Origin: Psammoneis japonica
Lineage: Eukaryota
Assembly (NCBI GenBank): GCA_008632985.1
Contig: QPGO01000053.1
Coordinates: 372,001 to 436,000 of the forward strand
Direction: 5' to 3'
Length of the DNA stretch: 64,000 nucleotides
The notes beneath the pieces were generated by a model. The model was not told where the DNA came from and did no database searches. It was given only the letters and a program-made list of their open reading frames with translations. The position numbers and the translations under genes are program-made. Numbering within the stretch: the first letter of the stretch is position 1; the number at the start of each line of letters is the position of its first letter. Below, one piece after another: positions 1 through 64,000 of this stretch.

Positions 1-14
1 TGTTGCAGCATTGA

Positions 15-140
15 CAGATTGGGAATCTCATGCAGTGCTCATTAAATGACACTCCAAGAAACATGTCAATGCGGCCAAGCTCTTCCACAACCTTCTTCCA
101 ATGAACAAGATTGCTCATTGGCAGTGAAATCCAGTCTGCA
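15..140 (+). mobile_element. Fragment of a non-LTR (LINE) retrotransposon, same family as 58600-62050
   Basis: Translates DWESHAVLIK*HSKKHVNAAKLFHNLLPMNKIAHW, matching IDLNVHATLVQQHSKKHLSTVKLIDELLPANKITHQ in ORF 59097..60101. Confidence 0.55.
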
Positions 141-990
141 CCGCAAGATGAGAGCTCAGTTTTTCGATGAGCAATTTATGACTGCATTCATGTGCATTTA
201 AACAACATTGATTTTGCTGTTGAATGCGACACAAACAATGTTTTGTCAAATCATTTGAACACAAGTGCTGCTCTCAATGGTTTTTAAATGGAACATTCAT
301 CGATCAACAAGTTTCAGATGATGTGAGAAGAAGCGAAGCTCAGCGCACACAATGGCATCAACTTTGGACCCCTTTTCACTGATCTGTTGGCACAAATGAC
401 TGACACACTTGCGTGAGTCAACCCTGTGGAGGAATCACACATGGAAATGAAATGGTCCCCAGAGGCAAATCGGCGGCAAATTAAGGCTCAATTGTTGGCT
501 GCAACAAGCATTTTCATTGTTGTGATGGATGACACAGACCACATTAAATGCTGCGGTCCTTGTCATGACATTCAATTTTCCACAAGGTTGAAAAAAGCAT
601 GCCATCATGGCAACTGAAATCCATGGCCATTTTGGCTGTTTGTTGGCTCGAATGTGCTCTGTTTGTTTTGCTTAAAAGCCATCAACATGATCAACGCAAC
701 AAAACACATTTGATGTTGAACAAAGCATTGAGCACACATTTTTTGTGCAAAAACGGGCATGAGCATGCCACCTCAAGTCTGGAACAAGTCCCAAGCCACC
801 TGAGGAAGTTGCCAGGATGCAAGGAATCTCAACTCACACCAAAATCAGGTGCTGGTGCTAAATCAAGCCACCCACCAGAGAGCAATTTTGGCAAATGTGT
901 CTCTGTCCATGTTTGGGGCACTTGTCCATTTGCCAAGCCAATTGTTTTCTGGAGATGTCAAAGAAAACAAGCCAAGAGCCAAGACCCAGG

Positions 991-3289
991 CATGGACACG
1001 CAATTGAACAACAGGGCAGGCAGGGCCACGCAGGCTCTGCCGCAGGCTTCAACAATTCGTCCTCGTTCAATCAGCGCAGGACCAGTTGCTGGCCGGCCTC
1101 CCATTTCCAGTGTGATTGTACATCGACTGCGGGGACTTCGAGTTTTTGTGTGCTAAATTTCACGGGGCGGAGCTTTTTCAACGCATCGATCCAAATCTGC
1201 ACCACGCACCGTGTTGCATCTTTTCAAAAATCAACATCCATTGGTGCACGTTCTAAGGTGTGTCACAATGGCACATGTCCACTTTGTCTTGCTCCTCTTG
1301 TTCTTGCCAATGTTGTCTTGATCTGCTGTTCTCTTCTTTGATGCATGCTCTTTTGTCACTTGTTCAGATTTGACCATGAGCTCCGTTCTGAACGCTGCTT
1401 TTGCACTCCCCTTCGCTCTGTGATCTGTGGTTTGCTTTCTGTGTTTTTGGCACTCGACTTTGGCTCAGGCATGGACAACCTTTTTCACAAGATTCTTCCA
1501 CGTGCACTTCAGCGATGCAATGGTCAATCGTTTGCTGCTGTTCTCTTGGGCTGTTTTCAAGAAGGAGCGTCGCAAAGCCTCGTCTCCCATTGCCTTCTCC
1601 ATGCAGAAGTCAAGAAAATCATTGCCACGACGTTCAAAAGCTTTTGCGACACAGCACCCCCGCATCTGATGCAACAGTGTCTTTGCAACTGTAAAATGAG
1701 GCTTGGAAACCAAGGCAAGCCAACCCATGTTTCGACTTTGTTCTCCTCGTGAATGACAGTTGCTCATGTGATCGTCGTCCAATGTCGCTTTGTTGTGAAA
1801 GATTCTCATGCTGTCTAAGAATTCTGTCATGTCTTCAAGGGCTTCAATGGATCTCCATTTTCTGCCACCGTGAAAGCTTCTTCCGAAGAGAAAATGTCGC
1901 CCAACCAAAGAATCGAATGACCTTGCCGTTTGCGTCATCCTTCTTTGGCCATGCATTGGCAAAGTCTTTCTTCTGCATGCTTCGTTTGGGTGCCGAGAAA
2001 TCAGCCATTGACCCCCTCACCCACACCAACAGATGCTGAGAAAGAGCCAAGACCAACTGGGCAATGCTTGCCCTGGCTTCCCTCATTGAGTTTGGCAGTG
2101 GAAGAATCCGAGATCTGAGGCGCTTGTCGGGGTCTTGCTTCCATGGCCCGTGCCAATTTTCCATTTGTTTTCCTTCTGTCCACCTGCAGCTCTTGCATTT
2201 TCTGGTCTTTGCCTTCTGGGGACAGGAGCGAGTTTCTCACATGGCCATTTGGCGCCATCCTGTCTGGGTTTGCCTCTTTGGCCATCAAGTGATGTTGGTG
2301 AGATGTCAGCTTTTTAGAACACATGTCGCAGTGCACGAAACCGTCGCTGCTTTCGCGAGAACGCATTTTGTAATGCAAGCAGTCTGTTGAGTCGGCGCCG
2401 AAGCCACGGCATGGATGCAGCAACACTCTCTTGTTTTCAGGTGCAGAGTGGCATCTAATTGGACCAAACTCATTCCACACATGCTGCAAAATCTTGAAAG
2501 CATGGACAGCATCGGGGCTGTTGATGCCATTCCCAGCAAACTGCAAGCGCACACATTCTCGTAGCTCCTCGGCCGACATGCATGGGGGATCAAGAGAGTC
2601 TCCATCTGTGGGGCAATTGAGACTTTCTGCCTCAGGATTCATCAAAGCATGCAGCTCACTGTTGGTCACTTGCTCAGCAGGCTCTGCCTGTGGTGCAGTT
2701 AAGTGCAAGGCAACGACATTCCGACTGGCAGCAGCATTTTGTAAATCTGTCGACGACAAAGCTGCATTTGCTTCAGCAGTTTCTAATGTCACCTTGTGCT
2801 GCTCCAAAGCTGTTTCTGCCTCGTCTTTGTCAAATTCTTCCATTGAAGATTTCTTTGGATCCTCCACTGTTGTTGCATCATTTTTGTCATTCTGACATTG
2901 AACTGATTGTCGATGACGCGATGACGGCATTGCGTCGTACTTGGCTTTGTCATGCTGGTGGGTTGGAGCTTGCACAAACATGTTTGAATTCTTTTCAGAA
3001 TGGCTGCAATCTTCAGCCATTGAGCAGTCACATGATTCAGCTTCCGCTTTGTCAATCTCCACCCAGAACTTGCGCGTTACTTTGCCATCTTCGTCGCAGT
3101 TGCGTCGCATGAGCGCGGGGGGCCAGCGACGAGCCAACACTTTGTGCTCTTCCCTGCAATCTGCGCACAACAATTCGAAGTCTCCGCAGAGGCTGTGGGA
3201 ACACACTGGAAGTGGGAGGCCGGCCGGCAACCAATCCAATGCTGATTGAACACGGCCTGTCTATCCTGTTGTTTAATTGTGTGTTCATG
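991..3289 (-). mobile_element. Degenerate TIR DNA transposon (2.3 kb) with an 8-bp target-site duplication
   Basis: Left end catggacacgcaattgaacaacagg (991) matches the reverse complement of the right end, catgaacacacaattaaacaacagg (3289). Inverted similarity continues for about 130-160 bp. gacccagg sits at both 983-990 and 3290-3297. Internal minus-strand ORF remnants (2001..3239, 1465..1962) have no recognisable catalytic motif. Confidence 0.65.
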
Positions 3290-3359
3290 GACCCAGGCAT
3301 GTGTGTCATGAGGGTCATGTGAGCAACTTCACAAGGACTTGGGGACAAACAAGCTGAAG

Positions 3360-4270
3360 CTCAACCAATGCAAAATTGAACAGTCAATGGCAAACAGCAC
3401 ACTGTCATTTTCATGTGGATGACCTGTTGTTGAGCCACAAGAATCCAAAGGTTGCTGACAAATTCCTGAGCTCACAGAAGCCATGACAAAGTTGTCACAA
3501 CTCAAGGAAAGAGGCACAACCACAGCATGGGGGGGGGGGGGGGTTGACCCCAGACTCCAATGAGGAGAAAGGCAAGGTGCTGAAAGTCAACATGACCAAC
3601 TGTGTTCACAAGATGATTGGCCAGCTCCCAGACCAGATCAAGATTGCCAGTGCTGCCAAGAAACCAGCCAGAGAGAACCCACTTGACACCAGTGGCATGA
3701 GATTGCCAACCAATGAAGCACAGACATTGCACATCATGTTGCCAAGGGACCAGTCATGTCCAAAAGAGGCTGCACAGATGTGCACCCTTCTGTTGCAGCA
3801 TTGTGCACAAAAGCTGGGGAGCCAACCAACAAGGGCCAGGGAAAGCCAGTCAGGTGCATCAAGCATCCTGTGCTGGATGCAAAATGAAGTCATTGTGCTG
3901 AGTGCAAAGGACCTCCAAGTTGTCAAGTGGCATGTGAACACATGCCATTTGTGGTGCACCCAGACTTCAAGAGCCATGCAGGAGGTGTCATGACCACAAG
4001 AAATGGAGCAGTGCACCAGCAATGTCAAAGTGCCAGAAGAAGCCAAAACAGCCAAAGCAGCAGCACATGGGTTGAGTTCACAGGAGTTGAGACAGTGTGA
4101 TGGCCATGTTCCTGCAAATGAAGTTGTTCATGGAAGACCAAGGGCGTCCAATTGACAAGAGTGTCCTTCATCAAGACAACAAGAGTGCCATTCCATTGGA
4201 AATGAGTGGGTGCAAGAGTGCTGGAAAATGGTTCAGAGCACTCAACATTTGGCATTTCTTTGTCACCAAA
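3360..4270 (+). mobile_element. Ty1/Copia RT-RNase H remnant
   Basis: VNGKQHTVIFHVDDLLLSHKNPKV (RT), HPDFKSHAGG and KLFMEDQGRPIDKSVLHQDNKSAIPLEMSG..ALNIWHFFVT (Copia RNase H; family consensus LYQDNKSAI..NIRYFF). Broken by frameshifts. Confidence 0.8.
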
Positions 4271-5074
4271 TGCAGATTCTTGCAAAAACGCAGTTGTGCT
4301 TTTGATGCTTGCACGGTCAAAAAAATGTTCAACATTTTGTGTGATGCAGAAGGGCACTCCATTGCTGCACATCACAGCCCGCGCTGCAGCCCAGAGCTGC
4401 AAGGTTGCACTCAGAGATGGGAGTTTGTGAGTGGCTGCAGATGACCTGCTGCTGCAACACAGTGGGAAGATCATTTCAGCAAGACAGGCATTCAAGGCAA
4501 ACAGTGCAGGTGTTGCCAGGGAGCTGATGTGCTGTGAAGATTGTGCTTTCTCATGTGCAGCTCTGTGATGTTTTGGGTCATTTAGATTGAGCACACTCTG
4601 CAGACAAAACAAGGCATGACCAAGCTCCTAATGCCCTGAGCAGGCTCACCTGACAACATGCCAACAAAACCAGGCACATTGAAACAAGGCCCAAAATCCT
4701 TAGCTGAGTTGGTCTCATGCTCTAGCTAGAGTGCAGTTTTCACTGTGGGTGACAACTCTCCCTGAAGCGGTTCGAGTGCGTTGAAAAGAGTCTCACTTGG
4801 CAGGTAGAACTTGTTCTTTCTTGTGCACAAATGGACTGAGTAACAACAGTCCTAGAAACATCAACACAAGAAATCACATCCTAAATATTCAACTCGGTTT
4901 TTACTGCACGACACGATTAAAATTAGGAGTAGCTGCTTTCCAATCAACCAATCACCTGCTTCAACTCGTCGCAGTCTCCTCAGAAGGCAGGACCCAAATC
5001 ACACGGACCCACACGCTATTGCTAAAATATGTATCATACAAACAAATCATCGCCGTCTTCGCGGAGGTCCTTAG

Positions 5075-6859
5075 TTAGTAGGGTGGACGAGGGCAGTAAC
5101 GGTGTCGACATTTCTTGTGTGCATCAAAGATGCCGCCATACAAAGCACATTGTGCAATGTTAACATTAAAGCAGGAAGAACCCACGCAACAGCTTCCTAT
5201 CTGTGAACACATGTCTGTGAAACAAGAGAGACCATCACCTATGTACACACCATCGTTCTTCTCACAGAATGGACGGTCGATCACGGCACATCCGCCAGAG
5301 GGAAGGCAGCAACGGCCCACACCACCAGGTGAGGGCGTGGGAGAGGGTGTTGGGCTCGGGGTAGGGCTCGGGGTAGGCTCAGGCTGCAGAGGACACCCTG
5401 GCTTGCCATTGGGCATTATGCAATGGCTTCCGTCGCCAAAGAAGATACCACCTTTGCCATCCACTTTGTCGCATACAGACTTGAACGTCTCAACGCACTG
5501 GTAGAACTTGTCACAGCAAGCTCCAAAAGGTTCCTTGGTTGGACTTGGCGTAGGACTCGAAGGGCAAGTATCTTTTTCACACGGTGTTCCAAAGCCCTGG
5601 AATTGGCCGTAGAGCCTTTTGCGGCACCGGTTTCTTGTCTGATTAGGGACACATCTCCCAGAGGGCAGGCAGCATGCGCCCAACACAGTACAGCGGCCGC
5701 GGTAGCAGGTCTGAAAAAGCAAAAACACGCACGAGGGATGATTAGAATCAGAATCATTCTTGCAACATCTAAATTCCAACAATTCTTACCGTGTCATCAC
5801 CCTGGTATATTCCATTCAAGGTTGCACACTGGCCCTCCGTGACACGCCTGATGCAACGTTTCCTGTTAAAGAAAAGCGAAGTGTACAAACGGTTGTGGTA
5901 AAAAGGACTTGTTTTCTTAGAACGAACGATTCATGCACTAAAATCGAGCCCTACCTGAACTTCAAGCAGCATGCTCCAGTTCCAACCGGTGTGGGACTCG
6001 GTGTGGGACTTGGGGTCGGCGGACGGTGGCAAACATCACACGTGGTACTGATGCCCGCATAATAGCCTGCATGGTTGAATGGGACAGAATAAAAACGCAG
6101 GAGATGAGTAAAGTGATTAAATGTGGATGAATTACACGCCTTGGTTAAAGGTGGGAGGTGAGCAAAGTTAGTAAATGTGCAGGAATTGATCGTGGACGCA
6201 CCCTTCTTCAAAGCGCAAAAAGCAGGCCTCGAGAGGAAACATTTTCCATCTGGTTCGGGGTCACAGCAGGCCCCAAACGCTTTCGGGCAGTTGTTGGCAC
6301 GGCATTTGGTTCCGTCTCCAACGTAGTGGCCTCCTCGGCCTTCGCAATTCCCTTGACGGATCACCGTACATTTGGGTGGGTGCGCATTTGCTTCGCAACA
6401 CGCCCCCCTGGGAGGGTATGGAATCTGAAGCACATTCGAGCGACGTGGAAGGTGTTAGAAAGCATAACTGGTAATAAAACGCCTCAGGAATTCATGAATT
6501 CGCTTACCGCTAGGATCCTCTCGGACTCGTCCTTAGCGTCATCGACTTCTTCGTTCAAGACATTCTTTGTTAGTAGAAAGTCGAAAGACAGAGTAGATAT
6601 TGTGAGAAAGGAACCAAAAGACAATGCTACCTCGATAGTTCACACTTGCCCTGTTACTTACCTTTGAAGAGGTATCTTCCTTCGGTCCGAACTCCGTTGA
6701 CACGTCTAGGAAGAACGCCGGATTGCAACGCAATTTGTGAGCCGTTCTGATCCACTACTAGTCGACGCTTCCGCCAGTCAACACCGAACGCTACGTACCT
6801 GCCGCCTCACAGAGAGCAAAAGCAAGCAAGAGAGACAGTCCCTTGCAAACGAATTTCAT
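5075..6859 (-). CDS. Secreted cysteine-rich repeat protein, about 401 aa, 7 exons, seven GxCC modules with (PT/PS)n linkers
   Basis: Phase-consistent GT-AG model: 6859-6799, 6705-6662, 6564-6508, 6424-6202, 6066-5955, 5862-5790, 5710-5075. Signal peptide MKFVCKGLSLLLAFALCEA. Repeated GACC..C..C..GG.(Y/F).GDG..C motif. Confidence 0.85.
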
Positions 6860-7567
6860 TATGGCATCAACTAACCTATCAAGTTAGACTTCCTTTTGTT
6901 TTGTGAGATTCGAGTGAGCCATCAGGACATCACCTCACAATGCAAAATGCGTAGCGGGTCGTAGACTTTGTACGAGAAAGAATCTTATCTGTGTTCACAG
7001 CATGGCCCTTGCCCCGCACGAGTACGTACTACTGTACTTGTACATAAAATATAAAATACATACACTGTACGGTATGTCATTCAAAGCAGGACCTATGCAC
7101 TTGATTGCCCTAAATGTTGTTGACACCAGATGTCCGGTCACTATGCTAAATGATGCATTTGTTTAACAACGCAGAATCTAAAGATTTAAGCATTCTTAAA
7201 ATAGCATAAGTCATTGTCTCCTTTGTCTGGTCTTAAGTATCTAGTATCTTTCCATATAAGTGTTGTGCACAATTAAGGATCACATGATATAGCTTGTTAA
7301 GCGAAGTGGTCGTCGGACTTTTCGGTGTGTGTCAGATCAATAATTATAATATTTTGTGAAACGAGAAGCCTTCGTTTTGCAAGAGGATGATCATAACGAT
7401 GTGATTCCAATCACAACTTTTAACTTATATTCAAAGAGGCACATTGCCACTCTGCTCTGTTTCTATTTCACAACTTTCATCGACATCTTTTGCAACAACC
7501 TCGTTGGAATCAAATTCTCAAACAACGCTAAAGACCGGTAGAAGGCTGCTGATTTAAAAAAATAGCT

Positions 7568-8593
7568 ATGCGTACCGGTATCACATTTCTGGTGGCTTTG
7601 CTGCTCCTGGCAGAAACGTGCAGAGGAAAGCGGTTTTCTGTTGTGCTCTTCCCTGAAGGTCAACCCCGAAAAGCACAGCTTTTAAAGAGGATTTCACAAG
7701 AAGCTTTTGAACTCCTCTCCCAACAATGTTCTCTCACTCTATTACAAATCGTGGACTACAAAAATATTTGCATGAGTGTAAATGGCGTATCAGTGATTGC
7801 AAGGGGGAGTGCGACTTGCAAAAGCATCAAAACCATCTCCAAGGACTGCGACAATGTCGCTCTTGCTTCTGGTGTGAAATCAGAAGCCACAGCTGGAGGT
7901 GGCGACTTCGACGAGTGTCTTAACGCAACGGCAATTGGTGATTACAACACAGCAACAGCTCTCGACATTGAAGCAACTGCCTTGGCAATTGAAGGTACCA
8001 ACAATACTGCTTTGGCTAGTGGAATTGATGCCTATGCCCTAGCCAGCAAGGGAAATGGAAACGTTGCCCTTGCCACGGACCACCAAGCAGATGCTAGGGC
8101 GTATTCTGGAGACTACAATAATGCATACGTTGGTGCTGAAACTGCCAGGGCATATGCCTATGGAGGCAGCCACAACAGCGCCAAGGCGTCTGGCACTTGC
8201 TGCATGAGTGCCTATGCATACAATGGTGACCACAACAAAGCTCAAGCTACCGGTACTGATGCTACGGCCCGTGCCTACGATGGCAACTACAACTCTGCGT
8301 CTGCAAGCACCGAGGCAAAAGCGGAAGCATTTGGAGGTGATTTTAATACTGCCATTTCTTTTCGAAGTTATGCAGAGTCCAAGGCATCCTTTGGAAAACG
8401 CAACAATGCCACAGCAAGCGGGATGGATGCAAAAGCAATCGCAGGAGGCAAGGACAAGGAGAACCTTGTCAACCGTGCTAAAGCCATTGCATTGGGTGGC
8501 AACTGTATTTCCGAAGCTAGAAAAACACGCCAATGCGTTTGTTTTGAGGAAGTAAAGGACAAATGCATCAGCTGCCGTGATCAAGAATGCTGA
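7568..8593 (+). CDS. Putative secreted Ala/Gly/Asn-rich repeat protein (about 19-aa repeats, beta-solenoid-like)
   Basis: 341-aa ORF with a hydrophobic N-terminus. About 9 copies of GxxNxAxAxxxxAxAxA. Cys clusters flank the repeat region. Confidence 0.8.
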   Translation: MRTGITFLVALLLLAETCRGKRFSVVLFPEGQPRKAQLLKRISQEAFELLSQQCSLTLLQIVDYKNICMSVNGVSVIARGSATCKSIKTISKDCDNVALASGVKSEATAGGGDFDECLNATAIGDYNTATALDIEATALAIEGTNNTALASGIDAYALASKGNGNVALATDHQADARAYSGDYNNAYVGAETARAYAYGGSHNSAKASGTCCMSAYAYNGDHNKAQATGTDATARAYDGNYNSASASTEAKAEAFGGDFNTAISFRSYAESKASFGKRNNATASGMDAKAIAGGKDKENLVNRAKAIALGGNCISEARKTRQCVCFEEVKDKCISCRDQEC

Positions 8594-11090
8594 GAGCCTT
8601 GTCGATCTCAGTAGAATACACAGCAATCTAGTTCTCATGTACACATCCGCAATGAATAGAGTATCTTCAATCTCGCACAGATGCTGGTACCTTGGATTCG
8701 TTAGGGGGTATTTAGAAATCATAGCACTACACCGCGTCTCAGTAACTCTGTTGTCGTGCCTCTTTTGCACACAGGTGTTCAATGCAGAGAGAAAAAATAA
8801 AACAAGATAACAGTCATGTTGTGTCGGTTGTAGATACCGTATGTGCCGAAGGGCTGAAGCGTGTGATGAAGTTTTTCCCTCCAGCAGGGGCGGTGTTGTT
8901 TACATTGACAAGGTGCAGAGTAAGTGTGTACCTGGTGTAGCTAGTACGTCATATCACCAACGAAGACCACATGCAGGAGGAAGAAGAGGAAGAGAACCAT
9001 CAAAATGCCTTCGATGAAGGATTTATCAGAGATGCCATTGTGAAATCGGATCGGTTCGATGGAGAGGAAAACAAAATAGACGAGGAGCCATTGCAAAAAA
9101 TAGAAGACGTCAGAGGACGACACACAGGAGAGCCCAGACAAGATGCAAGAGGAAGAGGAACAGGATGAAGACCCAACACGAGAACGAGTGATCTTCTCTC
9201 TGTCTCTTTCTCTACGTTCGGTAGGGCCCAACTCGGTAGGGAATCTCGCTAGACCTATCACCTGGCTCTCTCTAGTAGAGTAGCTAGCTACGGTAGCTAT
9301 TAGGCTCTAGCTCTAGAGACCAGTAGCTACTATGCTACCGGTAGCTAGTCCTCTTTCTGTCGGTGAACAGTTTAGTAGCCGTCCAACAAGTCTAATTTTC
9401 ATTGCTAAACTTTACTTTTTATCCTAGATGTGTTTAAAAAAACATTGACATGGTAGGCTAGTAGGACCATCAGTTTCAGCAAAGCTCGTCCTTTTCGTGT
9501 CGCCGAGTAGTGGCAGTATCTTTGATCACTTTGCCCGTCAACAGAACGGCGCAACCCTCACGGCTATGACGGAAAATAAAAGCAACTATTATTCCATCAA
9601 CAACTAGAGACTGTAGATCATGAAATCTTGACTTATCGATCATTATTGTTAGCACGTCTCAACCAACCCATGAAATTGTAGACATTGTTTTGTTACCCCT
9701 CGTCTCGACGACACGAACACACACCACTGCACCGCCGCGTCTTGTGCGCTCTCCAGTTGTTGTTTTTAGTATTGATATGGATCATCATCTTCCATTAGAG
9801 CCAACAATGGCAATCGTCCTTGCTCTTCTCGCTTCAAAGCATGACTACTATCGCTGATTTTGTAGTAATCATTGGATGGATGCACAACATTGCACAACAA
9901 AAGCCGTGGATTCTTATTCTTCTTTTTCTTCATCTTGGCATTGGCAAGGGTAGGAAAGGCTCCCTTTTTATCCTTTTGCCTCTTGGATTGCAAAGACATG
10001 GAAAAGGATCCCTCTTGCAGCTTGAACTGTTATTGTTGTTCTTGGACATGTTTTATAAACTATGAGTGAAAATAGTGGAACTGTAGTTTGTAACAAAAGA
10101 GACAAAGCGAGAGACACGTAAGTGAGATTATCGCTGTTTCTGAAATGACCAAAGTGAGAGATTTATCTCTTTAGAACACGACACACCGCCCGTCTGTTGC
10201 AAAGGACCAATACAAAACGAAACTATCAATCGACATGATGGGACTTGCAAAAAGAAACAAATCTACAGGTAGACACAAGTCACGTCGTTTGGGAACGAGA
10301 CAATGATTGATCCTTTTCACTACGCCGTCCACGCATCACGAAAAAAGCAATAGACAATAACGCAACACTTGCAAACAAGTAGTAGACTCACATTGTGGTT
10401 TCGTCTCTTTGAGAAAACACACAAGATGGACGTGCTATTCGTCAATAATGTTGTTGTTGTTGCTATAGATGATGTGTGCCTCCGCAATGGATAACAGTCG
10501 TAATACACATCAACACGCTGGTGGGATCGAAAACAAGCACGTTTTCTTTTTTGTTTCGCTTGTTGAAATCGTGACCATCGCCATTTCGCGTTCTATCTTC
10601 CATACAGCGGCCAAATATATGTTTAACGAATGAATGTCTGCGATAAAAACTTACATATGGAATTATTCGTGTTATTAAAACTTCATGAGAATAATTGGCA
10701 TATGAAACCTAATATTCCAATAATACTTGTTTGGCGATAGTCGGAAATGTCCAGGTTCTGACGGTGTGTCGGCCAGGCGGTCTGGCGAGAATCAATTTGA
10801 ATAAAAACCTTCATTTTTATATACAACATAAAAAGTATCTTTCCATCTATCCAATCATATATCTCCATTTGGAATTTCCGTTATTCGAACAATTCTACTT
10901 CATTAAAATACATATATATTAATTACGTAAATATCCAACACAACATACCAATTTCTACGAACATAACAAGCGAAGCCTGACGTGGAGTATCACAAGAGTG
11001 TACAAGCTCCCAATGCCACAAAAAGACCGTTGGTTGCTTCTCGTGCAATCTAGGCCACGACACTTCTACTACTTCAGCAGCGACAGCACC

Positions 11091-12611
11091 ATGACGGAAG
11101 TTCACGACGAGCGTTTCATTCCGGTCCGTCACAAGTTGGATCAATTGTCGGTCGTCAAGGACTATTCGACTCATCCACGTTTAGAGTATCGCACGATTGC
11201 CGGTGTGAATGGGCCACTCGTCATTCTCGAAAATGTCAAACTCCCCAAGTTTGCCGAGATTGTCAATCTCAAGCTCGGCGATGGTACGGCCCGTAGCGGA
11301 CAAGTGTTGGAAGTGGCCGGATCTCGTGCCGTTGTGCAAGTGTTTGAGGGTACGTCGGGTATTGACAATCGCAAGACGCGTTGTGAATTTACCGGCGATG
11401 TGTTGAAAATGGGTGTTTCCGAAGAGATGCTCGGACGGTCCTTTAACGGATCTGGTAAAGTCATTGACGCGGCTCCCAAGGTCTTGGCGGAAGCCTATTT
11501 GGATATCAACGGCCAACCCATTAATCCGTCGTCTCGTGATTACCCCAAGGCCATGATTCAAACGGGCATTTCTGCCATTGACGTGATGAACTCGGTGGCA
11601 CGCGGACAAAAGATTCCCATTTTCAGTGCCGCCGGTCTCCCGCACAACGAAGTGGCGGCGCAGATTGCCCGTCAAGCGTCGCTGGTGAAACAGAAGGATA
11701 CGCTCGATGGACACGAAGAGAACTTTTGTATCGTGTTTGGTGCCATGGGTGTCAATATGGAAACGGCGCGCTTCTTTCGCTCGGATTTTGAAGAATCCGG
11801 TGCCATGCAAAGGACGGCGCTCTTTTTGAATCTTGCGAACGATCCGACGATTGAGCGTATCATTACGCCTCGTCTGGCTCTCACGACGGCGGAGTATTTG
11901 GCGTACGAACGGGATTTGCACGTGTTGGTTATTTTGACCGATATGAGTTCCTATGCGGACGCCTTGCGTGAAGTGTCGGCGGCACGTGAAGAAGTGCCGG
12001 GACGTCGTGGTTATCCCGGGTACATGTACACGGATTTGAGTACCATTTACGAACGTGCCGGACGTGTGGTGGGACGTAACGGGTCCATTACGCAACTTCC
12101 CATTCTCACCATGCCCAATGATGATATTACTCATCCCATTCCAGATTTGACTGGGTACATTACCGAGGGGCAAATCTACTTGGACCGTCAGTTGCACACC
12201 AAGGGCATTTTCCCTCCCATTAACGTGCTTCCGTCCTTGTCGCGTCTCATGAAGTCTGCCATTGGAGAAGGCATGACCCGCTCCGATCACGGATCCGTCT
12301 CGAACCAGCTTTATGCATCCTACGCCATGGGCAAGGATGTCATGGCCATGAAGGCTGTCGTTGGAGAAGAAGCGCTCAGTATGGAAGATCACTTGTACTT
12401 GAGTTTCTTGGAACGCTTTGAAGGAAAGTTTGTTTCGCAAGGCCCGTACCAAGCCAGGACTATTTTCGAGTCGTTGGATTTGGCATGGGGTATTCTTCGT
12501 GCCTTTCCCAAGGAGTTGCTCAAAAAGATCCCCAAGAAGACGCTCGATCAGTTTTATGCTCGTCGTCGTGAGGCCAAGGAAGATGTCAACAAGGCGGATG
12601 GATCGGCTTAG
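11091..12611 (+). CDS. ATP6V1B: V-type H+-ATPase subunit B
   Basis: [53 protein letters not shown] and [16 protein letters not shown] motifs. Intronless. ATG at 11091 chosen as the start. Confidence 0.97.
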
Positions 12612-12837
12612 GGCGTTGTTGATGGTGGTGGTTTGTTTGGTTGAGAGATGGTGTTTGGTTATTTGGTGTGTTGGTTTGTGCGACTATAAATGGTGTGTCT
12701 TGCACAATCAATACAAAATACAGGTGTTAGCGGAAAGAGTGCAGTAATCTCTATTATAGTTCTCGAATCGAAAATCACTGCACTTGTAGCTACCTTAGCT
12801 ATTGCACAGTATTGAACTACAACAGTTGTTGGCTTAT

Positions 12838-13275
12838 TCACGTTTGCCTCCCTCGATCTCTTTTCCGAAGAAAACAGAATCTAGTACAGAGGATGGATCA
12901 GTACTCTAGGTGGCGTGAACTGGTGAATCGGCACAAAAAACACACAAGGAGTTTGCACATTGTTATTCTTCTGGTTGGAATCGCAAACAGCAGTAGCATG
13001 CGGTGGCAGAGAGAGTAGCTCGTACGATTGTTGTTCTCAAATTAAAATGAAACTGCAGTGCGATCTGCCGTCGTCTCTCACACAGTCTACTAGAGAGAGC
13101 AACGCTGTAGTGTGTCTATGTCGTAACCGGAGAGAAGAAAAGGAAAAGAAACCCTCGGACTGCGTCTCTCGCTACTCTAGAGAGGTTGGTCTACTAGCTA
13201 GTACAAAGATTATCGAGGAAGCTACCGTATTCCAATACCTTTGGTGCTTCTGATTCTTAACAACATGTTGTGCAG
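12838..13275 (+). repeat. Diverged direct repeat, copy A (left of the cupin gene)
   Basis: Shares tacagaggatggatc, gtctactagctagtaca and gcttctgattctt-acaacatgttgtgc in the same order with 14621-14946. Confidence 0.8.
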
Positions 13276-13690
13276 TATGATATTGAGCTACAAGTGATGT
13301 TAGCTTCTTCACATACCGCATACGTACAGCCTTCGATCAGAGGATGAATCGGTACTAAGCAATAATGCTCAGCTGGGAAGCTTGCATGGCCAGTAGTTTT
13401 TGTCAGACTCAGTGGTCGGCAGGGCTGTAAGTGTGGACATTCTTGCTTTGAAGTAGTGTTTCTCCGGTGCAAGCTTAAATTCTCTTGGTTCCATTCTGCC
13501 ATTGGTGTGCTGCAATACAATATGAGATACATCGCTGCTGTCACAGATGGCACAGGTACGCCGCCAACATCCACCATTCTTATTGTTCTGCCTCGTTTCA
13601 ATACAACATATTGAAAGCGCCCATGATTTACGGTTGACGCCCCCGGAAATCTTGGATTTTTTTCCAGGTGGCGGCGCATAACTCCCCACC

Positions 13691-14419
13691 TTAGAGCTCC
13701 ACTTTATCCACGTGTTCTGCAGCGTCTTCTAAATGGGGAAGAAAATGAGTGCGAAGCTCCCTGAGTAGAGCTTGGTTCTTGGGAGTTCGTGCAACACGGC
13801 GAAACACGAATTTGAACAATCTCCGGAATCGTCCTTCGATCTCTGTCGCCATCATTTGCCCAAGCACCGCCGCCAGGCGGAGAGACGTTATGGGGCCGGG
13901 TTTGTCGAACTCATCTTTGGCGGCATCAACGTTGGCCAGTATCTCCAATCCCTCGTGGAAGCCATCGAAACACGGCCGGGCCTGGGCGCGGAACTTGGCC
14001 GGTCCTTCATCGGATGTCCACCAACGGTGTGCTCGGTTGGGGCCTACGGTTATGGACTCCCCCACACCCAGTGCGACGGGATCGTCACCCCGGATCTTAA
14101 TCTGGAAGTACACTGTCCCCTCAAGTACTTGGGCGAATTCTTCGTACGTCGTATGCCGGTGCATCGGTATCTCATTCCCGGCCGGTGACGAAACGACAAT
14201 CTCCGTGTAAACCCCACCCGTATCCTCGCATTCCTTCATGACGGCAATTGTCGCGTTATCGAGTACATTGACGAAGGTCCGTTTGGGCTCGGTGGCCGTC
14301 GTTATTGACGTGGTGGTGGTTGGGTCGGACGAGGCAGCAGCTGTGTCGTTGGATGCATGGATCGAAATCGCTGCCGTCCACAAACACAAGACAAACTGGC
14401 GGAGAAGCCTTGACATCAT
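13691..14419 (-). CDS. Cupin-domain protein with signal peptide
   Basis: 242-aa intronless ORF with cupin motifs PMHRHTTYEEFAQVLEG and GESITVGPNRAHRW. N-terminal hydrophobic stretch and Thr-rich linker. Confidence 0.85.
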   Translation of the reverse strand: MMSRLLRQFVLCLWTAAISIHASNDTAAASSDPTTTTSITTATEPKRTFVNVLDNATIAVMKECEDTGGVYTEIVVSSPAGNEIPMHRHTTYEEFAQVLEGTVYFQIKIRGDDPVALGVGESITVGPNRAHRWWTSDEGPAKFRAQARPCFDGFHEGLEILANVDAAKDEFDKPGPITSLRLAAVLGQMMATEIEGRFRRLFKFVFRRVARTPKNQALLRELRTHFLPHLEDAAEHVDKVEL

Positions 14420-14620
14420 CGGTAGCTGAGAGCAAGTAACCAGTGTTGGTAGTCTGTATTCTATTTCTGCCGCGGACTAATACTACAAAAGTCGCAAATC
14501 AAATTCATAGCCGATCTGAAAATCTTTGGGAGTACGCTCCCACCAGCCAGCTGAACCCGGATTTTTCGCACCAATATTATTTGCACCGTCGACGGCAAGC
14601 AGATACAGAAGTTTGCTTCT

Positions 14621-14946
14621 TCACGCCGCCTTTGATCTCTTCCGAAAACAAGACCAAATCTACAGAGGATGGATCGGTAAGTGGTGTGAGTTGGAGCGTG
14701 GCTCCATAAAAAGTACCGGCAGAAGTAGTACCGGTACGGTAGTATAGTATAGAACTGTGTGTTGCACAAACAACACAAGAGTTTTGCACATACGCATTTT
14801 TATCGGTTGGACGTAAGTAGAGAGGAAAAGGAGAAGAAAATCGTCAACAGCGTCTCTCTAAGGGTAGTCTACTAGCTAGTACATAAATTATCTGGGAAGC
14901 TATATTCCAACACCTTCTGCTTCTGATTCTTCACAACATGTTGTGC
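14621..14946 (+). repeat. Diverged direct repeat, copy B (right of the cupin gene)
   Basis: Homologous to 12838-13275; see copy A. Confidence 0.8.
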
Positions 14947-15015
14947 TACAATACAAGAACAAATCCTTCTAAATCACAATATTTCCTCCTAAAATTCCAA
15001 CAATCCTTCCCTTTC

Positions 15016-15688
15016 TTACATTCCCATTCCCTCCGCAGCTCCCAGTTCCTTTCCACGCACTCGTGATCTTCCGGCATGGCTTGTGATTCATACACGGTAT
15101 CCACAACCATGCGTTTCATTTTCGTACCCTTCCCCTTGAATCCCACAAAGGTAATTTCGTACAGGATTCTTCTTGTTCCGAATAATTGTCGGCAAAGTAG
15201 AGTGCAATCGACGAAACATTTTGAAAACGCCCCGCCGGCCGTAGCGGATAATCAATCGAACCCTCGACAAAGTGATAGGGTGGCAAACACTCGAGCGTGC
15301 ACTGCGATGGCAACTCTCGCGCGGTTTCAAAATCCAAATCATCACGATCGACAAAGATTTTTACCGTTTTGGGTGCTTCACCAGTACTACTACTGTCTGT
15401 GGTGCTGTTGTTATTGTCAGAACAGCTTCGAATCGAAAGGGATTGAATCGTGACGCTCTCTGTGAAAGGCACGTACAAGAGCAATTCGGCGTCATCCTCG
15501 GGACTCTTGAGGGATGGTGTGGCTGTCAGACGCTCTTCGTGAATTTTGAGCACAGCCTGTCCCATGTTGGCTACATCCTCATTGAGACAGGTCACGTGAG
15601 GAAAATCAATCAAGGGACGAAGAGATAGACCGAGGTCTTCGCCGTGCTCGTGATCATGCGAGTGACCACTGCATTCAGGAGGATCCAT
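15016..15688 (-). CDS. PITHD1: PITH-domain protein (apparent 1-nt deletions near 15160 and 15062)
   Basis: MDPPECSGHSHDHEH..SLRPLID..CLNE..DDAELLLYVPFTESV..PKTVKIFVDRDDLDF. The C-terminus EITFVGFKGKGTKMKR..TVYES continues in another frame. Confidence 0.85.
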
Positions 15689-16130
15689 CGTGATTATTTT
15701 TGCTACTTGTATCGAAAGGTCTATTGAACTTGTGTGTAAAGGGCAGTCAGAGTGTTGAATGGTTCTTTGTAGACGACTTGGTGCGCTGCTTTGACGAGTG
15801 TTGTGTCGTGTGTCATTGTGTGCTCCACTTCTTCGACTGCTGCGGTCTGCGGTCGACAACAGGCTTCTCATCCATCAGATCTTTTCTGGTACAAAAATCG
15901 TATAGATCTCTACGTACAGGATGGAAACTCAGACCGCGCGCGCGCCATCGACTAATTTGACCAAACCATGACACGAGAGGCGCGAACATTGCGGGAACAA
16001 AAAATATGGGTAGCTGACCATCAGAAAAAGAGACAGCCGTTCCATCTTGACCGTTCTTATTCTACACGTATTCCAAACTTATTGTCACGGGTGCTTTGAT
16101 TGCCAACATCACTAACGTTTTAAAAGAAAA

Positions 16131-16890
16131 ATGGCAACGAAAACAACAGGCGAGTCGTCCCTGGAGGAACACATGCTGTTCCCAATCTCTTGTGAATTTT
16201 ACGACCAAATGGAGTCTCTCGATGATATGGTTTCAATGGTACCGTTGACGTATTTTGCCATCATCAAGAGCAGAAAAAAGGGCAAGGAGGATGGAGAAGA
16301 GTTTAAACGCACCAAATTGGTCGCTCGCGAAGCGGTCGAACGAGCAAAACGATTTCATGGAGAATTTGAATGCAATCTTGTTCATGCAATTGCACTGGCA
16401 TATGAAGAAGAGATTCTTGAAGTAGTCAACCACATCTGTTTTGAGTATGGTGAGCGAGCAGAGCATGCATTGCAGCTTCCCACGGTGCAGTGGCACAAGA
16501 CCCGCACCCCGTGATCCAAGACCTCAACGTGACGCCCATTTGTGAAAAGAGCGAGTGCATTGCAAAGCAAAGACGGACGTTCTCGACGTGATTTCGAAAA
16601 TGAGTGAGGTCATGAGAAGCGTCGAAGCGAAACTTGGAAAGGACTTTCCAAACATCCCTGTAGTGCCTGCTGAGGGTGAGATGCCTCGTGTCTGCTGGCA
16701 GTGCGGGAAGGTTGACAGGACGAGAAAACTACGACAGTGTTCGAGATGCAAAAGGGCATACTTCTGCGACAAAGAGTGTCAAAAGGTTGCATGGAAAAAG
16801 CATAAGAAGGAATGTAGACCGCCAGACTCATCAAATAGCAGCAGCTTGCATTTGAGTGAACGACAAATGTCCACCACTTGTCCACCATAG
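16131..16890 (+). CDS. MYND zinc-finger protein (two apparent 1-nt deletions near 16490 and 16565)
   Basis: CWQC..CSRCKRAYFCDKECQKVAWKKHKKEC is a canonical zf-MYND. ORFs 16131..16514 and 16555..16890 join through an intermediate frame (AQDPHPVIQDLNVTPICEKSEC). Confidence 0.75.
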
Positions 16891-17578
16891 ATGGAATTGT
16901 ACATGTTAACTGAGCATCACTCGAGTCGAAAGAAAGAGTGCTGGACGCGAGCATGGAATTTAAGGCAAAGAAACTTGACGAAGTGGTTGTCAACAACTGA
17001 CTCCTCGTACAATTCAAATTTCCGATGGCATCCAACAACTGGGCAGATGGTCTGTTCTTCTTCAGATTCGAAAGTTTACGGCAGTATCCGTTGGCTGTAC
17101 GGTAGGAACACGATCAGTACGCGTCGGCTGGAACAACTGGTAACGAGGAGAGGTTGAACGGGTTTGAAAAACGTCAACGAACATAGCTGTGCCCAACCAC
17201 ACCTCTAGTATGGACCTACAGTACCGGTACGACTTCAGACAATGCATCGTTCGCGTTCGAAAGACGATCCGCATTCGGTAAGTGGGCATCACGCATCTGA
17301 AATTTACACCAAGTCAGTATGATGGCCGTCAGCTACAAGGAATAAATATTGAAGTTCACACTGGTAACAAACTAAACTATCAAATTACGAAGTAATATCT
17401 AAATTCGTTTCATGCAACAAAACATCGAGGGACAGCGAGAACAGAGCTGTAAAGTTGTGGCGCGTTCTTGTTCATTCAAAATTGGTTGGAGATCGAGGCA
17501 ACTGATGCGCAAAATTGCTGCAAAGATACTGCTGAGAGCTGAACGTTTCTCCCAACTCCTTGATTCGAAATAGAGTGC

Positions 17579-19148
17579 TTACTTCTCTTCTTCTTCCTCT
17601 GCTTCGGCGTTGACATCCTCCATGGCCTCTTCATCCGGTTCGGGAACCGAAAGAGTGTTGTTGGCAGCCTTGGTAATTTCAGGGTCGTCTTGTCCAAAGA
17701 TGAGACCAGCATGTCCCTTGATCCTGATACCGACAGAGAGGACGCAAGATCCAAGAATGACGAATCCCATGAGAAGGAAGGCATCTTTGTAGTTGAGTTC
17801 GCGGAAACCCATACCGAAACCGACAGCACCGCAGTTACCACCAGCACCAACGATACCGGCAATGGATCCAGTCGACGGGGGGTCAACGTAGGGGACAATA
17901 CCGTAGGTGGAACCCTCGGCGGCTTGGACAAAGATGGAGAAAACAATCATGATGAAAATGGCAAGTCCAAGGGAACCGGTGTTGGCAAAGATGAGAACCA
18001 TTGCTCCCTCGCAAGCAAGGAAGATGGTGTGGATGAGGATACGGCCGCGCATTCCCATCTTGGCGTTGAACTTATCGGAAGCAAATCCTCCGAGACCACG
18101 AGCGAAAAGGTTCATCCATCCGAAGATGGAGGCAATGGCGGCGGCACTCTCGGTAGACTGACCGAACTCTTCCTTGAAGTAAAGGGCGGTAGCGTTGTTC
18201 ATGGTGAGTTCCACACCGAAGCAGCAGGCGTACTGAATGAAAAGAAGCCAGGTGTTGAAGTTGATAGCACCACTGCGGAATGAGGCAGCAGCAGAAATTT
18301 CAGGCATGGTTCCGTTCCTCTTCATCTCGTGGTAGTTACCCTTGGGTGCGTCATCACTGATAAAGTAAATGGCAACACCAGAGCTAAAGGCAACGACGGC
18401 AGGGACGACGGAGACGGTACGCCATGCCTTTTCGGCATCACCTTAAAGAAAACCTTGAAAAGAGGAAAGAGAGCGGATCCCATGACTAGCTGGGTGACTC
18501 CACCACCCAGGTTACCCCATCCACCGACAAGGGCATTGGCAGTTCCGGCAACCTCCTTGGTGAACATACGGCTCGACCAGTACTGGCACATGACGAAGGA
18601 TCCACCAGCAATTCCGATAAAAAGACGAAGGACGGCAAGTCCAGCCGCAGAATTGACAGTTCCAGTCAAGGCGGTAGGGATGGAGGCAACGCACAAGACG
18701 GCGGTGAAGAGAATGCGAGCTCCCCACTTATCGCAACCGGGTCCAAGGATGAAACGCATAAAGATGGTTCCTCCGACACCGACAATGGAGGAAGTCCAGA
18801 CTTCTTGCTTGGTCAAGTCGAGAGTCTTCTTGATCTCAGAGAGGAGGGGCGCAATGGCGAACCAGATGAAGAAAGCAATGAAGAAACCCCACCACGAGCA
18901 ATGGAAGGCACGCATGTGCGGGCGAGAAAAGTTGCAGAGCTTGATCTCGGTGGCCTTGTCATCTTGATCAGGGTCGACCTCGAGGGTGTACGTCTGGTAC
19001 TTCTTGATCTCCTTCCACTATCGAAAAAAGTAATTGTCAACACGAATATTATGAGTTATGAATGAAAAACAGAAAAAACGGGAAGGTGTCGATCATGCTT
19101 GCTTACCTCGCCATTGTCGACCTCGGGGTTGCTGTTAGTTTCAGACAT
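17579..19148 (-). CDS. NRT2: High-affinity nitrate transporter NRT2 (MFS, NNP family); 1 intron; apparent frameshift near 18445
   Basis: Exon 1 19148-19107, exon 2 from 19017. RPHMRAFH..FFIAFFIWFA, AGTANALVGGWGNLGGG, CFGVELTMNN, NLFARGLGG and GIVGAGGNCG motifs. Confidence 0.95.
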
Positions 19149-20654
19149 GATTTCTGTTTCTTGACTTCTTGCTCAGAGGATCGATGAAAAGTGCGAGCTT
19201 TAGAAAATTGTGAGAGATTGCAGGTGCCACAGAAAAAACTGAAGAGTGGCTGCCGATCGCAGCAGATCGAAACCTCCTCGAGAAAATTGGGAAGATGTGT
19301 GATGGCAAAAAGTTACGTGTCAACTTCCAATGGCGCACGTCAATCTTCCGTAGCGGAACCAAGGTAGAGTGCACATCATCGATGAGCGAACACGTCAGTT
19401 CCACGGATCTTTGGAATACGTCATTCGTTAAGTCATTGGTTGTGACGGTTGCCGATATGACGTTCAGATGACATAATTTGTGTGCCCCTCTTTTCATTTG
19501 TTTAACGAAGAATCAAGCGAGATCGGTTCGCTTTCGTTCATCGACGCATCATTCACTAAGTAAATGCATACTGACGCAGAAAGCAATTCAGATGGTGCGA
19601 TTTATTTTGTTACAAAGTGACGGCATTTCGAACGGAACGTCACGGCCGCAGCGTGTGACCCCGTAGAAACTGTACGTTGGCAGGCTTTCTCCAATCAAAA
19701 GGCCGCAAATGGCAAAAGATGCCGGAATCCAACGCCAATAAAGGCTATAAAGATAGTCAGATCTTTAGGAAAGAACAACACATTTCAAAATTGAAGTGCT
19801 CGAACGAAAAGGGGTCATGGGTCGGTGGCCACCGCGCCTCCGCGTTTTTCAGCGGAATTTGAAAACAGAACTGCGCGCCATTTTTCTGACGCAACGCGGA
19901 ATTCCGACTGCCAGGAGCAGAAAGCAACAGGAGCTGGACGAGCGACTTCACATCGTTAGGGCCCTACTGTATCATGCTGGTAGAAATACCTTACACTTCA
20001 TACACAGAGTTACTGTAATCCACAACATTAACCAGCTTTTATGGATCGGATCAAGCAGTGCATGCAGTAGGGCCCTACCCGCCGCCCCTCCCTTCTTTCA
20101 GAAAATGATTGTGATCAGAACTCGGAATTCCCAGTTGCTACATACAGCACTTTGTACAGTGGCATTGTATAAGATGATGTACTACCAAAACGTACAAGAG
20201 GGAGGTTTAGATTTCCGCAGGATAGCAACTCAATTCGACACTCATTCCATTCTTTTCTTTTTTTTTCAACAAACTTTTTTTTTTTTCAACAAAGGGGAGT
20301 CTATGAGCTAAAGCCAGCCAGGATAAAAAAGAAAGAGAAGCTCGCCTACAAGACTAGGAGTCTCTAGAGATTGGTTGTGCGACGCGTGTAGTTGCGTAAA
20401 TGAATGACTCTTCCTAATCTCTACAACCTACCAGAACTGAAATAATGCTGCTACTTGTTTGTTTGGACGCTCGCTCGACGCATGAACGAGCAGTTCAAGA
20501 ACTCTAACACAATGAGCCTGGAGACGCTTGTCATGTTCAAAGCAATCGCAACAACTGCCAAAACGAACATGATTGCTGCGATGCCAGCCCAAGTATTGGT
20601 ATAAAAGTAACACCTTCAAAGCATGCCTATGTTTGTTGTTTGCGATAGCTTGAT

Positions 20655-21315
20655 TTAGCTTTCAAACATCAAATCCTTCACTTTTTCTGGGACGTCCACT
20701 TTTCTTTGCTCTGGCGTCAAGAGCAAGAATCTTGCTCCCATTTTTCGCAATTTATCCTGCGTGTGTTGCATCACATTGATCTTTATATCACGAGCCATGG
20801 CCAAGTAGTCATTCCCGTGCTTTGCCATGCACTTTGCAATGTAAATCTGATCATTGGTACCTAGAGGCAGCTTTTTCGACTTGTAGGCATCCGAGTCGGG
20901 AATATCAAAAAGTTCGACAATATTTTTCTTTGAAACGTTTTCATCTTTTGTATCTGTACTTATCGTTTGAAGATCTTTGTTGAGTGTCGCGACGAGTCCC
21001 AAAGATTTCAAGTTGGCCGAGGGTGTCTTGGACGGGTCCCAGTTCTTCTTGATGACTTCGTCGGTGTATTGCGGAGGTCTGAAGCGGGTATACGTGTTGT
21101 TCTGTATAACAAAAAGTAATACCGTAGGTTAGTCTATCGTGAGAGAAGAAAATTCATACCATACTGCAGAATGACCGAGAAAGACAGAGCGTCCGCGATG
21201 TCATCTCTAGTAGCTCTCGACAGTCGACAAGGTGAAACGACAAACGACGCACCTTGATTTTTGTACGTCCAATCCGACCCGCTCGTCGTTTCTTGCTGCG
21301 TCCGTGTTTCACCAT
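20655..21315 (-). CDS. NOP16: Ribosome biogenesis protein Nop16
   Basis: Exons 21315-21253 and 21101-20655. Basic N-terminus, WDPSKTPSANLKSLGL and KHGNDYLAMARDIKINVMQHT motifs. Confidence 0.85.
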
Positions 21316-21651
21316 GGTTATCAGAGTGGTTCGTTCGGCACTCTTCGGAGCAGAATTTCAGGGTAATAGACTTGGAAACAGATACTATTGAAGCAAAGCA
21401 GCTGCGATAACCAACAACGACAACATCAACGTCGCCCTTCTTCTTGTCGTCTTGTGTGCTTGCCTGATATTTTTTGAGTGGACGTCGCGGGTGCAATTCG
21501 CGCATTGACGCGCGGTGAGCTCAGATGTAGAAAGGTCCTGAGCTCACGTGTTGGGAGGTTCAGATTTCAGATTTCAGATGAGTTTCCTATCGCTGCGATT
21601 GTATTGTTGGTGAGACTGGTGTTGAAGATAGACGTGGGGTAATTGAGAACG

Positions 21652-22331
21652 ATGTTGTCATCAACAGTAACGAGAGGGTGTTCATTCTTGCTGTGTCGAA
21701 ATTCCGGTGCAGCTTTGAGAACGGCTTCCTGCACTCGTCGTTTTGTTCACGTCGAAAAGAAAATTGAAGAGTTGGGTATCGAAATGCCAAATGCTGCCCC
21801 ACCACGTGCCAACTACAACATTGTTTGCCAAGCGTCTGGAAACATGCTCTATGTTTCTGGTCACATTCCGTTCAAGCCCGATGGGACACTCATGACGGGA
21901 CGTATCGGACCCGAAGGAAGCGACGCAAAACCCCTGCAACACGGATACGAGGCGGCGCGTAATTGTGCTCTCAACATTGTTGCGACACTCAAGGAACAAA
22001 TCGGTGATTTGGACCGTGTTGAACAAATCGTCAAGGTACGAACTTTTTTCAAAATGTGATTTTCGTTTTTGAACATGCCTTAGTCACTAGTTCACACTCT
22101 ATGGTCCGACTTTTTTGCAATGTGTTGATACGGTAGGTGTTTGGCATTGTCAGTTCAACAGAAGATTTCAAAGAGCAGCACTTGGTCATGGATGGATGTT
22201 CAGATGTGCTGATGGAAATCTTTGGGAAGCCGGTCGGATACCACGCTCGTAGTGCCATTGGCACGAATACTCTACCGTTGGACATTTCTGTCGAAGTCGA
22301 AGCCATTGTCCAACTCAAACCGGACGAATAA
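21652..22331 (+). CDS. RidA/YjgF/UK114-family protein with a probable mitochondrial presequence
   Basis: Exons 21652-22035 and 22137-22331. ANY..LYVSGHIP, QHLVMDGCSD and HARSAIGTNTLPLDISVEVEAIV motifs. Confidence 0.9.
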
Positions 22332-22361
22332 TTCACTGACGCTAGATTTAGATTTTTATTT

Positions 22362-23072
22362 TCAATCGCTTTTGACGTTTTTCAGTTGCACAGCCATGTC
22401 GTCCATTGCAAACTGCATTCGTTCTGCTTCCAAAAGGGCATCCTCAAAGAATTTCTCTGGTTTGGTTTTGGCGGCAGAAAATTCAACAAAATTGGCCGAA
22501 TAGCACGATGTATCGGCAGCCACAAGAGCCGAATCAAACTCATTCATTGCTTCTGTGTATTCCACAATATCGTCCGCCACCTCTTGAAGTTCCTTGAGAA
22601 CCTTTTTAATGCCATACAAGCCTGACGACACACCGACCGTGCCCAAGTACCGTCGAACATTGTCGCCGCCACCGTCCTTTACAATGTCGTCGTAGTTATT
22701 GATGAGATACTTTAGCGACTCTTGTGCCTTGTAGAATCGTTTCATGGCATCCGATGTACCCATTGCCTGACCTGCCGTGAATACTTGTGCCTCGGCTGAA
22801 TCATTCGACATGATTACTCCCATGGCGTTTTGTGGAAGAACCAACATTGTCAAGCCCGCAATGCTTTGTTGCAACAGCAATCTACGAGACGTCGTGTCGT
22901 CACCTTGTTCCTAATGAAACGATTTCCCGCTCAGGACGACGCCCGTGCGGCCGTCATTGTTGCACCGTGTTGCTTGAGCCGGTGAGGAATGTATAGAAAA
23001 AGAGAAACCAGGCTCAAGCATGAAGAAGGATGCGACCACAAAAGATAAAATGATTCTTGACAATTCCACCAT
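22362..23072 (-). CDS. Probable plastid thylakoid-lumen protein (in-frame TAG at 22911-22913 in this sequence)
   Basis: Signal peptide, transit peptide, SRR twin-arginine motif and hydrophobic segment. The mature part contains GDNVRRYLGTVG, which I recall from uncharacterised algal plastid proteins. Confidence 0.65.
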
Positions 23073-23768
23073 GTTGAATTACAACTATACTTTGTGTTGT
23101 TGACGTCTGTTTCGCAACAATGGTGCAACCAGCACAAACTCAACCGCAAGAGAACTTGAAGTAGCGTGATTTCGGCGGTTTCTTGTTTTTTGCGTTGCGT
23201 GTTGGCGGGAAAAATCGTCGCGCGCCATAATAATCGCGAGATCGCGCAAGTTCGAGGTTCGCAAGCCTGTGTCGTCGCTGTCGCCTTCATGCGGCACTTC
23301 ATAGACTAGCACTGCGTTTCACTTTTGCTCTAACCGCAACTGCAGGCATAAAAAAGAGCTTTCCGATATTTGCTCTATCTCTCGAGAATAGTCTGGAGCC
23401 ATGTCTTTTTCGAACAAGCGATCGCGAGTGTCTTGTTTCGACAACAACCTTCTGGCAGCTGTGAAGCTGGTCACCGAGACAGCAAATTTCTCGACAGCGA
23501 AGATCTCGGTCACTTCTTGCTGCTCACCTGGACCACCCACCTCCAAATGTTTTGCCAAAGTTGAAATGTAGGCCCCGCATGTAGATTGTGGATGCACGAA
23601 AAATCCACCGCCTGTCAACTCATTCAGCGGCAGCAGCTCTGCGCATTTTCCACCTGCACCTCACACGCACACACACTCACCTGCACAGTCCAATGACCAC
23701 ACTCTGCACACTGTGTGGCACATGCATGAGATCATCTGTTTGATGCAAATTGCATGTGGCACCACAGC

Positions 23769-24003
23769 AGTCACGACTCAATGTCATTCTGGTCGCATCT
23801 CACGACTGCAACCCAGACTCAGATTTTCTCTTCGAAACAATTGGCTCATCACAAAATCGATTCAAACAGAAGCAACGACATTCGTCATAATTTTCTAGAC
23901 AACGACTTTCAACAAGCGTCTGTTTACCTCTGTCGCTGTTCATGTTGCCACCAACCTCCGAGGTCTTGTCCATCCTGCTCAGCTGTGGGACTGCATCTCG
24001 ACT
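23769..24003 (+). repeat. LTR copy 1
   Basis: agtcacgact...catctcgact, 235 bp, near-identical to copies 2 and 3. Confidence 0.95.
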
Positions 24004-24071
24004 GGTTGTAGAGACCAATTTACGCGTTGACGAGAGCTCCTGACCGAGTCATCATCACGGTTGAGAGGGAG

Positions 24072-24306
24072 AGTCACGACTCAACGTCATTCTGGTCGCA
24101 TCTCACGACTGCAACCCAGACTCAGATTTTCTCTTCGAAATAATTAGCTCATCACAAAATCGATTCAAACAGAAGCAACGACATTCGTCATAATTTTCTA
24201 GACAACGACTTTCAACAAGCGTCTGTTTACCTCTGTCGCTGTTCACATTGCCACCAACCTCCGAGGTCTTGTCCATCCTACTCAGCTGCAGGACTGCACC
24301 TCAACT
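24072..24306 (+). repeat. LTR copy 2
   Basis: agtcacgact...cacctcaact, 235 bp. Confidence 0.95.
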
Positions 24307-24468
24307 GGTCACAGAGACCAATTCACGCGTTGACGAGAGCTCCTGACCGAGTCATCGTCACGGACGCTTTCGGTTTTTGATTTTGAAGCAAACCCGGGAA
24401 ATAGCTGAGTCTCTCTCGCTTCTCTCGTCTTCACTCTAACAAGAACCTCCCATGCTGCACTCTCTGTC

Positions 24469-27400
24469 ATGGCTGCCATCGATCCAGATGTTCTGGCAAA
24501 GGCGTTTGCCGATGCAATGGCCGCCAACGCCATGGCGGCCGCTCCTCCGGCTCCAACCAAGCCGTCACGTGGTGGAATTCACCCAACCCACGGGGTTTAC
24601 ATTGGTGGTTCCAAACTCAACAACAACTGCGAACAATCCAACGACAGAACCTACCGATTCGCCTCTCAGCGCCGTCATCCCAAGGCTCTCGACTCGACAG
24701 AACGATCTCTCCGCGATCAACAAGCTTCCGCAATGACTTCCAAGTTCAACGGTCGACTTGAGATTTCGGACGGTCCCATCAACGAGCTTGACAAGGACCA
24801 TTTCGTCAAGACTGTTCGAGATCTAGTAGAAGCCCACGGTCAGCAGACGTTCTACCATGTCAAGGACAGCGACGACAAGGTTCAACATGTCTTCGACCAT
24901 CTTCACGAGTTCACTGTGACCGATCTCGTGAACGAGTACACGGTTTGGGAAAGCAGCCACCGATGACGCCAAGTACGACGAGATCGAGCTCGACGACATC
25001 GGGCTCTCTCAACTTCTCGTTCACTCAAGAATCACTGACACCTTTCGCGAGAAAATCGAGACCAAGTTCAACCATCTTTTGGACTGCCAAGACTGCCCTG
25101 GATCTGTTCTGTTCATGATGGCTCTCGACACTTGCAATGCTGGCGCTCTAACGGACATTGAGACGGCTGAGAAGCAGCTAGAAGACCTTAGTTTGGTTGA
25201 CTATCCTGGCGAGGATTGCACGGACTTTGCTGCCGAAGCTCTTCGCATCGTGAAAATTGTGCAGACCGACTGCGCGCTTCCGGCGAACACAAGCTCCAAG
25301 CTGCTCCACAAGATCTCCTCTGCGTCCTCTGAATGCTTCAATCGCCGAGTCTACAACAAGCTCGACGACGTCAAGGCTATGGAACGCAAGTGCCGCCTCA
25401 AGAATCCTGCTGACATCGTGTCCGACAGCGATTGCAAAACGCTCGGACCGGTCGGTGTCATTGCGTGGATTCAAGAGCAACACAACGAACTCGTGAAGGA
25501 CGGGGAATGGCCTGCATTAGTCGCCAAGCTACCCGAGAGCAATCTTTCGACTGCGGACAACCCTGGGAAGACGAAGCACTGTTGTGGTTGTGGTCTCAAG
25601 GGGCACACCAAGAAGACGTGTCCGAAGTGCAACGCCAAACCGCCGCGCGACGATCCTCCTCCCAATCCGCCGCCTGCAGACAACCCTTCCAAGAAGAAGA
25701 GGCGACCCATCGCTGCCTGGCGCACTAAATTTGACGGAGAAACGAAGAAGGATAAGAATGGCAAGGAATGGAAGTGGTGTGCCACGTGCACGGCGAAGGG
25801 TGCCGACAAACCTGGAATCTGCCAGAAGCACTCTACCGCGGAACACACCGACGACCGCAGGCAACCTCCCAAGGAGACCCCAGCCAGGAATTTGTCTTCC
25901 GTTGCTGATCTGGACAGTGGCGTGCCCATGGGTCCGCCCGCTCAGACTGCCAAGGCACCAGAGGGAGACGAATCCGACCCCAACGAGTTGGTTTTCACGG
26001 GAATGTGGTGCGCAGCTACGGATCCCGTTGCCGACCCAGATTTCTGTTCCGCCCCTGTCACCACTGCAATTGTTGTTACTCCGGCTTCTTTGGCCGAGAG
26101 GGAGAGCGATGCAGTCATTAGCACTGAGGTGGTTTGCATCGAAACGAGCCCACCTGCACTCACCTCAGTCGTGGATCCAGTCGTGTCTCCCATCGTGGTT
26201 GAGACTGTCACTCCCGAAGACGCCGATGACTTCTACGAACACTCCGACGCTTTCTCTGCCTTTGAAAACGAACCACCGGCTATTGAGTTGTTTCCGGCCT
26301 CGAAGCTGCACTCTGTCAAGCATCCAGATGAGTTCTTTGACGCTCCCGCACATTTGACTGACATGCTGTCAGACGACACCAAGTTGGATCTCATCCTTGA
26401 ACACGACGTACACTTTGAAGACGCACACTACGACTTGCCTCCGTGTGTTACGCATCGTGGCTTCGATTTCTACGATCCAGAGGTCCTGGATGCGGATGAT
26501 TGTCACGAGGACGTCGAAGACGAGCCCACTTCGCGTCGCTCACTCTTGGGTCGAGTCAAGCCACTCACACTCTGGCTCGCCGCCATGTTTTGGGAAACGG
26601 CACTGCATCTTTGCTTTGCTCCGATCCCATGCATCCCTCGAGCTCTACGCCGCCAGCGCAAACTCCCAACTTTGCACGGGTTTCCAGCCTCCTGGATGGT
26701 CCCATCCGTTGCAGTGATGGCATGGTCAGCAGTTTACGCCGGTCAACAGCCCGAGCATCCATTCTCGAACGCACCAAGTCGTTTTTCGACCGCCAGCTCT
26801 CAAGTCTACCACATTGTGGAAGAGCTAGATGACCGGATAGTGTTGGACACGGGGTCACTGTTCGAACATCACAGGATCAAAGGCACGCAAGCACTCGCCG
26901 AGTTTGTCGCGCGCCATCCGTCACACGCACTGAGCACTCGTCTCAAGGCCTGCTGGGAGAGCCCAGAAGTAGCTGAACGGTCTGATGCGATGGACGAATC
27001 AGCCTTCTTTGATGCCTGTGAGGAACTGGAACCTCTCGACGACCAGAAGCAATTCTTTGACGCTCTTGAGGACTTCAGCCCGGATTTCTTCCGGTTTGAC
27101 GAGCTCTGTCTGCCGCATCATGTCGTGGACACCACCCATTTTCAAGATCCTGTGGAACCATTGGAGGAAGCAAGTGTCAGACCAGTCGTCTGCAATGCCT
27201 CCACCATCCAACTGCTCACCGGACAATCACAAGCCGACCTCCTTGCATCCGATCCGCAGGCACTCATCGGTCTGTCGGACGAGGCTCTCACGGTCGTCAT
27301 GGACACTGGTGCCACGTTAGCCATTGCCCCCGACAAAGCTGATTTTACGGGGCCTGTGACTGTTCCCAAGAAACCCTTACAGATCAATGGGATTGCCAAC

Positions 27401-30400
27401 GGTCTCACCATCCAGGGCACCGGTCCGGTTGCGTGGGTGTTCACAACGCCGAGTGGGGCTACCATCCAACTGAACACCATGGCATGCTACGTCCCTGGAG
27501 CCCGTCAGCGCCTGCCATCGCCTCAACGCCTCTTCAACGAAGAGAAGGGGGTACGTGGGAAGTGTGAGGGCGATGAAGCCACTTTCCATTTACACATTGA
27601 CGGGACAGGCAAGTTGGTCGTGCCACATCATCCATCAAGCCACTTGCCCATTGCGTCGATGACCAAGGGCGCATCTGCCGCTCCTCAAGTGAACCTTCAG
27701 ATCCTTGACGAGGAGAATCGAAACCTCACGGCAGGCCAAAAGCTTCTTCTCGAAATGCACGCCCGTTTTGGCCATTTGAACTTTGGTCGCGTCCAAGCAC
27801 TTCTCCGCGCAGTTCCGTTCCTTTCGAACCGTTTCAAGTCTGCAGCAAAGTGTGACCACCCAAGATGCGAGGCACGCGAATGTGCTAAAGGTCATGGACG
27901 CTCTCTTGGATCTACTCACAAGTCGACCGTCCCTGAACGCGACGGGGCCCTTCGAGCTGACCATCTTCGACCGGGTCAGGCTGTCAGCATTGATCATTTT
28001 GCGTCGCGCCTTTTGGGCCGCACCTTCGACTCTTGTGGCAAAGCCACGTCCAAGCAATTCAAGGGCGGTTGCATCTTTGTCGACCACGCCTCTGGCTATG
28101 TCCAGGTCGAGCACCAACTGGGTTTCTCCGCTGTTGAGACGACACGCGCGAAGCAAGCGTTTGAGAAACATGCTTTGGACCACGGGGTCATCGTCCAAGA
28201 ATTTCTTGCCGATGGTGGCGCTTTCAAGGCCAACGCTTTTGTACAACACATGCGAGAACATGAACAACGTCTCCGTTTTTGTGGAACCAACGCCCATCAT
28301 CAGAACGGCGTCGCAGAGCGGGGCATCCGCAGCATCTCCAACATGGCGAGAGCGATGTTGCTTCATGCATCAATCCACTGGAAGGGGGGAATTGACAGCT
28401 CCCTGTGGCCCATGGCAGTTTCTCATGCCACGCACATCTACAATGTCACCCCAAATTCCAAAGGACATTGCCCAGCGGACATTTTCACCGGTTCGACAGT
28501 GCCAAGACATCGGTTGCGCAACATTCACACATGGGGATGTCCAGCGTACGTACTTGACCCGACCCTCGCTTCCGGGAAGAAGCTCCCGCGTTGGGAGCCT
28601 CGCACTCGTTGCGCTTTGTTCGTGGGACTCAGTGCCATCCATTCCAGTGAGGTTCCTTTGGTCCTCAATCTTCAAACTGGAAGTGTTGCACCTCAGCATC
28701 ATGTGGTCTTTGACGATCTCTTCGCCACCGCACCATCAATCGAGAGGGAGACGGATCCACCTGATCACTGGGAACACTTGTGCCTCAACCAATCGACATG
28801 CATCCCTCTGGAGAAGGATCAGGCAGTTCATTTGCACGATGAGTGGCTTGCCCCTCCAGAGCGTCAACGTAAAGAACGAGAACCAGCCAGAGCAACACGC
28901 ATTCGCGGGCATTTTGAGCCTGCTCCATCGATTGCTGTGCCGGATTCACCCACTTCTCGCGACGACGTTGCCGATCGAGTCGCACCTGCGACTCAGCAGC
29001 CAACACCACCAGTCCCACCTGCGACTCAAACTCCTGCAGACTCTACGGACTCTACGCCAATTCAGCCACCTGAACCTCAAGACAGCAACGGACTTCCGCC
29101 ACCCGAAGCGCCGACGGAACCAACAGCTCCTCCCCCAGTCGAGACACCTCCCATGACGAATCCAGAGGGAGCACCAGGGCTGCGACGGTCTTCACGGTCA
29201 ACCAAGGGACAGCTCAACTCTGCCAAGTTTGTAGATGAGGTCTGCTTCAGCTCCGTCGAGGAAATGCCGCTGCCGATTGGACACGAGGCTCAACTGGCGC
29301 ATCTGGCGACTCTCGAGACGGATTTGGACAGTGGTGCCATCAATGTCGGCGATCCATGAGCCTGCGCAGCTAGTGAGAAAACCAAGGACCCTGACATGCC
29401 TTCGTCACACAATGCTCTGAAAGGTCCGGATGCCGACGAATGGATTGAGGCGATGAAAATTGAAGTCAACGCACTCATGCATCGTCCAGCCTGGAAAGCA
29501 GTCGAGCGTCAGCCGCGTGTGAATGCACTTCCAGGCACATGGGCACTGGAGCTCAAGAGACTCCCAGATGGAACCCCTCTCAAGTGTGAGGCCCGACACT
29601 GCGTCCGCGGTGATTTGCAGAAAGAAGGAGTCGACCACTTCGAAACCTGCGCGCCGGTTGTGCAGTGGTCCAGTGCCCGACTCATGCTCACTGCGGCATT
29701 AAAGGAGGGATGGACTGCACGACAGGTGGACTGCACCACAGCCTTTTGCCAAGCTGACATCGCCGAGGAAGTTTGCACAACACCGCCGAAGGGATTTGCG
29801 CCAAGGTCGGGACTCAACATGGTTCTCAAACTTTTGAAAGGACCACACGGCCTAAAACAGTCTCCCAAGGGCTTCTGCGAGAAGTTACGAGCTGGTTTAA
29901 CCGAGCGCGGATGGGTGCCTTCAGCCATAGATCCCTGTTTGTATTTCAAAGAGGGCATGATGTGTGTGGTGCACGTCAACGACACCGTTTTTGCTGGAGC
30001 TTCAGCTGAAGCTCTAGAAGCCGAAATTCGCAAGTTAGGAGTCTCCGACGACGAACATCGCCACGCATTTGAACTTAGAGACGAAGGAGAAGTCGGCAAC
30101 TTTCTCGGCATCAAGATCGAAAAGCTCTCCGAGGGTCGATTTCTGCTCACTCAACCCGGTCTAATTGACAAGGTCCTGCGCACCGCACAGATGCAGGATT
30201 GCAATGGAGCATCTGCTCCAGCTCTACCTGCGGCCATTGGTGCCGACACGGACGGCCTGCCTTTTGATGAACCCTGCGATTGTCGCTCAGTTGTTGGAAT
30301 GTTGATGCACTTGGCAGCGAACAGCCGGCCAGACATTGCACATGCCACACATCAAGTGGCTCGATTCTCGTTTGCGCCCCGAGCGTCCCACGCTGCTGCA

Positions 30401-31060
30401 GTGAAGCGGATGCTCCGACACCTCAAAGCAACTGCTGCTGAAGGTCTCATTCTCAAGCCTGCGCAAGATCATCGAGTTGATTGCCACGTCGATTCTGACT
30501 TCGTGGGGTCATTTGGTGTGGAAGATGGTCAAGACCCAGTTTCTGTCAAGTCCAGGACTGGACACCTCATCTGCTGCGCCGGCTGCCCGCTTGTCTGGGT
30601 GTCCAAGCTGCAGACTCTTGCAGCATTGTCAACTGTGGAAGCGGAATGTGTCGCACTTTCTCAAGCCATGCGCGATCTCATCCCTGTTCGTGAAGTTCTC
30701 AAGGAGCTCAACCACCACGTGTTTGGAAAGTCTGACCGCCAAAACCCCATCACGACTCACTCCAAGGCTTTTGAGCTCGCAACCCAAGGCACCGATGACT
30801 CGCCTGTAGAGCAGAATGTCCTGCCTGCGTCCATTGTGTGCGAAGATGACTCCGCGTGCCTCAAGTTCGCACGTGTGCCCAAGTTGTCTCCGCGAACCAA
30901 ACACATCGGCATCCCGCACCACTGGTTTGGGACTAAAGTCGAACAATTGGAGATCGACATCCAACCTGTCAGCACTCTAGAGCAACCAGCCGATCAGTTC
31001 ACGAAGGGACTGCGGACCGATGCGTTCCGTGCGGCTAGAAAGGCTCTTGTGGGCTGGTGA
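24469..31060 (+). pseudogene. Copia Gag-Pol polyprotein, inactivated
   Basis: Zn knuckle CCGCGLKGHTKKTC, protease VMDTGAT, integrase (HARFGH..VSIDH..IFVDHASG..HHQNGVAER), RT and RNase H. Frameshift near 24940, premature TGA at 29357 (CGA>TGA), catalytic YVDD read as HVND at 29972-29983. Confidence 0.93.
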
Positions 31061-31081
31061 GCTCTCTCGGTTGAGAGGGAG

Positions 31082-31316
31082 AGTCACGACTCAACGTCAT
31101 TCTGGTCGCATCTCACGACTGCAACCCAGACTCAGATTTTCTCTTCGAAACAATTAGCTCATCACAAAATCGATTCAAACAGAAGCAACGACATTCGTCA
31201 TAATTTTCTAGACAATGACTTTCAACAAGCGTCTGTTTGCCTCTGTCGCTGTTCACATTGCCACCAACCTCCGAGGTCTTGTCCATCCTGCTCAGCTGCA
31301 GGACTGCATCTCGACT
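31082..31316 (+). repeat. LTR copy 3 (3' LTR)
   Basis: agtcacgact...catctcgact, 235 bp, follows the PPT. Confidence 0.95.
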
Positions 31317-31745
31317 ACAGTGCATGCAACAGGTGTGCCCAACATGTTGTTTGTTGATCAAAAGATCTGCAAGGCAAACCACAGCCACTGCAGCAGTCAG
31401 GACAAGTGCAACGAGCAGCACAGGAAGCCTTGTTGGGTTCCCTTTGGGTGACTTTGACTTGCCAATTCAACACTTGCTCAAAAGAGCTGAGTGCAAGTTG
31501 AGCGCATGAAAAACCTTCCACACGTCACATCAGCGCAAGATCTTTTCCCCCCCTCCGCATCTTCTTTTCGGTTGCTCATCGTTCGCACGACTGTCATTGT
31601 TCGGACTTGCTCCAACAGCACATGCCACACCAGTGCGGCAGGGCTCCACTCAAACAAATGGAGACAGCTGAAAAATTGGCCTCAATCCAGACAAATTGCT
31701 TTGGTCACCAAGCACTTGTTGCTTGACAGTTGCTTGGTTTTTTTT

Positions 31746-31832
31746 AATTCTCTGAGCTGGAGCTTGCTTTGTCACTCTGAAATTCTCTGAGCTGGAGCTT
31801 GGTCACTCCAGAATTCTCTGAGCTGGAGCTTG
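31746..31832 (+). repeat. Short tandem repeat (aattctctgagctggagcttg x3), related to 39070-39140
   Basis: Three copies are visible. Similar agctggagcttggtcactc units recur in direct orientation at 39079-39135. Confidence 0.7.
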
Positions 31833-32100
31833 GGTGTCCTGTCACCACTGGTGGATTCTGACAAAAATCAAAGGAATCTTGCTTTTAACAAGATGCCCAA
31901 CTGCCCAACCCAAAAGGGGTCTGGGCAGATGTCATGGCTGACAAGTTGTGGCCAATGAAAAGGTGTTGTGGCCAGCTGTTGTTTTGTGCTCTTGTGTCTT
32001 GTGCAAACAGCACTTTGACAAAATGGTGTGAAGACAGTGGACACCCGGGTGTTGCAAGCCTCTGTTCCACTGCCTGGCACAGTTTTAAGAGTCAGCAGTC

Positions 32101-35100
32101 TCGCGTCTGGTGGGGCAACAATCTGAGATGCGCGCCAGCATGACAAAATTCCCACAACTGTGGAAAGTCAGATTTGTCTTATGTTCTTAATTGTGTGATG
32201 CAAGAGCTGCATGCCGGTGTGCAGAAAACTGACGTTGCACGTTAAACCAAGCTGCAATCTTGCACGCTCACATGCAAGTTGATTTGTGCAACACAATCTT
32301 GACACCTGCCACGTTGTTTTTACCACGTGGTTTGTCCCACTCATTTTCATGTCACTTGTTTTTACAAAATGAACAATGGTGCTTCCCTTTGCCATTGGCA
32401 ATGATTGTCCTGTGTGTGGCAAACGTTTTCTCCCAACTGGTCTTCAACACCACCTGAGAACTCATCTTCCCTGCAAACTGTCCTTTTCTCAAAGCCTTCT
32501 TCGAGCCGCATCTTCCCACCAATCTAACACCACTCATGGCAAACAGTCCCAAATGGGAGAATCGGATGAACATGTTGACACTGCTGCGTCTTCTACCCTT
32601 GGCACTCCTCCCATTGAATTTCTCGCCACAGGGTCTGACTCCAATGCTGGGCCAACTCCACAAGGTTGCACGCAACTCAATCCCCGGCCGCTGCAATCCA
32701 ATCATGCATTTTCATCTGCACCAGAGCTGTGTGGTCCCCACAACAACTCCATTTTTCCCCACGCCAATGATGTTTCAGAGTGCCAGTTTCCTGACCACAA
32801 AGAACTTGTTTCCGACACCGAGGTTTCTGCCACTGTGGCAGCTGAATCTGGCCCTTTTGCTGTTCTTGATCAAGTTGGACACCTCTCCGCGGATGAGGAC
32901 CTTGTGGCTCTCAAAGTTTACAACAGCAAAACCATGTCCATGGTCTGCATGTTGAATTGTGTTGTTCCAAGGGCACCCCAATCAGCATCACAGATGAATT
33001 GCTGAGAACTGTGTGGGAGGAATTCTCCAGTGGTGGGTTGTCTGTCACCTGACAAATGCACTCTTCTTGAACTTTCATGTCCAAGCTCAAGTTAATGTTG
33101 CCCAGCATTGTTGCTCCTGTTCTGCAGCGAGCCCCCCTTGAGTCCATTTCCATCATCAACCAATTCACACAACATCCAATGACACAGAGTTGCAGATGCA
33201 TTCCTTGGCAGCCCAGTTCTTGGATCGACCAAGCACCTGTACATCGGCGTTCATGTGATTTGGATGTGGAGTGTTTGTCTCACGGTGGTCCACAGTGTGG
33301 ACATTGAAACCAATTTTGACTGGTGCCTGACAACATGCTGCACATCTCTGCATTCCTGGGTGGAGACATTGGTGGTCTCATCACCAAAAACAATGCCAAC
33401 AACCAACACATTGTTGTTGACAGTGATGTTCTTGGCAGTGGGGATTTTGGCTGTTTCTGTTGAGTCATCACATGATCCAAAACTGTGGTTGTCCAACTCT
33501 GCTTGATCGGCAAAGAGGGGCTCATCACAACAGTCGTCTGCAATTGCTCCTTCTGGCAATTGTTGGATGGCATTAATGGCACCAGAAACAGGTGCTTCAC
33601 AGTCACTTGTGTTGTCTGGTGTTTTTTAACGGAAGTGGCAATGTCGCTGTCCTTGGACATTTGCAGGTCTTTGGTGGCTGAAGTGCCAAACAATGATGGG
33701 TGGATCGACTTTGACTGTCCGAATTGGTTTGAATGCAAGCAAAACTCTGCTGACATTTCCTTCTGTGATTCAATCAAAGTCCCTCCACATGGGAACCAAC
33801 AGAAGCACTGCCAATCACATCAGTGGACATGCTGTTTTCCCGGACCTTGGCATTGTGTTGGCACTTTCTTTTCCGGGCAAGACATTTTCTCCCAGCATCA
33901 GCCTCTCTTCGTCTGGCTGCATGTGCTGACAATTCCTCTGCCACCTCCCTCAATGCAGAGGACAGATGTTTGTCACTGCAAACCATTGAAAACAGTGACA
34001 AAGTGCTCTTGGCTGGATTGCCAAAGCTTGGCCAGCAGGAAGTGTGTTGAGAAATCCATCCGTGTTGAGAGCATGGAATGAATGATTGATGTGTGTGGGA
34101 GACAATCCAATGGAAGAGACCTTCTTGCATGTCAAAGTTCTCTTGCTCACACGCTGATCGGGTTGGAAATGCACACGTTGCTGAGAGATTTTGTTGTTTT
34201 TGTGATTGAGTCCCATCAAAATTGGAGGGAGATGAGATGCTGCATGAAAGGTGGAACACAACAATGACATGGAAGGTGATTGTGGATGTCACGGCAAGGT
34301 GAGGGCACAACCTGGCGATGCCACACAACACAGTTGTGAAGTTTCTGTGCTGCATTGTGACCACAGCTCTTTGGTGTGAGGAGCGTCACATGGGGCTGCA
34401 TGTCAAGTTAGTGCAATTGTCCACATGAATGAAAATTGAATTGCACAAAATGTCTTGCACACTTTGGTGACAGTGTGAAAAATTGCACCACAAATCTGTG
34501 CAATTGTGCAAAGCATCAAACCCATTTTGGCAACAGTGTGCGGATTTATGTCACAAATGTGGGAAGTCCAAACCACAGCATTTGCAATGAATGTCAAAAT
34601 TTTGCACTCTCTTTCAGTGATGTGAGACACACAAAAGACACAATTTTGAATGTCATCCATTGCACACAAAGGGCACACACAACACACGCCTTAATTGTTT
34701 CATTTGAGGATGCTGAAAATTTCCAAGAGAGAGAATGTACAGCCCATTGCCCCACTTGTGAAATTTCAAGATTTGGTGACTGTGCAGAGAACTGCCCACA
34801 CAGCTGCCAAACCCATCACAATTCCCCATCTGCACAGCAGCAAACAACATCAACAAATGCTCGGGGGCTGACATCGAAGATGTTGTGCTCAAATTGCAAA
34901 CAGTGCAGCATGCTGGGCAGCCTGGGATGCCTTGCATCAACAAAGGGCATCCTGGAATGCGTGTTTTTCTACATCAGCCGCTGGAGAATGATCTTGAAAA
35001 TGGACCCAGTTAACAAACTGTTGAGGCCACATGTGCTCAATGCTTTGCGAGAAGCAGTGGAGTGAGACGATGCATTGACAATGTGGAGACACAACTTGGG

Positions 35101-38073
35101 CTGTCCCAGACACACTTCAATGTGGCAATGCCAGGTCACAAGGCTGTTGCATCATTTGCAAAGAGACCACATTGAGGGAGAATTCCAGACATTCAGTTTG
35201 CATGAAAAACTGGATAAAAAACAGAGTGCACATGACGACTCTCGGGCACTCAATTTTTGTGTCACAGTGGGACATCATGTGGGCAGTGACAGGTTGCGCA
35301 GGTGCAGCTTGCAACCATTTTTGAAGGGGTGGGTGCAAAAAAACAAAATCCGTTGTGACACATGCATGGACAAAGTGACTTTGGCACTAGATTTGGTGGA
35401 CTTTGAAGTGGAGACACCAGTCAACATTTTGATGTGACAGCCTTGCGTGATCGTGGTGGCTCGCCAAAAAAGTGACATGGAATGCCAGTTCCCAAGAATC
35501 ATGTGTGCTCTGCCACCTGTCAGATAGGACAGCATGGTGGCTGTGAGAGAAGACACTGTGTTAGACGTGGTGCATCTCAACAAAGACGATGCCAGTGTGG
35601 ACATCCCCTGGCCTTTCGCAGAGGGACATTGCCCTCCACCAGTGAGTGGAGACTTGGTGTTGTGCCGGAAAGCGCTCCTGGAATTGAGGGTGTTCTGCAC
35701 AGGAGTGCATGCATCCAGAGAGGGTCACATCAGTGGATTGCACCAAATTGTGGAGTGCTTGCACGAATTGCACAAAACCTTGAGAGAAGAAGCGGGTGTC
35801 ATTGAGGAAGACAGAAGGGTGAGAGCAAGACTGGACGATGAGTGAGGGTGAAGAGATGAGCCCAATTTCCTAGAAAGTTTTAACTCAAACTGGACGACCA
35901 AAACATGAAAAATTTTAATGCACTGGCTGGTTGCAAATGATGTCAAACAATGCTCTGTTTGTTGCGGGCGACGAGCAGGGGACAGCCAAGAGCATGGGGA
36001 CCCAGACGGAAAAGCGAGATGTTGCAGGCCAGCTGAAAATGCAAAAAGAAGTGTTTGGACTGCAGCCCTTTCATCCATCAAAATTGTGACCCAAAAATGT
36101 GATTGGACGGCAATTTGAAAATTCTGGCATGCAGCAACTGGAAGCGGCATTGTTCTTAGCGCGGATCATGCTGTGTGCAGTGAACAGATGATGCAAGGCT
36201 GCAAATGACAACACCTGCCATTCAAAAGGAATGTAAAATCCATCAATTGAGGTCCAATGATGATTGAACAGAGAGAGCACATTTGAGAAGGGCAAACAGG
36301 CATGCTGGCAGGCATGCACTCCAGACTGGGTTTGGTCCAAGGGAAAATTTACGTTGACACAAACACGTGGGAATGGGTGGGCAAACATGTTGGTGCGAAA
36401 CAATTCATCAGGCACGTGCGTTGCGGCGATGACTCCTCTGATGCGCAAATGGGTTGGACTGCTGATGCTGATCATGTGTCCTTCATTGCAGTTGGCACCC
36501 ATGACACAGCAGAGACAGGATCCCAAAATGTGGAGATTGCGGGAATGTCAGTAGTCAGCTTGGAGGTGGCGAAGAGAAAGTTTGTGGACAGCCAGACAAC
36601 CAACTGTGCCACGATGGCTGTGCACCCCAAGACAAAGTTTGTGACACACAACAAGGTCAAGTTGGCTTTCGGGAGCCAAATGCAGAAAAAGGTTTGCAAA
36701 CACCTCAACATGGACGTGAGTGACTGTGCAGTTTGGTGGGAAGAGAACACAGAGAAGGCAAGGAAAAGACCAAACAGGAGAAGAAACAACAGGCAGGAGG
36801 TTTTTAGAAAGAAGATGGTTGGCAAGTGCAGCTCAGGCTGCATGTGGATGAGATGGAGCAGTGTTCTCACCCGTTGGTTCTTGCTCAGAGATGGCTGGAT
36901 GCGATGGAATGCCAAGTGTCAAAGACATCAAAAAGGGCAGGGCATTGCCTCAAACACACTTCTGGTTCTTGGAAAATTGCTGCTCCCTTGCGGCAGGAAC
37001 AGAGCACTTTGAAACAGTGGACAGCCAAGGTGTCGGCGATTGGCCAACAACAAGTGCAGAAGCTTTTGCCAGGCTGATGTGTGACAACCACTGCAACGCG
37101 GCCATGTTGGTGGCAGAGATCAAAGAGCAATTCGAAGAAAACAGAAGGGTGCAACAACCAACCCAGCCCATGGCCCCAAAGCACACTTTCATGGGGAAAG
37201 GTGCAAAGTGAAATCAAGGATGGAACCAGGATGGGATCAGCAAGTGCAACAAACTCTACAATGCGGTGGTGAAGGAGAGAACAGATTGTGGCTGAGTCGA
37301 TGCACAGTGTGTGCAGACAAAAAATGAGAGAGCGCACATGGCAAGAAAAAAAAGAAGAAAAAGAAGGGCAGCATGAGGGGATGGGCAGCTCCAAAAATTG
37401 ATTGGAGCGACAGTGAGGAGGAGGCCACAGGAAGGAATGACAAACAGGGGAGGAAAGAGGAAGAGACTCCAGAAGCAGCAGCAACCAACAACAGTGCTTT
37501 GCCACAAACAAGTTCTTGAGGAGGCAGAGCAAACAATGACCCACAGAAGCGAGCGAGGATGCAATGAACATGCTGGTGGCATGGCAGCAACATTCACCAG
37601 CACGCAGCAGAAAATGATGACAGCAGAAGCATTGACCACAAAATCAACTCAGTTCGGCAGCTGCAACATCATGGAATGTGAGCCGGGCATTGACCGGAAA
37701 GAAATGTTTCACATGGTGAAAAGTGTCCAAGTGTTGCACTGCAAAATGTCGGGAATGTTGTGTCCATGTGCTCACTGGATTTAAAGAATGGTTTGAAAGC
37801 AATGTGAATCGGGGGCTGGTCTGAAGGCAAATTGTCGCACGGTGAAAAGTGGATGAGTGTTGCACTTGAAAATGTTGGTGTGACGTTGTCCGTGTGGATG
37901 TTGTGTTTAAATTTTCTTGCCACACATGACAAGAAAAACTGCATTGGAAGTGGGATTTCTCACACGGCGTGCGAAAAATTTTGAATTAAATTTTAAAAAT
38001 TTCAGGCATGATGGGCAAGAATGTCACACGCAAGTTTGTGTGCGATGTCAGATCATTGCCCCACCAGACACGA
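32101..38073 (+). mobile_element. Degenerate ~6-kb TIR DNA transposon (Plavaka/CMC-like, tentative)
   Basis: Left TIR tcgcgtctggtggggcaacaatctga matches the reverse complement of the right end, tcgtgtctggtggggcaatgatctga. N-terminal C2H2 finger CPVCGKRF..LQHHLRTH. A second ORF remnant has WWEE..RRNN, TTSAEAFARL..KHT and GWNQDGISKCNKL, resembling accessory ORFs of such elements. Confidence 0.6.
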
Positions 38074-39421
38074 AGGTCCAGAGCTCAACTCTTCACCACA
38101 CCACCCATCTCCCAGTGCCTCTTGGGCAGGCATCCTCTGCTCCTGGCCATGACATCATCAACAAAATGAATCAAAGCAATCAAACCATTTGGGTGTGCCT
38201 GCACAGCAGCTGAACTCTGCTCTCTGGTTGTTCATCCACACAAGGAGTGCCACAATGCCGCACATGGCATTTCTTTCTGAGGTGGATCTGGCACTGATTC
38301 CATGTGATGCCATGTAAAATGCCACATTTTGCACATGAAGAAGGTGTGCCGGCAATTGATTTGTGATTCCTGGCTGCAAAATGTCATTTCTCATGCACTC
38401 AGGAGCCTTCCAATGCTGCTGCCTGTTGCTTTTCCCTTGTGCCAACCACAAGCCCCCATGCCCTGTGGTGTTTGATGCTTTGCTGTCAATGGCAAAACAG
38501 CTGGGAATCATTGGAAAAATGGTGGTGCCACCTTGGATGCAAGTGCCACATTCATGCCACATTTGGGACAAATGTGGCATTTGTGTGGATGGCCACCTTG
38601 TGGGGCCTGCATGCAAGTTCCCACCTCAAGCAGAGTGAGCAAGCAAGGTGCCTGTCAGACCTTGAAGCACAAGCACCAACTGCACTTGAGGAGTGCTGAT
38701 CGCACTGTCCAGAAGGGGGCAGAGATGTTGTGAAGCAATGCAAAATGGTCTTGTGATGGCCTTCCCAGCAGATTGTCTTTTGTGAAGACAGCAGACATGC
38801 CAGCTGTGCCAGGCAGTGGAGCAGAAGTGTGCCAGCTTTGCCTGGCAGTGGAGCAGATGTGTGACACCCAGATGTCCACTGTCTTTGCAAGTGGAACTTT
38901 GCTGTGTGCTTTTAATCTGACTGAGTGGGTTTGCTCAGCTTCGCTTCAGAGCAAATCGCAGTGCAGGTGACCAAAGTGCACCAGTGTGAGCTTCTCCACA
39001 ACACAACACTGTCAATTTTTCTTTTTTCTTGAAGTTGAAATGGCAGTGCAGCCACCTCTACAACTTGCAGAATTTCCAAGCTGGAGCTTGGTCACTCTTT
39101 GAAAATCTCCGAGCTGGGGCTTAGTCTCTCTGAAAATCTGGACAAAAAACTCAAACCCAGTTTTAAGTGCCGCTGCACCTTTGCCTGGCAACACCGGCAC
39201 CAGCCAACCCACACTTCCAGCACACCCTGCAGCTGCTAGAATTGTCTCTGGCTGCAGCTACTAGAATTGTCTCTGAAAATCTGGACAATTATCACAGGGT
39301 ACCGTGATGATTTAGGGATAAAGAATTGTTGCCAAGAACAACACACATTTCTACAAAACTACTTTCTCTCAATCTCTAGAAAGTCTACGTGTAGTAGATA
39401 GCGAGATCAGCTTAATCGCAA

Positions 39422-41251
39422 TCATGCAATTTTCGTCATACGAATGTTGTAGAGTCTCATTTTGCGCAGAGCTTCGACGTTGCTGCATTCCAAGAGTGTT
39501 AAACCAATTGTTCGTCGGCCCCTTTTCAATTTCATATCTCCCAGTTCGTGAGTTTCCTCCCCTGTTTCAAATACTTTCGTAAGGTTCAACTTCTTTCCAA
39601 CATAAAGCCGGACTCTCGTACCCGGAGGCACCTTGTACGCATGGAGGGAGATCCTGTATGTTGCGGTACGAAGCACGTGTACCTTCAATTCCTGGACAGC
39701 GCCAATCTCTAAAAAATTGGTGTTGTCCCACCCTGCTCTGTTTTCGCCTCGCATACGGAAGGTATATTCCATTTCAATGTATGGTCGATTTACACCTGGG
39801 AGACCAATCAACTGAACCGGGGTCTTCCATGCATGTGGGTCGGAGCGGACTTTTTTCAATGCTTTGTTATATTTTCTTTCCATTTCTTGAAATTTCCCAG
39901 GCATGGTTCCGAGGAGGTTGAGTTTTTGAAGAGGATCTTTAGCGAGATCGAATAGATAGAATTTTCCTTTGTCGTTCACAATCACCCAATCTCCATCGAC
40001 AAAGGCAGAGCTGCGTTTATTCATTGGCCAAGATTTCTTCGTAAATCGGTACTGCCAGCCGTCGTCCGCCAAAAAAGATTCAAGCGGACCAGGAGTAATC
40101 GTCAGGAAACTGCGTTCGGCACGCCACTTAGCATTGTCTCTTACAAAGAACCGACGTAGGTTCCTGCCATCCAACGAGGGTACATCTGACTTGCGGGTAT
40201 GGTCTGCAAGACGGAGAATGGTAGGATAAATATCCATCACTACCGTCACTTCGCTTACTTGTTTGGGTATGAATTTGGAAGGGCAGTAAATGCCTAAGCG
40301 GTTTCTCAACCCACCTTCAAAACAAGTTCCTTTGTTTCTGAGGAATCCTGTTGGGTTACGTGCAGCCACCTCTTTGTCGTTCATCACATATGTTTCCCCT
40401 GTTGTCTTAAAAAATCCATCCTGATTTTGCTTGAGAGTATCTGTCTTGAATTCCTGGCCATTATCTCCTAGAAAGAAAACAATAGTATTGTCCGCAAGCT
40501 CATTGTCTTTCAGCGCCGTAAGGATTCGACCAACTTGGGTATCGAGTTGTTCCATCATGCCGAGAAACATCGCATAGTGTTCGCCGATGCCCATTTTCAT
40601 ATATTTTTTCTGCAGGGCTTCAGGGCAAAGCCATGGTTGATGCGGTTGAGAATAAGGAAGATAGAGGAAGAAGGGATCATCCTTGTGTGTTTCGATGAAA
40701 TCGATCCCTTTGTCAGTAACACGCTCAACTTGCCAACCATCTTCAATCCCTGTGTATTTTCCATTGCGAGCAAATGGCGATTTGAAGTGCTCGTAGCGTC
40801 CAAAGCCACGGTTGTCTTCGCTCCAAAGCTCCCATGTTTCATTGAAACCACGGCGATGGGGCAATTCGGCGTCTGAACTACCAAGATTCCACTTTCCCAC
40901 CATTCCTGTCACATAACCTGCATCCTGAAGGGCTTGGCCTAGCAAATATTCGTCGGGGTGAGGCGCTTCGGCTCCATATCCTACCGCGGCTGTTCCTGTG
41001 CGCATGAAGTTCCTGCCGGTCAAGAGGGACGACCGGGTGGGGGTGCATGAGGAATGCGTGTAAAAACGGGTGAACTGTACGCCTTCTGTCATCAACCTAT
41101 CCAGGTTTGGAGTTTGTAATGGTGGCTGGCGGAAGCCGTAATCATCGAAACCTTGATCATCGGTCATGATCAAAATGAAATTTGGTTTCTGTTTCTGCCC
41201 ATGGGTTGTGACGACAGCCACCAAGAAGAAACATGTTATGGTGATGATCAT
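39422..41251 (-). CDS. Arylsulfatase (formylglycine-dependent S1 sulfatase), secreted
   Basis: 609-aa intact intronless ORF. KPNFILIMTDDQG, CTPTRSSLLTGR (CxPxR), GKWNLG, GDNG and KGTCFEGGLR motifs. Signal peptide. Confidence 0.95.
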   Translation of the reverse strand: MIITITCFFLVAVVTTHGQKQKPNFILIMTDDQGFDDYGFRQPPLQTPNLDRLMTEGVQFTRFYTHSSCTPTRSSLLTGRNFMRTGTAAVGYGAEAPHPDEYLLGQALQDAGYVTGMVGKWNLGSSDAELPHRRGFNETWELWSEDNRGFGRYEHFKSPFARNGKYTGIEDGWQVERVTDKGIDFIETHKDDPFFLYLPYSQPHQPWLCPEALQKKYMKMGIGEHYAMFLGMMEQLDTQVGRILTALKDNELADNTIVFFLGDNGQEFKTDTLKQNQDGFFKTTGETYVMNDKEVAARNPTGFLRNKGTCFEGGLRNRLGIYCPSKFIPKQVSEVTVVMDIYPTILRLADHTRKSDVPSLDGRNLRRFFVRDNAKWRAERSFLTITPGPLESFLADDGWQYRFTKKSWPMNKRSSAFVDGDWVIVNDKGKFYLFDLAKDPLQKLNLLGTMPGKFQEMERKYNKALKKVRSDPHAWKTPVQLIGLPGVNRPYIEMEYTFRMRGENRAGWDNTNFLEIGAVQELKVHVLRTATYRISLHAYKVPPGTRVRLYVGKKLNLTKVFETGEETHELGDMKLKRGRRTIGLTLLECSNVEALRKMRLYNIRMTKIA

Positions 41252-41398
41252 TGCTCACTACAGGATGAAACTTGGTCCCTTTTTTTCGCTAACATTCAGC
41301 ACAACAAAGGTTTTTTTTCTGTTGCTTCAAAGACCTGTGACATTGTTTCTCCAAGCAACAACATTATTTTTTGCAAAAATGACCAGAAATGACTCCAA

Positions 41399-44300
41399 TG
41401 TCCCTGAACGGTCTTGACACATACGGTACATACAGTGCCGGTGCTGTAAGTTGTCCACGTACCGCACCGGTGCGCACGAACACGAAAAATTGACTGCAGC
41501 CACAGTGTTCGGGTTTTTCTGTAACAGAATTTCTAACTTCGAGGTGTCAGCAATCCCGGTCATTCGAATCTCCCGAATCTTGCAGCCGCTGACGCAGTTA
41601 TGACGTAGAAGTTTACTTCACTCTTCCCTTCCGCGATGATTCATGCAAATGCTTTGATTCGCAATCCATCTGTCATGCCGAAGTCAATGTGGCAAAATGT
41701 GCCGAGTGTCAATCCTTTCAAATGCATGAGGCGCTCTTTGCATTGCAACAGCACTCTCATTCACATGAACTTGTGCAACAAGAAAAGGGCCAAAAAATCT
41801 GGCTTCCAATTTGTTGGCAGGATCGTCTGTCTTGATCAAAATTTGCTGCCCGACACGACAATCGAAAAAGCGTCTTTTGAGATTTTGCTGGTGCAAGTTG
41901 TCATCAGTCAACCCTTGTTGATGACTCCGAGTGGTGACCAAATCTCCAATGAGAGGCAAATCAAGAAACACGTCTCTCTGGCAGATGAGAGCTCCTGGCG
42001 AAATTCTTAAAACTCTCGAGGTGGCGCATCGCAGACTGTGCACAGTTGCAGCCAATGCATCATCAACAATCTGTTGAGCTTGTGCACATTGTGAGAAGGA
42101 TGTCCTCTGATTGCAGCTTCAATGACGTTGCCAGCAGACTGATGCATTCTCTCACAAATGGCGCTGGCTTGAGGATTTCTGGTGGGGGTGGTTTCCACAC
42201 CCTCAATTGCTGCTGTCGCCAATGGAATCTGAAATGGTTTGCCAACAAATTCACCACCCTTGTTGTCAATGCAGCAGTCCAGCCTTGGACATCTGGCCAA
42301 CCAACAATTGGCAAACTTCATCTGCGCATGATCTGAAGTCTTGTTGTTGACGCGAACCAGTTCAACGAGGTCAGAAACAGGGTCAATCGCAGTCAACATG
42401 TCAAACTCAACTTCCTGCTCTTGCACTCACATTTTCCAAGGACCAGTTGAATCAACAGCAACTTCATCCCAAGGAACCAAAGGAGCTTCTCTTGGTGGCA
42501 AATGGCTCCATCGAACTCCCCAAAGCTTGTTCCTTTGGCGCACATTGCAGCGACAATTTTCAGCCAATCGTCGCAGCACCAGATGATGACAATGTGTGCA
42601 AATCAAACAACAAAGCTTCTGTGTGCCACAATGCCCTGAGACTTGACAATGTCGCCTGACAACAGGAGCCAACAAGGCTGTTGGCAAAGTGATTTTCCAG
42701 CCATTCTCCTGTGTGCATTGAAATTCCACTGCCGCTCTTGACTCAGCTCTTGATCTTCAAACTGAAACCTTTGCACTGCATCTCTTCTGGACTCAGACAG
42801 TGCAAAAGGCAATTCACCAATTCTTGATCTTGAACAGTGCAAAACAAGGTGCTCAATTCAGGGCCCAAATTTTCTTTGAGCGACTCATCTTCTGGAGCCA
42901 TGGCAGTTGGAGGAACCAAAAAATCAACAATGGCGCCTTTCAACTCCACTCTAGAACTCTTCCCTTTCACAGTTTTCTCAACATGAGAAAATCATGAAAA
43001 GAAGTCAGCCAGAATGTTCTCCTTGCCTTCAAGACATCTGAACTTGGGTCCAAATTCTTCAAGAAAAAGGCGCCAACAAAGTGCTTGTTGCACACTCAGC
43101 ATCTTGAAGGTGAAGTGCTTGTCGTGATCCATGTGGGCTGTTGTGTCAGCTCCCAACAACACAGATTGAAACTCTTTAAAACAAAGAACTGCAACAAACA
43201 TTTCTTTTTCCACAGTGGAGCAATTCTTCTGAGCCACACTGAGTTTTGGGGGCCAACATGCAACCAGCTTGCCGCTCTGAGTGATGACTGTGCCAAGCTG
43301 ACAATCGCTCGCATCTGTGCAAATCTGAAAAGGAAGGTTGTGATCAGGGCAAGCAAGTGAAATGTCATCCACAACAATGTGAGTTCTTTCACAGGCATGG
43401 ACTTGCCCAACCACTTGACTGTCCTTGATGAGAAATTTACATGGATTCCTGCCTTGGTCAAAAAATCTGTGATCCAAGAATCACGTTGCATTGACACAGC
43501 ATTTGAAACACCAGCGCTTTTTGAAAATCAACACTTCTTGACATGTCAAATTCAGGCAGTGCAATTGTCGAGTCAGGACCAAACTTCTTCTTGTTCCCAC
43601 CAGAATCCATGTCCTTGGCCTTGCACTTCTTGAGCTCATCTTCAGGCTTGCCAAAGCTCTTCTGATCAGCAAATCCTTTTTCATTGGACACATGCTGGTC
43701 CATGTCTTCCAAGGAATTGGTGCCAACATCTTTTCCCATGTGCACACAATTCTGCTTCCATGTCATTGGCACTCCTGTGAACACACCATTTTTGGTCTGT
43801 TGCTCATTGAGCAAAGGCTCAGTGTCTGGCAACTTGTCAGCACAACGTGACATCTGAGTCATCCTGCCAGCATGCTCATGAGGAGAATCACCAAGAGGTC
43901 CAGAAAAGTTTTCAAAAATTCAAACATTGTGTCACATGCTTGACAATTGCAGTGTCACTGACAAAAGCATGCAACCTCAATGTCAAACCTGGCCATTGTC
44001 CAAACAGTTTCTGTGACACCCGAAACCAGATTGCTCCACATGTCTTGAGAATTGTCTTCCAATGCTTCTTCAAAATGAGCAAACTTTTCAGGTCCTTCAT
44101 CACAATCCAGATGCTCGGCACAGTTCTTAAAGCATTCTGCAGTGTGGAGCAAGCACTTGATGCCGCACTTGCCAGTGAACTGAGGGCACATTTTCTGCTT
44201 CTTGGTGCCATCATCACAGTTTTGTGCGAGCTTCCCTTTGTCCAAATCTCCGTGTTTGAAGGTTGGTTTGCTGCACACAAAGCATGGTGCTCTCAACGAG

Positions 44301-44580
44301 GCTCTCACCAAATGCAACATTGACCTTGCGTTTGAAGCAAAGAGTGCCACAGCAAAGAAAAGAGAAGGAAAGAACAAGACACAGTGTGATCACATTGAAT
44401 GGTCTTGACAAGTTGTCCATGAATGCACTCTAAAAATTGCAAGGAAAAGCTGTGATTGACTGCAGCCACAGTGCTTGGGTTTCTGTCACAGAGTTTTTTT
44501 GAGGTGTCAACAATCCTGGTCATTCAAATCTCCCAAATCTTGCAGCCGCCCACACAGCTGTGATGCAGAAGTTTGCTTCA
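41399..44580 (-). mobile_element. Ty3/Gypsy LTR retrotransposon 1, internally deleted
   Basis: LTR-like copies at about 41399-41620 and 44395-44580. PPT at 41621-41633. Integrase (PWDEVAVD..NPQASAICERMH) and RNase H ([21 protein letters not shown]) remnants. RT is missing. Confidence 0.85.
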
Positions 44581-47460
44581 ATCCCTGAATGGTCCATGTG
44601 ACTGTCACTGAACACTTTCTAAAATTGTGAGAAAAGACTGCAAGTGAGGTCTCAAACCTTGCTTGCATTTCTGTCATGGAGCCTTCCACGGAACGTTTTT
44701 TCTGACACTGAATGTCCACAGGACTTTCTGCAGATGCCACAGTCCTGGTCACTTCAATCTTTCAAAGAATCTCCACTTGATGATGCAAGCATGACATGGA
44801 AGTTCACTTCACTCTTCCCTTGCGGTCAACTTGAAGTTCTGAATCACAATCTGACCATGGTGCAGTTGGTGTGGTGAGATGCGCCAAATGTTGATTTGCT
44901 CAAACACATGAGGTGCTCTTTGCAAGATGATGTTTCCATTCACATGAACTTGTGCAACAGCAAAAGGGGCCAAAAGCTTGGGCCTCCAACTTGGTGGGAT
45001 GATCCGTCTCAATCAAGACTTGCTGCCCAACTTGACAGTCGAGAAAGCATCTCTTGAGATTTTGCCGATGCAAGTTGTCGTCAGTCAATGCTTGGCAATG
45101 ATCTTGGATGGCAGCTGGGTCCCCAATGAGTGGAAGATTGTGAACATGTCTCTTTGGCAAACCAATGCTCCTGGCAAATTTCCCAAAACTCTGGAAGTGG
45201 TGCAACGCAGACTGTGCATGGCAGCAGCCAGAGCGCCATCCACAATTTGTTGTGCCTCCACCAGGTTGTGAGGAGGATGTCCTCAAAGCATGGTTCAAAC
45301 AATGTTTGCTGCCATTTGATGCATTCTCTCACAAGTGGCATTGGCTTGGGGATTTCTTGTTGTTGTCTCCATGTCCTTGACTCTGGCTTGTGCCAGCAGC
45401 CTCTGAAATGGTTTTCCCACAAATTGCCACCTTCATCATGAATGCAGCAATTGGGTCTTGGATGTTGAGCCAGCCAACAATGGACAAACTTCATCTGCAT
45501 GTGGTTTGAGCTCTTGTTGTCAATGCAAGATGACTCAACCAGGTTGGCAACCATGTCAATCACCGTCAATGCATTAAACTCAACTTCTTCTCCTTGTGCT
45601 GTTGTTTTCCACAGACTGATCAGATCCACTGCCACTTCATCTCATGGAACCAAGGGAGCTTCTCTTGGTGGCAAATGGCCATGCCCAGCTCCTTTGAGCT
45701 TGTTCTGTTGACACATGTTGCAACAACAATTTTCAACAAGCCAATGCAGTGCCAGTTTGCAGGAATGTGCACAAATGGAGAGGTGCAGGTTTTGTGTGCT
45801 GCAGTGTCCCAGCACTTGATGATGCCAATCAACAACAGACGGCAATGAGGTTGTTGGCAAGGCAATTTTCCAATTGTTTTCTAGTGTGTTGATTCCAGGC
45901 CTCCAACAAATCAGCGGAGCTCTGCCCACACATTGCATGGGAAATTGAGTTGGGTCTCATTCCCATTCTTGATTGAGTGCTTGAAATCTTTGAATTGCAA
46001 TCTTTGGATGTCTGGACAGTTCAGTGGGTGCTGCATTTCCTCCAGAGCTGGACAATTTAAAAAACAATCCACCATCTCTGGATCTTGAATTGTGCAAAAT
46101 GGGGTGCTTGACTCCGGACCCAAGCTTTGTTCCAATGGCCATCTTCTGGTGCCAAAGCTGCCCGCAGAAGAGAAAAGTTGATGAGTTTGCCTTTTGATGA
46201 AACACATGAAGTCTTCCCTTCCATGGTTTTCTCCACACAAGGAAATCATGAAAAGAAGTCTGCAAGAACATTCTCTTTGCCTTTGATGTGTCAAAATTTT
46301 GGTGCAAATTCTTTGAGGAACAGACGTCACCATGTTCAATGTTCTGAACATCAAGTTTTCATGATCAGCTCAGACAGAAATGTCGGCTCCCAGCAACACA
46401 GACCAAAACTCTTCGAAACAAAGAACAACATGGAGCATTTCCTTTTCCATGGTTGAGCAGCTCTTTTGTGTGCTGTTGAGTTTGTGTGGGACCAACATGT
46501 GATCAACTTGTGATTCTGGGTTGTTGCTGCTCCCAGTTGACAATCACTTGCATCTGCACAAATTTGAAAAGGAAGATTGTGGTCAGGAGAGGCAAGCAAT
46601 GCATCCCCTGCCATGATGGCCTTGATCTCTGCAAAAGCCTTTTGACAGGCTTGACCACTCAAACTCTTTTTTGCTGGTCAGCTCCATTGAAGGCACCAAA
46701 ACGTGTGATCGGCAAGGCCACACATCATGACAGCAAGTGACAGCCCCAACAAAGGATCACAACCAAGTGTTGTTCTTCAGAGGTGCAAGTCTGCACACTG
46801 CCTCCACCTTTTTCCAGATTTTGACCCCTCCTGGTGTCATCCAATGACCAAGAAAATTGGTTTCTTGAACAGCCCATTTGCATTTGAGCGAGTTGACTTT
46901 CAAGCTGTTCTTTTCAAGTCATTGGAGCACTGCACTGATCATGACCAAGTGTTCCAACCAAGACTGCTGGGAGTGGATTCCAACATTGTTGACAAAGCAA
47001 TCGACATCCATGTTGTGCATTGCTTGTTCATGGTTGATTGTGCAACATCTGGAGCCGGTTTCAGCCCCATCGCCATTCGACAATGTTGAAATTTGCTGTG
47101 CGGAGTGACGATGGTGCACAATTCCTTAGATGACTCCTCGTTCAACTCCAAATGGTGGCAAAACACCATCAAATCTAACTTGGCAAAGTGCTTGCAGCCC
47201 ATTCTGTGCTTGAGAACATCTTGCACCCTTGGTGATGGACAAACCAGGCACTTCAAAGCTTTGTTGAGTTCTTGAAAATCGGGTGCCCATTGCACTCGTT
47301 GATCCTTTTTGGGAATGACAAATGAAGGAGAAGCCCACTCAGCAGGACCACAAGGTCTCAGCACTCCCAACTTTGCAAGATGTTGGAGCTCTTTTTTGAA
47401 TGTCTCTTCCTGCATCTTGGGAACAGAGTGAGGTTGAGCATGAACTGGAGTGGCCTCCGG
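44581..47460 (-). mobile_element. Ty3/Gypsy LTR retrotransposon 2 (related family), 5'-truncated
   Basis: 3' LTR about 44581-44811, then the same PPT (ctcttccctt). Integrase, RNase H ([13 protein letters not shown]) and RT (EWASPSFVIPKKD..DFQELNK..CTIVTP..RMAMGL..CFVNNVGI). Confidence 0.85.
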
Positions 47461-47774
47461 GTCTGTTTCTAAGTGGACAGACTTGTGTGGATGTCAACCC
47501 AAATTTCCATCAAACAGCTTTGAAAACTTGGGGACAGCACTTGTTTTGGCTCCACTTGTTGAGCCCTTGAAAGATGTTTTTGCTCTCTGATGACCTTTCC
47601 AGGTGACACTGGCTCACACTTGGCATCCAGAATTTGAGCAGTGCACACGTGGGAACAACACAATGGGCAAGCATCACATTGCCCAAATCTTCTTCTTCTG
47701 TCTTGGCACCTGCAAAAGCAAAGCAAGCACTCTCTCTGTCATCCCAAAAGACCTGTTTTTGCCGGTGATCATTG

Positions 47775-49461
47775 TCTGAGCCTTGCATGGTCTCAAGTTG
47801 TCAGGTGCACGATTTTGAGAACATGTGGCAGGTGGCAGCCACTTTGCATGATGCTGGTTTTGAGTCATGCAAGGCTGATCTAGATGTCTGGATGAGGGCT
47901 GCAGTTGAGCTGGATGGCTTCAAGCACTGGAAACATGCACTTGTCCATGCAGATGATTTGTTGTGCATCTCCCATGAACCCCAAAAGGTTGTGGATTACA
48001 TGAGCTCTGGGTGCACATTGAAGGGCGGAAGTGTCTGCAAACTGGAAGAGTGTCTGGGCACCCAGATCAGAAAGTGCCAGTTGTCTGATGTGGATGGCAA
48101 GACACACTGGACCATGTCCTCTGACTTGCATGTTAAAAGGGCACTGGTTGATGTTGAGCTGGAGCTCAAGAGGACAGACAGGCACCTTCCAACAAAAGCA
48201 TCAACATCCTTGAGCTTGGGACACAGGCATGAACTGGATGGCTGACCAGAGTTGAGTGCCAAAGTGGCCAACTGCTGCCAAGGCCTTGTTGGTGTGCTCC
48301 GATGGACAGTTGAACTTGGATGAGTTGACATCTTTGTTGCCATCTCACTCATGTCCTCCTGCCTTGCAGCACCACAAGTTGGACACCTGGATGAGGCACT
48401 CCATGTCTTTGCATGCTTGAAGGCTTGCTCCAAGTCTTTGCCAGTGTTCTGCTTTTGACAAGAGTTGGTTTGCCAAGTGCAACTGGGAAGAACATTGCCC
48501 TGGCATGGCTGAACCACTGCCACTGAACATGCCAGAGACATGTGGGAATGGGGCAGTCACTGTTTTGTCAACACGGATCATGCCGCATGCCATGTGATGC
48601 GCAGGTCTTGCACCGGGATCTTGACATTCATCCAGCAAGTGCCCATCTTGCACTGCTCCAAATGGCTTGACACCACAGAGTCCTCTGCTTTTGGGTCCAA
48701 GTTCATTGCAATGAAGACTTTGGTGGAGCAGATTGAAGCTTTGTGGAACAAGCTTCGGATGCTTGGAATCCCCATGAATGGGGCCACTGACATCTTTTGT
48801 GACAATGAAGCTGTCTTCAAGAACTCAACCAGGCTGGAGTCCACATTGAAGAAAAAGCATGATGCAATTGCCTGTCACAGGACTCTTGAGGCACAAGCCG
48901 CAGGAATTTTGTGCATTGCTTGGGAAGACAGATGCACAAATCTTGCGGATGTGCTGACCAAGTTGTCACCTGGACTGAAGCTCTGGGAGATCACATCACA
49001 AGTCATGTTTTGTGGTGAATCCCAAAATGGGACAAACTGAATGGATTCACCACTTGGGTGTGGTTTTCCCTCCCCCAAAATTAAAACATCACCCTGGAAC
49101 AGGGCAGCATCAGGTTGCATTTGTCTGTAAATCTGGCTCAAGCAGAGCCAGCGTCAGTTCAAGTGGACTGAACAAATTCTGACACACTGCCACGGATGTG
49201 GGCAGTTGTTTGCCATTGATGATTGGCCTGCTGTTGCTCATTTGGTGGCCCCAGCAGCACAATCTCTCACAACTCTAGAACCTGTTGATGCTGTTCAACA
49301 CTCTGTCTTGTCTGTCACCCAATTCTGGCTGTCATGATAGCATTCATTCATGGTTTTGATGACTTTGAAATGGTGGAACACTTGAGGGTTGCGCGCTGGA
49401 GTTTTTGACCCCCAGACCCATTTCAGTGCATGCCCACATGTCTGTGGAATGTGCCAAAATG
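47775..49461 (+). mobile_element. Copia RT-RNase H 3' remnant plus ~420-bp tail, duplicated at 62298-63983
   Basis: ALHGLK, HALVHADDLLCISH, FVNTDHA..RRSCTG..ESSAFGSKF..FCDNEAV..LKKKH..NLADVLTK. Confidence 0.85.
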
Positions 49462-49969
49462 GTGGTGTTTGTTCACTTTGTCAGAGCCAGTGCACCATGA
49501 CATTCAGATGCCTGGAACGGGCATTGTCAATGGCACAATGGCATCATTGCAATTGATTGATTTTTGTGGCAAGCACCATGGTGGTCCCATGGTTGCCCGT
49601 GCAATTGCTGAGTTCTTTGCACACACACACACATTCATGCACATGAACCAAATGCTCTTGTGGGCCAGAGCAGTGATCCGTTAAGATGTGTCATTTGGGT
49701 GCGGTGTGTTTGATCACAGGAATGTGCCATGTCAGCCAAGCGTGCACACATTCGAGCAGCAGCACAATGACAAATGTCGTTGGATGCATTGCACCACTGA
49801 GAGACAGATGTCTGGATGCATTGATTGTTGGTTTTGCATCAAACAGTGCAAACAATGATGCCAAATGGTGACCTGGCACACTCATGGGTTCGCCAGCGGT
49901 GTTTGCCAAAGCAAATTGTGCACCACACCCACATTTTCCCTCACAAAACTGTTTGTTTGCGCACCAAAA

Positions 49970-52900
49970 TGCAAAACAGCATTCTGATGCACCATGGCCG
50001 CTGCTGCAGCCTTTGCAGCCACTCTTCCACTCTGTGGATGCAACAACCAGATGCGGAAGTGCATCGCCCATCAAGGATTTGCCACTGTTGATGACCTGGA
50101 ACAAACCCCGCTGACTGAAGTCAGTGACATGTTAAAGGATGTTGTGAAAGCAGCTGATCCTGCTGTCAATCCCCAAGTGCACTTCCCCTGCCCAGCAAAT
50201 TGCAAGCTCAAGGCTCTGCAAGCATGGGCCAGCTGCAGGAGAGACCAGAATCAAGAACCTGCGCCAGCCATCATTGACAGGGATGTCATCACCAAGTGAA
50301 CGGTGCACCTTGTGGAACTGGAGCAGCTCAAGTTGGTGGACTTGGATGATGATGCCAGTGTCACTGTGGAGCTCAAGCATCTGTGTGATTGGCCAACCTT
50401 CCAGGAGCTGTCAGAGACTGAGCTGTGGCACCACCAAAATGCTGCAATGGGCATTCCCCTTGTCCACCTCACTGGGGAACATGAAGCCATCACCGCTGAC
50501 ATGTTGGATGCTGCCTGCTCTTCAATTGACAAAGACACTCTGGTGGAAAATGCCAAGAATCGTGGTTCTGACCAGTGTGCCATTGCCTGCCTTGGTCAGA
50601 AGAACAACCAACACGGAAAGGAGGGAGGCAAGGCTGGAATTGAGAAGGACAAACCTGGGATTGGGGTTGGTCACTGTTCTCCTGATGACTGGAAGGCTCC
50701 AGGCCAGGAAGGCCAGGAGGAGGTCAACAAGTCACACAAGGAGTGCAAGGCCGAGTGCAAGCACAAGGCTGACTCTGTCTCAACGGATGACAGCAAGGAG
50801 CAGGAGACTTGCTCCTTGAAGAAAGTGGCCATCGTTGACCCCAAGGTGGATGAGCCTGCCACTGATGAAGCACCAAATGACTCTGATGAGTCTGAAAAGA
50901 AGCCTGCTGTGGATGCCAGCAACCAATTTGGGTGCAATGCTCACAAGAAGAAACCCTCCAAGGAGGAATGAATGGTTGCACCAGCACCAAATGGTCTGGA
51001 ATCATTTTGTTCTAGACCTGCTGGTGCCATGCATTCATCTGGGTGATTCCCAAAAGATGCCCATTGCTCATTGGCATTGGCTTGCAAGTCTGACACTGTG
51101 GCAACAAACAACTTGGACTCGTGCACTGACACTTGTGCTGTGGGTTCCAACTTTGTCATGTTCTTCAGTGCTGATTGCACTGCAGCTGTGCACTCATGCT
51201 CCAATGAGTGTGGACCCTTGCAAGACATGCCTGTTTGCACGGGGGCTGCCGCACCTCACAGTGACACAAAGGGAGATGGGCCACATGGCAGATGTGACCC
51301 AGACGTTCACCTGGACTGTGATGAATGCAAGTGCTTGCATGTGTTGTCAACCTTGGGCAGTGCTTCAACCATCACTTCCAAGATTCCATCTAAAAGGCAG
51401 AACATTGGCCCAAAATGGCTGCAAAGAACACACCCTGAAGGTTGTGACCCAGGCCGGGGTCCAAAATGTTTGCACCCCATCCAAATGAAGGGTTTGGAAG
51501 AAAGCCCTTTGGCTGAAGTTCCCTGCTGCAAAGGGATGCTTCTGCTCTGACCAGTTGTTTTCAAAGACCAAATCAACACATGGCAAGATGGGGGGTGGCA
51601 TTTTTACCAACAGGAGAGGGCATGATGAATTCTGTCCTTGGAAAAAGAAGCAGGACCATCCTGAAGCTGCTGCAATGTCTTTCATCCATGAAGCTGGTGT
51701 TTCACAGACTCTTGTGTCGGACGGCACACCAAAAATGGCAGAAGGCCAAACCAAGGAGATCTGCAAGGAGCGTGGGATGCACCAGGAGGTGTCCACACCA
51801 TGCAGCCCCTGGCAGAACCTGTCCAAGGCATCCACTCTTGAGTTGAAGAAAAGAGTCAGGGTGACTCTGTGCCAGACTGGTGTGCCACGATGACTGCAGT
51901 CTTGTTGTGCTCAATTTCTGGCACTTTGCAGCTTCAAGCACATCTGACATGGGAGGACATGTCCGGGAGGAGGAGATCTCAGGCTCAACACCTGATGTCT
52001 CAGCTCTCTCACTTTTTGATTGGTGTCAACCTGTGTGCTGTTGTGTGTGCCTGTGGAGGAATTCCCACACAAGAAGAAATGTGCAGCTTGGAGCAGCCCA
52101 CAAATTTGCCAACAATGTGGCATTCATCATGCTGCCCAAATTGGGCAGACCCATCATCCGAAAGGATGCATGGGCAACACCGGATGATGATCTTAAGACT
52201 CTGGCTGTTGAGATGAATTTGTCCTCAGTCAATCAGGCTTTGATCAAATGCCTTGGCACCCCAGATGGGAATGCAAAGGTTGACTTCCCTGAACTCCCGG
52301 ATGATTTTGTGGACTGCAAATGGGGCGATGCAATGGATCCTGTGAACCAGATTTAGTTGGGCAAGAGGCTCATGTGAGCATGCCCCGGAGGGGTTAGATG
52401 AGTGCCTCACAGCCCAAATCATGTTGCCATGTGGTGGTGAATTGACCCATGCTGGGGTCATCGCATGCAAGCAAGATGGTGATGGGGCTCCCACAGGTGC
52501 CAGGAATGACAATCCTGTCCTGGACTCTGGACGGATCCATGGACTCCTGCACTGCTGACGCAACTGCAGAGAATGCATTTGCACAAATGGACACTGAAGG
52601 CAATGCCTGTCAGATCCTGAAAGAGATGGTTGGTCACTGAAATGCTGATGACAGGTGCACAACACTGGCAGGCGTGTGCCCAGAATGACCACCATGGGGT
52701 GGAATCTGCAGGTCAAGTGGAAGAACAGAACTGTGTCCTGGGTTCCTCTCCAGGATTTGAAGGAATCAAACCTGGTTGAGGTTGCCAAGCACGCTGTGGC
52801 AAACAAAGCAGCCATTGAACCAGCATTTAACTGGTGGGTCCAAGACGTGTTACGTTGCAGGGCCAGGATCCTAAAGAAGGTCAAGTCGCGTTGCTGGAAA

Positions 52901-53150
52901 CGTGTGCACAAGTTCGGAATTGAATTCTTGAAGACTGTTGAGGAAGCCACAGAGAAGACAACAGAACGGGGACCAACTTTTGGTTTGAGGCCATAAGAAA
53001 GGAAATGTGGAACGTCATGCCTGTGCTCAAGTTCCGTGACGATGACACTGTCCTGGTCGGGCACAAGCATGTTGATTGTCACATGGTCTTTGATGTCAAG
53101 AGCACCTTCCAATGCAAAGCAAGGTTTGTGGCCGGAGGCCATCAAACCAA
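49970..53150 (+). mobile_element. Copia (CoDi-like) gag-PR-IN and start of RT, heavily degenerate
   Basis: Protease LDSCTDTCAVGSNF, integrase (LVSDG..TPCSPWQN), TTMGWNLQVKWK..SWVPLQDLKESN..EPAFNWWV and CHMVFDVK..KARFVAGGH. Confidence 0.85.
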
Positions 53151-54953
53151 TCACAATGTCACAATGCACACTGCATGCAAGTGGCAGCGCCATCATCGAC
53201 CATGATGCCGTCGTCTTTCCTTTGAGCTAGGGCCCCACCCAAGAGAGATTGAATCGACTGGACGGTGCTGCAAAGTATGTAATTTGCATTGTTTTCGCTT
53301 TCGAGCTTGCTGTTACAGCACTGCGTATGCGCTCCGAAATTGTGTGTTTTTTGATGCCGGGCAGTTTGGTGCATTCAAATTTGAGTCGGTTTTTGTGCAA
53401 GCACGTGAGATTGCATCTCCGTTTCCTTTTTTTTCAACCAACAATCTCACCCGCACGTTTCTGTGATAGATTTGTTCTCTTTAGGACAATGCTGTGGGCT
53501 AAACAACCCACGATGATGCCAAAAAAGTAGATGGAAACCATTGCTCGTGGATTGCGCTGCTCTGGAATTCCTACAACAATTTTACGGGTGATTAGTAGTA
53601 ACACTACTTGGGCAATAATATCATGGAAGCGATCACTTTGTGTTGGCCTCGTGTTGGGGATAAAATTTTGAGAGTTTGGGGCTTGCGACATTTGATGCAA
53701 GAAATTTTTAAGGAGAAAGCACCGCACTCTTATAAGAGGAGATTCGCCCCGTATTTGAAAAAGTTTTGTCAAGATCCCATGGAAAGTTAGGTCACTGATG
53801 ATGCCAAACTGACTTTTTTTAAAATTGACTGTAGCTGTGTTATTACTGCTACGAAAAACCGGCGCAACAGACGGAGAAGAATTGGCAACTCAACGATTTG
53901 CTCGATGCCAGTCAAGTTGTCGTTTTTGTTTGCTCGCGCCAAGAAATTTAATCGCTTGTTGGCTGCGCAGCATTTGCATCCATGCCGATCTATTCCAGAA
54001 CAAGAAGTGCACCTCGAAATGCAAAAGAGTGCTGCTAGATTGAAGAGCTGGCGGGAATGGGGATGGGTAACGTAGGAGTGCTGGGAATGATTAGGGTGGT
54101 AGTGCCGGGATATTGAATTGGGTATTAGTAAAAGCCGGCAACTGGATTGAATTGACATACAAGTGGATACAAGGCAAAGAAACATGGTAGTAGCAGTGCA
54201 TGTATGTATGGGAAGCTACACTAGAGAAACAAGTATCAAGAACATAGAGAGACGGGGACGGGCAGTTTTTAAAGTAAAAGGTGACAAAGAAACGTAGGCT
54301 CTGCCTGCAAAGTGGACCCCCACTTTACACATTCAAGGGTAGGCGAATCTCATCAAGCTCTGCAAGGTAGAACACTGTATTTAAAATGTTACACAAACCA
54401 TTCCTAGAGTCGCTACGACGACATTCAAAAACCGTTCGACGCCGCGTGCCGATACCCCCGGCTGGACCATACGCGATTGCTACAAAAAGGTGTAATACCG
54501 GCTGGACCACACGATTGGTACATATATGCCAAGTCGCGTCTCTACGGAAAAATCCGACGTCTATCAAAGCATTCTGATCCAACGTAGAGGAAATTCTGGG
54601 TTGCTTCCCTGTGTGCTAAGAATATTTTGAGAAAGCTCGTGGTGAGCGTGTCGATCAGATGGAAAGAACTTCAGCTATCTTCCAATGTAAAAAACGGTAT
54701 CGCCGTCAAAAACAACTTTCCCATCCTATCCTAGACCCTGCTTTTTTCAATCAGCACACTTCTGTAGGAGGACTTGACGCCTCCGCTCCTTTCTGCAAAC
54801 AAAGTAGGCGACACATTCGTTGATCGACCGTGAACGCCGACAGGATCTATGTGGTCTTCCCCATTCCCCGCCGTCGAGAATATGATTCCTTAGCATTTAC
54901 TACCTGAGACTGATAAAAAAAGCTAGACCCCATATATGTGAGAAAATAAGAAA

Positions 54954-57479
54954 TCAGTCGTCACTTATTCTTACAACAGCATCTAGAGCATCCGACAAGT
55001 ATTTGGTGCGGTGTTTCCGACCAGATTTCATGGATGCGTCCTTTGCCGCCAGTTCGTCCCACTCCCAAAACGGCACTGACACAAGAAGGTAGTCCTCTAG
55101 TTTTGAAAGCTGGCGATGCTTGAGTATTGTGGATCCCGTCGGTGAACGATCAGCAAGAAAATGACTCGGTCCATCAACCTCGATGCCAACAAGTTTCTGG
55201 TCGTACTTCACAACTGCATCCAGGCTATATCCGATAGCAGTAATGACCTCTTCCTCTGGCAGGAGTCCCAGTTCAGAGAGCGTATCAGCGACATCCTTCT
55301 GAAGCTTGGATGGTTTCCCTTGCTCTTGCACAAACGCATTGCGACACTCATGGCATAAAGCTACATCGAATCGCGAGGGCATGTCGTGCTCTCGAAGCCA
55401 CAACACAACTTGATGGAGTTGGAGCATTCCATGACGGGAAAACAATGAAGCTTTTGAATTACAGATCTCGGCGTATTTGGCACCGAGTAAATCATCTGTA
55501 CAGTGGTCGCAAACCGCGTACGCCCAAACCATATTCGCAATCTCTTGAGGTTTGAACTTTTCCAGTTTCCGCATTGACACTTTGGCAATGGCATCAAAAA
55601 GCAACGGAGACGAGTGCCCAACGGTGGCACATGCCCAAACCGCATTGGCAAGGTTTTGCGGGTGGAACTTTTCAAGTTTCCGCATTGACACTTCGGCAAT
55701 GGCATCAAAAAGCAATTGAGATGAATGTCCAACGGTGGCAAATGCCCAAACCGTATTTGCAATATCTTGAGGCTTGAACTGTTCCAGTTTCCGCATTGAC
55801 ACTTTGGCAACGGCATCAAAAAGCAATGGAGACGAATGTCCAACGGTGGCAAATGCCCAAACCGCACTGGCAAGGGCTTGAGGCTTAAACTTTTCCAATT
55901 TCCGCATTGACACTTCGGCAATGGCATCAAAAAGCAACGGAGACGAGTGTCCAACGGTGGCAAATGCCCACACCATATTTGCAAGGCCTTGCGGGTTAAA
56001 CTTTTCCAGCACCCGCATTGACACTTTGGCAATGGCATCAAAAAGCAACGGAGACGAATGTCCAATGGTGGCACATGCCCAAACCGTATTTGCAATCTCT
56101 TGAGGCTTGAACTGTTCCAGTTTCTGCATTGACACTTTGGCAATGGCATTAAAAAGCAACGGAGACGAGTGTCCAACGGTGGCAAACCCCCAAACCACAT
56201 TCGCAAGGGCTTGCGGGTTAAACTTTTCCAATTTCCGCATGGACACTTCGGCAATGGCATCGAAAAGCAATGGAGACAAGTGTCCAACAGAGGCAAATGC
56301 CCACACCACATTTGCAAGGTCTTGCGGGTTGAACTTTTCCAGCATCCGCATTGACACTTCGGCAATGGCATCAAAAAGCAACGGAGACGAATGTCCAACG
56401 GTGGCAAATGCCCAGACCGCATTCTCAAGGTTTTGCGGGTTGAACTTTTCCAGTGTCTGCATTGACACTTGGGCAATGGCATCAAAAAGCAACGGAGACG
56501 AATGTCCAACGGTGGCAAATGCCCAAACCGCATTGGCAAGGGCTTGAGGCTTAAACCTTTCCAATTTCCGTGTGGACACTTCGGCAATGGCATCAAAAAG
56601 CAATGGAGACAAGTGTCCATCAGAGGCAAAAGCCCACACCACATTGCAAGGGCCTGGGGTGTGAACTCATCAAGTTTGGAAATTGATGCTTCAGCAATGG
56701 CATAAAAAGAAAAGGCGATGAGTGTCCAACGGTGGCATGTGCCCAGACCGCATTGGCAAGGCTTTGCGGACTGAAGAGGCTCATCTTTGGAACTGATGCC
56801 ATGGCGAGTTCATCGAAAAGCTGGGTTGAGGATTGTCCAGACTTTGCAAATGCCCACATGGTCATGGACAAACCCCTTGGAGAGAGACTGCCTTTTGCTG
56901 CATGCACTCGCCCTCCCAATTCATCCCAAATGGCTGTCCCAAACTTCAGCCTGCTCACGCTGGACATTTTTGCTAGAGAATGTGCAATCGAACCAACCGA
57001 GTCAGAAGCATCACAGTCCATCACTTTCATGGCACCTTGCAGCATGCGCTGCATCTCTTTTCCGCAGCTTGGCAGATTCACTCACTCAGTTCATTCCTTG
57101 GTGCGATTGCTGCAATGCGGTTCCAACAAAACGAAATGTCCTTTGGGCTCATTTTGTCGCTGTTCTTCTGGTGAATGTCAAGAACTCCAGAAACTCTTTT
57201 GATGTTTCTTGGGTTGGGTGATCTCCAATTTCGGTTGGCATTGCATTGCTTTTGTTCTGTTTGAGGCCCTCTTGCCCCTCTTGCATCACGCCTCATGGAA
57301 CGATTTCCATCACTCCTCCTGCCACCATCTTCACTTTGTTGGGTCATCATGAAATAAGGCGACGCATTTTCCCTCCAAAACGCCAAACAACTCGACTGAC
57401 AAACATGTCGATGAATCGGCACGCACCCAACAACACTGCACAGCGCCAACAGCAGCAACAGCTTTCTCATCCCAAACAT
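54954..57479 (-). pseudogene. RAP-domain protein with 37-aa helical (OPR/FASTK-like) repeats; frameshifted and partly hypermutated
   Basis: C-terminal RAP domain (SKLQKDV..GYSLD..IEVDGPSHF..TILKHRQL..VSVPFWEW). About 11 FxPQxLANxVWAFATVG repeats. N-terminal targeting-like sequence. Frameshifts near 56645, 56703 and 57080, which may be assembly errors. Confidence 0.8.
55530..56780 (-). repeat. 111-bp coding tandem repeat (about 11 units)
   Basis: aaaagcaa(c/t)ggagac-type anchor recurs every 111 bp (e.g. 55930, 56041, 56152, 56263, 56374). Confidence 0.92.
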
Positions 57480-58599
57480 GTGCCACGATCTTTGAAGTCT
57501 GCAAAAGCCATTGAGTCAAATTCTCTCATTTCTCTCTTGCAACACAATGATTGAGAATGGCAGCTTCAGCTTGTCAACCGCATCACTCAATGCAGTTTTT
57601 GATGTGCCTTGCATCGTTGTGGGTCGATTTCTCAACACAGAACTGGAACACCGAGCGATCGATCGATCAAGCAAAAGGTGATGGTGGTCTGTGCCTCTGC
57701 CGGTGCCCTGCGCAAGTGGGGGGTTGTTCGACGCCGGTTGCATCGCAGGTCTCCTGGTGAGTGGAAGCAGTGTGCAAGACTGCAAGCGCCAAGCAGAGCC
57801 GCAGCAGGCTTCAATTTCCGGTTTCTGTGAGCCTTGTTGCCAAGCTCATCCAACTGGACTTTGCTGGTCACAACAGGGATGAGTTGACTCTCAAGGTGTC
57901 AACCTGCCCAAGCTGAGCAAATTGCTTGTGGGGCCTGGCCTCTACATGCTGACAAATTCACAGCAGAGAAAGAGCCCTCGTCACCTGCAGATGCCAGGGC
58001 CCTGGAGGGGCTTGATGATGCAAAGGTTGCAACCACTGTTTGAATGATGCAACAGCCCAATGATGATGGGCTGCACACTGTGCTCTCAGCAGCTTTTGGC
58101 TCCAGAGCCAAGCCACGTTGCACGCCCCAGTGCTGTTGTTTGTAATGCAGACAGTGGTGTTGGAGGCAGTGAAGGGTGCAGGCCATTGGCATTGAGACTT
58201 GCCAAAGTTGACATGTGCTCCCATTGTGCTGGGGATTGCAGAGACACCCACACACCAGTCTCCAGCACCTGCGCACATTGCAGTGCCCAGGACAACAGAA
58301 AACACCGTGCACAACGGGCAGCGCAACAACAGGCTCAACACATCCTGTGGGAGTGACTGAGTGAGTGATTGCACAGTGTCAAAATGCAGTGCATTTGGGA
58401 CAACATTGCACTGCCAGCCAACTCAAAAAAAACAGATCTGCATTTAAAGTGCTGTCACTCCCTTGCCAGCTGAGCCGGCACCGGCAGACCCACACTTCCA
58501 CTGCACCGTCAAGTGCGGCAGAAGCTTGCTTGGATCAGCCAGAATGTGGGTGCCACCAAGAGCCAACACCCCTCCAAATTGAGTGAGTGCTGCAAAGTG

Positions 58600-61500
58600 C
58601 TTCATGCTTTGCCTTCTTGAGGCCGCTGTCTTTCAGGCATGGTCTGTGAAGCAGAGTGGGACATGTGGTCATCGACTGAATCTAAGAGCACGTCCCTGTC
58701 TTTGGCAAGATGTTCCTGTTGTTTGTTTCACACAGCCGCAAGTTCAGCTTCCACCTGTTGGTGCTGAGATGATTGCCTCGACTCTGCATCATGGCCGTGA
58801 ACCTCTCAATTGTGTTCTTCCCAAAGTTCCCACCAGAGCTTCCAAATGAAAGTTCCTGTCTGCACTCCCCAAACCAGAGGCAGACGATTTTCCCTGTGAC
58901 ACTTCTCCAGCAGGCCCGTCTTGCAAAGGTGCATCTCCTGAGAAACATTTCAAAGGGTGGAACACCTGCTGACAAACACTTGTCACTGTCCTGTTTCTGA
59001 TGGGGCTCTCCACAGCACTCGCAACATTGGGGCAGCATCTGACTCGTGCATCATCTCACCTCGGAACCATGCTTCAATGGATGTCAACAACAAATCTCAA
59101 AGAGGTGGCATTGTGTCAATTTTGTCACAGTGTTTGCACAGACCTTGTGAGAATTTACAACGCCAGGCCTCATTCTCTGGACAATGTAGAATGTCGTGAT
59201 TGCGATCTTCCATTGGGCTTTTGCATGCAAGACAATGATGTGGCCACACTGGATTGCATTGATGAGTGATTTTGTTTGCAGGAAGAAGTTCATCGATGAG
59301 TTTGACAGTGGACAAGTGTTTCTTGGAGTGCTGTTGGACAAGTGTTGCATGAACATTCAAGTCAATCTTCTCCATGGTCGATTCATCCCAGTCGTTCCGT
59401 TCCCAAACACATGCAAGGAGAGCGGGAGCTGTGGTGGCGTGTCGAACAGTGGATTTCAGTCCTGCAGCAACAGTTCCATCTGCAAGGCTCAGGTGCAATT
59501 GGCAGCAGGGAAATGGGATCACCACCTTTGTGTCAGATTCATGTTGACCTTGATGCCATCCTGCCAATTTGTCAGCATGCACATTTGCTTGAGTGTCAAG
59601 TGGGAGAGTTTCAACTGGAGAGTGTCTGTCCTGGTGCCCTTTCACCCACTCGATTGGCGGAGCCTGACCTGGGGAGGAGGAGTTGAGAACTTGTTTGGTG
59701 GCTGTGAGCATTTGATGTGTTTCATTGATGATGTCCCAGTTGGATGACAGTGCATTGGCATTGTGCTGACACAAATGAAAATCTCTGTCAGACCACTCTT
59801 GTGCCGAAGGGTCAATTGAAGGGCAAGCATGAGACAGTCTGGAAAGCACCCAAACCAAGGCCTTGTTGTCACACCAGTTGTCAACCCCTTCATGCAATGG
59901 CATCTTGCAGAACTCAAGCAGACAAAAAACAAACCATGCAAGGGACAAGAAACCATGAGCCTTGGTGCGATGAGATGACGGCATTTGACCAAATGCCAGA
60001 CCAGCGCAGTCCACCAAGGTCTGCCCTTGAATGTGACAGTCCATCCAAAGGTTGCATTCTGATGAACAACTGAACTGTTGCTGCCTGTCACAAGGTGACA
60101 TGATGCAAAATGATCCACCATTTCTTAGAGAGAGGTGTGAAATTTGATGGCAGAGAAGAGAGTTGACTCCCAGGAAGGCAAGGCATGCAGGCAGTCTGCA
60201 AAAAGGTCAGGCAAGGGAGTGCTTGTTTCCACCAAGAGTTTTGGGCAATGAGGCACATGTTTCCATCGTTGATCATGGGTGGTGACCATCTTGTCTGGGA
60301 ATGATGAGTCAAAGGGGGAGGGAACAGTCTTGGTCTGATGCAGCAACATCGTTGCTGTGTCCTGGACCAAAAACACATCAAAATGGTTGGAGATCAAATG
60401 TGCAAGTGCGATTCTTCTGGAGACCAGCATGCAGAGGATTGCATCCTCATCTTAGAAGGGGGAGCCAGCCAGTCACCCAAGGGAGCCTTCAGGCAAACTG
60501 AGTCTTGACAACACAACAACCCACACAAACGCATCCAGGGACCCCATGCCCGATGGCAAGACTTGGTCTGTTGTGCATTGTTGAGAGCGCTGACACTGCT
60601 GAGGTGCACAGGATCACCATGGGCTTTGGACTGTCAAGGAAGCACCCATTGGCCAGAGTGACATCCGAGATGGTGAGGACCTGAAGATGCAAGTGGCAAC
60701 AGCCAATCCACCTGATCTCTCGAGAAGAAAATTCTTGCGACTCCAGGGCAATGTCCATTGAAAACTGATCATTGACTCATTGCAGAAGGAGGACTCCATC
60801 TTGGGTCAATGCAGTGCTGCCTCCGACACAATGCAGAAAGGACCAAACTGACAAAAACCACAGTGACTTGCCACATGGATGGGGAGTGCTGATGTCTCTG
60901 AGGAAGCCAACCCCCGCGCACCCCAGGAGAAGCTGATTCCATGCAATGGCAATGTGCACTGCTGCGTGTGGTTGATCATCCTGCATGAGATGCTGTGCTC
61001 CATGGGAGTGTTTTAGAAGCTGTTGCATTTGAGCCACACCCTGCTCAACATCAAGAGATTTAAATCCTCCACCACCAAGAGATTGCGGGCCACACAGGAT
61101 CAGATGCTTGGTGTTTCAATTGCAGCCACATTTGGCAAAGACAACTTGCATCACACGTTGCTGAATCTACAACAACACTTTGGAGGCAAAGTGAGAACTG
61201 GTGAGAACAAAAGACATCGATGGCAGATGTCACGAGTGACAGTGTTGCCATGATTTGGTGCGATTGAGTGGCACAGCCCTGATGAACAACACTTTTCCAT
61301 CACTCTTGGTTTGGAGAACTTGTTGCTGTTTCTTTAAAGTCCCTGCCGGGGAAGGGTGATGTCCCAGAGTTTTGTGGGGAGCACAGGCAGACAACTGTTT
61401 GCTGCATCTAGATGCAGATTGAATGGATGGAGACTTGGTTCACCAAATTCAGAGAAATCTCACTCAATGGCTGGTGTGAAAGGAGCACTTGGGAAGTTCT

Positions 61501-62050
61501 AATTTGTGCCCACTTGTGTGGAGCAAATTGCACCAGGTCTTCTGCAGAAGGTCGAGGCAATGCCCGGAAGTCATTTGCTTGTTTTGACGTGTTGTTGACA
61601 TGTCCTTGAGTGCAGATGTTGAGCTGATGGGACCTGTCTGGTGATTCAAAAAGCACTCCATTGGCCTTGAAGTCAAAGATGTCAAACAGAAGACTGCAGA
61701 GGTCACTCCAGCAAAGCAGGGAATTGCCGCTGCCTTGGCCAGTGCCATGGATGGGGTGGTCTGTGCCATGAGAACACGAGACTCCATGGAGAGGCCCAAC
61801 AAGGTCAGCAGCCAATGCCAAGCAAGATGGACAGTGGAAATCGCACTGTCGCCACAGCCGAAGGTTTGTTCCACACCCAAACCAACTGACATGATCACCA
61901 TGAGAACTGGGAGATTCCTGTCATGGCACAAGGTGCAGTCATCATTGCTTGTGATTGACATCTTGTCAGAAGTCCTTGAGATCTCCAACATGAGAACTTC
62001 CAGGAATGCGGGAGTCTGAGCACACAAAAAGGCCCATGTGCTGCATGTGC
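58600..62050 (-). mobile_element. Non-LTR retrotransposon (LINE with RT and RNase H), degenerate
   Basis: NDDCTLCHDR (DxxxCYDR), HGTGQGSGNS (YGxGQGS), GHVNNT (YVDD), RNase H WVKGHQD..NVHADKLA, zinc knuckle CLACK..DILHC and C-terminal WELWEEHN*EVHG. Confidence 0.85.
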
Positions 62051-62096
62051 CTGGGTCAAACAGCCGATGTTGTTCCATGTGTTGCGTTGGGGCCCT

Positions 62097-63983
62097 CGAC
62101 CCAAAGAATCAACCTGCTCCAGTGTGGTGTCATGTGATGGCATCAGGACAGCATTTGCCATTGCTGCTCTCAATGATCTGGAGGTCTTAAGCGCTGATGT
62201 GCAGAGCACCCACATGAACGTGCACACTGAAGAAAAGTGTCACACTGCTGCTGGCATGGAATTTGGGAAGCACAATGAAGGAAGGCCAGCGATCAATGTC
62301 TGAGCCTTGCATGGTCTCAAGTCATCAGGTGCACAATTTTGAGAACATGTGGCAGCCACTTTGCATGACACTGGTTTTGAGTCATGCAAGGCTGATCCAG
62401 ATGTCTGGATGAGGGCTGCAGCCAAGCCGGATGGCTTCAAGCACTGGAAACATGCACTTGTCCATGCAGATGATTTGTTGTGCATCTCCCATGATGCCAA
62501 AAGGTTGTGGATTACATGAGCTCTGGGTGCACATTGAAGGATGGAAGTGTCTGCAAACTGGAAGAGTGTCTGGGCACCCAGATCAGAAAGTGCCAGTTGT
62601 CTGATGTGGATGGCAAGACACACTGGACCATGTCCTCTGACTTGCACGTTAAAAGGGCACTGGTTGATGTTGAGCTGGAGCTCAAGAGGACAGACAGGCA
62701 CCTTCCAACAAAAGCATCAACACCCTTGAGCTCAGGACACACAGGCATGAACTGGATGGCTGACCAGAGTTGAGTGCCAAAGTGGCCAACTGCTGCCAAG
62801 GCCTTGTTGGTGTGCTCCGATGGACAGTTGAACTTGGATGAGTTGACATCTTTGTTGCCATCTCACTCATGTCCTCCTGCCTTGCAGCACCATGAGTTGG
62901 ACACCTGGATGAGGCACTCCATGTCTTTGCATGCTTGAAGGCTCACTCTGAGTCTTTGCCAGTGTTCTGCTTTTGACAAGAGTCGGTTTGCCAAGTGCAA
63001 CTGGGAAGAAGGTTGCCCTGGCATGGCTGAACCACTGCAGTCAAACATGCCAGAGACATGTGGGAATGGGTCAGCCGCTGTTTTGTCAATGCCGATCATG
63101 CCGGATGCCGTGTGATGTGCAGGTCTCACACTGGGATCTTGACATTCATCCAGCAAGTGCCCATCTTGCACTGCTCTAAACAGCAGAACACCACAGAGTC
63201 CTCTGCTTTTGGGTCTGAGTTTGTTGCAATGAAGACTTTGGTGGAGCAGATTGAAGCTTTGTGGAACAAGCTTTGGATGCTTGGAATTCCCATGAATGGG
63301 GCCACTGACATCTTTTGTGACAATGAAGCTGTCTTCAAGAACTCAACCAGGCCAGAGCCCACATTGAAGAAAAAGCATGATGCAATTGCCTGTCACAGGA
63401 CTCTTGAGGCACAAGCCGCAGGAATTTTGTGCATTGCTTGGGACGACAGATGCACAAATCTTGCGGATGTGCTGACCAAGTTGTCACCTGGACTGCAGCT
63501 CTGGGAGATCACATCACAAGTCATGTTTTGTGGTGAGTTCCAAAATGGGACAAACTGAACAGATTCACCACTTGGGTGTGGTTTTCCCTCCCCCAAAATT
63601 AAAACATCACCCTGGAACAGTGCAGCATCAGGTTGCATTTGTCTGTTAATCTGGCTCAAGCAGAGCCAGTGTCAGTTCGAGGAGACTGAGCAAATGCTGA
63701 CACACTGTCATGGATGTGGGCAGTTGTTTGCCACTGGCAATTGGCCCACTGTTGCTGCTCAATTGGTGGCCCCAGTTGCACAATCTCTCACAACTCTAGA
63801 ACCTGTTGATGCTGTTTCAACACTCTGTCTTGTCTGTCACCCAATTCTTGGCTGTCATGATGGCATTCATTCATGGTTTTGATGACTTTGAAATGGTGGA
63901 ACACTTGAGGGTTGCGCGCTGGAGTTTTTGACCCCCAGACCCATTTCAGTGCATGCCCACATGTCTGTGGAATGTGCCAAAAT
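62097..63983 (+). mobile_element. Copia RT-RNase H remnant plus tail (second copy of 47775-49461, extending further 5')
   Basis: PKESTCSSVVSCDGIRTAFAIAALNDLEVLSADVQ..EEKCHT..EFG..ALHGLKSSGA, then near-identity to 47775-49461. Confidence 0.88.
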
Positions 63984-64000
63984 GCCAACGGTCCAAATAA

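Follow-up and report, generated by a model that had tools for sequence, protein, structure and literature searches.

We calculated the observed/expected ratio (O/E) of the TA dinucleotide, in 1-kb windows and by region, for one 64-kb stretch of DNA (the window), in which blocks of transposons lie next to islands of genes. Its features are as follows:

1-4700: TA-depleted block 1 (TA O/E 0.083, CG O/E 0.41), holding the TA-free run 3274-4583
5001-23000: gene island used as internal control (TA O/E 0.607, CG O/E 0.994), with genes for V-ATPase B (10923-12611, plus strand), a cupin and a PITH protein, all by Pfam
23769-24363, plus strand: two Copia 5' LTR copies in tandem (23769-24060 and 24072-24363)
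24932-31060, plus strand: Copia polyprotein frame (Pfam RVT_2) of about 2041 aa, interrupted by a single in-frame TGA
31065-31373, plus strand: Copia 3' LTR
31400-39200: TA- and CpG-depleted block 2b (TA O/E 0.082, CG O/E 0.313)
39300-41400, minus strand: gene island, control (TA O/E 0.542), with a sulfatase gene at 39422-41254 (Pfam Sulfatase)
41489-41623, plus strand: unmutated edge copy of a repeat, 81-84% identical to the internal copy 44455-44583
41700-53200: TA- and CpG-depleted block 3, whole (TA O/E 0.041, CG 0.226, TG 1.84, CA 1.73)
41687-43471, minus strand: Gypsy copy A, RNase H/RT remnants (Pfam RT_RNaseH at 42995-43480; tblastn map)
44866-47636, minus strand: Gypsy copy B, with remnants of RT and RNase H (Pfam, tblastn map)
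47761-49461, plus strand: element copy of a type without Pfam assignment, 94% alike to its partner 62285-63984
53400-55300: gene island, control (TA O/E 0.694, CG O/E 0.920)
55411-56709, minus strand: FAST/RAP host gene with 111-nt tandem repeats (37-aa repeat)
56900-64000: TA- and CpG-depleted block 4 (TA O/E 0.054, CG O/E 0.281), including the copy 62285-63984

A previous sequence-only reading of the window had described a near-total loss of TpA in four transposon blocks beside TpA-normal gene islands, and the region counts bear this out: TpA O/E is 0.04-0.21 in the blocks (0.04-0.08 outside the Copia element) versus 0.54-0.69 in the islands. Between positions 3301 and 4580, where that reading had seen no TpA, none was counted against about 80 expected; the longest run without any TA covers 1309 nt (3274-4583), and 50 mononucleotide shuffles reached a maximum of 170 nt. 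With islands normal and block borders sharp (about 200 bp or less), the TA loss is confined to mobile DNA within the 64-kb window. The half of the FAST/RAP tandem repeats that adjoins block 4 is also TA-poor. Read-contig depths of 333-1777 identify the 36.0-39.2 kb part of block 2b as repeats, and low-copy stretches (depth 69-162), which may be old repeats, are TA-depleted like the high-copy ones. With the Pfam gathering score as cut-off for family assignment, only two of 150 scanned ORFs passed, most of the block sequence is left without an element type, and the 20 ORFs scanned in block 1 gave no family match. Of the element types said to be affected, Copia and Gypsy were thus recovered by Pfam, which gave only Copia and Gypsy-type RNase H/RT, while LINE and TIR elements were not.

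Conserved tyrosines give the direction of the change. Taken over the Copia element and both Gypsy copies, 0 of 27 survive, and 23 read Cys (12) or His (11), as had been claimed. Copia RT has retained 0 of 12 (6 Cys, 5 His, 1 Trp), with other conserved residue classes of at least five columns 69-100% kept (Asn, 2 of 4), and for both Gypsy copies together the count is 0 of 15 (6 Cys, 6 His, 1 Ala, 1 Trp, 1 Phe). The expected destruction of catalytic Tyr is seen in the RT motif YVDD, which reads HVND in Copia, and the whole Copia polyprotein contains 0.6% Tyr, 3.0% Cys and 4.3% His. Since Tyr>Cys and Tyr>His are about equally frequent within single elements, both strands are mutated. In the pooled polarised spectrum of 675 conserved codons, 44 of 53 A:T>G:C changes lie in TpA (base preceding A>G: T 44, A 5, C 2, G 2) and no TG>TA change was found among the polarised events; an excess of TA>TG/CA over other A>G contexts, a test set beforehand, is therefore present. 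The blocks have a TG O/E of 1.66-1.84 and a CA O/E of 1.73-1.78, and per kb they lose about 40 TA and about 35 CG and gain about 78 TG plus CA, the TG and CA gains being about equal. The fraction of pyrimidine-purine steps is 0.23-0.245 everywhere in the window, so the changes are transitions, and GC is slightly up in TA-depleted DNA. A domain-restricted, TpA-specific A:T>G:C process on both strands is thereby supported, and the chromosomal mutator of this type postulated by the sequence-only reading agrees with the spectrum, the both-strand Tyr changes and the LTR-LTR differences given below.

Three findings go beyond the sequence-only reading: the CpG decay of the older blocks and the incapacity for new stops, both described below, and a target motif that is wider than TA alone. 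TA surviving in the blocks is distributed as R_Y 4, R_R 16, Y_Y 21 and Y_R 84, compared with 291, 257, 234 and 167 in the islands (chi-square P = 4e-34). TAY (equal to RTA) is preferred, YTAR resists, above all TTAA, and CTAG also survives; the A in 5'-T-A-Y-3' (the T in 5'-R-T-A-3') was mutated about 5 times faster than in Y-T-A-R. Tyr codons after a pyrimidine became Cys in 10 cases and His in one, those after a purine Cys in 2 and His in 10 (Fisher P = 6e-4). At RTAY sites CA outnumbers TG by 10 to 2, where an additive model predicts 1:1 (P = 0.04), and RTAR events are few (3 in one count, 2 in another). Among CA/TG doublets between copies the R_Y class is not enriched (11 of 49 with equal flanks), and many of these doublets probably come from CpG. 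As TA>TG/CA destroys TAA and TAG and cannot create a stop codon, the elements keep long open frames and lose every tyrosine.

The two tandem 5' LTR copies of Copia show 15 differences, each of them a transition and almost always at a step derived from TA or CG. Between LTR copy 5b and the 3' LTR, 236 compared positions include 7 differences, four of them TA and two CpG, and these four fall among only 14 TA positions (binomial P = 4e-4). Divergence within the LTR pair of a single insertion is thus concentrated at TA, which places the process after integration. Majority rule over the three LTR copies gives two apparent TG/CA>TA changes beside two TA>TG; the former are attributed to putative parallel loss and may also be reversals. 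CpG is depleted as well in the three older blocks (CG O/E 0.23-0.41) and normal in the young Copia (24400-31060: TA O/E 0.209, CG O/E 0.931), where about two thirds of the TA is gone and the CpG remains; the TA process is therefore faster than, and separable from, CpG decay. In the old elements the TA loss is close to saturation: it is saturated in Gypsy copy A, with Tyr>Cys changes, and in Gypsy copy B, which also shows CpG decay. Arg>stop/Gln/His/Cys are among 31 polarised CpG-type changes, and a CpG>TpG/CpA decay of the ordinary 5mC type is superimposed in the older blocks and explains the CpG loss only. Both kinds of change, CG>TG/CA and TA>TG/CA, are carried by the internal copy 44455-44583 relative to its edge copy. 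The two 94%-alike copies differ by transitions at 71 of 88 mismatches, 16 CA/TG doublets making up 32 of the 88; they have most TG/CA states in common, and part of the TA loss seems to predate their split.

Several known processes were considered and rejected. RIP of ascomycete fungi is likewise a dinucleotide-specific transition hypermutation of repeats or mobile DNA, and it too produces long tracts of biased composition beside normal genes. However, RIP is a C>T process (mostly CpA>TpA), by which new TpA and stop codons arise and GC falls, whereas here TpA is destroyed, TG>TA is absent from the polarised events, GC is slightly up and the change makes no stops. For the TA loss, a premeiotic stage and the homology sensing that 'repeat-targeted' would imply in the RIP sense are conjectural. 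The 5mC decay of CpG, a second layer here, cannot remove TpA and fails as its source, since the young Copia lost TA with CpG intact. ADAR hyper-editing, the work of an animal family, is alike in A>G, in U/T before the edited A and in repeats as substrate. As its substrate is RNA, the inherited footprint would be found on the sense strand only, whereas here Tyr>His, i.e. sense T>C, matches Tyr>Cys in frequency; ADAR also favours a G 3' of the edited A, and TAR is the resistant context here. The sequence-only reading had discarded the same three processes, with reason; its suggestion of Pol-eta-type WA>WG repair falls, as this would mutate AA and TA alike, and A>G was found 5 times after A and 44 times after T.

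The transposon domains thus probably undergo a domain-restricted chromosomal TpA>TpG/CpA hypermutation on either strand, of the kind seen in Bigelowiella natans and with a putative TadA/ADAT-like agent. On this reading, transposon-filled domains are targeted on the chromosome after integration, and an A:T>G:C change of either base of TpA gives TpG or CpA on either strand. The favoured candidate enzyme, a TadA/ADAT-like adenine deaminase, would act on DNA in silenced chromatin, its product inosine would be read as G, and mobile elements would be inactivated. A feature of this family, T at -1 of the changed A, is present (44/53). TadA/ADAT editing typically has U at -1, and the bacterial TadA motif UACG resembles the T-A-Y preference; in fungal mRNA editing of the ADAT type A/G is preferred at +1, contrary to the Y here (PMC10027721). 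While no formal description was known to the sequence-only reading, the same TpA hypermutation is described in a 2026 preprint on B. natans (Mettrop et al., bioRxiv 10.64898/2026.01.13.699255), according to whose text TpA>TpG/CpA changes hit integrated NCLDV and virophage DNA about 1000-fold above background, TpA-depleted coding sequences are enriched for RT and DDE domains, an ADAT2-like deaminase is proposed as agent, and a few reports of natural DNA editing by the TadA/ADAT family are cited. By this account the two systems share TpA alone as target, TpG and CpA as products, both strands, foreign or mobile DNA only within an otherwise normal genome, and a long-term footprint of TpA loss with CpA+TpG gain. 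They differ in host, B. natans being a chlorarachniophyte and the window probably stramenopile (the best named V-ATPase B matches are other stramenopiles), in targets (LTR retrotransposons here, viral inserts there) and in depletion (O/E 0.04-0.08 here, rho 0.45 in the B. natans NCLDV region); unlike in the preprint's account, CpG decay here coincides with TA loss, and the mutation was shown experimentally in B. natans. The TAY/RTA preference and the TTAA resistance appear undescribed in the preprint text.

Modified bases cause systematic miscalls on nanopore platforms, and modified bases in silenced DNA might accordingly have been called as G or C, but such a sequencing or assembly artefact is very improbable. 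The k=31 contigs of a public read set, run X1, which may be the sample behind the assembly, match TA-free stretches at single-copy depth (52-67) with 0-6 differences per 0.8-2 kb (extremes: 0 in 777 nt, 6 in 2015 nt); those overlapping Gypsy copy B show 6 (44456-46468) and 3 differences (46470-47321), and the one over the sulfatase island (39202-41580, depth 56.8) shows 1. Such depth and agreement need accurate reads. Moreover, Gypsy ORFs low in Tyr turn up elsewhere: of 150 Gypsy relatives in four further public collections (NCBI, ENA, JGI and Logan), 12 have less than 1.5% Tyr, their four conserved Tyr columns reading C18, H16 and Y7. The Gypsy copies of the window also bear the usual marks of genuine decay, namely frameshifts, transversions and stops. 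We consider it equally far-fetched that the elements are natively TA-poor, owing to a TA-poor donor or to selection against TA, with no mutator involved. Some TA loss does seem older than the divergence of copies and the survival of TTAA and CTAG could be selection, yet all conserved Tyr, those of catalytic motifs too, are replaced, which is incompatible with function, the LTR pair diverges at TA sites, and 80 of 80 metagenomic Copia relatives are TA-normal (O/E 0.42-0.92). With 2.4-4.5% Tyr in 40 homologues as well, the elements are not natively TA-poor.

Editing before integration, in which retroelement RNA or cDNA would be deaminated while the element replicates, much like C by APOBEC, elements would arrive already mutated and the chromosome would not be targeted, is improbable as well. 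The identified elements are LTR retrotransposons, TA loss in Copia is a little stronger internally (10 TA per kb) than in the LTRs, and the shared TG/CA states of the 94%-alike copies would fit this scheme; against it, LTRs that were identical at integration now differ mainly at TA, both strands are equally mutated within an element, the TA-poor zone extends into the FAST/RAP host gene repeats, and in B. natans the mutations arise in culture in chromosomal single-copy viral inserts, as the preprint reports (bioRxiv 10.64898/2026.01.13.699255). A chemistry of thymine is unlikely but deserves more weight: a TET/JBP-type hydroxylase acting on silenced transposons would turn the T of TpA into 5hmU or 5fU, which would mispair with G at replication and give T>C, so that one strand would show TA>CA and its complement TA>TG. 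As TA is self-complementary, adenine deamination and thymine modification look alike in sequence, and all results can be read either as A>G in T-A-Y or as T>C in R-T-A. We know of no 5hmU in stramenopiles, the scheme needs 5hmU or 5fU to cause T>C at the rate required here, and CpG-type and TA-type changes suffice for the mass balance. PMC11572971 describes a dinoflagellate TET/JBP enzyme as the maker of 5hmU, most of which lies in repeats and silences transposons, and older work noted there found 5hmU to replace T preferentially in TA and TC.

Targeted hypermutation of TpA, published for an unrelated alga in 2026, is here seen in a second lineage. It is conceivable, if still doubtful, that a defence by DNA-level A-to-I (or T-oxidation) editing is an old trait common to SAR, stramenopiles and rhizarians at least. 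If so, a SAR defence would mark silenced transposons and integrated viruses and erase every T-A-Y/R-T-A site, much like a RIP that makes missense changes only and keeps reading frames open. A comparison of this genome with those of B. natans and of footprint-free relatives could then reveal the enzyme.

The window contains 1223 TA dinucleotides, an observed/expected ratio (O/E) of 0.29, together with an excess of CA (1.48) and TG (1.50). The deficit lies in the transposon blocks, nearly devoid of TA at O/E 0.041-0.209, while the gene islands have ordinary values of 0.542-0.694, both as the sequence-only reading had claimed; the stretch 3301-4580, which it had judged TA-free by eye, indeed holds 0 against about 80 expected.

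TA observed/expected ratios along the window
1-4700, TA-depleted region, 0.083
5001-23000, gene island, 0.607
24400-31060, Copia element, 0.209
31400-39200, TA-depleted region (block 2b), 0.082
39300-41400, gene island, 0.542
41700-53200, TA-depleted region (block 3), 0.041
53400-55300, gene island, 0.694
56900-64000, TA-depleted region (block 4), 0.054

The longest run without TA, at 3274-4583, extends over 1309 nt, compared with at most 170 nt in 50 shuffles, and at each block border the count changes from about 0-1 to about 7-13 TA per 200-nt step within one or two steps. The genes that Pfam identifies in the islands are ordinary ones and lack introns (V-ATPase B, cupin, PITH, sulfatase and a FAST/RAP repeat protein). 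The best named matches of V-ATPase B were stramenopiles, namely an MMETSP 'Hetero...' entry (88%), Scytosiphon (86%), oomycetes (82-84%) and Nannochloropsis (83%), with neither Bigelowiella nor named diatoms among the best 120; the window is unlikely to come from a chlorarachniophyte. CpG depletion is a second signal, overlooked in the first reading: CpG O/E is 0.23-0.41 in three blocks and a normal 0.93 in the Copia element. Per kb, the islands hold 40-52 TA, 46-55 CG and 138-146 TG+CA, and the old blocks 2.8-5.5, 13-24 and 215-223, respectively, with about equal gains of TG and CA. Since pyrimidine-purine steps make up a constant 0.23-0.245 of the total across all regions, this balance shows that TA and CG were lost by transitions into TG/CA. 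Separately, 34000-38000 within block 2b has a strong plus-strand purine excess (GC skew +0.14 to +0.20, AT skew +0.10 to +0.24) that neither TA nor CpG changes account for. At the left edge of block 3, the outermost ~135 nt of a repeat (41489-41623) retain TA and CG and its internal copy at 44455-44583 is mutated; the mutated domain thus seems to start slightly inside the element edge.

The Copia frame of 2041 aa (24932-31060, Pfam RVT_2) is interrupted by one in-frame TGA. Its 5' LTR is tandemly duplicated at 23769-24363, as two 292-nt copies that are 95% alike and 303 nt apart from start to start. Searches by tblastn with Copia and Gypsy homologues across the blocks found only this element, two Gypsy copies and one weak Copia-like match at 63079-63480.

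Gypsy features in block 3
41687-43471, minus strand, Gypsy copy (tblastn)
42995-43480, minus strand, Gypsy-type RNase H/RT (Pfam)
44866-47636, minus strand, Gypsy copy (tblastn)
46354-46677, minus strand, Gypsy-type RNase H/RT (Pfam)
46942-47493, minus strand, Gypsy-type RNase H/RT (Pfam)

The Pfam scan covered 150 of the 187 block ORFs of at least 90 aa, the rest being 6 scattered ones and 31 within the Copia region (23.3-31.5 kb); the two long pol-frame ORFs of that region had a separate scan. Of the 150, 7 had a match at E<=0.01, 2 of them above the gathering score, and in three of the four blocks no scanned ORF exceeded that score. Of the element types proposed as affected, Copia and Gypsy are therefore borne out by Pfam and tblastn, but no LINE or TIR element appeared among the 150 scanned ORFs.

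The direction of change was read from conserved codons. When the Copia RT part (29360-31057) was aligned with 40 homologues of 52-60% identity, none of 12 columns with at least 80% Tyr in the homologues had kept it (6 Cys, 5 His, 1 Trp). Retention was 69-100% in every other class of conserved residue that had 5 or more columns, and Asn was kept in 2 of 4. Tyr now makes up 0.6% of the whole element and YVDD reads HVND. The Gypsy copies likewise kept 0 of 15 conserved Tyr codons (6 Cys, 6 His, 1 Ala, 1 Trp, 1 Phe), so that the proposed replacement of Tyr by Cys or His holds in both element types. Conserved Arg was kept in 11 of 26 Gypsy positions, and its replacement by stops (4), Gln (4) and His (3) is CpG decay. 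Pooled over 675 conserved codons, the polarised spectrum is TpA-specific, and the reverse change, G>A after T, never occurs in it.

Polarised changes in 675 conserved codons
A>G after T, 44
A>G after A, 5
A>G after C, 2
A>G after G, 2
G>A after C (CpG), 31
G>A after A, 10
G>A after G, 4
G>A after T, 0
transversions, 26
multi-step changes, 42

The excess of TA>TG/CA over other A>G contexts (44 against 5, 2 and 2) thus bears out the change first suspected and speaks against one candidate put forward with it, WA>WG repair by pol eta, as A>G after A was seen only 5 times. A native TA-poor composition is excluded, since all 80 of 80 related metagenomic Copia loci have TA O/E of 0.42-0.92; Tyr content is 2.4-4.5% in the 40 Copia homologues. 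That the TA-free sequence arose from miscalled modified bases is unlikely in view of public reads. Run X1, of unrecorded library type and with the same coded sample as runs X2 and X3, may come from the assembly's own sample; of the words sampled from 39001-49000 it contains 78%. X2 and X3 have little or no coverage of the transposon blocks. X1 contigs (k=31) were compared with the window over 36001-55300.

Differences between X1 contigs and the window
43413-44189, 0 differences
44456-46468, 6 differences
46470-47321, 3 differences
50580-52031, 5 differences
52002-52845, 3 differences

Single-copy X1 contigs have a depth of 52-67 (56.8 for the sulfatase island contig), and this depth and agreement require accurate reads. 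The 1878 related-copy contigs from X1 differ from the window mostly by transitions (A>G 155, G>A 146, C>T 147, T>C 136), each type of transversion numbering 13-21. In the read contigs over 36001-55300, the variants of a Gypsy junction include both CpG-rich (e.g. depth 115) and CpG-poorer (depth 33-59) forms, so less CpG-decayed copies exist elsewhere in the genome.

The two LTRs of one insertion are identical upon integration. Copy 5b, one of the tandem 5' LTR pair, differs from the 3' LTR (31065-31373) at 7 of 236 aligned positions; 4 of these fall within the 14 positions that make up TA steps in one copy or the other (binomial P 4e-4), and CpG accounts for 2. Within the tandem pair, 15 of 15 differences are transitions, almost always at steps derived from TA or CG; majority-rule polarisation of the three LTR copies was ambiguous, giving 2 TA>TG and as many apparent changes to TA. 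Another pair of copies (47761-49461 and 62285-63984, 94% alike) has 88 mismatches, of which 71 are transitions and 32 form 16 CA/TG doublets. Only 6 CG are common to both and 15 are half-decayed, and a CpG-only model predicts about 5 doublets by our arithmetic; the excess fits independent resolution of TA to TG and to CA. Sense-strand RNA editing is ruled out, both strands being mutated within single elements. Together, the differences between LTRs and copies and the two-strand changes place the process on integrated DNA, and the claim of a mutator acting on both strands of chromosomal DNA stands, on the LTR differences at TA and the origin of both Cys and His from Tyr. The Copia element, with LTRs ~97% alike and a frame open save for its TGA, is missing roughly two thirds of its TA (O/E 0.21 vs a median of ~0.65 in relatives) but no CpG, so that TA erasure either is much faster than CpG decay or starts earlier.

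Adjoining block 4, the FAST/RAP host gene (54954-57081, minus strand) contains at least 10 tandem repeats of 111 nt (37 aa). In the units nearest the block (56188 upward) TA is gone except in TTAA, all having T|G where 4 of 6 farther units have T|A, and CpG is near normal. The frame is broken twice near 56.65 kb and the 5' part may be a pseudogene. The mutated domain could be spreading into the gene, or tandem repeats could themselves be targeted. A consensus spectrum of these repeats was set aside, as indels gave 91 'transversions'.

The TA that survive point to an extended target motif, their flanks differing strongly between blocks and islands (chi-square P 4e-34).

Surviving TA by flanking bases
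R_Y, old blocks 4, islands 291
R_R, old blocks 16, islands 257
Y_Y, old blocks 21, islands 234
Y_R, old blocks 84, islands 167

Scaled by length, survival comes by our arithmetic to ~1% for R_Y, ~4% for R_R, ~6% for Y_Y and ~36% for Y_R, and TTAA accounts for 36 of 99 surviving TA (block 1 left out). These values fit an additive two-strand model in which the A of TAY (equivalently the T of RTA) mutates at about five times the rate of the other context. Products of Tyr codons agree with it, with 10 Cys and 1 His after a pyrimidine and 2 Cys and 10 His after a purine (Fisher P 6e-4); however, the 10:2 ratio of RTAY products fits poorly the even split under the model (P 0.04), RTAR events are only a handful, and the CA/TG doublets between copies show no R_Y enrichment, contrary to the predicted clustering at RTAY.

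The process thus consists of TpA-specific, two-strand, post-integration transitions, confined to transposon domains and preferring TAY/RTA. As to chemistry, a TadA/ADAT-like enzyme would deaminate adenine to inosine; the hallmark of this family is U at -1, the TadA motif being UACG (PMC10027721). A thymine route, in which TET/JBP enzymes would place 5hmU in the TA steps of transposons under silencing, is a live rival, such 5hmU being described in dinoflagellates (PMC11572971), and because TA is its own complement, sequence cannot separate the two routes.

TA>TG/CA makes no stop codon at any codon position and turns TAA and TAG into TGA, CAA, TGG or CAG, so hypermutated elements lose all tyrosine and stay long-framed, the reverse of what RIP does by introducing stops. 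Both the long ORFs in the blocks and the Tyr-free 'proteins' in databases are accounted for in this way, and gene finders call hypermutated elements as genes. Among 150 Gypsy relatives drawn from a library of 1.84 billion proteins, 12 have <1.5% Tyr and 6 lack it altogether (P0262, P0355, P0312, P0247, P0248 and P0360; Gypsy-type ORFs of 162-699 aa with raised Cys/His). At four conserved Tyr columns, the 12 Tyr-poor relatives have C 18, H 16, Y 7, F 4, W 2 and one gap, against Y 392, F 59, H 27 and C 8 in the other 130 aligned relatives; for 10 of the 12, the sources were traced to NCBI, ENA, JGI/IMG and Logan. The Tyr-free ORFs are probably hypermutated elements called as genes, and the Tyr-poor proteins lend independent support to the TA loss as real DNA.

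To our knowledge, the DNA-level hypermutation defences known in eukaryotes before 2026 were C>T only (RIP, APOBEC, 5mC decay). The sequence-only reading knew of no formal description of a TpA-specific A:T>G:C process, yet one has been in print since 2026 for another lineage, in a preprint on Bigelowiella natans (bioRxiv 10.64898/2026.01.13.699255), the only account of TpA-erasing hypermutation that full-text searches outside subscription-only papers turned up. According to its available text, 231 of 302 nuclear single-nucleotide mutations in mutation-accumulation lines lay in integrated NCLDV and virophage regions, and 230 of the 231 were A>G or T>C, all on TpA per the authors; TpA-depleted coding sequences were enriched in RT and DDE domains, and an ADAT2-like deaminase was proposed as the agent (bioRxiv 10.64898/2026.01.13.699255). 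The process there acts on integrated DNA, as in the window; compared with that available text, ours is stronger, near saturation and aimed at ordinary LTR retrotransposons. The preprint text, figures and supplements aside, is silent on trinucleotide and flanking context and on CpG, and it lacks the extended motif, the order of TA erasure and CpG decay, and the consequence that frames stay free of stops.

The TA depletion is real, the core inference first drawn from it is right, and the window is a second member of the B. natans kind in a distant lineage. Public collections already contain Tyr-free 'proteins' as long as 699 aa, and profile searches overlook hypermutated elements. The extended motif (TAY/RTA preferred, TTAA resistant) sets a requirement for any candidate enzyme, the hunt for which becomes a problem of comparative genomics. 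Moreover, a second lineage argues for a general genome-defence mechanism rather than an oddity of one alga and its viruses.

Follow-up and report, generated by a model that had tools for sequence, protein, structure and literature searches.

What process makes the LTRs, PBS copies and target-site copies of a single retrotransposon insertion differ from one another almost exclusively at TA and CG dinucleotides, and did it act on RNA or on integrated DNA? The locus in question is a Ty1/Copia retrotransposon at positions 23764–31321 of a window of Psammoneis japonica DNA (64 kb, the whole stretch analyzed), described in an earlier note as a young Copia caught in mid-mutation; coordinates and sequence strings proved to be as written there. 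Its kin are Copia elements from marine metagenomes, with identities of ∼55–60%.

A simple, intact Copia does not describe 23764–31321, which is a dead, three-LTR composite. The features that follow are all on the forward strand. The left 5-bp target-site copy (23764–23768, ACAGC) is followed by LTR1 (23769–24003, 235 bp, AGTCACG...CTCGACT, 3 TpA remaining) and by PBS copy 1 with a 43 nt leader (24004–24059; PBS at 24004–24016, ggttgtagagacc). The leader fragment breaks off at a deletion junction marked by CGG microhomology, where it is directly abutted by a polypurine tract copy (24060–24071, gttgagagggag). LTR2 (24072–24306, 235 bp, 6 TpA remaining) is the 5' LTR of the full-length copy, and PBS copy 2 behind it (24307–24319, ggtcacagagacc) carries CA at both ancestral TpA. 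The full-length copy ends with a polypurine tract (31070–31081), LTR3 as the 3' LTR (31082–31316, 235 bp, 3 TpA remaining) and the right target-site copy (31317–31321, ACAGT). Positions 24055–24306 match 31065–31316 at 97%. In this composite, LTR2 is common to an internally deleted unit (LTR1, PBS, 43 nt leader, polypurine tract) and the full-length copy. That three LTRs lie between one pair of 5-bp target-site copies was absent from the earlier note, as was the heavy mutation of the coding region.

Open frame 1 (24409–24966) encodes the N-terminal part of gag, and the frame changes near 24944 into open frame 2; in read-derived contigs the base at 24944 is absent in 251 of 1001 depth. Open frame 2 (24932–29359, with an in-frame TGA at 29357–29359) holds the gag zinc knuckle and the protease and integrase parts. 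Its Pfam matches (Pol_BBD, gag_pre-integrs, SH3_retrovirus) are weak and all below cut-off, in a Copia-like order. Reverse transcriptase and RNase H (RVT_2) occupy 29360–31060, and YVDD has become HVND at 29972–29983. Like copia, Ty5 and the diatom CoDi elements (Ty1/Copia), the element has RVT_2 behind integrase, a 5-bp target-site duplication and, as seen in its relatives, a PBS of the GGTTATGAGCCC type. Unlike them, it has an unusually long polyprotein region (∼2200 codons), three LTRs, and LTR ends AGTC...GACT instead of TG...CA. The family is of high copy number, with a summed contig depth of ∼5000 within the element versus 56 in the flanks.

Twelve columns vary among the three LTRs and five more in the 56-nt stretch behind LTR1 and LTR2. 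All 17 are transitions. Sixteen lie in pyrimidine–purine steps, versus a background of 48% of the 289 scored columns (one-sided binomial p = 7.6e-5), so the differences are not evenly spread over contexts and the proposed near-restriction to TA and CG contexts is upheld. Six columns set TA against TG or CA, four set CG against TG or CA, and six form three adjacent pairs of TG versus CA; the single column outside such steps is T/C at LTR position 228. Where one copy has TG and another CA, a TA ancestor would have been hit on opposite strands. Counted as site-copies over the LTR and PBS stretches, 16/30 TpA and 4/51 CpG were lost, with 1 change at all other positions. Pairwise differences per 235 positions are 10 for LTR1–LTR2, 8 for LTR1–LTR3 and 6 for LTR2–LTR3 (2.6–4.3%); the read evidence consists of collapsed contigs of the family and gives no copy-by-copy support for the three LTR sequences. 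Since LTR1 may derive from a different copy, its differences from LTR2 and LTR3 are not certainly post-insertion.

The direction of change was read from relatives and from an empty site. All four relatives whose 5' LTR end escapes the contig ends have GGTTAT directly behind the LTR, followed by GAGCCC in L001 and L024, GAGTTT in L035 and AATCC in L079. Thus both the TG in PBS copy 1 and the CA in copy 2 come from TA, and the two copies were damaged independently, as had been proposed. The focal PBS aligns with the relatives' GGTTATGAGCCC given one extra A and one mismatch. Copia and Ty5 are primed by the anticodon arm of the initiator tRNA, and GGTTATGAGCCC, in which ATG is the complement of the CAT anticodon, presumably fits the same mode of priming. 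A read-derived contig (run X1) joins 23763 straight to 31317 with ACAGT present once, identical to the right target-site copy. The left copy was therefore mutated T>C at the new T|A junction after integration, which settles the post-insertion origin claimed for that difference; perfect 5-bp duplications flank both relatives in which both flanks are available. The epithet "young" holds only insofar as the site is empty in a public read set and the insertion is thus polymorphic. The element itself is a three-LTR composite with a ruined reverse transcriptase motif. CpG decay could be polarized at 13 sites with CpG in almost all of the family depth, where the focal copy has CpA (11) or TpG (2). 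At 25456, 28726 and 30874 (TG/CA), nearly all of the family depth shows the dinucleotide opposite to that of the focal copy, and subfamilies must therefore predate the hits on those TA sites.

The coding region records the same direction. Of 389 columns that 31 relatives conserve, 60 differ in the focal copy, by a single TA>TG step at 16 and a single TA>CA step at 13 (29 together); the remainder are CpG steps (2), other transitions (2), transversions (16) and multi-step changes (11). Conserved tyrosines of the RT–RNase H region are retained at 0/15 columns, having become Cys (6), His (7), Trp (1) and Ile (1), while other conserved residues are retained in 50–100% of columns. A change of Tyr to Cys or His corresponds to TAY>TGY or TAY>CAY, and no change of a conserved Cys or His to Tyr was found in RT–RNase H. 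Across 28277–30917, Tyr is retained at 2/17 conserved columns, the rest being His (9), Cys (5) and Phe (1). P0001 has 27 Tyr positions, of which the focal copy shows Tyr at 2, Cys at 8 and His at 10; as a control, 80 metagenome relatives have 37–100% Tyr (median 60%), with Cys ≤1 and His ≤4, at the same positions. TpA o/e is 0.20 in the focal copy versus 0.39–0.92 in the relatives. Loss is greater for Tyr codons (15/17) than for TpA of the LTR and PBS stretches (16/30; Fisher p = 0.024), so some of the coding damage may be older than the insertion, or else rates may differ between parts of the element. Since the changes remove TAA and TAG stops instead of creating them, long open frames persist in a dead element.

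TpA o/e falls below 0.2 in 34 of the 64 1-kb windows, and CpG is depleted too. Over these windows TA+CG is replaced one-for-one by TG+CA (r = −0.95, slope −0.99). An older TpA- and CpG-depleted island (31322–39000, TpA o/e 0.03–0.17) adjoins the insertion and continues for ∼270 bp on its left (23500–23763). Two decayed Ty3/Gypsy copies lie on the reverse strand at 41400–47900; the RT–RNase H stretch tested there (46216–47535) retains none of 16 conserved Tyr, with Cys at 6 and His at 5. It retains 5/18 Arg, with replacements that include Cys (3), His (2), Gln (2), stop (2) and Trp (1). A 1.7-kb copy at 47761–49461 on the forward strand, with its partner at 62285–63984 (94% identity), shows 88 substitutions, among them 16 adjacent TG<->CA swaps. 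CpG o/e in old copies falls as low as 0.16–0.4. The host genes for V-ATPase B, a sulfatase and a transporter are normal (TpA o/e 0.48–0.55, Tyr 2.4–3.8%), which indicates that the processes target transposon DNA or the chromatin on it. On the basis of the 64-kb window, the process acts on transposons genome-wide and is not peculiar to the focal copy.

These comparisons establish the direction of change, its dinucleotide specificity, its strand symmetry and its restriction to transposon DNA, and they show that the changes in the LTRs, the PBS and the target site, at a minimum, followed integration. The LTRs differ mutually, a host-derived base is affected and both strands are hit (TA>TG 16, TA>CA 13), which argues for a DNA-level process and bears out the preference of the earlier note over RNA editing or RT error. 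We think it probable that a Copia at a polymorphic site has been undergoing, since integration, two transition processes aimed at transposons. The faster would convert TpA to TpG or CpA with strands about equally hit, the slower would convert CpG to TpG or CpA, and both would be near completion in the neighboring older remnants. The first could be enzymatic deamination of adenine in DNA, the product being read as G; tRNA adenosine deaminases naturally act on an adenine that follows T (U33–A34). The second is plausibly deamination of 5-methylcytosine.

An unlikely alternative, in our judgement, to adenine deamination is enzymatic modification of the thymine at TpA, such as hydroxylation to 5-hydroxymethyluracil by an enzyme of the TET/JBP type. 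The modified base would mispair with G to give T>C, and A>G would be the same event seen on the other strand. TpA is self-complementary, and a count of 16 TA>TG to 13 TA>CA therefore cannot tell which base was altered. Dinoflagellate DNA has modified thymine enriched at TpA, a point for this explanation. Against it, no sign of such a base in diatoms emerged from the material consulted. The only paper on the TpA signature prefers adenine deamination, as a hypothesis (bioRxiv 10.64898/2026.01.13.699255).

Much less probable is a sequencing or assembly artefact, such as miscalls where bases are modified or a chimera of family copies. The family is high-copy, the collapsed reads do not support each LTR separately, and at 31509 the flanks differ in the length of a homopolymer. 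However, independent contigs agree with the flanks over 1258 bp, the TpA-poor part included, with one substitution (CpG/TpG at 31636) besides that homopolymer base. Errors would not swap conserved Tyr specifically for Cys or His in two families, nor cut TpA to 3% across tens of kb yet leave genes normal, and a chimera would itself be built from hypermutated copies. ADAR-like A-to-I editing of RNA or APOBEC-like editing of cDNA, fixed via rounds of retrotransposition, is equally improbable. Both mutated families tested are retroelements, and ADAR typically prefers a 5' U, according to the same preprint (bioRxiv 10.64898/2026.01.13.699255). RNA editing cannot yield differing LTRs within one insertion, however, nor can it alter a host-derived target-site base; it predicts sense-strand changes alone, against the 16:13 observed, and flanking sequence of unassigned type is depleted too. 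The changes in the LTRs, the PBS and the target site already contradict such editing, although a contribution to the coding changes could still exist. Scarcely credible is methyl-CpG decay with RIP-like C>T at CpA, which would derive TG/CA from CG and make TA the derived state: CpG decay is real (the 13 polarized sites, the 4/51 site-copies, Arg loss in the Gypsy remnant) and the LTR alignment taken alone is equally parsimonious in both directions, but TpA is depleted (o/e 0.03–0.2) rather than enriched, Tyr gives way to Cys or His with no replacement in the other direction, TA stands in the outgroup PBS and T in the empty site, and a CG origin of two LTR TG/CA sites would call for double hits, of which ∼0.15 are expected at 8% CpG loss (hand calculation).

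The only precedent found in the literature concerns another alga, Bigelowiella natans, and is described in a preprint of 2026. In mutation-accumulation lines of that species, integrated viral DNA of giant-virus and virophage origin undergoes TpA>TpG/CpA at a rate of ∼6e-7 per site and generation (Mettrop et al., bioRxiv 10.64898/2026.01.13.699255). As described there, the two systems share A/T>G/C transitions only at TpA (to TpG or CpA by strand), confinement to foreign DNA, a rate orders of magnitude over background, and TpA-poor, CpA+TpG-rich clusters enriched in reverse transcriptase and transposase domains. They differ in that B. natans is a chlorarachniophyte (rhizarian), whereas the present host is a diatom (stramenopile) and the targets are LTR retrotransposons. 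TpA o/e is 0.03–0.1 over many kb here versus 0.45 in the reported virus region, CpG decays alongside, and the evidence is comparative instead of coming from accumulation lines. As in fungal RIP, DNA-level dinucleotide-specific transitions ruin repeated or mobile DNA and leave a dinucleotide signature. RIP, in the account consulted, turns CpA/TpG into TpA, lowers GC and creates stop codons (PMC2621366); here, to the opposite effect, TpA is lost, GC goes up and TAA/TAG stops disappear. CpG methylation has been reported for diatom LTR elements (Maumus et al. 2009, PMC2806351). As in the decay of methylated CpG in vertebrate and plant transposons, CpG>TpG/CpA is confined to transposon DNA; unlike there, CpG covers a minority of the change (4/21 LTR/PBS events, 2/33 single-step coding transitions). 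Animal APOBEC3 and ADAR share with the present case deaminase-type transitions, a neighbor-base preference and inactivated retroelements. Their substrate is cDNA or RNA that has yet to integrate, and they mark one strand, in contrast to the integrated double-stranded DNA, host base and both strands affected here. A recent diatom Copia undergoing destruction in this way points to a genome-defence editing process.

The focal Ty1/Copia retrotransposon (23764-31321) contains three LTRs of 235 bp, which were located with a direct-repeat search at 23769-24003 (LTR1), 24072-24306 (LTR2) and 31082-31316 (LTR3) and are 95.7-97.4% identical to one another. A 56-nt stretch is common to both units, following LTR1 at 24004-24059 and LTR2 at 24307-24362. 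In the first unit it is succeeded directly on its 3' side by a copy of the polypurine tract (PPT), gttgagagggag (24060-24071), and then by LTR2; the stretch and the PPT meet at a 3-nt microhomology, CGG. This junction and the repeat positions give the order LTR1, primer-binding site (PBS), 43 nt of leader, PPT, LTR2, PBS, ∼6.7 kb of internal sequence, PPT and LTR3. The whole composite sits within a single 5-bp target-site duplication whose left copy reads ACAGC and whose right copy reads ACAGT, so the internally deleted unit shares an LTR with the full-length copy. Unequal exchange followed by a microhomology deletion is one candidate origin, and recombination of a cDNA with a resident copy is another. 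The structural hallmarks of Ty1/Copia elements are all present (LTRs in direct orientation, a PBS following the 5' LTR, a PPT preceding the 3' one and target-site copies of 5 bp).

Three open frames occupy the internal region (24409-24966, 24932-29359 and 29360-31060), the first two divided by a frame change near 24944 and the last two by an in-frame TGA at 29357-29359. Position 24944 is also where 251 of 1001 units of family depth are one base short; this may be a frameshift site, or some copies may encode gag and pol in one frame. The third frame encodes an RVT_2-type reverse transcriptase (PF07727, E = 2e-29, 103 bits against a cut-off of 31.6 in a Pfam search), a domain also found in 321 homologs. 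Upstream of it, in Copia order, are Pol_BBD (E 0.047), gag_pre-integrs (E 0.013) and SH3_retrovirus (E 4e-5), all of them sub-threshold in Pfam; HHCC-like and D,D,E-like strings can be picked out by eye. The low scores of this candidate integrase region are probably due to mutation load. For the RT-RNase H frame, the closest proteins come from metagenomes, are unnamed and share at most 60% identity with it. The public sequencing run X1 contains 56% of the sampled words of 23000-32000, and the summed depth of its contigs is ∼3000-6800 within the element versus 56 in the flank. The excess over the flank indicates a multi-copy family, although such sums of contig depth do not translate into copy number. 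Two other runs, X2 and X3, cover almost none of the element, and no RNA data set appeared among the runs listed.

The insertion is polymorphic. One X1 contig (record 1; 4870 nt, depth 56) matches 23000-23763 without difference and runs on gaplessly at 31317-31810, where it differs by a single substitution and by one base in a homopolymer. It therefore joins both flanks and carries the unoccupied site CACC-ACAGT-GCATG. An earlier note had proposed that the two target-site copies, which agree at four of five bases, diverged after insertion, and the empty allele bears this out: the original target was ACAGT, and the left copy, ACAGC, arose by a T>C change. The changed T stood in a TpA that did not exist before integration, being formed by that T and the initial A of the adjoining LTR. 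Perfect 5-bp duplications (AGAGT and CTTGA) are found in both of the related metagenome loci with two flanks (L035 and L079). Between the flanks and the empty allele there is one substitution in 1258 bp, a CpG/TpG site at 31636. Set against this, the LTRs differ by 2.6-4.3%, which is a proxy and not a per-generation rate, and the element has thus changed much faster than its surroundings. A left-flank segment (23375-23529) matches high-depth contigs (up to 442 in X2) at ∼85-90% identity; it is a repeat or gene-family piece adjoining the insertion site.

Every LTR and PBS string quoted in the earlier note is present in the sequence, and its claim that the differences concentrate at TA- and CG-type sites survives alignment of the three LTRs. 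There are 12 variable columns among the LTRs and five between the two post-LTR stretches, all transitions; because the X1 read data are collapsed contigs, the sequences compared are as assembled and are not per-copy read calls. Sixteen of these 17 columns lie in pyrimidine-purine steps, compared with 48% of all columns (p = 7.6e-5), an excess that is not attributable to chance. By type, TA stands against TG or CA in six columns and CG against TG or CA in four; TG and CA face each other in three adjacent column pairs, and one column falls outside such steps. The true pair, LTR2 and LTR3, has six differences (three TA-type, two CpG-type and one other), and for all three of the TA type the TA is retained in LTR2.

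Outgroups for the PBS were those relatives whose 5' LTR end is uncut by a contig end. In all four (L001, L024, L035 and L079) GGTTAT directly follows the LTR, and is succeeded by GAGCCC in L001 and L024, GAGTTT in L035 and AATCC in L079. The ancestral focal PBS was thus GGT-TA-T followed by a second TA. The present copies read GGTTGT (copy 1, TA>TG at the first TA) and GGTCAC (copy 2, TA>CA at both), so the relatives support the idea that an ancestral TA was damaged separately in each copy. It follows that a TG-versus-CA pair represents a single TA hit on opposite strands. The tRNA primer of copia and Ty5 is engaged by its anticodon arm. The relatives' GGTTATGAGCCC includes the complement of a CAT anticodon and would fit priming of this kind by initiator tRNA-Met; to align the focal PBS with the relatives' sequence, one extra A and one mismatch must be allowed. 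Searches of the window and of 33 related loci for tRNA genes gave none. A PBS for a tRNA 3' end (TGG...) was rejected, as it would need an implausible acceptor stem and the relatives favor the anticodon-arm type.

Rates were counted taking TA as ancestral, with eight TpA sites in the LTRs and three in the post-LTR stretches. By this count 16 of 30 TpA site-copies and 4 of 51 CpG site-copies have been lost, with one change at other positions. TpA decay is therefore ∼10 times that of CpG and a few hundred times that of other sites (hand calculation). The initial guess that TG/CA pairs derive from CG by ordinary methyl-CpG decay was dropped, being contradicted by base composition, by the outgroup PBS and by the fate of Tyr codons. 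For the two LTR TG/CA sites, ∼0.15 double hits are expected if they are CpG-derived and ∼2 if TpA-derived; two are seen.

The direction of change was read from coding sequence by aligning the RT-RNase H frame with 29 homologs and scoring columns in which at least 70% of homologs have Tyr. None of 15 such columns retains Tyr (now Cys 6, His 7, Trp 1, Ile 1); for other residues, 50-100% of conserved columns are kept. In a longer alignment, with 31 homologs and extended upstream, Tyr is kept in 2 of 17 columns (His 9, Cys 5, Phe 1). The 60 differences found at 389 conserved columns comprise 29 single-step TA changes (16 TA>TG and 13 TA>CA), 2 CpG steps, 2 other transitions, 16 transversions and 11 multi-step changes. 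Of the 33 transitions at conserved codons that need one step, 29 are thus TA>TG or TA>CA and none runs the other way; no conserved Cys or His has become Tyr. The catalytic YVDD now reads HVND (Tyr>His via TA>CA and Asp>Asn via CG>CA).

A control comparison used the 27 positions at which the homolog P0001 has Tyr, scored in the focal copy and in metagenome relatives. An alignment-based scan gave 205 loci, of which 80 were retained; a single-protein scan gave none. The focal copy has Tyr at 2 positions, Cys at 8 and His at 10. The 80 relatives, a set somewhat biased against mutated copies because one of the two locus-finding peptide patterns includes Tyr, keep 37-100% of these Tyr residues (median 60%), with at most one Cys and at most four His. 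Their TpA observed/expected (o/e) ratio is 0.39-0.92, versus 0.20 in the focal internal region. Loss of Tyr codons in the focal copy (15 of 17) exceeds the loss of TpA in the LTR and PBS regions (16 of 30; p = 0.024), and Tyr content drops along the element, with 4 Tyr among the 185 residues of the first frame and 1 among the 566 of the last. The rate may differ from one part of the element to another, or the coding damage may have been partly inherited from an already mutated source copy.

Both strands are hit about equally (16 TA>TG versus 13 TA>CA in the focal copy). Strand-coordinated clusters in the coding region are not significant, with 14 runs versus ∼15 expected for 16 + 13 events (hand calculation). 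Within 23769-24362, the LTR1 unit has five TA>TG and one TA>CA changes and the LTR2 unit has zero and five (Fisher p = 0.015). CpG>CpA and CpG>TpG changes in the focal copy number 11 versus 2 (p = 0.02). Such strand-biased outcomes over short stretches hint that single events may act along one strand for some hundreds of bases. In the focal element, an A before or a T after the TpA is present at 15 of 29 mutated versus 3 of 34 retained sites (Fisher p = 2e-4). Among the TpA that survive in saturated islands (1-4000, 32001-38000, 42001-52000 and 56801-64000), TTAA is over-represented (38 of 108). From these two contrasts, the target motif may be broader than the dinucleotide.

CpG decay is most apparent at 13 best-supported sites that are CpG in nearly all of the family depth and are CpA (11) or TpG (2) in the focal copy. 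Three further best-supported sites are TG/CA swaps between the family and the focal copy; for the one at 30874-30875, the residue shared by most homologs, Met, fits an ancestral TA that spanned two codons. Note that family-majority letters proved unreliable as a guide to direction at TpA, owing to recurrent hits, and mainly exposed CpG decay. Several relatives, including L078, L053, L016 and L068, have CpG o/e values of 0.12-0.3 with normal TpA, indicating that CpG decay occurs without TpA decay in other hosts of this Copia clade.

The same signature extends over much of the window. In large parts the TpA o/e is 0.03-0.10 and the CpG o/e 0.16-0.4, with TG and CA at 1.7-1.95; in the gene-rich 6-22 kb these values are 0.5-0.75 for TpA and ∼1 for CpG. 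Over 64 1-kb windows, TA+CG and TG+CA are correlated with r = -0.95 and a slope of -0.99, a one-for-one conversion of the former into the latter. Thirty-four of these windows, covering the Copia element, the Gypsy copies and repeats lacking annotation, fall under a TpA o/e of 0.2; for host genes the ratio is 0.48-0.55. Within the 64 kb, the TpA changes are restricted to mobile DNA and the host genes are spared. One of these genes encodes V-ATPase B (11091-12608). It shows 95% identity to a cluster of proteins whose named members come from diatoms (Trieres, Nitzschia and Entomoneis), and its more distant named matches are other stramenopiles, which identifies the host as a diatom. A further host gene, with FAST kinase-like and RAP domains, contains a tandem array of at least 10 units of 111 bp (37 codons) at 54957-56809 on the minus strand, and TpA is at an ordinary level in its 5' part (54-56 kb).

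The minus strand carries two decayed Ty3/Gypsy copies at ∼41.4-47.9 kb. One RT-RNase H stretch of theirs (46216-47535) was translated through stops and compared with 39 homologs. Conserved Tyr is kept at 0 of 16 positions (Cys 6, His 5, other 5) and Arg at 5 of 18, with replacements that include Cys, His, Gln, Trp and stop; TA>TG and TA>CA occur 10 times each. Aligned with the solved Ty3 RT, five Tyr positions are His, Phe, Cys, Phe and His. All 11 stops in its 440-codon frame are TGA. In nearly all of the TpA-poor decayed frames listed, Tyr makes up 0.0-1.0% of residues, and such DNA is long open in several reading frames; erasure of TAA and TAG leaves decayed elements with long open frames. 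When 63 open frames from TpA-poor parts were searched against Pfam, the only named matches were two host genes and fragments of Gypsy RT/RNase H, and most of the frames matched no family. Two 1.7-kb copies, 94% identical and 14.5 kb apart (47761-49461 and 62285-63984, the second reaching the window end), differ by 88 substitutions, including 16 adjacent TG<->CA swaps and 15 CpG-type differences. A segmental duplication could account for the pair, as could their being the two LTRs of a very large element. The Gypsy and 1.7-kb-copy patterns show that the same two processes have acted on unrelated, older elements, near saturation.

The changes, at least those of the LTRs, PBS and target site, were made in integrated DNA, since the LTRs differ and a host-derived base has been altered. 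They are directional, TpA- and CpG-specific, strand-symmetric and restricted to transposon DNA. On the TpA side the most likely chemistry would be an enzyme that deaminates adenine preceded by T to inosine, which is read as G. On the CpG side it would be deamination of 5-methylcytosine; affected DNA carries the corresponding CpG>TpG/CpA signature, with low CpG o/e in old islands, and one study (PMC2806351) reports LTR elements of diatoms to be methylated at CpG. A thymine modification that mispairs with G would yield an identical pattern, and we consider it an improbable but viable source of the TpA changes. A sequencing or assembly artefact is unlikely, given that independent contigs agree over a TpA-poor flank, that the substitutions are amino-acid specific and that genes are spared. 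Editing of RNA or cDNA before integration, of the APOBEC or ADAR type, does not fit: it cannot give LTR, PBS and target-site differences, and it predicts a strand bias, whereas both strands are hit. The earlier note's preference for DNA-level mutation over RNA editing is upheld on these grounds. A TpA-creating process, such as fungal RIP, is excluded by the TpA depletion (o/e 0.03-0.2) and by polarised changes that lead away from TpA.

The most far-reaching reading, to which we give somewhat less than even odds, is a dedicated diatom defence system that would deaminate the adenine of TpA on both strands of integrated, silenced DNA. It would be a mirror of fungal RIP (AT>GC, erasing Tyr and stop codons and raising GC), acting at hundreds of times the background rate within the lifetime of a still-polymorphic insertion. 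A bolder version has a single deaminase with dual A/C activity behind both TpA and CpG decay. RIP itself runs in the opposite direction, with C>T at CpA (or other CpN) and an excess of TpA; here TpA is lost.

No paper describing a TpA>TpG/CpA signature in diatoms was found in a full-text search of a literature collection made up largely of non-subscription journals; the sole report of the signature that it returned is a 2026 preprint on an unrelated alga, the rhizarian Bigelowiella natans (bioRxiv 10.64898/2026.01.13.699255). According to that preprint, two integrated viral regions mutate in 11 of 15 mutation-accumulation lines at ∼6e-7 per site per generation, almost only TpA to TpG/CpA; TpA-poor, CpA+TpG-rich clusters elsewhere are enriched in reverse transcriptase and transposase domains; and an ADAT2-like adenine deaminase acting on DNA is suggested. 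Both cases have A/T>G/C transitions at TpA on both strands of foreign or mobile DNA. They differ in host (here a diatom) and in targets (here LTR retrotransposons), and also in that TpA depletion is much deeper here and accompanied by CpG decay, and in that our evidence is a dated natural insertion, theirs experimental lines. Occurrence of the signature in a rhizarian suggests that such a system is possibly ancestral to the SAR supergroup. Our case is best described as TpA-directed hypermutation of mobile DNA, very recently described and here in a diatom; the polymorphic three-LTR Copia is caught midway through it.

The polymorphic insertion provides a natural time-stamp for the rate. If our reading is correct, it accounts for dead elements with long open frames and no Tyr, which gene finders could take for genes, and it bears on gene and transposon annotation, on LTR-divergence dating and on mutation-spectrum models. 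The question of the enzyme would become approachable via candidate deaminases or thymine modifiers, and a natural double-stranded DNA adenine editor with TpA specificity would be of interest to the base-editing field. Diatoms are major primary producers of the oceans, and some species are genetically tractable. They would, if this is true, inactivate their transposons by directed AT>GC editing of DNA, and a barely described type of genome defence would extend across eukaryotic supergroups.

Follow-up and report, generated by a model that had tools for sequence, protein, structure and literature searches.

How can a reverse transcriptase frame lose every one of its conserved tyrosines and stay open? 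This is the question raised by positions 29341-31080 of the window, by which we mean the whole 64,000-nt stretch of Psammoneis japonica DNA analyzed here. The original prediction had proposed an active inactivation mechanism directed at TpA rather than slow drift. The answer that we consider likely is a TpA-specific A:T to G:C process that would act on both strands, take T-A-T first, be confined to non-genic DNA and run ahead of CpG decay, with a dead Copia element among its targets.

A dead Copia element and its missing tyrosines

The region is the RT-RNase H portion of a dead Ty1/Copia LTR retrotransposon that occupies 23769-31316 on the forward strand. The frame itself runs from 29360 to 31060 (566 codons, rather than the 554 residues predicted, followed by a TGA at 31058-31060) and does contain a single Tyr, as had been noted. 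It matches Pfam RVT_2 with an E of 2.2e-29 (103 bits, profile positions 3-243 of 244); 321 homologues were found, and RVT_2 was present in all of the 120 matches listed. The gag-protease-integrase part of the polyprotein frame (24932-29356, 1475 codons, 12 Tyr) precedes the RT, can be aligned throughout with pol frames from 23 relatives and carries a protease D-T-G motif, read from the sequence, at 27303-27311, as well as a weak SH3_retrovirus match (residues 1195-1262, E 1e-4, below the curated cut-off). Integrase thus lies upstream of RT-RNase H in one polyprotein, as in Ty1/Copia elements, and the flanking direct long terminal repeats of this group are present, the 3' copy being truncated. 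The 5' LTR (24072-24363) is 97.2% identical over 252 nt to 31065-31316 (BLAST) and is preceded in tandem by an extra LTR copy (23769-24060) that is 95% identical to it, with a TA observed/expected ratio (o/e) of 0.25 and a CG o/e of 1.07. The 3' LTR (31065-31316) is cut off at 31316, where likeness to the 5' LTR stops; a polypurine-tract-like purine run, GAGAGGGAGAG (31073-31083), marks the start of this repeat and recurs between the two 5' LTR copies.

The copy carries several lesions. An open frame with the likely gag start (24409-24966, ATG at 24470) overlaps the long pol frame in a different reading frame, and a frameshift lies between the two near 24944, a base that is missing from part of the family contigs of run X1. 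The sole in-frame stop, a TGA at 29357-29359, stands where homologues have the Arg of 'DPR' (the window reads 'GDP*ACAAS' against a homologue consensus of 'DPRxYAAK') and would fit CGA>TGA, that is, loss of a CpG. The catalytic motif YVDD reads HVND (29972-29983), in which Y>H fits TAC>CAC and D>N fits C-GAC>C-AAC; the D>N change is private to this copy, with 97% of the family contig depth in run X1 showing G at 29978. With HVND, the lost Tyr, the TGA at 29357 and the change of frame at about 24944, the catalytic residues expected of an autonomous, active copy are no longer intact. The family is multi-copy, with dozens of copy equivalents in the diatom genome and one copy of the element inside the window; when shorter fragments were sought at the protein level, none proved to belong to the family (best identity 62%).

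Tyr accounts for 1/566 residues of the RT-RNase H frame (0.18%), compared to a mean of 3.35% and a minimum of 2.69% in 52 aligned homologues (P for at most one Tyr at the homologue frequency, 8.7e-8), and both His (3.9% vs 2.2%) and Cys (3.5% vs 1.7%) are raised. None of the 15 columns with at least 60% Tyr consensus in these homologues retains it: seven are His, six Cys, one Trp and one Ile, and the single remaining Tyr occupies a position where homologues carry Phe. Of 18 columns with conserved Arg, 17 retain it, 13 of these as CGN. The altered motifs that had drawn attention to the frame (HVND, PHGLKQ, RHLK, DCHVDSDF, TGH, EAECVALS and QPAD) were all found again. When aligned with the 23 relatives, the RT/RH part keeps 0/12 consensus-Tyr columns and the PR/IN part (24932-29356) 2/6, the other four being C, H, F and F. 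Since A>G and T>C never convert a sense codon to a stop, the frame stays open while TAY becomes CAY (His) or TGY (Cys). No comparable loss was seen in relatives, the lowest Tyr content being 2.26% among the 120 homologue matches listed and 1.86% among 80 metagenome loci.

That a functional element simply avoids TA, through ordinary drift or selection on codon usage, is scarcely credible as an explanation; for this copy, the fact that catalytic and invariant residues are gone already refutes it. Two metagenome relatives, L060 and L075, have a TA o/e of 0.18-0.19 and keep Tyr at most consensus columns, so low TA alone can be compositional; we rejected these loci as instances of the same phenomenon because their Tyr is kept despite low TA. 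The copy described here, however, has YVDD changed to HVND, all 15 consensus Tyr gone, an in-frame stop, a frameshift, and 30 conserved columns altered exactly as TA loss predicts.

Direction, context and extent of TpA loss

The count of 16 TA in 29341-31080, with CpG still common, was confirmed: TA has an o/e of 0.18 and CG, with 112 occurrences, one of 0.85, and TG (147, o/e 1.45) and CA (146, o/e 1.28) are in excess. At the density of the 23 relatives, about 242 TA would be expected in pol, where 62 are seen. Among 70 replaced conserved columns, 30 would be undone by a single TG/CA>TA step and three by a single TG/CA>CG step, and first-position A>G replacements are preceded by T in 11/15 cases, compared to T at the third position in 131/566 codons of the frame (p 5e-5). 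The changes are A>G/T>C on TpA, i.e. of the type described in the chlorarachniophyte Bigelowiella natans. Both strands are hit, as seen from Tyr>His (7) versus Tyr>Cys (6) and from a TG/(TG+CA) ratio of 0.41-0.57 in all 32 2-kb bins (0.41-0.48 inside the element).

Sequence context matters as well. Surviving TA stand in Y-TA-R in 11/16 cases in the RT frame (our own count from the sequence) and in 75/114 in the old blocks, versus 117/695 in the gene region. With a model that is additive per strand, all 10 context classes can be fitted; in old DNA the hazard by base 3' of the A is 3.0 for T, 1.9 for C, 1.0 for G and 0.2 for A, and in the Copia pol it is likewise highest for T (2.15). T-A-T is the hottest context and Y-TA-R the coldest. 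A simpler 'TAY' rule fits the split of Tyr>His and Tyr>Cys by preceding base (6/7 and 5/6, p 0.03); we dropped it, as non-Tyr events were 10 Y versus 7 R and recent events showed no such bias. In our reading, T is not favored 3' of the A in the seven recent TA-type differences. An old duplicate (47761-49461 and 62285-63984, 94% identical) differs by 15 CG-type and three TA-type changes, 21 other transitions, 17 transversions and 16 TG<>CA doubles, the last of which could be of TA or CG origin and are assigned to neither.

The depletion extends far beyond the element. TA o/e is 0.01-0.1 across most of the 64 kb, and CpA/TpG is raised to 1.4-2.0. The element is nested in older DNA poor in both TA and CG (31317-39100), and similar blocks lie at 1-4600, 41700-53200 (with Gypsy-type RT/RNase H remnants at 42995-47493 on the reverse strand) and 56000-64000. 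That older elements lack both dinucleotides, as had been claimed, holds for these blocks: 2-kb bins within 1-4000, 32001-38000, 42001-52000 and 58001-64000 have a TA o/e of 0.03-0.10 and a CG o/e of 0.16-0.55, and the bin 56001-58000 has values of 0.06 and 0.57. Gene bins of this size, by comparison, have a TA o/e of 0.46-0.75 and a CG o/e of 0.72-1.36. In 1-kb bins, TA o/e is 0.46-0.85 for genes against 0.01-0.3 for repeats, and TAT/ATA number 0-3 per 2 kb versus 25-77 in gene bins. At 4400-4800, 39000-39200, 41600-41800 and 53000-53400, TA per 200 nt rises from 0-1 to 7-13 within 200-400 bp. In this one 64-kb window, TA depletion is thus confined to non-genic DNA beside normal genes. Within the genes, a 111-nt tandem repeat inside a FAST/RAP gene has low TA, a property of the repeat unit itself. 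A diatom host is borne out by the V-ATPase B gene, which matches clusters of diatom proteins at 94-95% identity.

Dinucleotide specificity and restriction to domains are what would be expected of a DNA-modifying enzyme, and in silent chromatin a modified base at TpA, either T or A (e.g. 5-hydroxymethyluracil or N6-methyladenine), might mispair at replication with no deaminase involved. In dinoflagellates, hydroxymethyluracil prefers TpA; we know of no base modification at TpA in diatoms. The near-saturation seen here, however, implies a rate that is high for simple mispairing, and we regard this explanation as most improbable.

Order relative to CpG decay and to insertion

CpG decay by deamination of 5-methylcytosine, as it occurs in silenced transposons, affects the same DNA and has the same products, TpG and CpA. 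It accounts for the in-frame stop, for D>N in HVND and for 17 of the 40 best-supported private differences discussed below, drawn from 514 variable places. Unlike the TA process, it cannot change TA, and it lags behind TA loss in this window. That the two are separate, as originally argued, follows from the chemistry, since it is A or T that is changed and not C. The claim that TA loss is the faster also stands: 0/15 TAY survive compared to 13/14 inferred CGN Arg (Fisher p 2e-7). Among 64 1-kb bins, nine have a TA o/e below 0.3 with a CG o/e of at least 0.6, and none has a TA o/e of at least 0.3 with a CG o/e below 0.6; as no bin combines low CG with normal TA, TA goes first.

TA and CG depletion are nevertheless correlated across these bins (Spearman 0.81), TA being lost only where CpG decays too, which is what one would expect if TA loss were a by-product of the repair of 5-methylcytosine deamination, with long-patch, error-prone synthesis at T:G mismatches miscopying T in WA. 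Such repair would restore the CpG itself and would therefore account for TA falling while CpG stays intact, and WA>WG is the error signature of polymerase eta in somatic hypermutation. However, AA, which is also a WA motif, shows no deficit (o/e 1.16 in the RT region and 1.18 for the window as a whole), and near-total loss of TAT/ATA would need very many patches per site with CpG o/e staying near 1. The changes in B. natans are almost exclusively A>G/T>C (1/231 otherwise), and CpG is never mentioned in the available part of that preprint (10.64898/2026.01.13.699255). Taken together, these points make a repair by-product very unlikely.

The LTRs give an indication of timing. They were TA-poor already on becoming a pair, with a TA o/e of 0.18-0.30 and a CG o/e of 1.05-1.16 (six TA, o/e 0.30, and 18 CG, o/e 1.16, in the 5' LTR at 24072-24363; three TA, o/e 0.18, and 12 CG, o/e 1.05, in the 3' portion at 31082-31316). 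Since insertion, the pair has lost 3/12 TA sites and 2/26 CG sites, a difference that is not significant (p 0.30). Five of six classified LTR differences are of TA or CG type and one is neither; BLAST counts seven differences over 252 nt.

Other copies of the family are visible through the contigs of run X1, none in full; run X2 gave one contig matching the element and run X3 none. Comparison with the family contigs of run X1 gave 514 variable places, from which we considered the 40 best-supported differences of this copy, apparently ranked by share (lowest share 0.878). These comprise 17 CpG losses and two TA losses; set against the 69 TA and 476 CG still present in 24364-31064, losses per site are much alike for the two dinucleotides, as in the LTR pair. 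None of the 13 Tyr>His/Cys sites is among the 40. Changes in this copy after insertion are mainly CpG losses. Because the Tyr sites are missing from the listed private differences, some other family members probably carry the same His/Cys states. With LTRs that were TA-poor at insertion and Tyr losses that are not clearly private, this copy probably lost most of its TA before or at insertion, or in parallel or convergently with other copies. As no other copy is readable in full, shared descent and parallel mutation look alike in these data. A process acting in place on this copy is, on this sequence comparison, not supported for most of its TA loss. The original proposal of an active mechanism thus finds support from outside, in the TpA-only changes of B. 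natans, and loses its picture of a knock-out of this copy where it stands. It had also named active relatives with the same His/Cys residues as evidence against itself: part of the family probably shares them, in copies that need not be active, and relatives in other organisms all keep Tyr.

These observations raise the question of whether editing takes place in the retrotransposition cycle, with a host adenosine deaminase acting on the element's RNA or single-stranded cDNA, in the way APOBEC3 acts on C, so that copies would arrive hypermutated and then undergo slow decay of CpG and leftover TA. LTRs that were TA-poor and CG-intact when paired are consistent with this, as are Tyr losses that lie outside the 40 best-supported private differences (from 514 variable places), themselves mostly CpG losses. 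The same can be said of the gradient along the element, in which TA o/e is 0.23-0.30 between 24 and 27 kb and falls to 0.12-0.21 between 27 and 31 kb, with Tyr kept in 2/6 columns of PR/IN and 0/12 of RT/RH. Moreover, the old blocks that can be identified are retroelement remnants, and all of them may be retroelement-derived, which leaves room for a link to reverse transcription. Editing of RNA or of minus-strand cDNA alone would, however, be one-sided, and here the strands are equal (seven His, six Cys; TG share 0.41-0.48); three TA-type differences between the LTRs postdate integration; and B. natans shows the same signature arising de novo in resident DNA-virus insertions. We therefore consider editing in the retrotransposition cycle unlikely, if the least so of the alternatives.

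The contigs also bear on whether the pattern is an assembly artefact, in which long-read basecalling errors at modified heterochromatin bases would turn TA and CG into TG/CA. The restriction of the pattern to DNA that is likely methylated is what such errors would produce. However, 49% of the words sampled from the element are found in contigs of run X1, and 805 placed contigs are at least 99% alike. The absence of the 13 Tyr sites from the 40 best-supported differences (from 514 variable places) points the same way, though weakly, as X1 is possibly the source sample itself. Consensus errors at modified bases, moreover, normally stay short of nearly 100% of sites, and an artefact is highly improbable.

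Proposed process and comparison with known systems

We propose a mutation process that would change A:T to G:C at TpA (TA>TG or TA>CA), alike on both DNA strands, taking T-A-T first and Y-TA-R last. It would be restricted to non-genic DNA of transposon origin, where its edges span 200-400 bp, and would run well ahead of ordinary methylated-CpG decay in the same DNA. The target dinucleotide, the direction and strand symmetry of change, its precedence over CpG loss and its limitation to repeats are observed in this window; by analogy, they are presumably marks of the same kind of process as the TpA-only hypermutation of B. natans, in a new lineage, and we infer that the agent could be a DNA adenine deaminase of the ADAT2/TadA type aimed at silenced foreign DNA. 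It is possible, if somewhat short of probable, that diatoms and chlorarachniophytes share a TpA-directed DNA-editing defense that is old in SAR; in its simplest form this would be an adenine deaminase of the nucleus that is guided to silenced invaders. Such a defense would act early and in bursts on newly silenced retrotransposons, destroying every Tyr codon without creating stops and well before methyl-CpG decay, and the T-A-T preference would be a signature of the enzyme itself. Over time, much of the intergenic genome would become TG/CA-rich DNA that is invisible to homology search.

The known mutational genome defenses, fungal RIP and vertebrate APOBEC, both act on cytosine. For a defense that edits adenine at TpA, the one report to date is a preprint on a single alga unrelated to diatoms; a diatom footprint that is much deeper and lies on retrotransposons would extend the range of such a defense within a major group of eukaryotes. 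This footprint would also explain why much diatom intergenic DNA is unrecognizable, and would provide a signature with which any genome could be scanned: loss of TA with CpG retained, open frames devoid of Tyr, and T-A-T as the first context to go. TA loss bears on the dating of transposons, so TA and CG sites should be excluded from divergence clocks. Because diatoms can be transformed and grown as mutation-accumulation lines, the mechanism is directly testable.

As in fungal RIP, dinucleotide-specific transitions permanently disable repeated or foreign DNA within sharp domain limits. RIP, however, is C>T, mainly CpA>TpA, and enriches TpA, whereas here TpA is destroyed (o/e 0.01-0.3) and CpA/TpG is made, the reverse direction on a different base. 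Vertebrate APOBEC3 likewise leaves hypermutated, dead-on-arrival retroelement copies with a dinucleotide context; its target, however, is C on minus-strand cDNA, and the outcome is strand-biased G>A, a pattern that this DNA does not have, the A:T>G:C changes here being free of strand bias. ADAR hyper-editing of repeat-derived double-stranded RNA resembles our case in being A>G with U/T preferred 5' of the edited A. It acts on RNA, so heritable changes would need reverse transcription and be one-sided, and its 3' neighbor preference (G best, U worst) is opposite to the T preference seen here.

In literature searches we found no report of TpA loss in transposons or diatoms, the B. natans preprint being the one related find. 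The portions available of a survey that lists stramenopile deaminases (Iyer et al., 2011; PMC3239186) give no such signature, and those of Veluchamy et al., 2015 (PMC4504042) have no bearing on TpA loss. According to the available part of the preprint (10.64898/2026.01.13.699255), two integrated viral regions of B. natans received 231/302 new mutations during mutation accumulation, of which 230/231 were A>G/T>C, all on TpA, on both strands and in 11/15 lines, and these TpA-only changes occurred at about 1000 times the background rate; there, too, an ADAT2-like DNA adenine deaminase is a hypothesis. That rate was measured in mutation-accumulation lines, whereas we describe a footprint read from sequence. 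B. natans is a rhizarian, on another branch of the supergroup, and our host is a diatom, a stramenopile; the targets in B. natans are DNA viruses (one of them single-copy), and those here are a family of LTR retrotransposons together with extensive decayed repeat blocks. The depletion here is also far deeper, with a TA o/e of 0.01-0.1 over most of 64 kb versus a Rho of 0.45 in the B. natans NCLDV insert. The words 'CpG', 'flanking', 'trinucleotide' and 'diatom' have no occurrences in the available preprint text, so that CpG decay and flanking preference are treated here only. The likenesses are nonetheless close: in both algae, A>G/T>C at TpA is the only change, with TpG/CpA as the product whichever strand is hit; foreign or silenced DNA is hit and host genes are spared; TpA-poor coding sequences in B. 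natans are enriched for reverse transcriptase and DDE domains; and the lasting footprint is TpA depletion with an excess of CpA/TpG.

Tyrosine and TpA loss in the RT-RNase H frame

The element of intermediate composition at 23769-31316 is a Ty1/Copia LTR retrotransposon. Its 5' LTR (24072-24363) is 97.2% identical over 252 nt to a truncated 3' LTR (31065-31316), and its long frame (24932-29356) meets a single in-frame TGA (29357-29359), past which the same frame continues as RT-RNase H (29360-31057; Pfam RVT_2, E 2e-29). With an extra LTR copy at 23769-24060, two LTRs stand head to tail on the 5' side (23769-24363), separated by CGGTTGAGAGGGAGAG, which also precedes the 3' LTR; the arrangement resembles either a recombination product or what is left of a second element as LTR-PPT-LTR. 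At two TG/CA double sites the outer copy departs from both other LTRs. A likely gag-start frame (24409-24966) overlaps the long pol frame in a different reading frame. Since roughly a quarter of the depth in family contigs is one base short at 24944, the frame change near there may reflect a 1-nt insertion in this copy rather than a programmed frameshift.

As originally predicted, TA is scarce and CpG common in 29341-31080 (16 TA, o/e 0.18; 112 CG, o/e 0.85), and the frame does contain a single Tyr, although we count 566 codons rather than the 554 first given. Tyr makes up 0.18% of its residues, against a mean of 3.35% in 52 homologues of 43-60% identity, with His and Cys roughly doubled (probability of one Tyr or fewer by chance, 9e-8). 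None of the 15 consensus-Tyr columns retains Tyr (7 His, 6 Cys, 1 Trp, 1 Ile); for the other consensus residues, 56-100% of columns are retained. No comparable loss was found among the 120 homologues listed (minimum 2.26% Tyr) or among 80 metagenome loci used as Copia relatives (minimum 1.86%). The observation holds and far exceeds what chance would produce. The lost catalytic residues refute an explanation by drift or codon bias. Two of the metagenome loci, the distant relatives L060 and L075, have TA o/e of 0.18-0.19 and CG o/e of 0.11 over the RT segment yet retain Tyr in most of the consensus columns; in another organism, therefore, an apparently intact protein can go with low TA.

Replacements affect 70 of the 344 conserved columns. 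A single TG or CA to TA reversion restores 30 of these and a single reversion to CG only 3, while 37 fit neither, as expected at 57% identity. First-codon-position A>G replacements are preceded by T in 11 of 15 cases, where T frequency is 23% (p 5e-5). Conserved Arg is retained in 17 of 18 columns, 13 times as CGN, and CpGs have thus stayed intact; the sole in-frame stop sits at an Arg position of relatives and fits CGA>TGA, and the D>N change in the HVND motif fits GAC>AAC preceded by C. Because A>G and T>C never convert a sense codon to a stop, the frame is open despite heavy mutation.

Composition of the window and order of loss

Dinucleotide content across the 64-kb window is bimodal (o/e per bin). 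Gene-bearing stretches (~5-23 kb, 39-41.6 kb and 53.4-55.5 kb, with V-ATPase B, an NRT2-like transporter, a sulfatase and a FAST/RAP protein) have TA o/e of ~0.5-0.85 and CG o/e of ~0.75-1.4, and most remaining DNA has TA o/e of 0.01-0.1, CG o/e of 0.12-0.55 and TG/CA o/e of 1.6-2.0. The Copia element is intermediate, with TA o/e of 0.12-0.30 yet CG o/e of 0.81-1.16. Borders of TA depletion are 200-400 bp wide. The host is a diatom: at 94-95% identity, its V-ATPase B matches protein clusters with Trieres, Nitzschia, Entomoneis, Chaetoceros, Thalassiosira and Cyclotella as named members.

The old, TA- and CG-poor blocks (1-4600, 31317-39100, 41700-53200 and 56000-64000) hold many long open frames because TAA and TAG are almost absent: there are 76 stop-to-stop frames of at least 130 codons on either strand outside 6-31.3 kb. 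Pfam matches were almost absent among the 73 of these scanned, and gene finders could call false genes there. Ty3/Gypsy-type remnants at 42995-47493 (minus strand; RT_RNaseH E 1.5e-14, weak RVT_1) have TA o/e of 0.01-0.07 and CG o/e of 0.16-0.37; 41600-42699 and 44791-45872 are 69% alike. A 1.7-kb duplicate in fully TA-depleted DNA (47761-49461 and 62285-63984, 94% identity) includes 16 TG/CA double sites among its differences, each marking a site that had remained TA or CG up to the split of the copies and was afterwards hit on opposite strands. At 32373-33002 (plus strand), in TA-depleted DNA just past the shortened 3' LTR, an open frame weakly matches the C2H2 zinc finger. The open FAST_1/RAP-domain gene (54957-56666) contains 11.3 copies of a 111-nt unit (55522-56769, minus strand); each unit has 0-2 TA and normal CG, and TA is normal in the unique part of the gene. 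The unit may simply be TA-poor by itself, or the TA process may have acted on a repeat within a host gene.

The original prediction that TA loss is faster than CpG loss, and separate from 5mC deamination, was right. Within the frame, 0 of 15 Tyr codons are kept, against 13 of 14 CGN Arg codons including the stop (p 2e-7). None of the 64 1-kb bins combines TA o/e of at least 0.3 with CG below 0.6, and nine show the reverse (TA below 0.3, CG at least 0.6), seven in the Copia element and two outside it (1001-2000 and 41001-42000). From the few elements of this single window we therefore infer that TA loss precedes CpG loss in this genome. Among the 80 relatives from other organisms, low CG at normal TA is frequent, and the combination of TA below 0.3 with CG above 0.6 is absent. 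Error-prone repair of deaminated 5mC would connect the two processes, but AA shows no depletion and CpG is intact where TA is already gone, making this source of TA loss improbable.

Timing within the Copia family

In X1, a sequencing run sampling other copies of the family, 3063 contigs match 23500-31600 at 80% likeness or more, with a summed depth of 2500-6800 against 129 for the left flank and ~30-67 for single records, which we read as an abundant family of dozens of copy equivalents. We classified the best 40 of 514 variable places, at each of which at least 88% of the depth differs from the window. At 17 the window has CA or TG where the family has CG, the HVND change included; six form three TG/CA double sites, two are TA losses in the window, one is a TA and two are CGs kept by the window only, and the rest are eight other transitions and four transversions. 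None of 13 Tyr>His/Cys sites is among these best 40. The LTRs are themselves TA-poor (TA o/e 0.18-0.30, CG o/e 1.05-1.16). The true LTR pair has six classified differences (three TA-type, two CG-type, one other; BLAST counts seven over 252 nt), so that 3 of 12 TA sites and 2 of 26 CG sites changed (p 0.30), the former far below the 15/15 loss of Tyr codons (p 5e-5). Most of the TA loss therefore probably occurred before insertion, at insertion, or convergently in all copies, and since insertion this copy has undergone mainly CpG losses. An active mechanism, as originally proposed, is plausible, but the LTR and family-contig evidence makes inactivation of this particular copy in place improbable.

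Strand symmetry, context and comparison with Bigelowiella natans

Both strands are affected: there are seven Tyr>His changes, which are T>C on the coding strand, and six Tyr>Cys changes, which are A>G, and the 2-kb bins all have TG/(TG+CA) of 0.41-0.57. RNA or cDNA editing during retrotransposition would be consistent with the timing, but fits neither this symmetry, nor the post-integration LTR changes, nor the DNA-virus targets in B. natans, and we consider it unlikely. Loss also depends on the flanking bases: Y-TA-R makes up 11/16 of surviving TA in the RT frame (our own count) and 75/114 in old blocks, against 117/695 in genes. All ten context classes are fitted by a model in which each strand has a single hazard determined by the base 3' of A, with values in old DNA of 3.0 for T, 1.9 for C, 1.0 for G and 0.2 for A; T is again highest (2.15) for Copia pol against 23 relatives. 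TAT/ATA falls to 0-3 per 2 kb versus 25-77 in gene bins, and pol contains 62 TA versus ~242 expected at the relatives' TA density. An assembly artefact is an unlikely source of such a pattern, and a modified base at TpA likewise an improbable one.

We found no literature report of TpA loss in transposons or diatoms. A 2026 preprint on B. natans mutation-accumulation lines reports that two integrated viral regions hold 231 of 302 new mutations, 230 of the 231 being A>G/T>C and all of these on TpA on either strand; 11 of 15 lines show the effect, and the rate is ~6e-7 per site per generation (10.64898/2026.01.13.699255). Reverse transcriptase and DDE domains, and also a zinc-finger domain, are enriched in its TpA-poor coding sequences; its authors propose an ADAT2-like DNA adenine deaminase, and the available text contains no mention of diatoms, CpG or flanking bases (10.64898/2026.01.13.699255). 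The signature is the same, but the window's host belongs to a different supergroup branch, its depletion is much deeper and its targets are retrotransposons. We read the window as a probable further case of this very recently described kind of process, to which it adds two new descriptors: TA is lost ahead of CpG, and T-A-T is the first context to go.

Follow-up and report, generated by a model that had tools for sequence, protein, structure and literature searches.

Mutational defences of eukaryotes against repeats are known mainly in the form of C→T changes, as in RIP, APOBEC activity and the decay of 5-methylcytosine (5mC). Fungal RIP is host-driven and kills repeats after their insertion by dinucleotide-specific transition hypermutation; it makes TA from CA or TG and produces same-strand runs of changes. 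The closest known precedent for a loss of TpA is one description, from the distantly related alga Bigelowiella natans, where according to the preprint's main text integrated NCLDV and virophage DNA undergoes a TpA-specific hypermutation (Mettrop et al., bioRxiv 10.64898/2026.01.13.699255). The signature was also seen there de novo, and ADAT2 was proposed as a candidate agent. Diatom transposons are described as carrying DNMT5 CG methylation (Hoguin et al., PMC9998398), and double transposon insertion at one target site has been described in Drosophila (McGurk and Barbash, bioRxiv 10.1101/158386). In the literature on TpA loss in diatoms and algae, judged from listings and with subscription journals mostly outside the search, we found no diatom report.

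Here we describe a diatom-type locus at which Gypsy and Copia blocks have lost most of their TA steps. The window (the whole stretch of 64,000 nucleotides analysed) contains an intact sulfatase gene that sits between converted blocks as an unconverted island, its start codon 153 nt from the LTR at the block edge (Table 1).

Table 1. Features of the sulfatase island and the adjoining elements, in window coordinates.
Feature	Position	Strand	Basis or remarks
Sulfatase gene, intact	39422..41251	-	Pfam Sulfatase E 1.4e-49; 23 Tyr in 610 aa; TpA o/e 0.43-0.67
Left target-site copy	41400-41404 (preceding T = 41399)	+	window sequence
Edge LTR, 3' LTR of Gypsy element el1, 216 nt, TG..CA	41405..41620	-	22-copy LTR alignment
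Four diagnostic sites: TA 41599, CG 41604, TA 41606, TA 41614	41599..41615	+	22-copy states
el1 polypurine tract	41621..41632	-	sequence; same tract next to 3' LTRs of family copies
el1 internal part: deleted, broken Gypsy	41633..44395	-	~80% identity to 5.3-kb family copies, two deletions
inner1, 5' LTR of el1	44396..44580	-	retains 1/10 TA, 0/11 CG sites
Middle target-site copy, common to el1 and el2	44581..44585	+	window sequence; target-copy comparison
inner2, 3' LTR of sister-family Gypsy el2	44586..44811	-	83% to partner LTR
el2 tract and pol	44812..47750	-	70% to family element over 3058 columns
Copia element, control	23769..31373	+	TA erased, CG largely retained

The first-pass annotation had read three 21-mers as one LTR terminus occurring three times. 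The strings do end at 41620, 44580 and 44811, and edge LTR and inner1 are indeed the two LTRs of one element, el1. The third, inner2, was rejected as a further copy of that LTR; its element shares ~70% identity with the family, its partner lies beyond the window at G000:C51:437579-437806 and, apart from that partner (83%), it gives only partial matches of 68-75% elsewhere. The LTR limits are corrected to those of Table 1, with 41400-41404 and 44581-44585 assigned to target-site copies. The elements show the Ty3/Gypsy hallmarks of TG..CA LTRs, polypurine tract and 5-bp target duplication. An RT_RNaseH domain lies in the el1 internal part at 42995-43477, and the el2 pol gives an RVT_1 match below cut-off. 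TA is nearly absent from the el1 internal part beyond the first 300 bp. RVT_1 precedes RT_RNaseH in the Gypsy pol protein P0001, whose homologues also carry integrase families; the integrase-like frame follows downstream on the minus strand, its piece in the window giving no Pfam match. el2 is broken at ~47750 by a nested insert of ~16.5 kb, and its 5' part resumes beyond position 64000, 289 nt past the window end.

The 5-bp target occurs a third time after the far LTR of el2, and el1 and el2 represent a double insertion at one target site. The left copy has T-G at 41399..41404 where the other two have A; among seven other insertion sites the target copies are identical at three and show one difference at four. 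Over its first 90 nt the edge LTR resembles the family only in patches and includes ~30 nt of extra GTAC-like sequence, absent from every other copy and unique in G000. Short-read contigs of run X1, which may be the source sample, cover 39202-41580, 41608-41866 and 44456-46468 with 1, 2 and 6 other letters, differences that could equally be alleles. Since the contigs match over these LTR parts, most of the edge LTR and both inner ends are not assembly artefacts; 41581-41607 is spanned by no single listed X1 piece.

We are highly confident of the pattern and its polarity, TA to TG or CA. At 41604 (CG), 41606 and 41614 (both TA) the edge state is CA in one inner copy and TG in the other, as the first-pass annotation had noticed, and TA 41599, just before the quoted string, follows suit. 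Three LTR ends are by themselves insufficient proof of direction, but the proposed TA/CG ancestor is upheld by tyrosine columns, exclusive intermediates, LTR pairs and target-site copies. In columns where Tyr is kept in at least 90% of 120 outgroup pol proteins, the 102 copy-sites read Cys (64), His (31) or Tyr (7) and nothing else, so that 95/102 have changed to Cys/His, whereas His is retained at 52/55. The window Copia has His or Cys at 12/12 conserved Tyr columns and retains 16/17 Arg columns. Among 457 columns containing both CA and TG, 85 retain only TA, 168 only CG and five both (p 1e-14). Edge LTR and inner1 differ at 10 positions within pyrimidine-purine steps, and TA or CG is always in the edge copy (7 CG, 3 TA).

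The changes arose after insertion and at the DNA level. In the LTR pair L005/L014, 8/9 TA and 5/10 CG sites have changed, all one way, against 2/100 other columns, which puts the relative TA rate ~200-fold above the other columns by rough arithmetic, and the host target-site copies too have changed since insertion. TpA is bimodal along the sequence, with conversion in mobile-element domains, where the Gypsy and Copia blocks approach saturation (TpA o/e <0.1), and genes spared; some host-type gene relics inside the blocks are converted as well. Outside TA, A→G amounts to 0.008-0.058 per copy-site.

Each strand is hit independently. Both products occur at TA-class sites (TG 479, CA 412), with a slight sense-strand excess (p 0.03), and no same-strand runs were detected at TA sites (0.489 against a null of 0.484; 0.43-0.49 against 0.43-0.48 over the four distances tested). 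CG sites gave a weak same-strand excess at up to 30 columns (0.51 vs 0.47; p 0.003 without correction for 16 tests). Fitting TA survival additively per strand gave 3' base values of T 2.5, C 1.8, G 0.9 and A 0.35 (R2 0.96). Hence the changed A prefers 3' T>C>G>A, that is TAT/TAC > TAG > TAA. Seven windows containing N were left out of this column and context analysis.

The first-pass annotation had treated the losses of TA and CG together; they are separate processes. CG survival is 0.38-0.60 over ten contexts, indicating little flanking preference. In the window Copia (24001-31000) TpA o/e is 0.12-0.37 and CpG o/e 0.8-1.2, and the two are uncoupled elsewhere, L033 retaining TA 20/125 and CG 161/269 and L036 TA 27/62 and CG 37/158.

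As the best overall explanation we lean towards two mutational processes that act after insertion on silenced, mobile-element-rich DNA and both yield CA/TG. One would be a TpA hypermutation, A:T→G:C at TpA, roughly 100-fold or more above background, its putative agent a TadA/ADAT2-type adenine deaminase that turns A via inosine into G and either is recruited to silenced chromatin or gains access to it. The other would be a context-flat CpG decay through deamination of 5mC from DNMT5-type methylation; G000 has 27 matches to PF00145 (C5-methyltransferase). DNA within ~0.3-0.5 kb of genes would lie outside the silenced domain, so that the LTR upstream of the sulfatase would have kept all its CG and part of its TA and its same-age partner would have lost both. 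Every copy examined has lost conserved tyrosines, and the TpA process therefore probably works as genome defence.

Opinion is evenly balanced on whether a TadA/ADAT-like DNA adenine deaminase is the agent. G000 contains an ADAT2-like gene; to our knowledge ADAT2 is to be expected in any eukaryote. Our deaminase search, with PF00383, gave nine matches in G000, which by our reading of their motifs look like ordinary housekeeping deaminases, and the four PF00383 frames scanned contained no chromatin or DNA-binding domain. TAT rather than TAC is the preferred context here, which counts against such an agent; the natural TadA substrate is described as UACG, and evolved variants as preferring TA (PMC12265680). 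Deamination of 6mA is disfavoured, as eukaryotic 6mA is described at ApT and only 5mC is reported in P. tricornutum (bioRxiv 10.1101/2024.10.28.620566).

The alternative that survives best, although we think it unlikely, is error-prone synthesis of the Pol eta/iota type, which would put G opposite T when silenced domains are repaired or replicated late. It would give domain restriction and strand independence with no new enzyme, and A→G shows a slight rise at AA (NTT 0.027-0.058 vs NTG 0.013-0.032), which resembles the WA signature. However, TA is converted at 55-95% depending on the copy and AA to AG at just 3-6%, and transversions are rare (41 vs 470 transitions in a young pair). Moreover, TA loss is independent of CG loss in the Copia, L033 and L036, and so does not arise as a side effect of 5mC repair patches.

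It is rather improbable that thymine is the target, whether through a miscoding T modification at TpA or through repair of T:G mispairs biased to C:G. Bacterial very-short-patch repair depletes CTAG in this way, T:G repair enzymes would be favoured in a domain rich in 5mC (G000 has its many C5-methyltransferase matches), and damage to A or to the opposite T would leave an identical sequence record. Yet T:G repair should chiefly restore TG to CG, which is not raised (NTG 0.013-0.032); it depends on rare replication errors, with which 8/9 conversions at ~1% background are hard to reconcile; and CTAG belongs to the contexts that change more slowly here (survival 0.15).

We are fairly confident that position affects conversion. 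The first-pass annotation had held that the edge copy escaped and that position rather than sequence decides. The escape is complete for CG (9/9 kept in the 22-copy LTR alignment) but partial for TA (3/8). This alignment omits L009 (duplicate of L008), L002 (left end not found) and L025-L028 (partial). LTR pairs bear out the position effect: both same-age pairs with strongly unlike flanks (2/2) show the expected asymmetry, which is absent from five pairs with similar flanks. TA is retained at 19/34 sites in LTRs lying <600 bp from a long ORF against 18/149 farther off (p 0.002), with the cut picked after seeing the data and 3/4 'near' ORFs having no Pfam match; ranking TA retention against gene distance yields no significant correlation (rho -0.32, p 0.15). 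ORF distance took the place of flank TpA (rho 0.68), a proxy for position that is circular. The distance test leaves out L016 (contig end), and the Pfam scan covered 86/113 flank ORFs. Position thus matters within ~0.5 kb of genes, but flanking bases, over which TA survival spans 0 to 0.46, and age also count, and some elements retain TA over their whole length far from genes. The edge LTR's four converted TA sites have the same product as inner1 and may be inherited from an already edited donor.

These data also bear on a reading in which chromatin position is irrelevant and either selection on the edge LTR as promoter of the sulfatase preserved its TA/CG, or age alone sets the copies apart. 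The closeness of the start codon would fit a promoter; L029 and L031 retain TA throughout (50/133 and 52/145) and a Gypsy pol at L054:5607-8618 is little converted, and from these cases age or timing does matter. Nevertheless, the two LTRs of one element are of the same age and the asymmetry recurs at another locus, L005. The edge LTR is otherwise unconserved (eight non-YR differences from inner1 besides its insertion), and CG retention fades over 1.2 kb in dead integrase sequence (30/68 vs 13/103). We consider this reading improbable as a replacement for a position effect.

ADAR-like editing of element RNA, fixed via reverse transcription, is very improbable. ADAR is described as favouring U before A (bioRxiv 10.64898/2026.01.13.699255), and the sense-strand excess would suit it. 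However, the two strands of each copy are affected to nearly the same extent, gene relics of host type have been converted as well, and LTR partners and host target-site copies differ, which largely refutes an RNA route. That TA is instead the derived state, made RIP-like from CA or TG in the edge copy, fits a family majority of CA or TG at 3/4 diagnostic sites but can practically be dismissed, given Tyr as the outgroup state, both CA and TG among the copies at each site and CA→TA among the slowest transitions (merely 0.006-0.013 per copy-site). For the 22 copies the states are TA13/CA1/TG7/other1 at 41599, CG6/CA4/TG12 at 41604, TA5/CA16/TG1 at 41606 and TA4/CA4/TG13/other1 at 41614. Conversion is so nearly saturated that the majority state is the converted one; hence we rejected it as the ancestor, and the family consensus, which the first-pass annotation had offered as a refutation, is not a valid test.

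Returning to TpA hypermutation in silenced DNA, the metagenome protein P0072 is 59% identical to P0001 and has Cys/His at 13/18 conserved Tyr, which suggests that the process may operate in one or more further organisms or families. Among homologues, 1/120 Gypsy and 0/120 Copia were converted, and 0/78 metagenome loci had TpA o/e <0.4, the search patterns partly requiring Tyr and so being biased against converted copies. We put forward only tentatively the broader idea of a host enzyme that edits genomic A to I at TpA in silenced domains, a genome-wide anti-transposon 'reverse RIP' shared by rhizarians and diatoms, with TAY>TAG>TAA preference, a boundary a few hundred bases from genes and independence from CG methylation. 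If true, a saturating A→G process acting on genomic DNA would add a second chemistry to repeat defence, and a natural editor of adenine in double-stranded DNA would interest genome engineers. LTR pairs, target-site copies and Tyr codons supply the polarity, context signature and boundary lengths for testing candidate enzymes and for comparison with the B. natans list of 230 mutations. Such genomes mislead majority consensus, which adopts the derived state, as well as gene prediction and the dating of LTR pairs, and spurious long reading frames would persist where TAA/TAG stops have been lost.

Compared with RIP, the direction here is opposite, CA being stable and TA lost, and the TA sites are free of same-strand runs. 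The DNMT5 methylation described for diatom transposons would account for CG to TG/CA in the same blocks, not for TA loss (PMC9998398). TadA/ADAT2 resembles the process in its A→G with a 5' T, but the natural enzymes are described as acting on tRNA (PMC12265680), and in this genome the 3' preference runs T>C>G>A. The tandem elements split by one target copy, with three copies in total, resemble the Drosophila double insertions, which are described as mostly same-element dimers of DNA or non-LTR elements rather than the sister Gypsy families found here (bioRxiv 10.1101/158386). The likeness to B. natans, as described in the preprint, is closest: TpA→TpG/CpA with either strand affected, restricted to foreign or mobile domains, far above background and leaving TpA-poor, CpA/TpG-rich clusters. 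Here too we find A:T→G:C at TpA, both products, domain confinement and a rate raised by orders of magnitude. B. natans is a rhizarian with two viral regions in which TpA is still plentiful (Rho 0.45 in the NCLDV region), and the preprint's main text contains no mention of CpG or diatoms. In contrast, the present genome is diatom-type and its Gypsy/Copia blocks are near-saturated; CpG loss occurs in the same places yet can be separated, the order of 3' contexts has been measured, and a boundary lies close to genes.

The mobile-element blocks of the window have a TpA observed/expected ratio (o/e) of 0.0-0.1, a CpG o/e mostly of 0.1-0.5 and CA/TG near 1.8; the gene islands have TpA o/e of 0.4-0.9 and CpG near 1. 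Converted blocks, in which TA or CG has become TG or CA, contain many long spurious frames, probably owing to erased TAA and TAG stops, and 42007-42426 is open on both strands, the minus strand giving an integrase-like reading.

The LTR-end strings quoted by the first-pass annotation are found in the window, but they are not three copies of one LTR, as inner2 belongs to el2, a sister element about 70% identical to the el1 family. The element el1 is ~80% identical to its Gypsy family, which has at least seven full-length copies, and the named homologues of the Gypsy pol, at 52-56% identity, come from the diatoms Pseudictyota, Cyclotella and Mayamaea, which suggests a diatom host. Members of sister Gypsy families, el1 and el2 lie head to tail at a single 5-bp target present before el1, between the two and after el2, the double-insertion pattern of McGurk and Barbash (bioRxiv 10.1101/158386). 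The el2 partner LTR lies 21 kb from inner2, past a nested insert of ~16.5 kb that contains an unconverted island (about 53000-55500) and is bounded by 1.7-kb direct repeats (47761-49461 and 62285-63984, 94% identical) with Copia-like pol remains; the repeats have most CA/TG choices in common, hence their duplication is later than most conversion. The edge LTR alone shows a GTAC-like gain of ~30 nt and a replaced segment (41418-41490 and 41515-41540). Similar TAC/GTA tracts, apparently partly converted, occur in gene islands (TACCGTA 35 vs 14 expected) and in none of the converted blocks.

LTRs and target copies of the double insertion (window positions unless a locus is named)
Feature	Position	Description
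edge LTR	41405-41620	3' LTR of el1, a minus-strand Gypsy with an internal deletion
inner1	44396-44580	5' LTR of el1, partner of the edge LTR
inner2	44586-44811	3' LTR of el2, the sister element
copies of 5-bp target	41400-41404, 44581-44585; L045:1726-1730	

The process described in the first-pass annotation is real, and its direction, TA/CG to CA/TG, was right but argued on thin evidence; alignment columns, Tyr codons, LTR pairs and target-site copies now establish the polarity well. In an alignment of nine elements, CA and TG are both present in 457 columns, with TA alone kept in 85, CG alone in 168 and both in 5. Thirteen columns in which at least 90% of the 120 outgroup proteins carry Tyr gave 102 copy-sites, with Cys at 64, His at 31, Tyr at 7 and no other residue, and the Copia element of the window (23769-31373) is converted at 12 of 12 conserved Tyr. 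LTR partners have the same sequence at the moment of insertion. The edge LTR and inner1 differ at 10 pyrimidine-purine (YR) steps, and the edge copy has TA or CG at all 10; in another LTR pair (loci L005 and L014) TA is changed at 8/9 and CG at 5/10, in one direction throughout, against 2/100 of other columns. Among the three target copies of el1 and el2, the sole copy preceded by T has G where the two others have A; a single G-to-A change, had el1 inserted first, is less likely given this context. At seven other insertion sites the target copies match at three, and the differences are one TA to TG, two CG losses and one transversion. CA to TA is slow (0.006-0.013 per copy-site), hence CA and TG are end states.

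The left Copia LTR (23769-24363) contains a tandem doubling (292 nt, 95%) with 10 of 11 differences within YR steps. Over 41726-47280, single short-read contigs disagree with the assembly at 17 places (including six CG losses, one TA to TG at 45576 and two CG gains), which could be alleles or assembly errors.

The diagnostic sites were tabulated over 22 family LTRs: 41599 (TA 13, CA 1, TG 7), 41604 (CG 6, CA 4, TG 12), 41606 (TA 5, CA 16, TG 1) and 41614 (TA 4, CA 4, TG 13). Each shows both CA and TG products and a single intermediate, TA or CG. It had been proposed that a TG or CA family consensus would make TA the derived state; the converted state is the majority at three of the four sites, so that such a rule would reject the direction falsely.

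Along el1, TA retention is 4/12 in the first 300 bp and 3/83 thereafter, and CG retention is 30/68 in the first 1.2 kb and 13/103 thereafter. The edge LTR keeps TA at 3/8 and CG at 9/9, inner1 at 1/10 and 0/11, respectively. Hence the reported escape of the edge copy is complete for CG and only partial for TA; its four converted TA sites could be older than the insertion. In a set of 21 LTRs, four have a long ORF less than 600 bp away, a cut-off set post hoc; these keep TA at 19/34 and CG at 38/42, compared with 18/149 and 85/184 for the rest (p 0.002 and 0.001). Three of the four near ORFs have no Pfam match and were chosen partly by composition. The rank correlation of TA retention with gene distance is not significant (p 0.15), and two LTRs ~950 bp from Pfam-supported genes keep TA at 1/9 and 0/8. 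Two elements far from genes keep TA over their entire length, which indicates age or timing. Position has a part, as first proposed, but does not decide alone; context and age contribute too.

A little-converted Gypsy pol (L054:5607-8618; open frame 1004 aa, TpA 0.60, CpG 0.92) is also present in the 91-Mb assembly. Along a RAP/FAST-domain gene with a 111-bp repeat array (54954-56666, minus strand) TpA goes from normal to ~0.1. Host-type gene relics in blocks (L057:8193-9677, AAA-ATPase-like; L067:3552-4076, EMC3-like) are TpA-erased, implying that the target is the domain and not transposon sequence alone.

TA loss and CG loss are separable. The Copia element that lost its conserved Tyr kept 16/17 Arg columns, with CpG near 0.9; locus L033 retains TA at 20/125 and CG at 161/269, and L036 at 27/62 and 37/158. 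When 107 low and 114 high 1-kb windows were compared, TA survival ranged from 0 (ATAT) to 0.46 (TTAA) and CG survival was 0.38-0.60 in all contexts. A per-strand independent-hit fit of TA survival (R2 0.96) gave values of 2.5 for T, 1.8 for C, 0.9 for G and 0.35 for A as the base 3' of the A, and aligned copies gave the same order, A weakest. No same-strand runs at TA sites were found in the aligned copies, and the sense bias is slight (479 vs 412).

Collectively, our data show an A:T to G:C change at TpA that acts on DNA, after insertion and within restricted domains, with CpG decay besides. The TA loss may reflect adenine deamination by a TadA/ADAT2-type enzyme, which we favour with about evenly balanced confidence; error-prone synthesis or a thymine-directed route may instead be the source, each with lower probability. 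An ADAT2-like gene is present in the assembly; its GCxN motif bears the Asn that we take to match the residue highlighted by the Bigelowiella natans preprint, and this does not discriminate for the agent. ADAT2 is the agent which that preprint proposes (bioRxiv 10.64898/2026.01.13.699255). The natural substrate of TadA is given as UACG in PMC12265680; similarly, the TA process here needs a 5' T and favours a pyrimidine 3'. No unusual deaminase was found among the nine PF00383 matches of the assembly. One frame (L073:313-1785, minus strand), which combines a deaminase domain with a 2OG-Fe(II) oxygenase, probably belongs to nucleobase metabolism.

The CpG decay would follow from 5mC deamination. 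Hoguin et al. (PMC9998398) report that, when DNMT5 is lost in Phaeodactylum, DNA methylation is depleted and young transposons become de-repressed. The assembly has 27 PF00145 matches. Three C5-methyltransferase-match loci (L162, L163 and L164, on contigs C301 and C297) are TpA-erased (o/e 0.07-0.10, CpG near 0.7), and several further matches have internal stops.

Outside this assembly, converted homologues numbered 1/120 for Gypsy and 0/120 for Copia, and TpA-erased metagenome loci 0/78, in searches that favour unconverted copies; the trace is rare within the sequences sampled. The one Gypsy case, P0072, a JGI pol protein 59% identical to the pol protein P0001, has Tyr changed to Cys or His at 13/18, a hint that the process may operate in another organism or family.

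The process is not RIP, since RIP has the opposite direction and strand runs are absent here. We found no report of TpA loss in diatoms in the literature searched, the scope of which excluded most subscription papers. The TA signature matches the TpA hypermutation of B. natans (bioRxiv 10.64898/2026.01.13.699255); the main text of that preprint mentions neither diatoms nor CpG, whereas here CpG loss co-occurs. Our analysis adds a firm polarity, a rule for the sequence context and the lengths of two boundaries.

What the first reader, a model, noticed from the sequence alone, without database searches (positions are those of the whole stretch)
54954..57520. Hypermutation encroaches on a host RAP-domain gene, with a gradient across its repeats
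The RAP domain and last repeat keep Tyr (WAYA at 55518, KYAE, GYSLD, VKYD, EDYL, TKYL). Upstream repeats read WACA (55629, 56073) and WAHA (56737). AAT-ACG/AAT-ATG junctions (NT/NM) alternate with AAT-GCG/AAT-GTG (NA/NV), and ttaaac alternates with ttgaac. The 5' part of the gene is almost TA-free. This suggests collateral damage by spreading from the adjacent TE block, or triggering by the 111-bp tandem repeats. It could also diversify the RNA-recognition residues of the repeats.
Basis: partly seen in the sequence, partly recalled or inferred. Interest (0 to 1): 0.72.

Follow-up and report, generated by a model that had tools for sequence, protein, structure and literature searches.

The report
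TA-erasing hypermutation kills diatom gene copy
In a probable diatom, a mutation process that rewrites TA to TG or CA in silenced DNA has run about 2 kb into one copy of a repeat-built RNA-binding-protein gene and stopped just before its last domain, while two near-identical sister copies keep the original letters and so record the before and after.

Summary
Real and directional. Two near-identical copies in the same assembly (C355, C569) keep the TA steps that the window copy lacks. Against C355, the 5' part lost 11 of 13 TA and 13 of 34 CG, with no reverse change. The last repeat plus RAP domain lost 1 of 20 TA; the 3' flank lost 0 of 42. The repeats hold 9 TA against 24. The profile is step-like, and the trend inside the array is weak. 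C569 shares the depleted upstream block yet keeps the gene's TA, so the edge moved into the gene. The window copy reads dead (CGA>TGA at 57084; 8 of 11 TA hits non-synonymous), so diversification is not supported here. Neither proposed trigger suffices: nine paralogues, some with equally alike repeats or next to depleted blocks, are spared, while paralogue C10 is eroded with no block within 9 kb. TA and CG hits fall in same-strand runs (29 events, 7 runs; post hoc, repeated in only one other pair). The mutation type matches a 2026 Bigelowiella preprint; the leakage resembles fungal RIP with a different base change. This scan has already reported the process, and leakage into host genes, on other DNA of this genome.

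The parts
54954..57479 (-). Damaged copy of a 37-residue-repeat (HPR/OPR-like) gene with C-terminal RAP domain; likely start codon 57479, stop 54954-54956
   Evidence: Translation, Pfam, ATG position, 666-residue open frame over the same 5' part in sister copy C355
56821..57545 (.). Non-repeat 5' part, most heavily mutated: 11 of 13 TA and 13 of 34 CG of C355 read TG/CA here, none the other way
   Evidence: Pairwise spectrum; alignment of 8 copies
57082..57084 (-). Premature TGA from CGA (a CpG transition)
   Evidence: contigs of runs X1 and X2 show the CGA letter at 57084
56643..57093 (-). Span holding three 1-base deletions (at about 57092, 56703, 56643); real or assembly error unresolved
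   Evidence: X1 and X2 contigs show an extra base at each; sister copies carry their own scattered 1-base deletions
55522..56769 (-). Tandem array of 111-bp (37-residue) units, partly mutated: 9 TA in units 3-12 against 24 in C355 and 24 in C569; WAHA and two WACA where C569 has WAYA
54954..55550 (-). Spared 3' end: last repeat and RAP domain (Pfam RAP about 55047-55184); 19 of 20 TA kept at 54954-55520; 13 of its 21 TA could have changed silently
53300..54953 (.). Spared 3' flank, shared with C355; 42 of 42 TA kept at 53901-54660; no Pfam match in 4 frames tested
57546..58424 (.). Low-copy upstream DNA, already TA-depleted in both the window and C569
58425..60600 (.). Start of a multi-copy repeat element (39 further matches, most beginning at about 58425), TA- and CG-depleted; family not identified
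52200..53151 (+). Multi-copy, TA-depleted retrotransposon fragment bounding the island on the left, with a sharp edge; the Copia-type label rests on recalled motifs

Best explanation
The window copy is a dead allele or recent duplicate of an organellar-type helical-repeat/RAP gene. It was drawn into the silent domain that lies upstream of it. Inside that domain a DNA-level process turns TpA into TpG or CpA on both strands, while CpG decays to TpG/CpA alongside. The domain's edge moved about 2 kb into the gene after this copy split from C569 and C355, weakened across the tandem array and stopped at about 55550. Shown: direction, both strands, position of the edge, lack of selective filtering, resistance of TTAA. 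Inferred: that a chromatin state spread from the upstream block, that the lesion is adenine deamination, and that the spared 3' end lay outside the domain rather than being saved by selection.
For: 11 TA and 13 CG changes against 0 reverse at 56821-57545; 24 of 30 substitutions there are of these two kinds. TA loss 11 of 13 there against 1 of 20 in the RAP end, Fisher P 4e-6; CG 13 of 34 against 1 of 28, P 0.002. Both outcomes occur: 7 TG and 8 CA on the gene strand among 15 TA events. C569 matches 57153-60532 at 93%, has 11 TA in 2903 upstream bases against 8 in the window, yet keeps 14 TA that the window lost in the 854 columns it covers of 56570-57545. TA hits are non-synonymous 8 of 11 times against 19 of 28 possible, and a CG hit makes a stop. 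Silent-mutable TA and non-coding flank TA survive at the 3' end. X1 contigs show the TA-keeping letters at depth 72.6 of 117.4 at 57173-57257, leaving about 45 that fit the window letters, and list no other letter at 57033 and 57424-57439. The same mutation type was seen de novo in Bigelowiella natans.
Against: Adjacency does not predict damage: C136a, C136d, C391/C136e and C143 (block upstream) and C136c and C37b (block downstream) are spared. C10 is eroded at about 623600-625200 with TA-rich flanks and no depleted block within 9 kb. The left edge of this island and both edges of the sulfatase gene are sharp, within about 400 bases, so a 2-kb slope is unusual. At 56823-57101 the one X1 contig carries the sister-copy letters at 11 places, so most window letters there, including the TGA, were not seen in the run contigs; contigs drop variants. 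X1-X3 are one sample and may be the source of the assembly. No methylation, chromatin or expression data were available.
Confidence: 0.62

Rival explanations
1. The process nucleates on the gene itself, at its 5' end or on a long repeat array, and fades downstream over about 2 kb. The upstream element is incidental or only raises the dose.
For: C10 has the longest array (20 units counted) and shows 0 TA in units 2-8 rising to 4-5 in the last two (rho 0.77, P 0.0001), with WAHA 8 and WACA 7 times, intact flanks and no close copy found. In all three partly hit loci (window/C355/C569, C10, C136b) the RAP end is spared. C355 and C569 show a milder slope of the same sign.
Against: C391/C136e, C37a and C136a have 12-14 units and no loss. 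The window, C355 and C136b all have a depleted block upstream, so only C10 separates the models. C10 and C355 agree at 10 of 12 sites where distant paralogues have TA, so part of the signal may be inherited from an ancestor in another setting.
Confidence: 0.25
2. The process covered the whole gene and the slope is made by selection on the RAP domain or by homogenisation among repeats.
For: Units 2 and 3 read AATGCG/AATGTG in all three sister copies, and window units 5 and 6 resemble them, so some array variants may be copied rather than new hits.
Against: 13 of 21 TA in the spared end have a silent route and remain; the non-coding flank keeps 42 of 42; the copy carries a stop upstream; the non-repeat 5' part cannot be homogenised.
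Confidence: 0.07
3. The window allele is an artefact of long-read base calling at modified bases or of a mosaic consensus.
For: All close copies carry scattered 1-base deletions; the X1 contig at 56756-57172 and the X2 contig at 56740-57484 carry sister-copy letters.
Against: About 45 of 117 depth units in X1 at 57173-57257 do not carry the sister-copy letters; outcomes split between TG and CA; the same loss marks C10, C136b, C49 and C78 with diverged outcomes.
Confidence: 0.06

Closest known systems
TpA-restricted hypermutation of integrated giant-virus and virophage DNA in Bigelowiella natans (Mettrop et al., bioRxiv 10.64898/2026.01.13.699255; read parts 1-3 of 5 plus term passages; supplements not seen)
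   Same: TpA>TpG and TpA>CpA, localised, on nuclear DNA, with long-term TpA loss and TpG/CpA gain
   Different: There the targets are viral inserts and the rate was measured in mutation-accumulation lines; the main text has no occurrence of 'CpG', 'diatom', 'flank' or 'host gene'. Here the target is a host gene copy in a probable diatom, CpG decays alongside, and sister copies fix the edge.
Repeat-induced point mutation (RIP) leakage into single-copy genes (Leptosphaeria maculans, PMC3105345; two passages seen)
   Same: A repeat-directed mutator overruns into adjacent genes; proposed there as a source of gene diversification
   Different: RIP makes C>T changes (abstract listing of PMC6963459) and gains TpA (recalled); this process removes TpA by A:T>G:C. 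A dependence on homology or on the sexual cycle is not shown here.
Methyl-CpG decay in silenced diatom repeats (PMC9998398 seen as search listing only; mechanism recalled)
   Same: CG>TG/CA in the same stretch
   Different: Cannot account for TA loss, which is the stronger effect here (85% against 38%)
HPR/OPR helical-repeat proteins with RAP domain (PMC6212722 and PMC13126933, term passages seen)
   Same: 37-residue repeats without PPPEW, C-terminal RAP; sequence matches to mitoribosomal mL115 and trypanosome RESC6/RESC8
   Different: An expanded, highly homogenised family in this genome (15 copies examined); no HPR profile, targeting or RNA-binding test was run

Membership tests
Bigelowiella-type TpA hypermutation | A:T>G:C transitions confined to TpA, giving TpG or CpA | tested here: met
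   11 of 13 TA changed to TG/CA; only 6 of 30 substitutions fall outside TA and CG
Bigelowiella-type TpA hypermutation | Both outcomes (both strands) | tested here: met
   7 TG and 8 CA on the gene strand
Bigelowiella-type TpA hypermutation | Confined to local regions | tested here: met
   Edge at about 55550; flank 42 of 42 TA kept; block structure of the window
Bigelowiella-type TpA hypermutation | Target is DNA of viral or foreign origin | tested here: not met
   Target is a eukaryotic RAP-family gene with many paralogues and homologues; it lies beside repeat elements
Bigelowiella-type TpA hypermutation | De novo rate about 1000-fold above background, in a subset of lines | not testable with these tools
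   Needs mutation-accumulation lines; 1.9 hits per TA against about 1% other differences is only a historical proxy
Bigelowiella-type TpA hypermutation | Candidate ADAT2/3-type deaminase | not tested
   No search for the enzyme was run
Fungal RIP and its leakage | C:G>T:A changes that gain TpA | tested here: not met
   TpA is lost, with no gain at 56821-57545
Fungal RIP and its leakage | Overrun from repeats into adjacent single-copy DNA | tested here: inconclusive
   Fits this locus (C569 control); six adjacent paralogue loci are spared and one non-adjacent copy is hit
Fungal RIP and its leakage | Triggered by duplication in premeiotic cells, RID methyltransferase (recalled) | not testable with these tools
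   No life-cycle data; enzyme not searched
Methyl-CpG decay | CG>TG/CA excess in the silenced stretch | tested here: met
   13 of 34 against 1 of 28
Methyl-CpG decay | Cytosine methylation at these sites | not testable with these tools
   No methylation data
HPR/OPR-RAP proteins | Tandem 37-residue repeats, no PPPEW motif | tested here: met
   111-bp period, translation, definition in PMC6212722
HPR/OPR-RAP proteins | C-terminal RAP domain | tested here: met
   PF08373, 44.7 bits against a cut-off of 24.2
HPR/OPR-RAP proteins | Match to the published HPR or OPR profile; organellar targeting; RNA binding | not tested
   No such profile or predictor was run; matches to mL115 and RESC6 are by sequence only

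The most novel reading that the evidence does not exclude
The TpA mutator can nucleate on host repeat-protein genes without any neighbouring element (C10), works in same-strand tracts of about 100-200 bases in which adenine at TpA and cytosine at CpG are both deaminated, and so recodes the repeats (Tyr to His/Cys, Thr to Ala) of genes that may stay open and expressed. That would be a somatic-hypermutation-like diversifier of organellar RNA-binding proteins in diatoms, with the window copy as an overshoot that died.
Probability: 0.1. Interest if true: 0.88.

Novelty: new variant of a known kind. Interest (0 to 1): 0.62.

Why it matters
A TpA-directed mutator has, in my searches, been described in one preprint, on viral inserts of an unrelated alga. 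This locus gives a three-copy before/after series for it in a host gene: same upstream block, different edge. That makes the main open questions testable on one short stretch: what marks a target, how the edge moves, and which base is altered. If the same-strand coupling of TA>TG with CG>TG holds, the lesion at TpA is on the adenine and arises in the same events as the CpG loss, which points to a deaminase. It also shows a cost of this genome defence, the loss of host gene copies, and warns that His/Cys-for-Tyr variants in such genomes are mutational footprints rather than adaptations.

Tried and rejected
Strand tracts as a general property: not supported. No excess of same-outcome neighbours in 10 full-length retrotransposon copies (103 of 212 against 105 expected), in C355>C78 (232 events), C423>C78 (167), C136e>C136b (104), C24/C355 or C136e/C391. 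Only the window's internal duplicate 47761-49461 / 62285-63984 agreed (10 events in 2 runs, P 0.018; 8 events in 2 runs, P 0.028; 15 of the 18 are CG events). Tandem repeats as a sufficient trigger: rejected by C391 and C37a. The ttaaac/ttgaac alternation as evidence: rejected. Discordant outcomes between the window and C10 (5 of 13) as proof that C10 was hit independently: weakened, because several of those TA may have arisen after the split from C10. Expression: no RNA holder listed; X2 contigs cover 56600-57484 and nothing upstream, and X3 covers nothing; neither was used as evidence. Run depth was not used as copy number. No allele of C10 was found. Whether C355 and C569 are alleles or duplicates stayed open: the flanks of C355 do not match the rest of C51. 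No Pfam family in 9 frames from the flanks. No look-alike earlier finding for this protein. No structure was predicted, so which repeat residues touch RNA was not tested. Literature: searches found no report of this process in diatoms; the library lacks most subscription journals.

Full report
Setting. The window is G000:C51:372001-436000 of a 91.4-Mb assembly in 597 contigs. The named homologues listed for a neighbouring PITH-domain gene are diatoms where the name can be read (Entomoneis, Cylindrotheca, Pseudo-nitzschia, Bacillariaceae; most hits are unnamed), so I call it a probable diatom. The window alternates between gene-rich stretches (TpA o/e about 0.4-0.85) and blocks with TpA o/e under 0.15, low CpG and high TpG/CpA. 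The finding lies in a 4.4-kb island between a multi-copy retrotransposon fragment ending at 53151 and a depleted block from about 57550, whose multi-copy element starts at 58425.

The observation. The gene is on the minus strand, from about 57479 to 54954: a non-repeat 5' part, 11.3 copies of a 111-bp unit at 55522-56769 and a RAP domain. The named motifs are at the stated places. TpA o/e falls from 0.54 in the RAP end to 0.14 in the array and 0.05 in the 5' part; the 5' part has 3 TA where 40.5 are expected.

Before and after. A search of the genome found two near-identical copies: C355 (93% over the whole gene) and C569 (5' part, repeats and upstream DNA). At 56821-57545, C355 and the window differ at 30 of 724 columns. 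Eleven are TA>TG/CA and 13 are CG>TG/CA, all with the loss in the window; 2 of 13 TA and 21 of 34 CG survive. At 54954-55520, 19 of 20 TA and 27 of 28 CG survive, with 1 and 4 changes the other way. At 53901-54660, 42 of 42 TA survive. The contrast is significant for TA (P 4e-6) and CG (P 0.002). In array units 3-12 the window has 9 TA, C355 24 and C569 24. C569 reads WAYA where the window reads WAHA at 56737, and has WAYA units that match the window's WACA units. The profile is thus about 15% kept, 37% kept, 95% kept, with a fairly sharp step at the end of the array. The trend within the window's array alone is not significant. The ttaaac/ttgaac alternation is shared with C355, and TTAA is the most resistant context (42 of 117 survivors against 40 of 860), so that detail carries no weight.

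The edge moved. C569 matches the window's upstream DNA at 57153-60532 (93%), and that DNA is equally stripped in both (11 and 8 TA in about 2.9 kb). Yet C569 keeps 14 TA that the window lost in the 854 columns it covers of 56570-57545. With the same upstream block, one copy was invaded for about 2 kb and the other much less. C355 and C569 themselves carry a milder, older loss (2.2-2.3 TA per unit against 3.9-4.2 in three spared paralogues).

Is the allele real? Contigs of three runs from one sample were laid on 56600-59400. In X1, the sister-copy letters have depth 72.6 of 117.4 at 57173-57257, leaving about 45 that fit the window, and no other letter is listed at 57033 or 57424-57439. Against this, the single X1 contig at 56756-57172 has sister-copy letters at 11 places, and the X2 contig at 56740-57484 has them throughout; both show an extra base at each of the window's three deletions. 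Contigs drop variants and the sample may be the assembly's source, so this is partial support. The deletions may be assembly errors, since C355, C569 and C10 have similar ones.

The copy reads dead. In the C355 frame the window has CGA>TGA at 57084-57082. If the deletion at 57092 is real the frame is broken anyway. TA hits are non-synonymous 8 of 11 times against 19 of 28 possible, CG hits 7 of 10 against 50 of 78: no sign of selection. The spared 3' end is not explained by selection either: 13 of its 21 TA have a silent route and the non-coding flank is untouched. The idea that the process diversifies RNA-reading residues has no support in this copy. Which repeat positions read RNA was not tested.

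The family as a natural experiment. Fifteen copies were examined (14, plus C569). Among 120 database homologues, the position after W-A is F 404, Y 306, C 24, H 3 of 757. In eight spared paralogues it is C+H 3, Y 29 of 83; in four depleted ones C+H 29, Y 4 of 46. So the variants are not normal for the family. C391 has an array as homogeneous as the window's (mean identity 0.75 against 0.76) and keeps 50 TA in 12 units. C136a, C136d, C391/C136e and C143 have a depleted block just upstream, C136c and C37b just downstream, and all are spared. C136b, with a block upstream and an insertion in its array, lost 54 TA against its paralogue C136e with 1 reverse change, and keeps TA towards its RAP end. 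C49 lies wholly inside a block. C10 is the odd one: 0 TA in units 2-8, rising to 4-5 at the end (rho 0.77, P 0.0001), TA-rich DNA right up to its start, the nearest depleted block about 9 kb away, and no close copy found. It has two 1-base frameshifts of the same doubtful kind and no stop inside its 842-residue frame. It may have been hit in place or have inherited part of the damage: it agrees with C355 at 10 of 12 old sites.

A mechanistic lead. Along 57539-56720 the 29 TA and CG events fall into 7 runs of one outcome (permutation P 0.001; 21 of 27 neighbours alike against 13 expected). The long runs span about 90-185 bases, and TA>TG goes with CG>TG, TA>CA with CG>CA. That is what A>G and C>T on one strand would give, which would place the TpA lesion on adenine. 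I noticed this after the fact. It recurred only in the window's internal duplicate, mostly among CG events, and not in 10 retrotransposon copies or five other pairs. Old, repeatedly hit DNA would blur such runs, but that is an excuse I could not test. It stays a lead.

How it most likely works. Shown: a double-strand, TpA-specific A:T>G:C process, with CpG loss in the same stretch, hit one copy after it split from its sisters, from the 5' side to about 55550. Inferred: a silent chromatin domain extended from the upstream block; a multi-copy, dispensable gene tolerated it, so the damaged copy persists; the lesion is adenine deamination. The main rival is nucleation on the gene itself, kept alive by C10 and by the spared RAP end in all three partly hit loci.

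Comparison with what is known. The mutation type equals that seen de novo in viral inserts of Bigelowiella natans (bioRxiv 10.64898/2026.01.13.699255; parts 1-3 of 5 and term passages read, supplements not seen). That text does not mention CpG, diatoms or flanking host genes, though it notes host-type domains among TpA-poor genes. The target criterion (foreign DNA) is not met here, so I file this as a variant that works like it, not as a proven member. The geometry resembles RIP leakage (PMC3105345, passages), but the base change differs. Four searches found no report for diatoms in the library held. This scan has already noted the process many times in this genome, including leakage into other host genes; those notes are unchecked and gave me the preprint, not evidence.

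Verdict. Observation confirmed; interpretation partly supported. Interest 0.62: a clean three-copy record of a barely described mutator damaging a host gene, with two open leads (C10 and the strand runs), but no enzyme, no chromatin data and a dead target.

Noticed in passing
L025:500-3900 (G000:C10:623500-626900): Paralogue with 20 counted units, WAHA/WACA in 15 of them, a TpA-depleted island confined to the gene's 5' two-thirds, intact flanks and no nearby depleted block; possibly still open apart from two 1-base frameshifts.
   Followed up: partly
L028 (G000:C136:52000-56200): Paralogue C136b: all 9 repeat units TA-free, an insertion inside the array, RAP end partly spared; 54 TA lost against C136e with 1 reverse change.
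   Followed up: partly
window 47761-49461 and 62285-63984: Internal duplicate, 94% alike, inside depleted blocks; the changes in each copy fall into only two same-outcome runs (P 0.018 and 0.028).
   Followed up: partly
window 23769-31316: Full-length Copia-type element with a doubled left terminal repeat and many 91-96% copies in the genome; copies hold 66-133 TA but 491-517 CG, so TA loss runs ahead of CG loss there.
   Followed up: partly
L063 against L094 (G000:C355:3-3415 and C78): Large before/after pair: 103 TA and 129 CG lost in C78 against 3 and 9 the other way.
   Followed up: partly
window depleted blocks (1-4400, 31400-38900, 42000-53000, 57600-64000): Surviving TA are mostly TTAA (36%) and CTAA/TTAG (23%); ATAT and ATAC/GTAT are absent, suggesting a preferred target like RTAY.
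   Followed up: partly
window 39422-41254: Sulfatase gene between two depleted blocks with sharp edges on both sides and little erosion inside.
   Followed up: no
window 57810-58427 against G000:C355:19018-19652: Low-copy upstream stretch only 70-78% alike between the two copies, with 24 TG/CA discordant pairs; in C355 it lies 3 kb further upstream and the match ends where the window's element begins.
   Followed up: partly
window 53300-54950: TA-rich 1.6-kb flank shared only with C355, with protein-like frames that match no Pfam family; what protects it is unknown.
   Followed up: partly
L022 about 7340-7600 (G000:C355:20508-20765): A 258-bp element with weak inverted self-similarity and at least 35 copies at 92-96% identity, MITE-like.
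   Followed up: no
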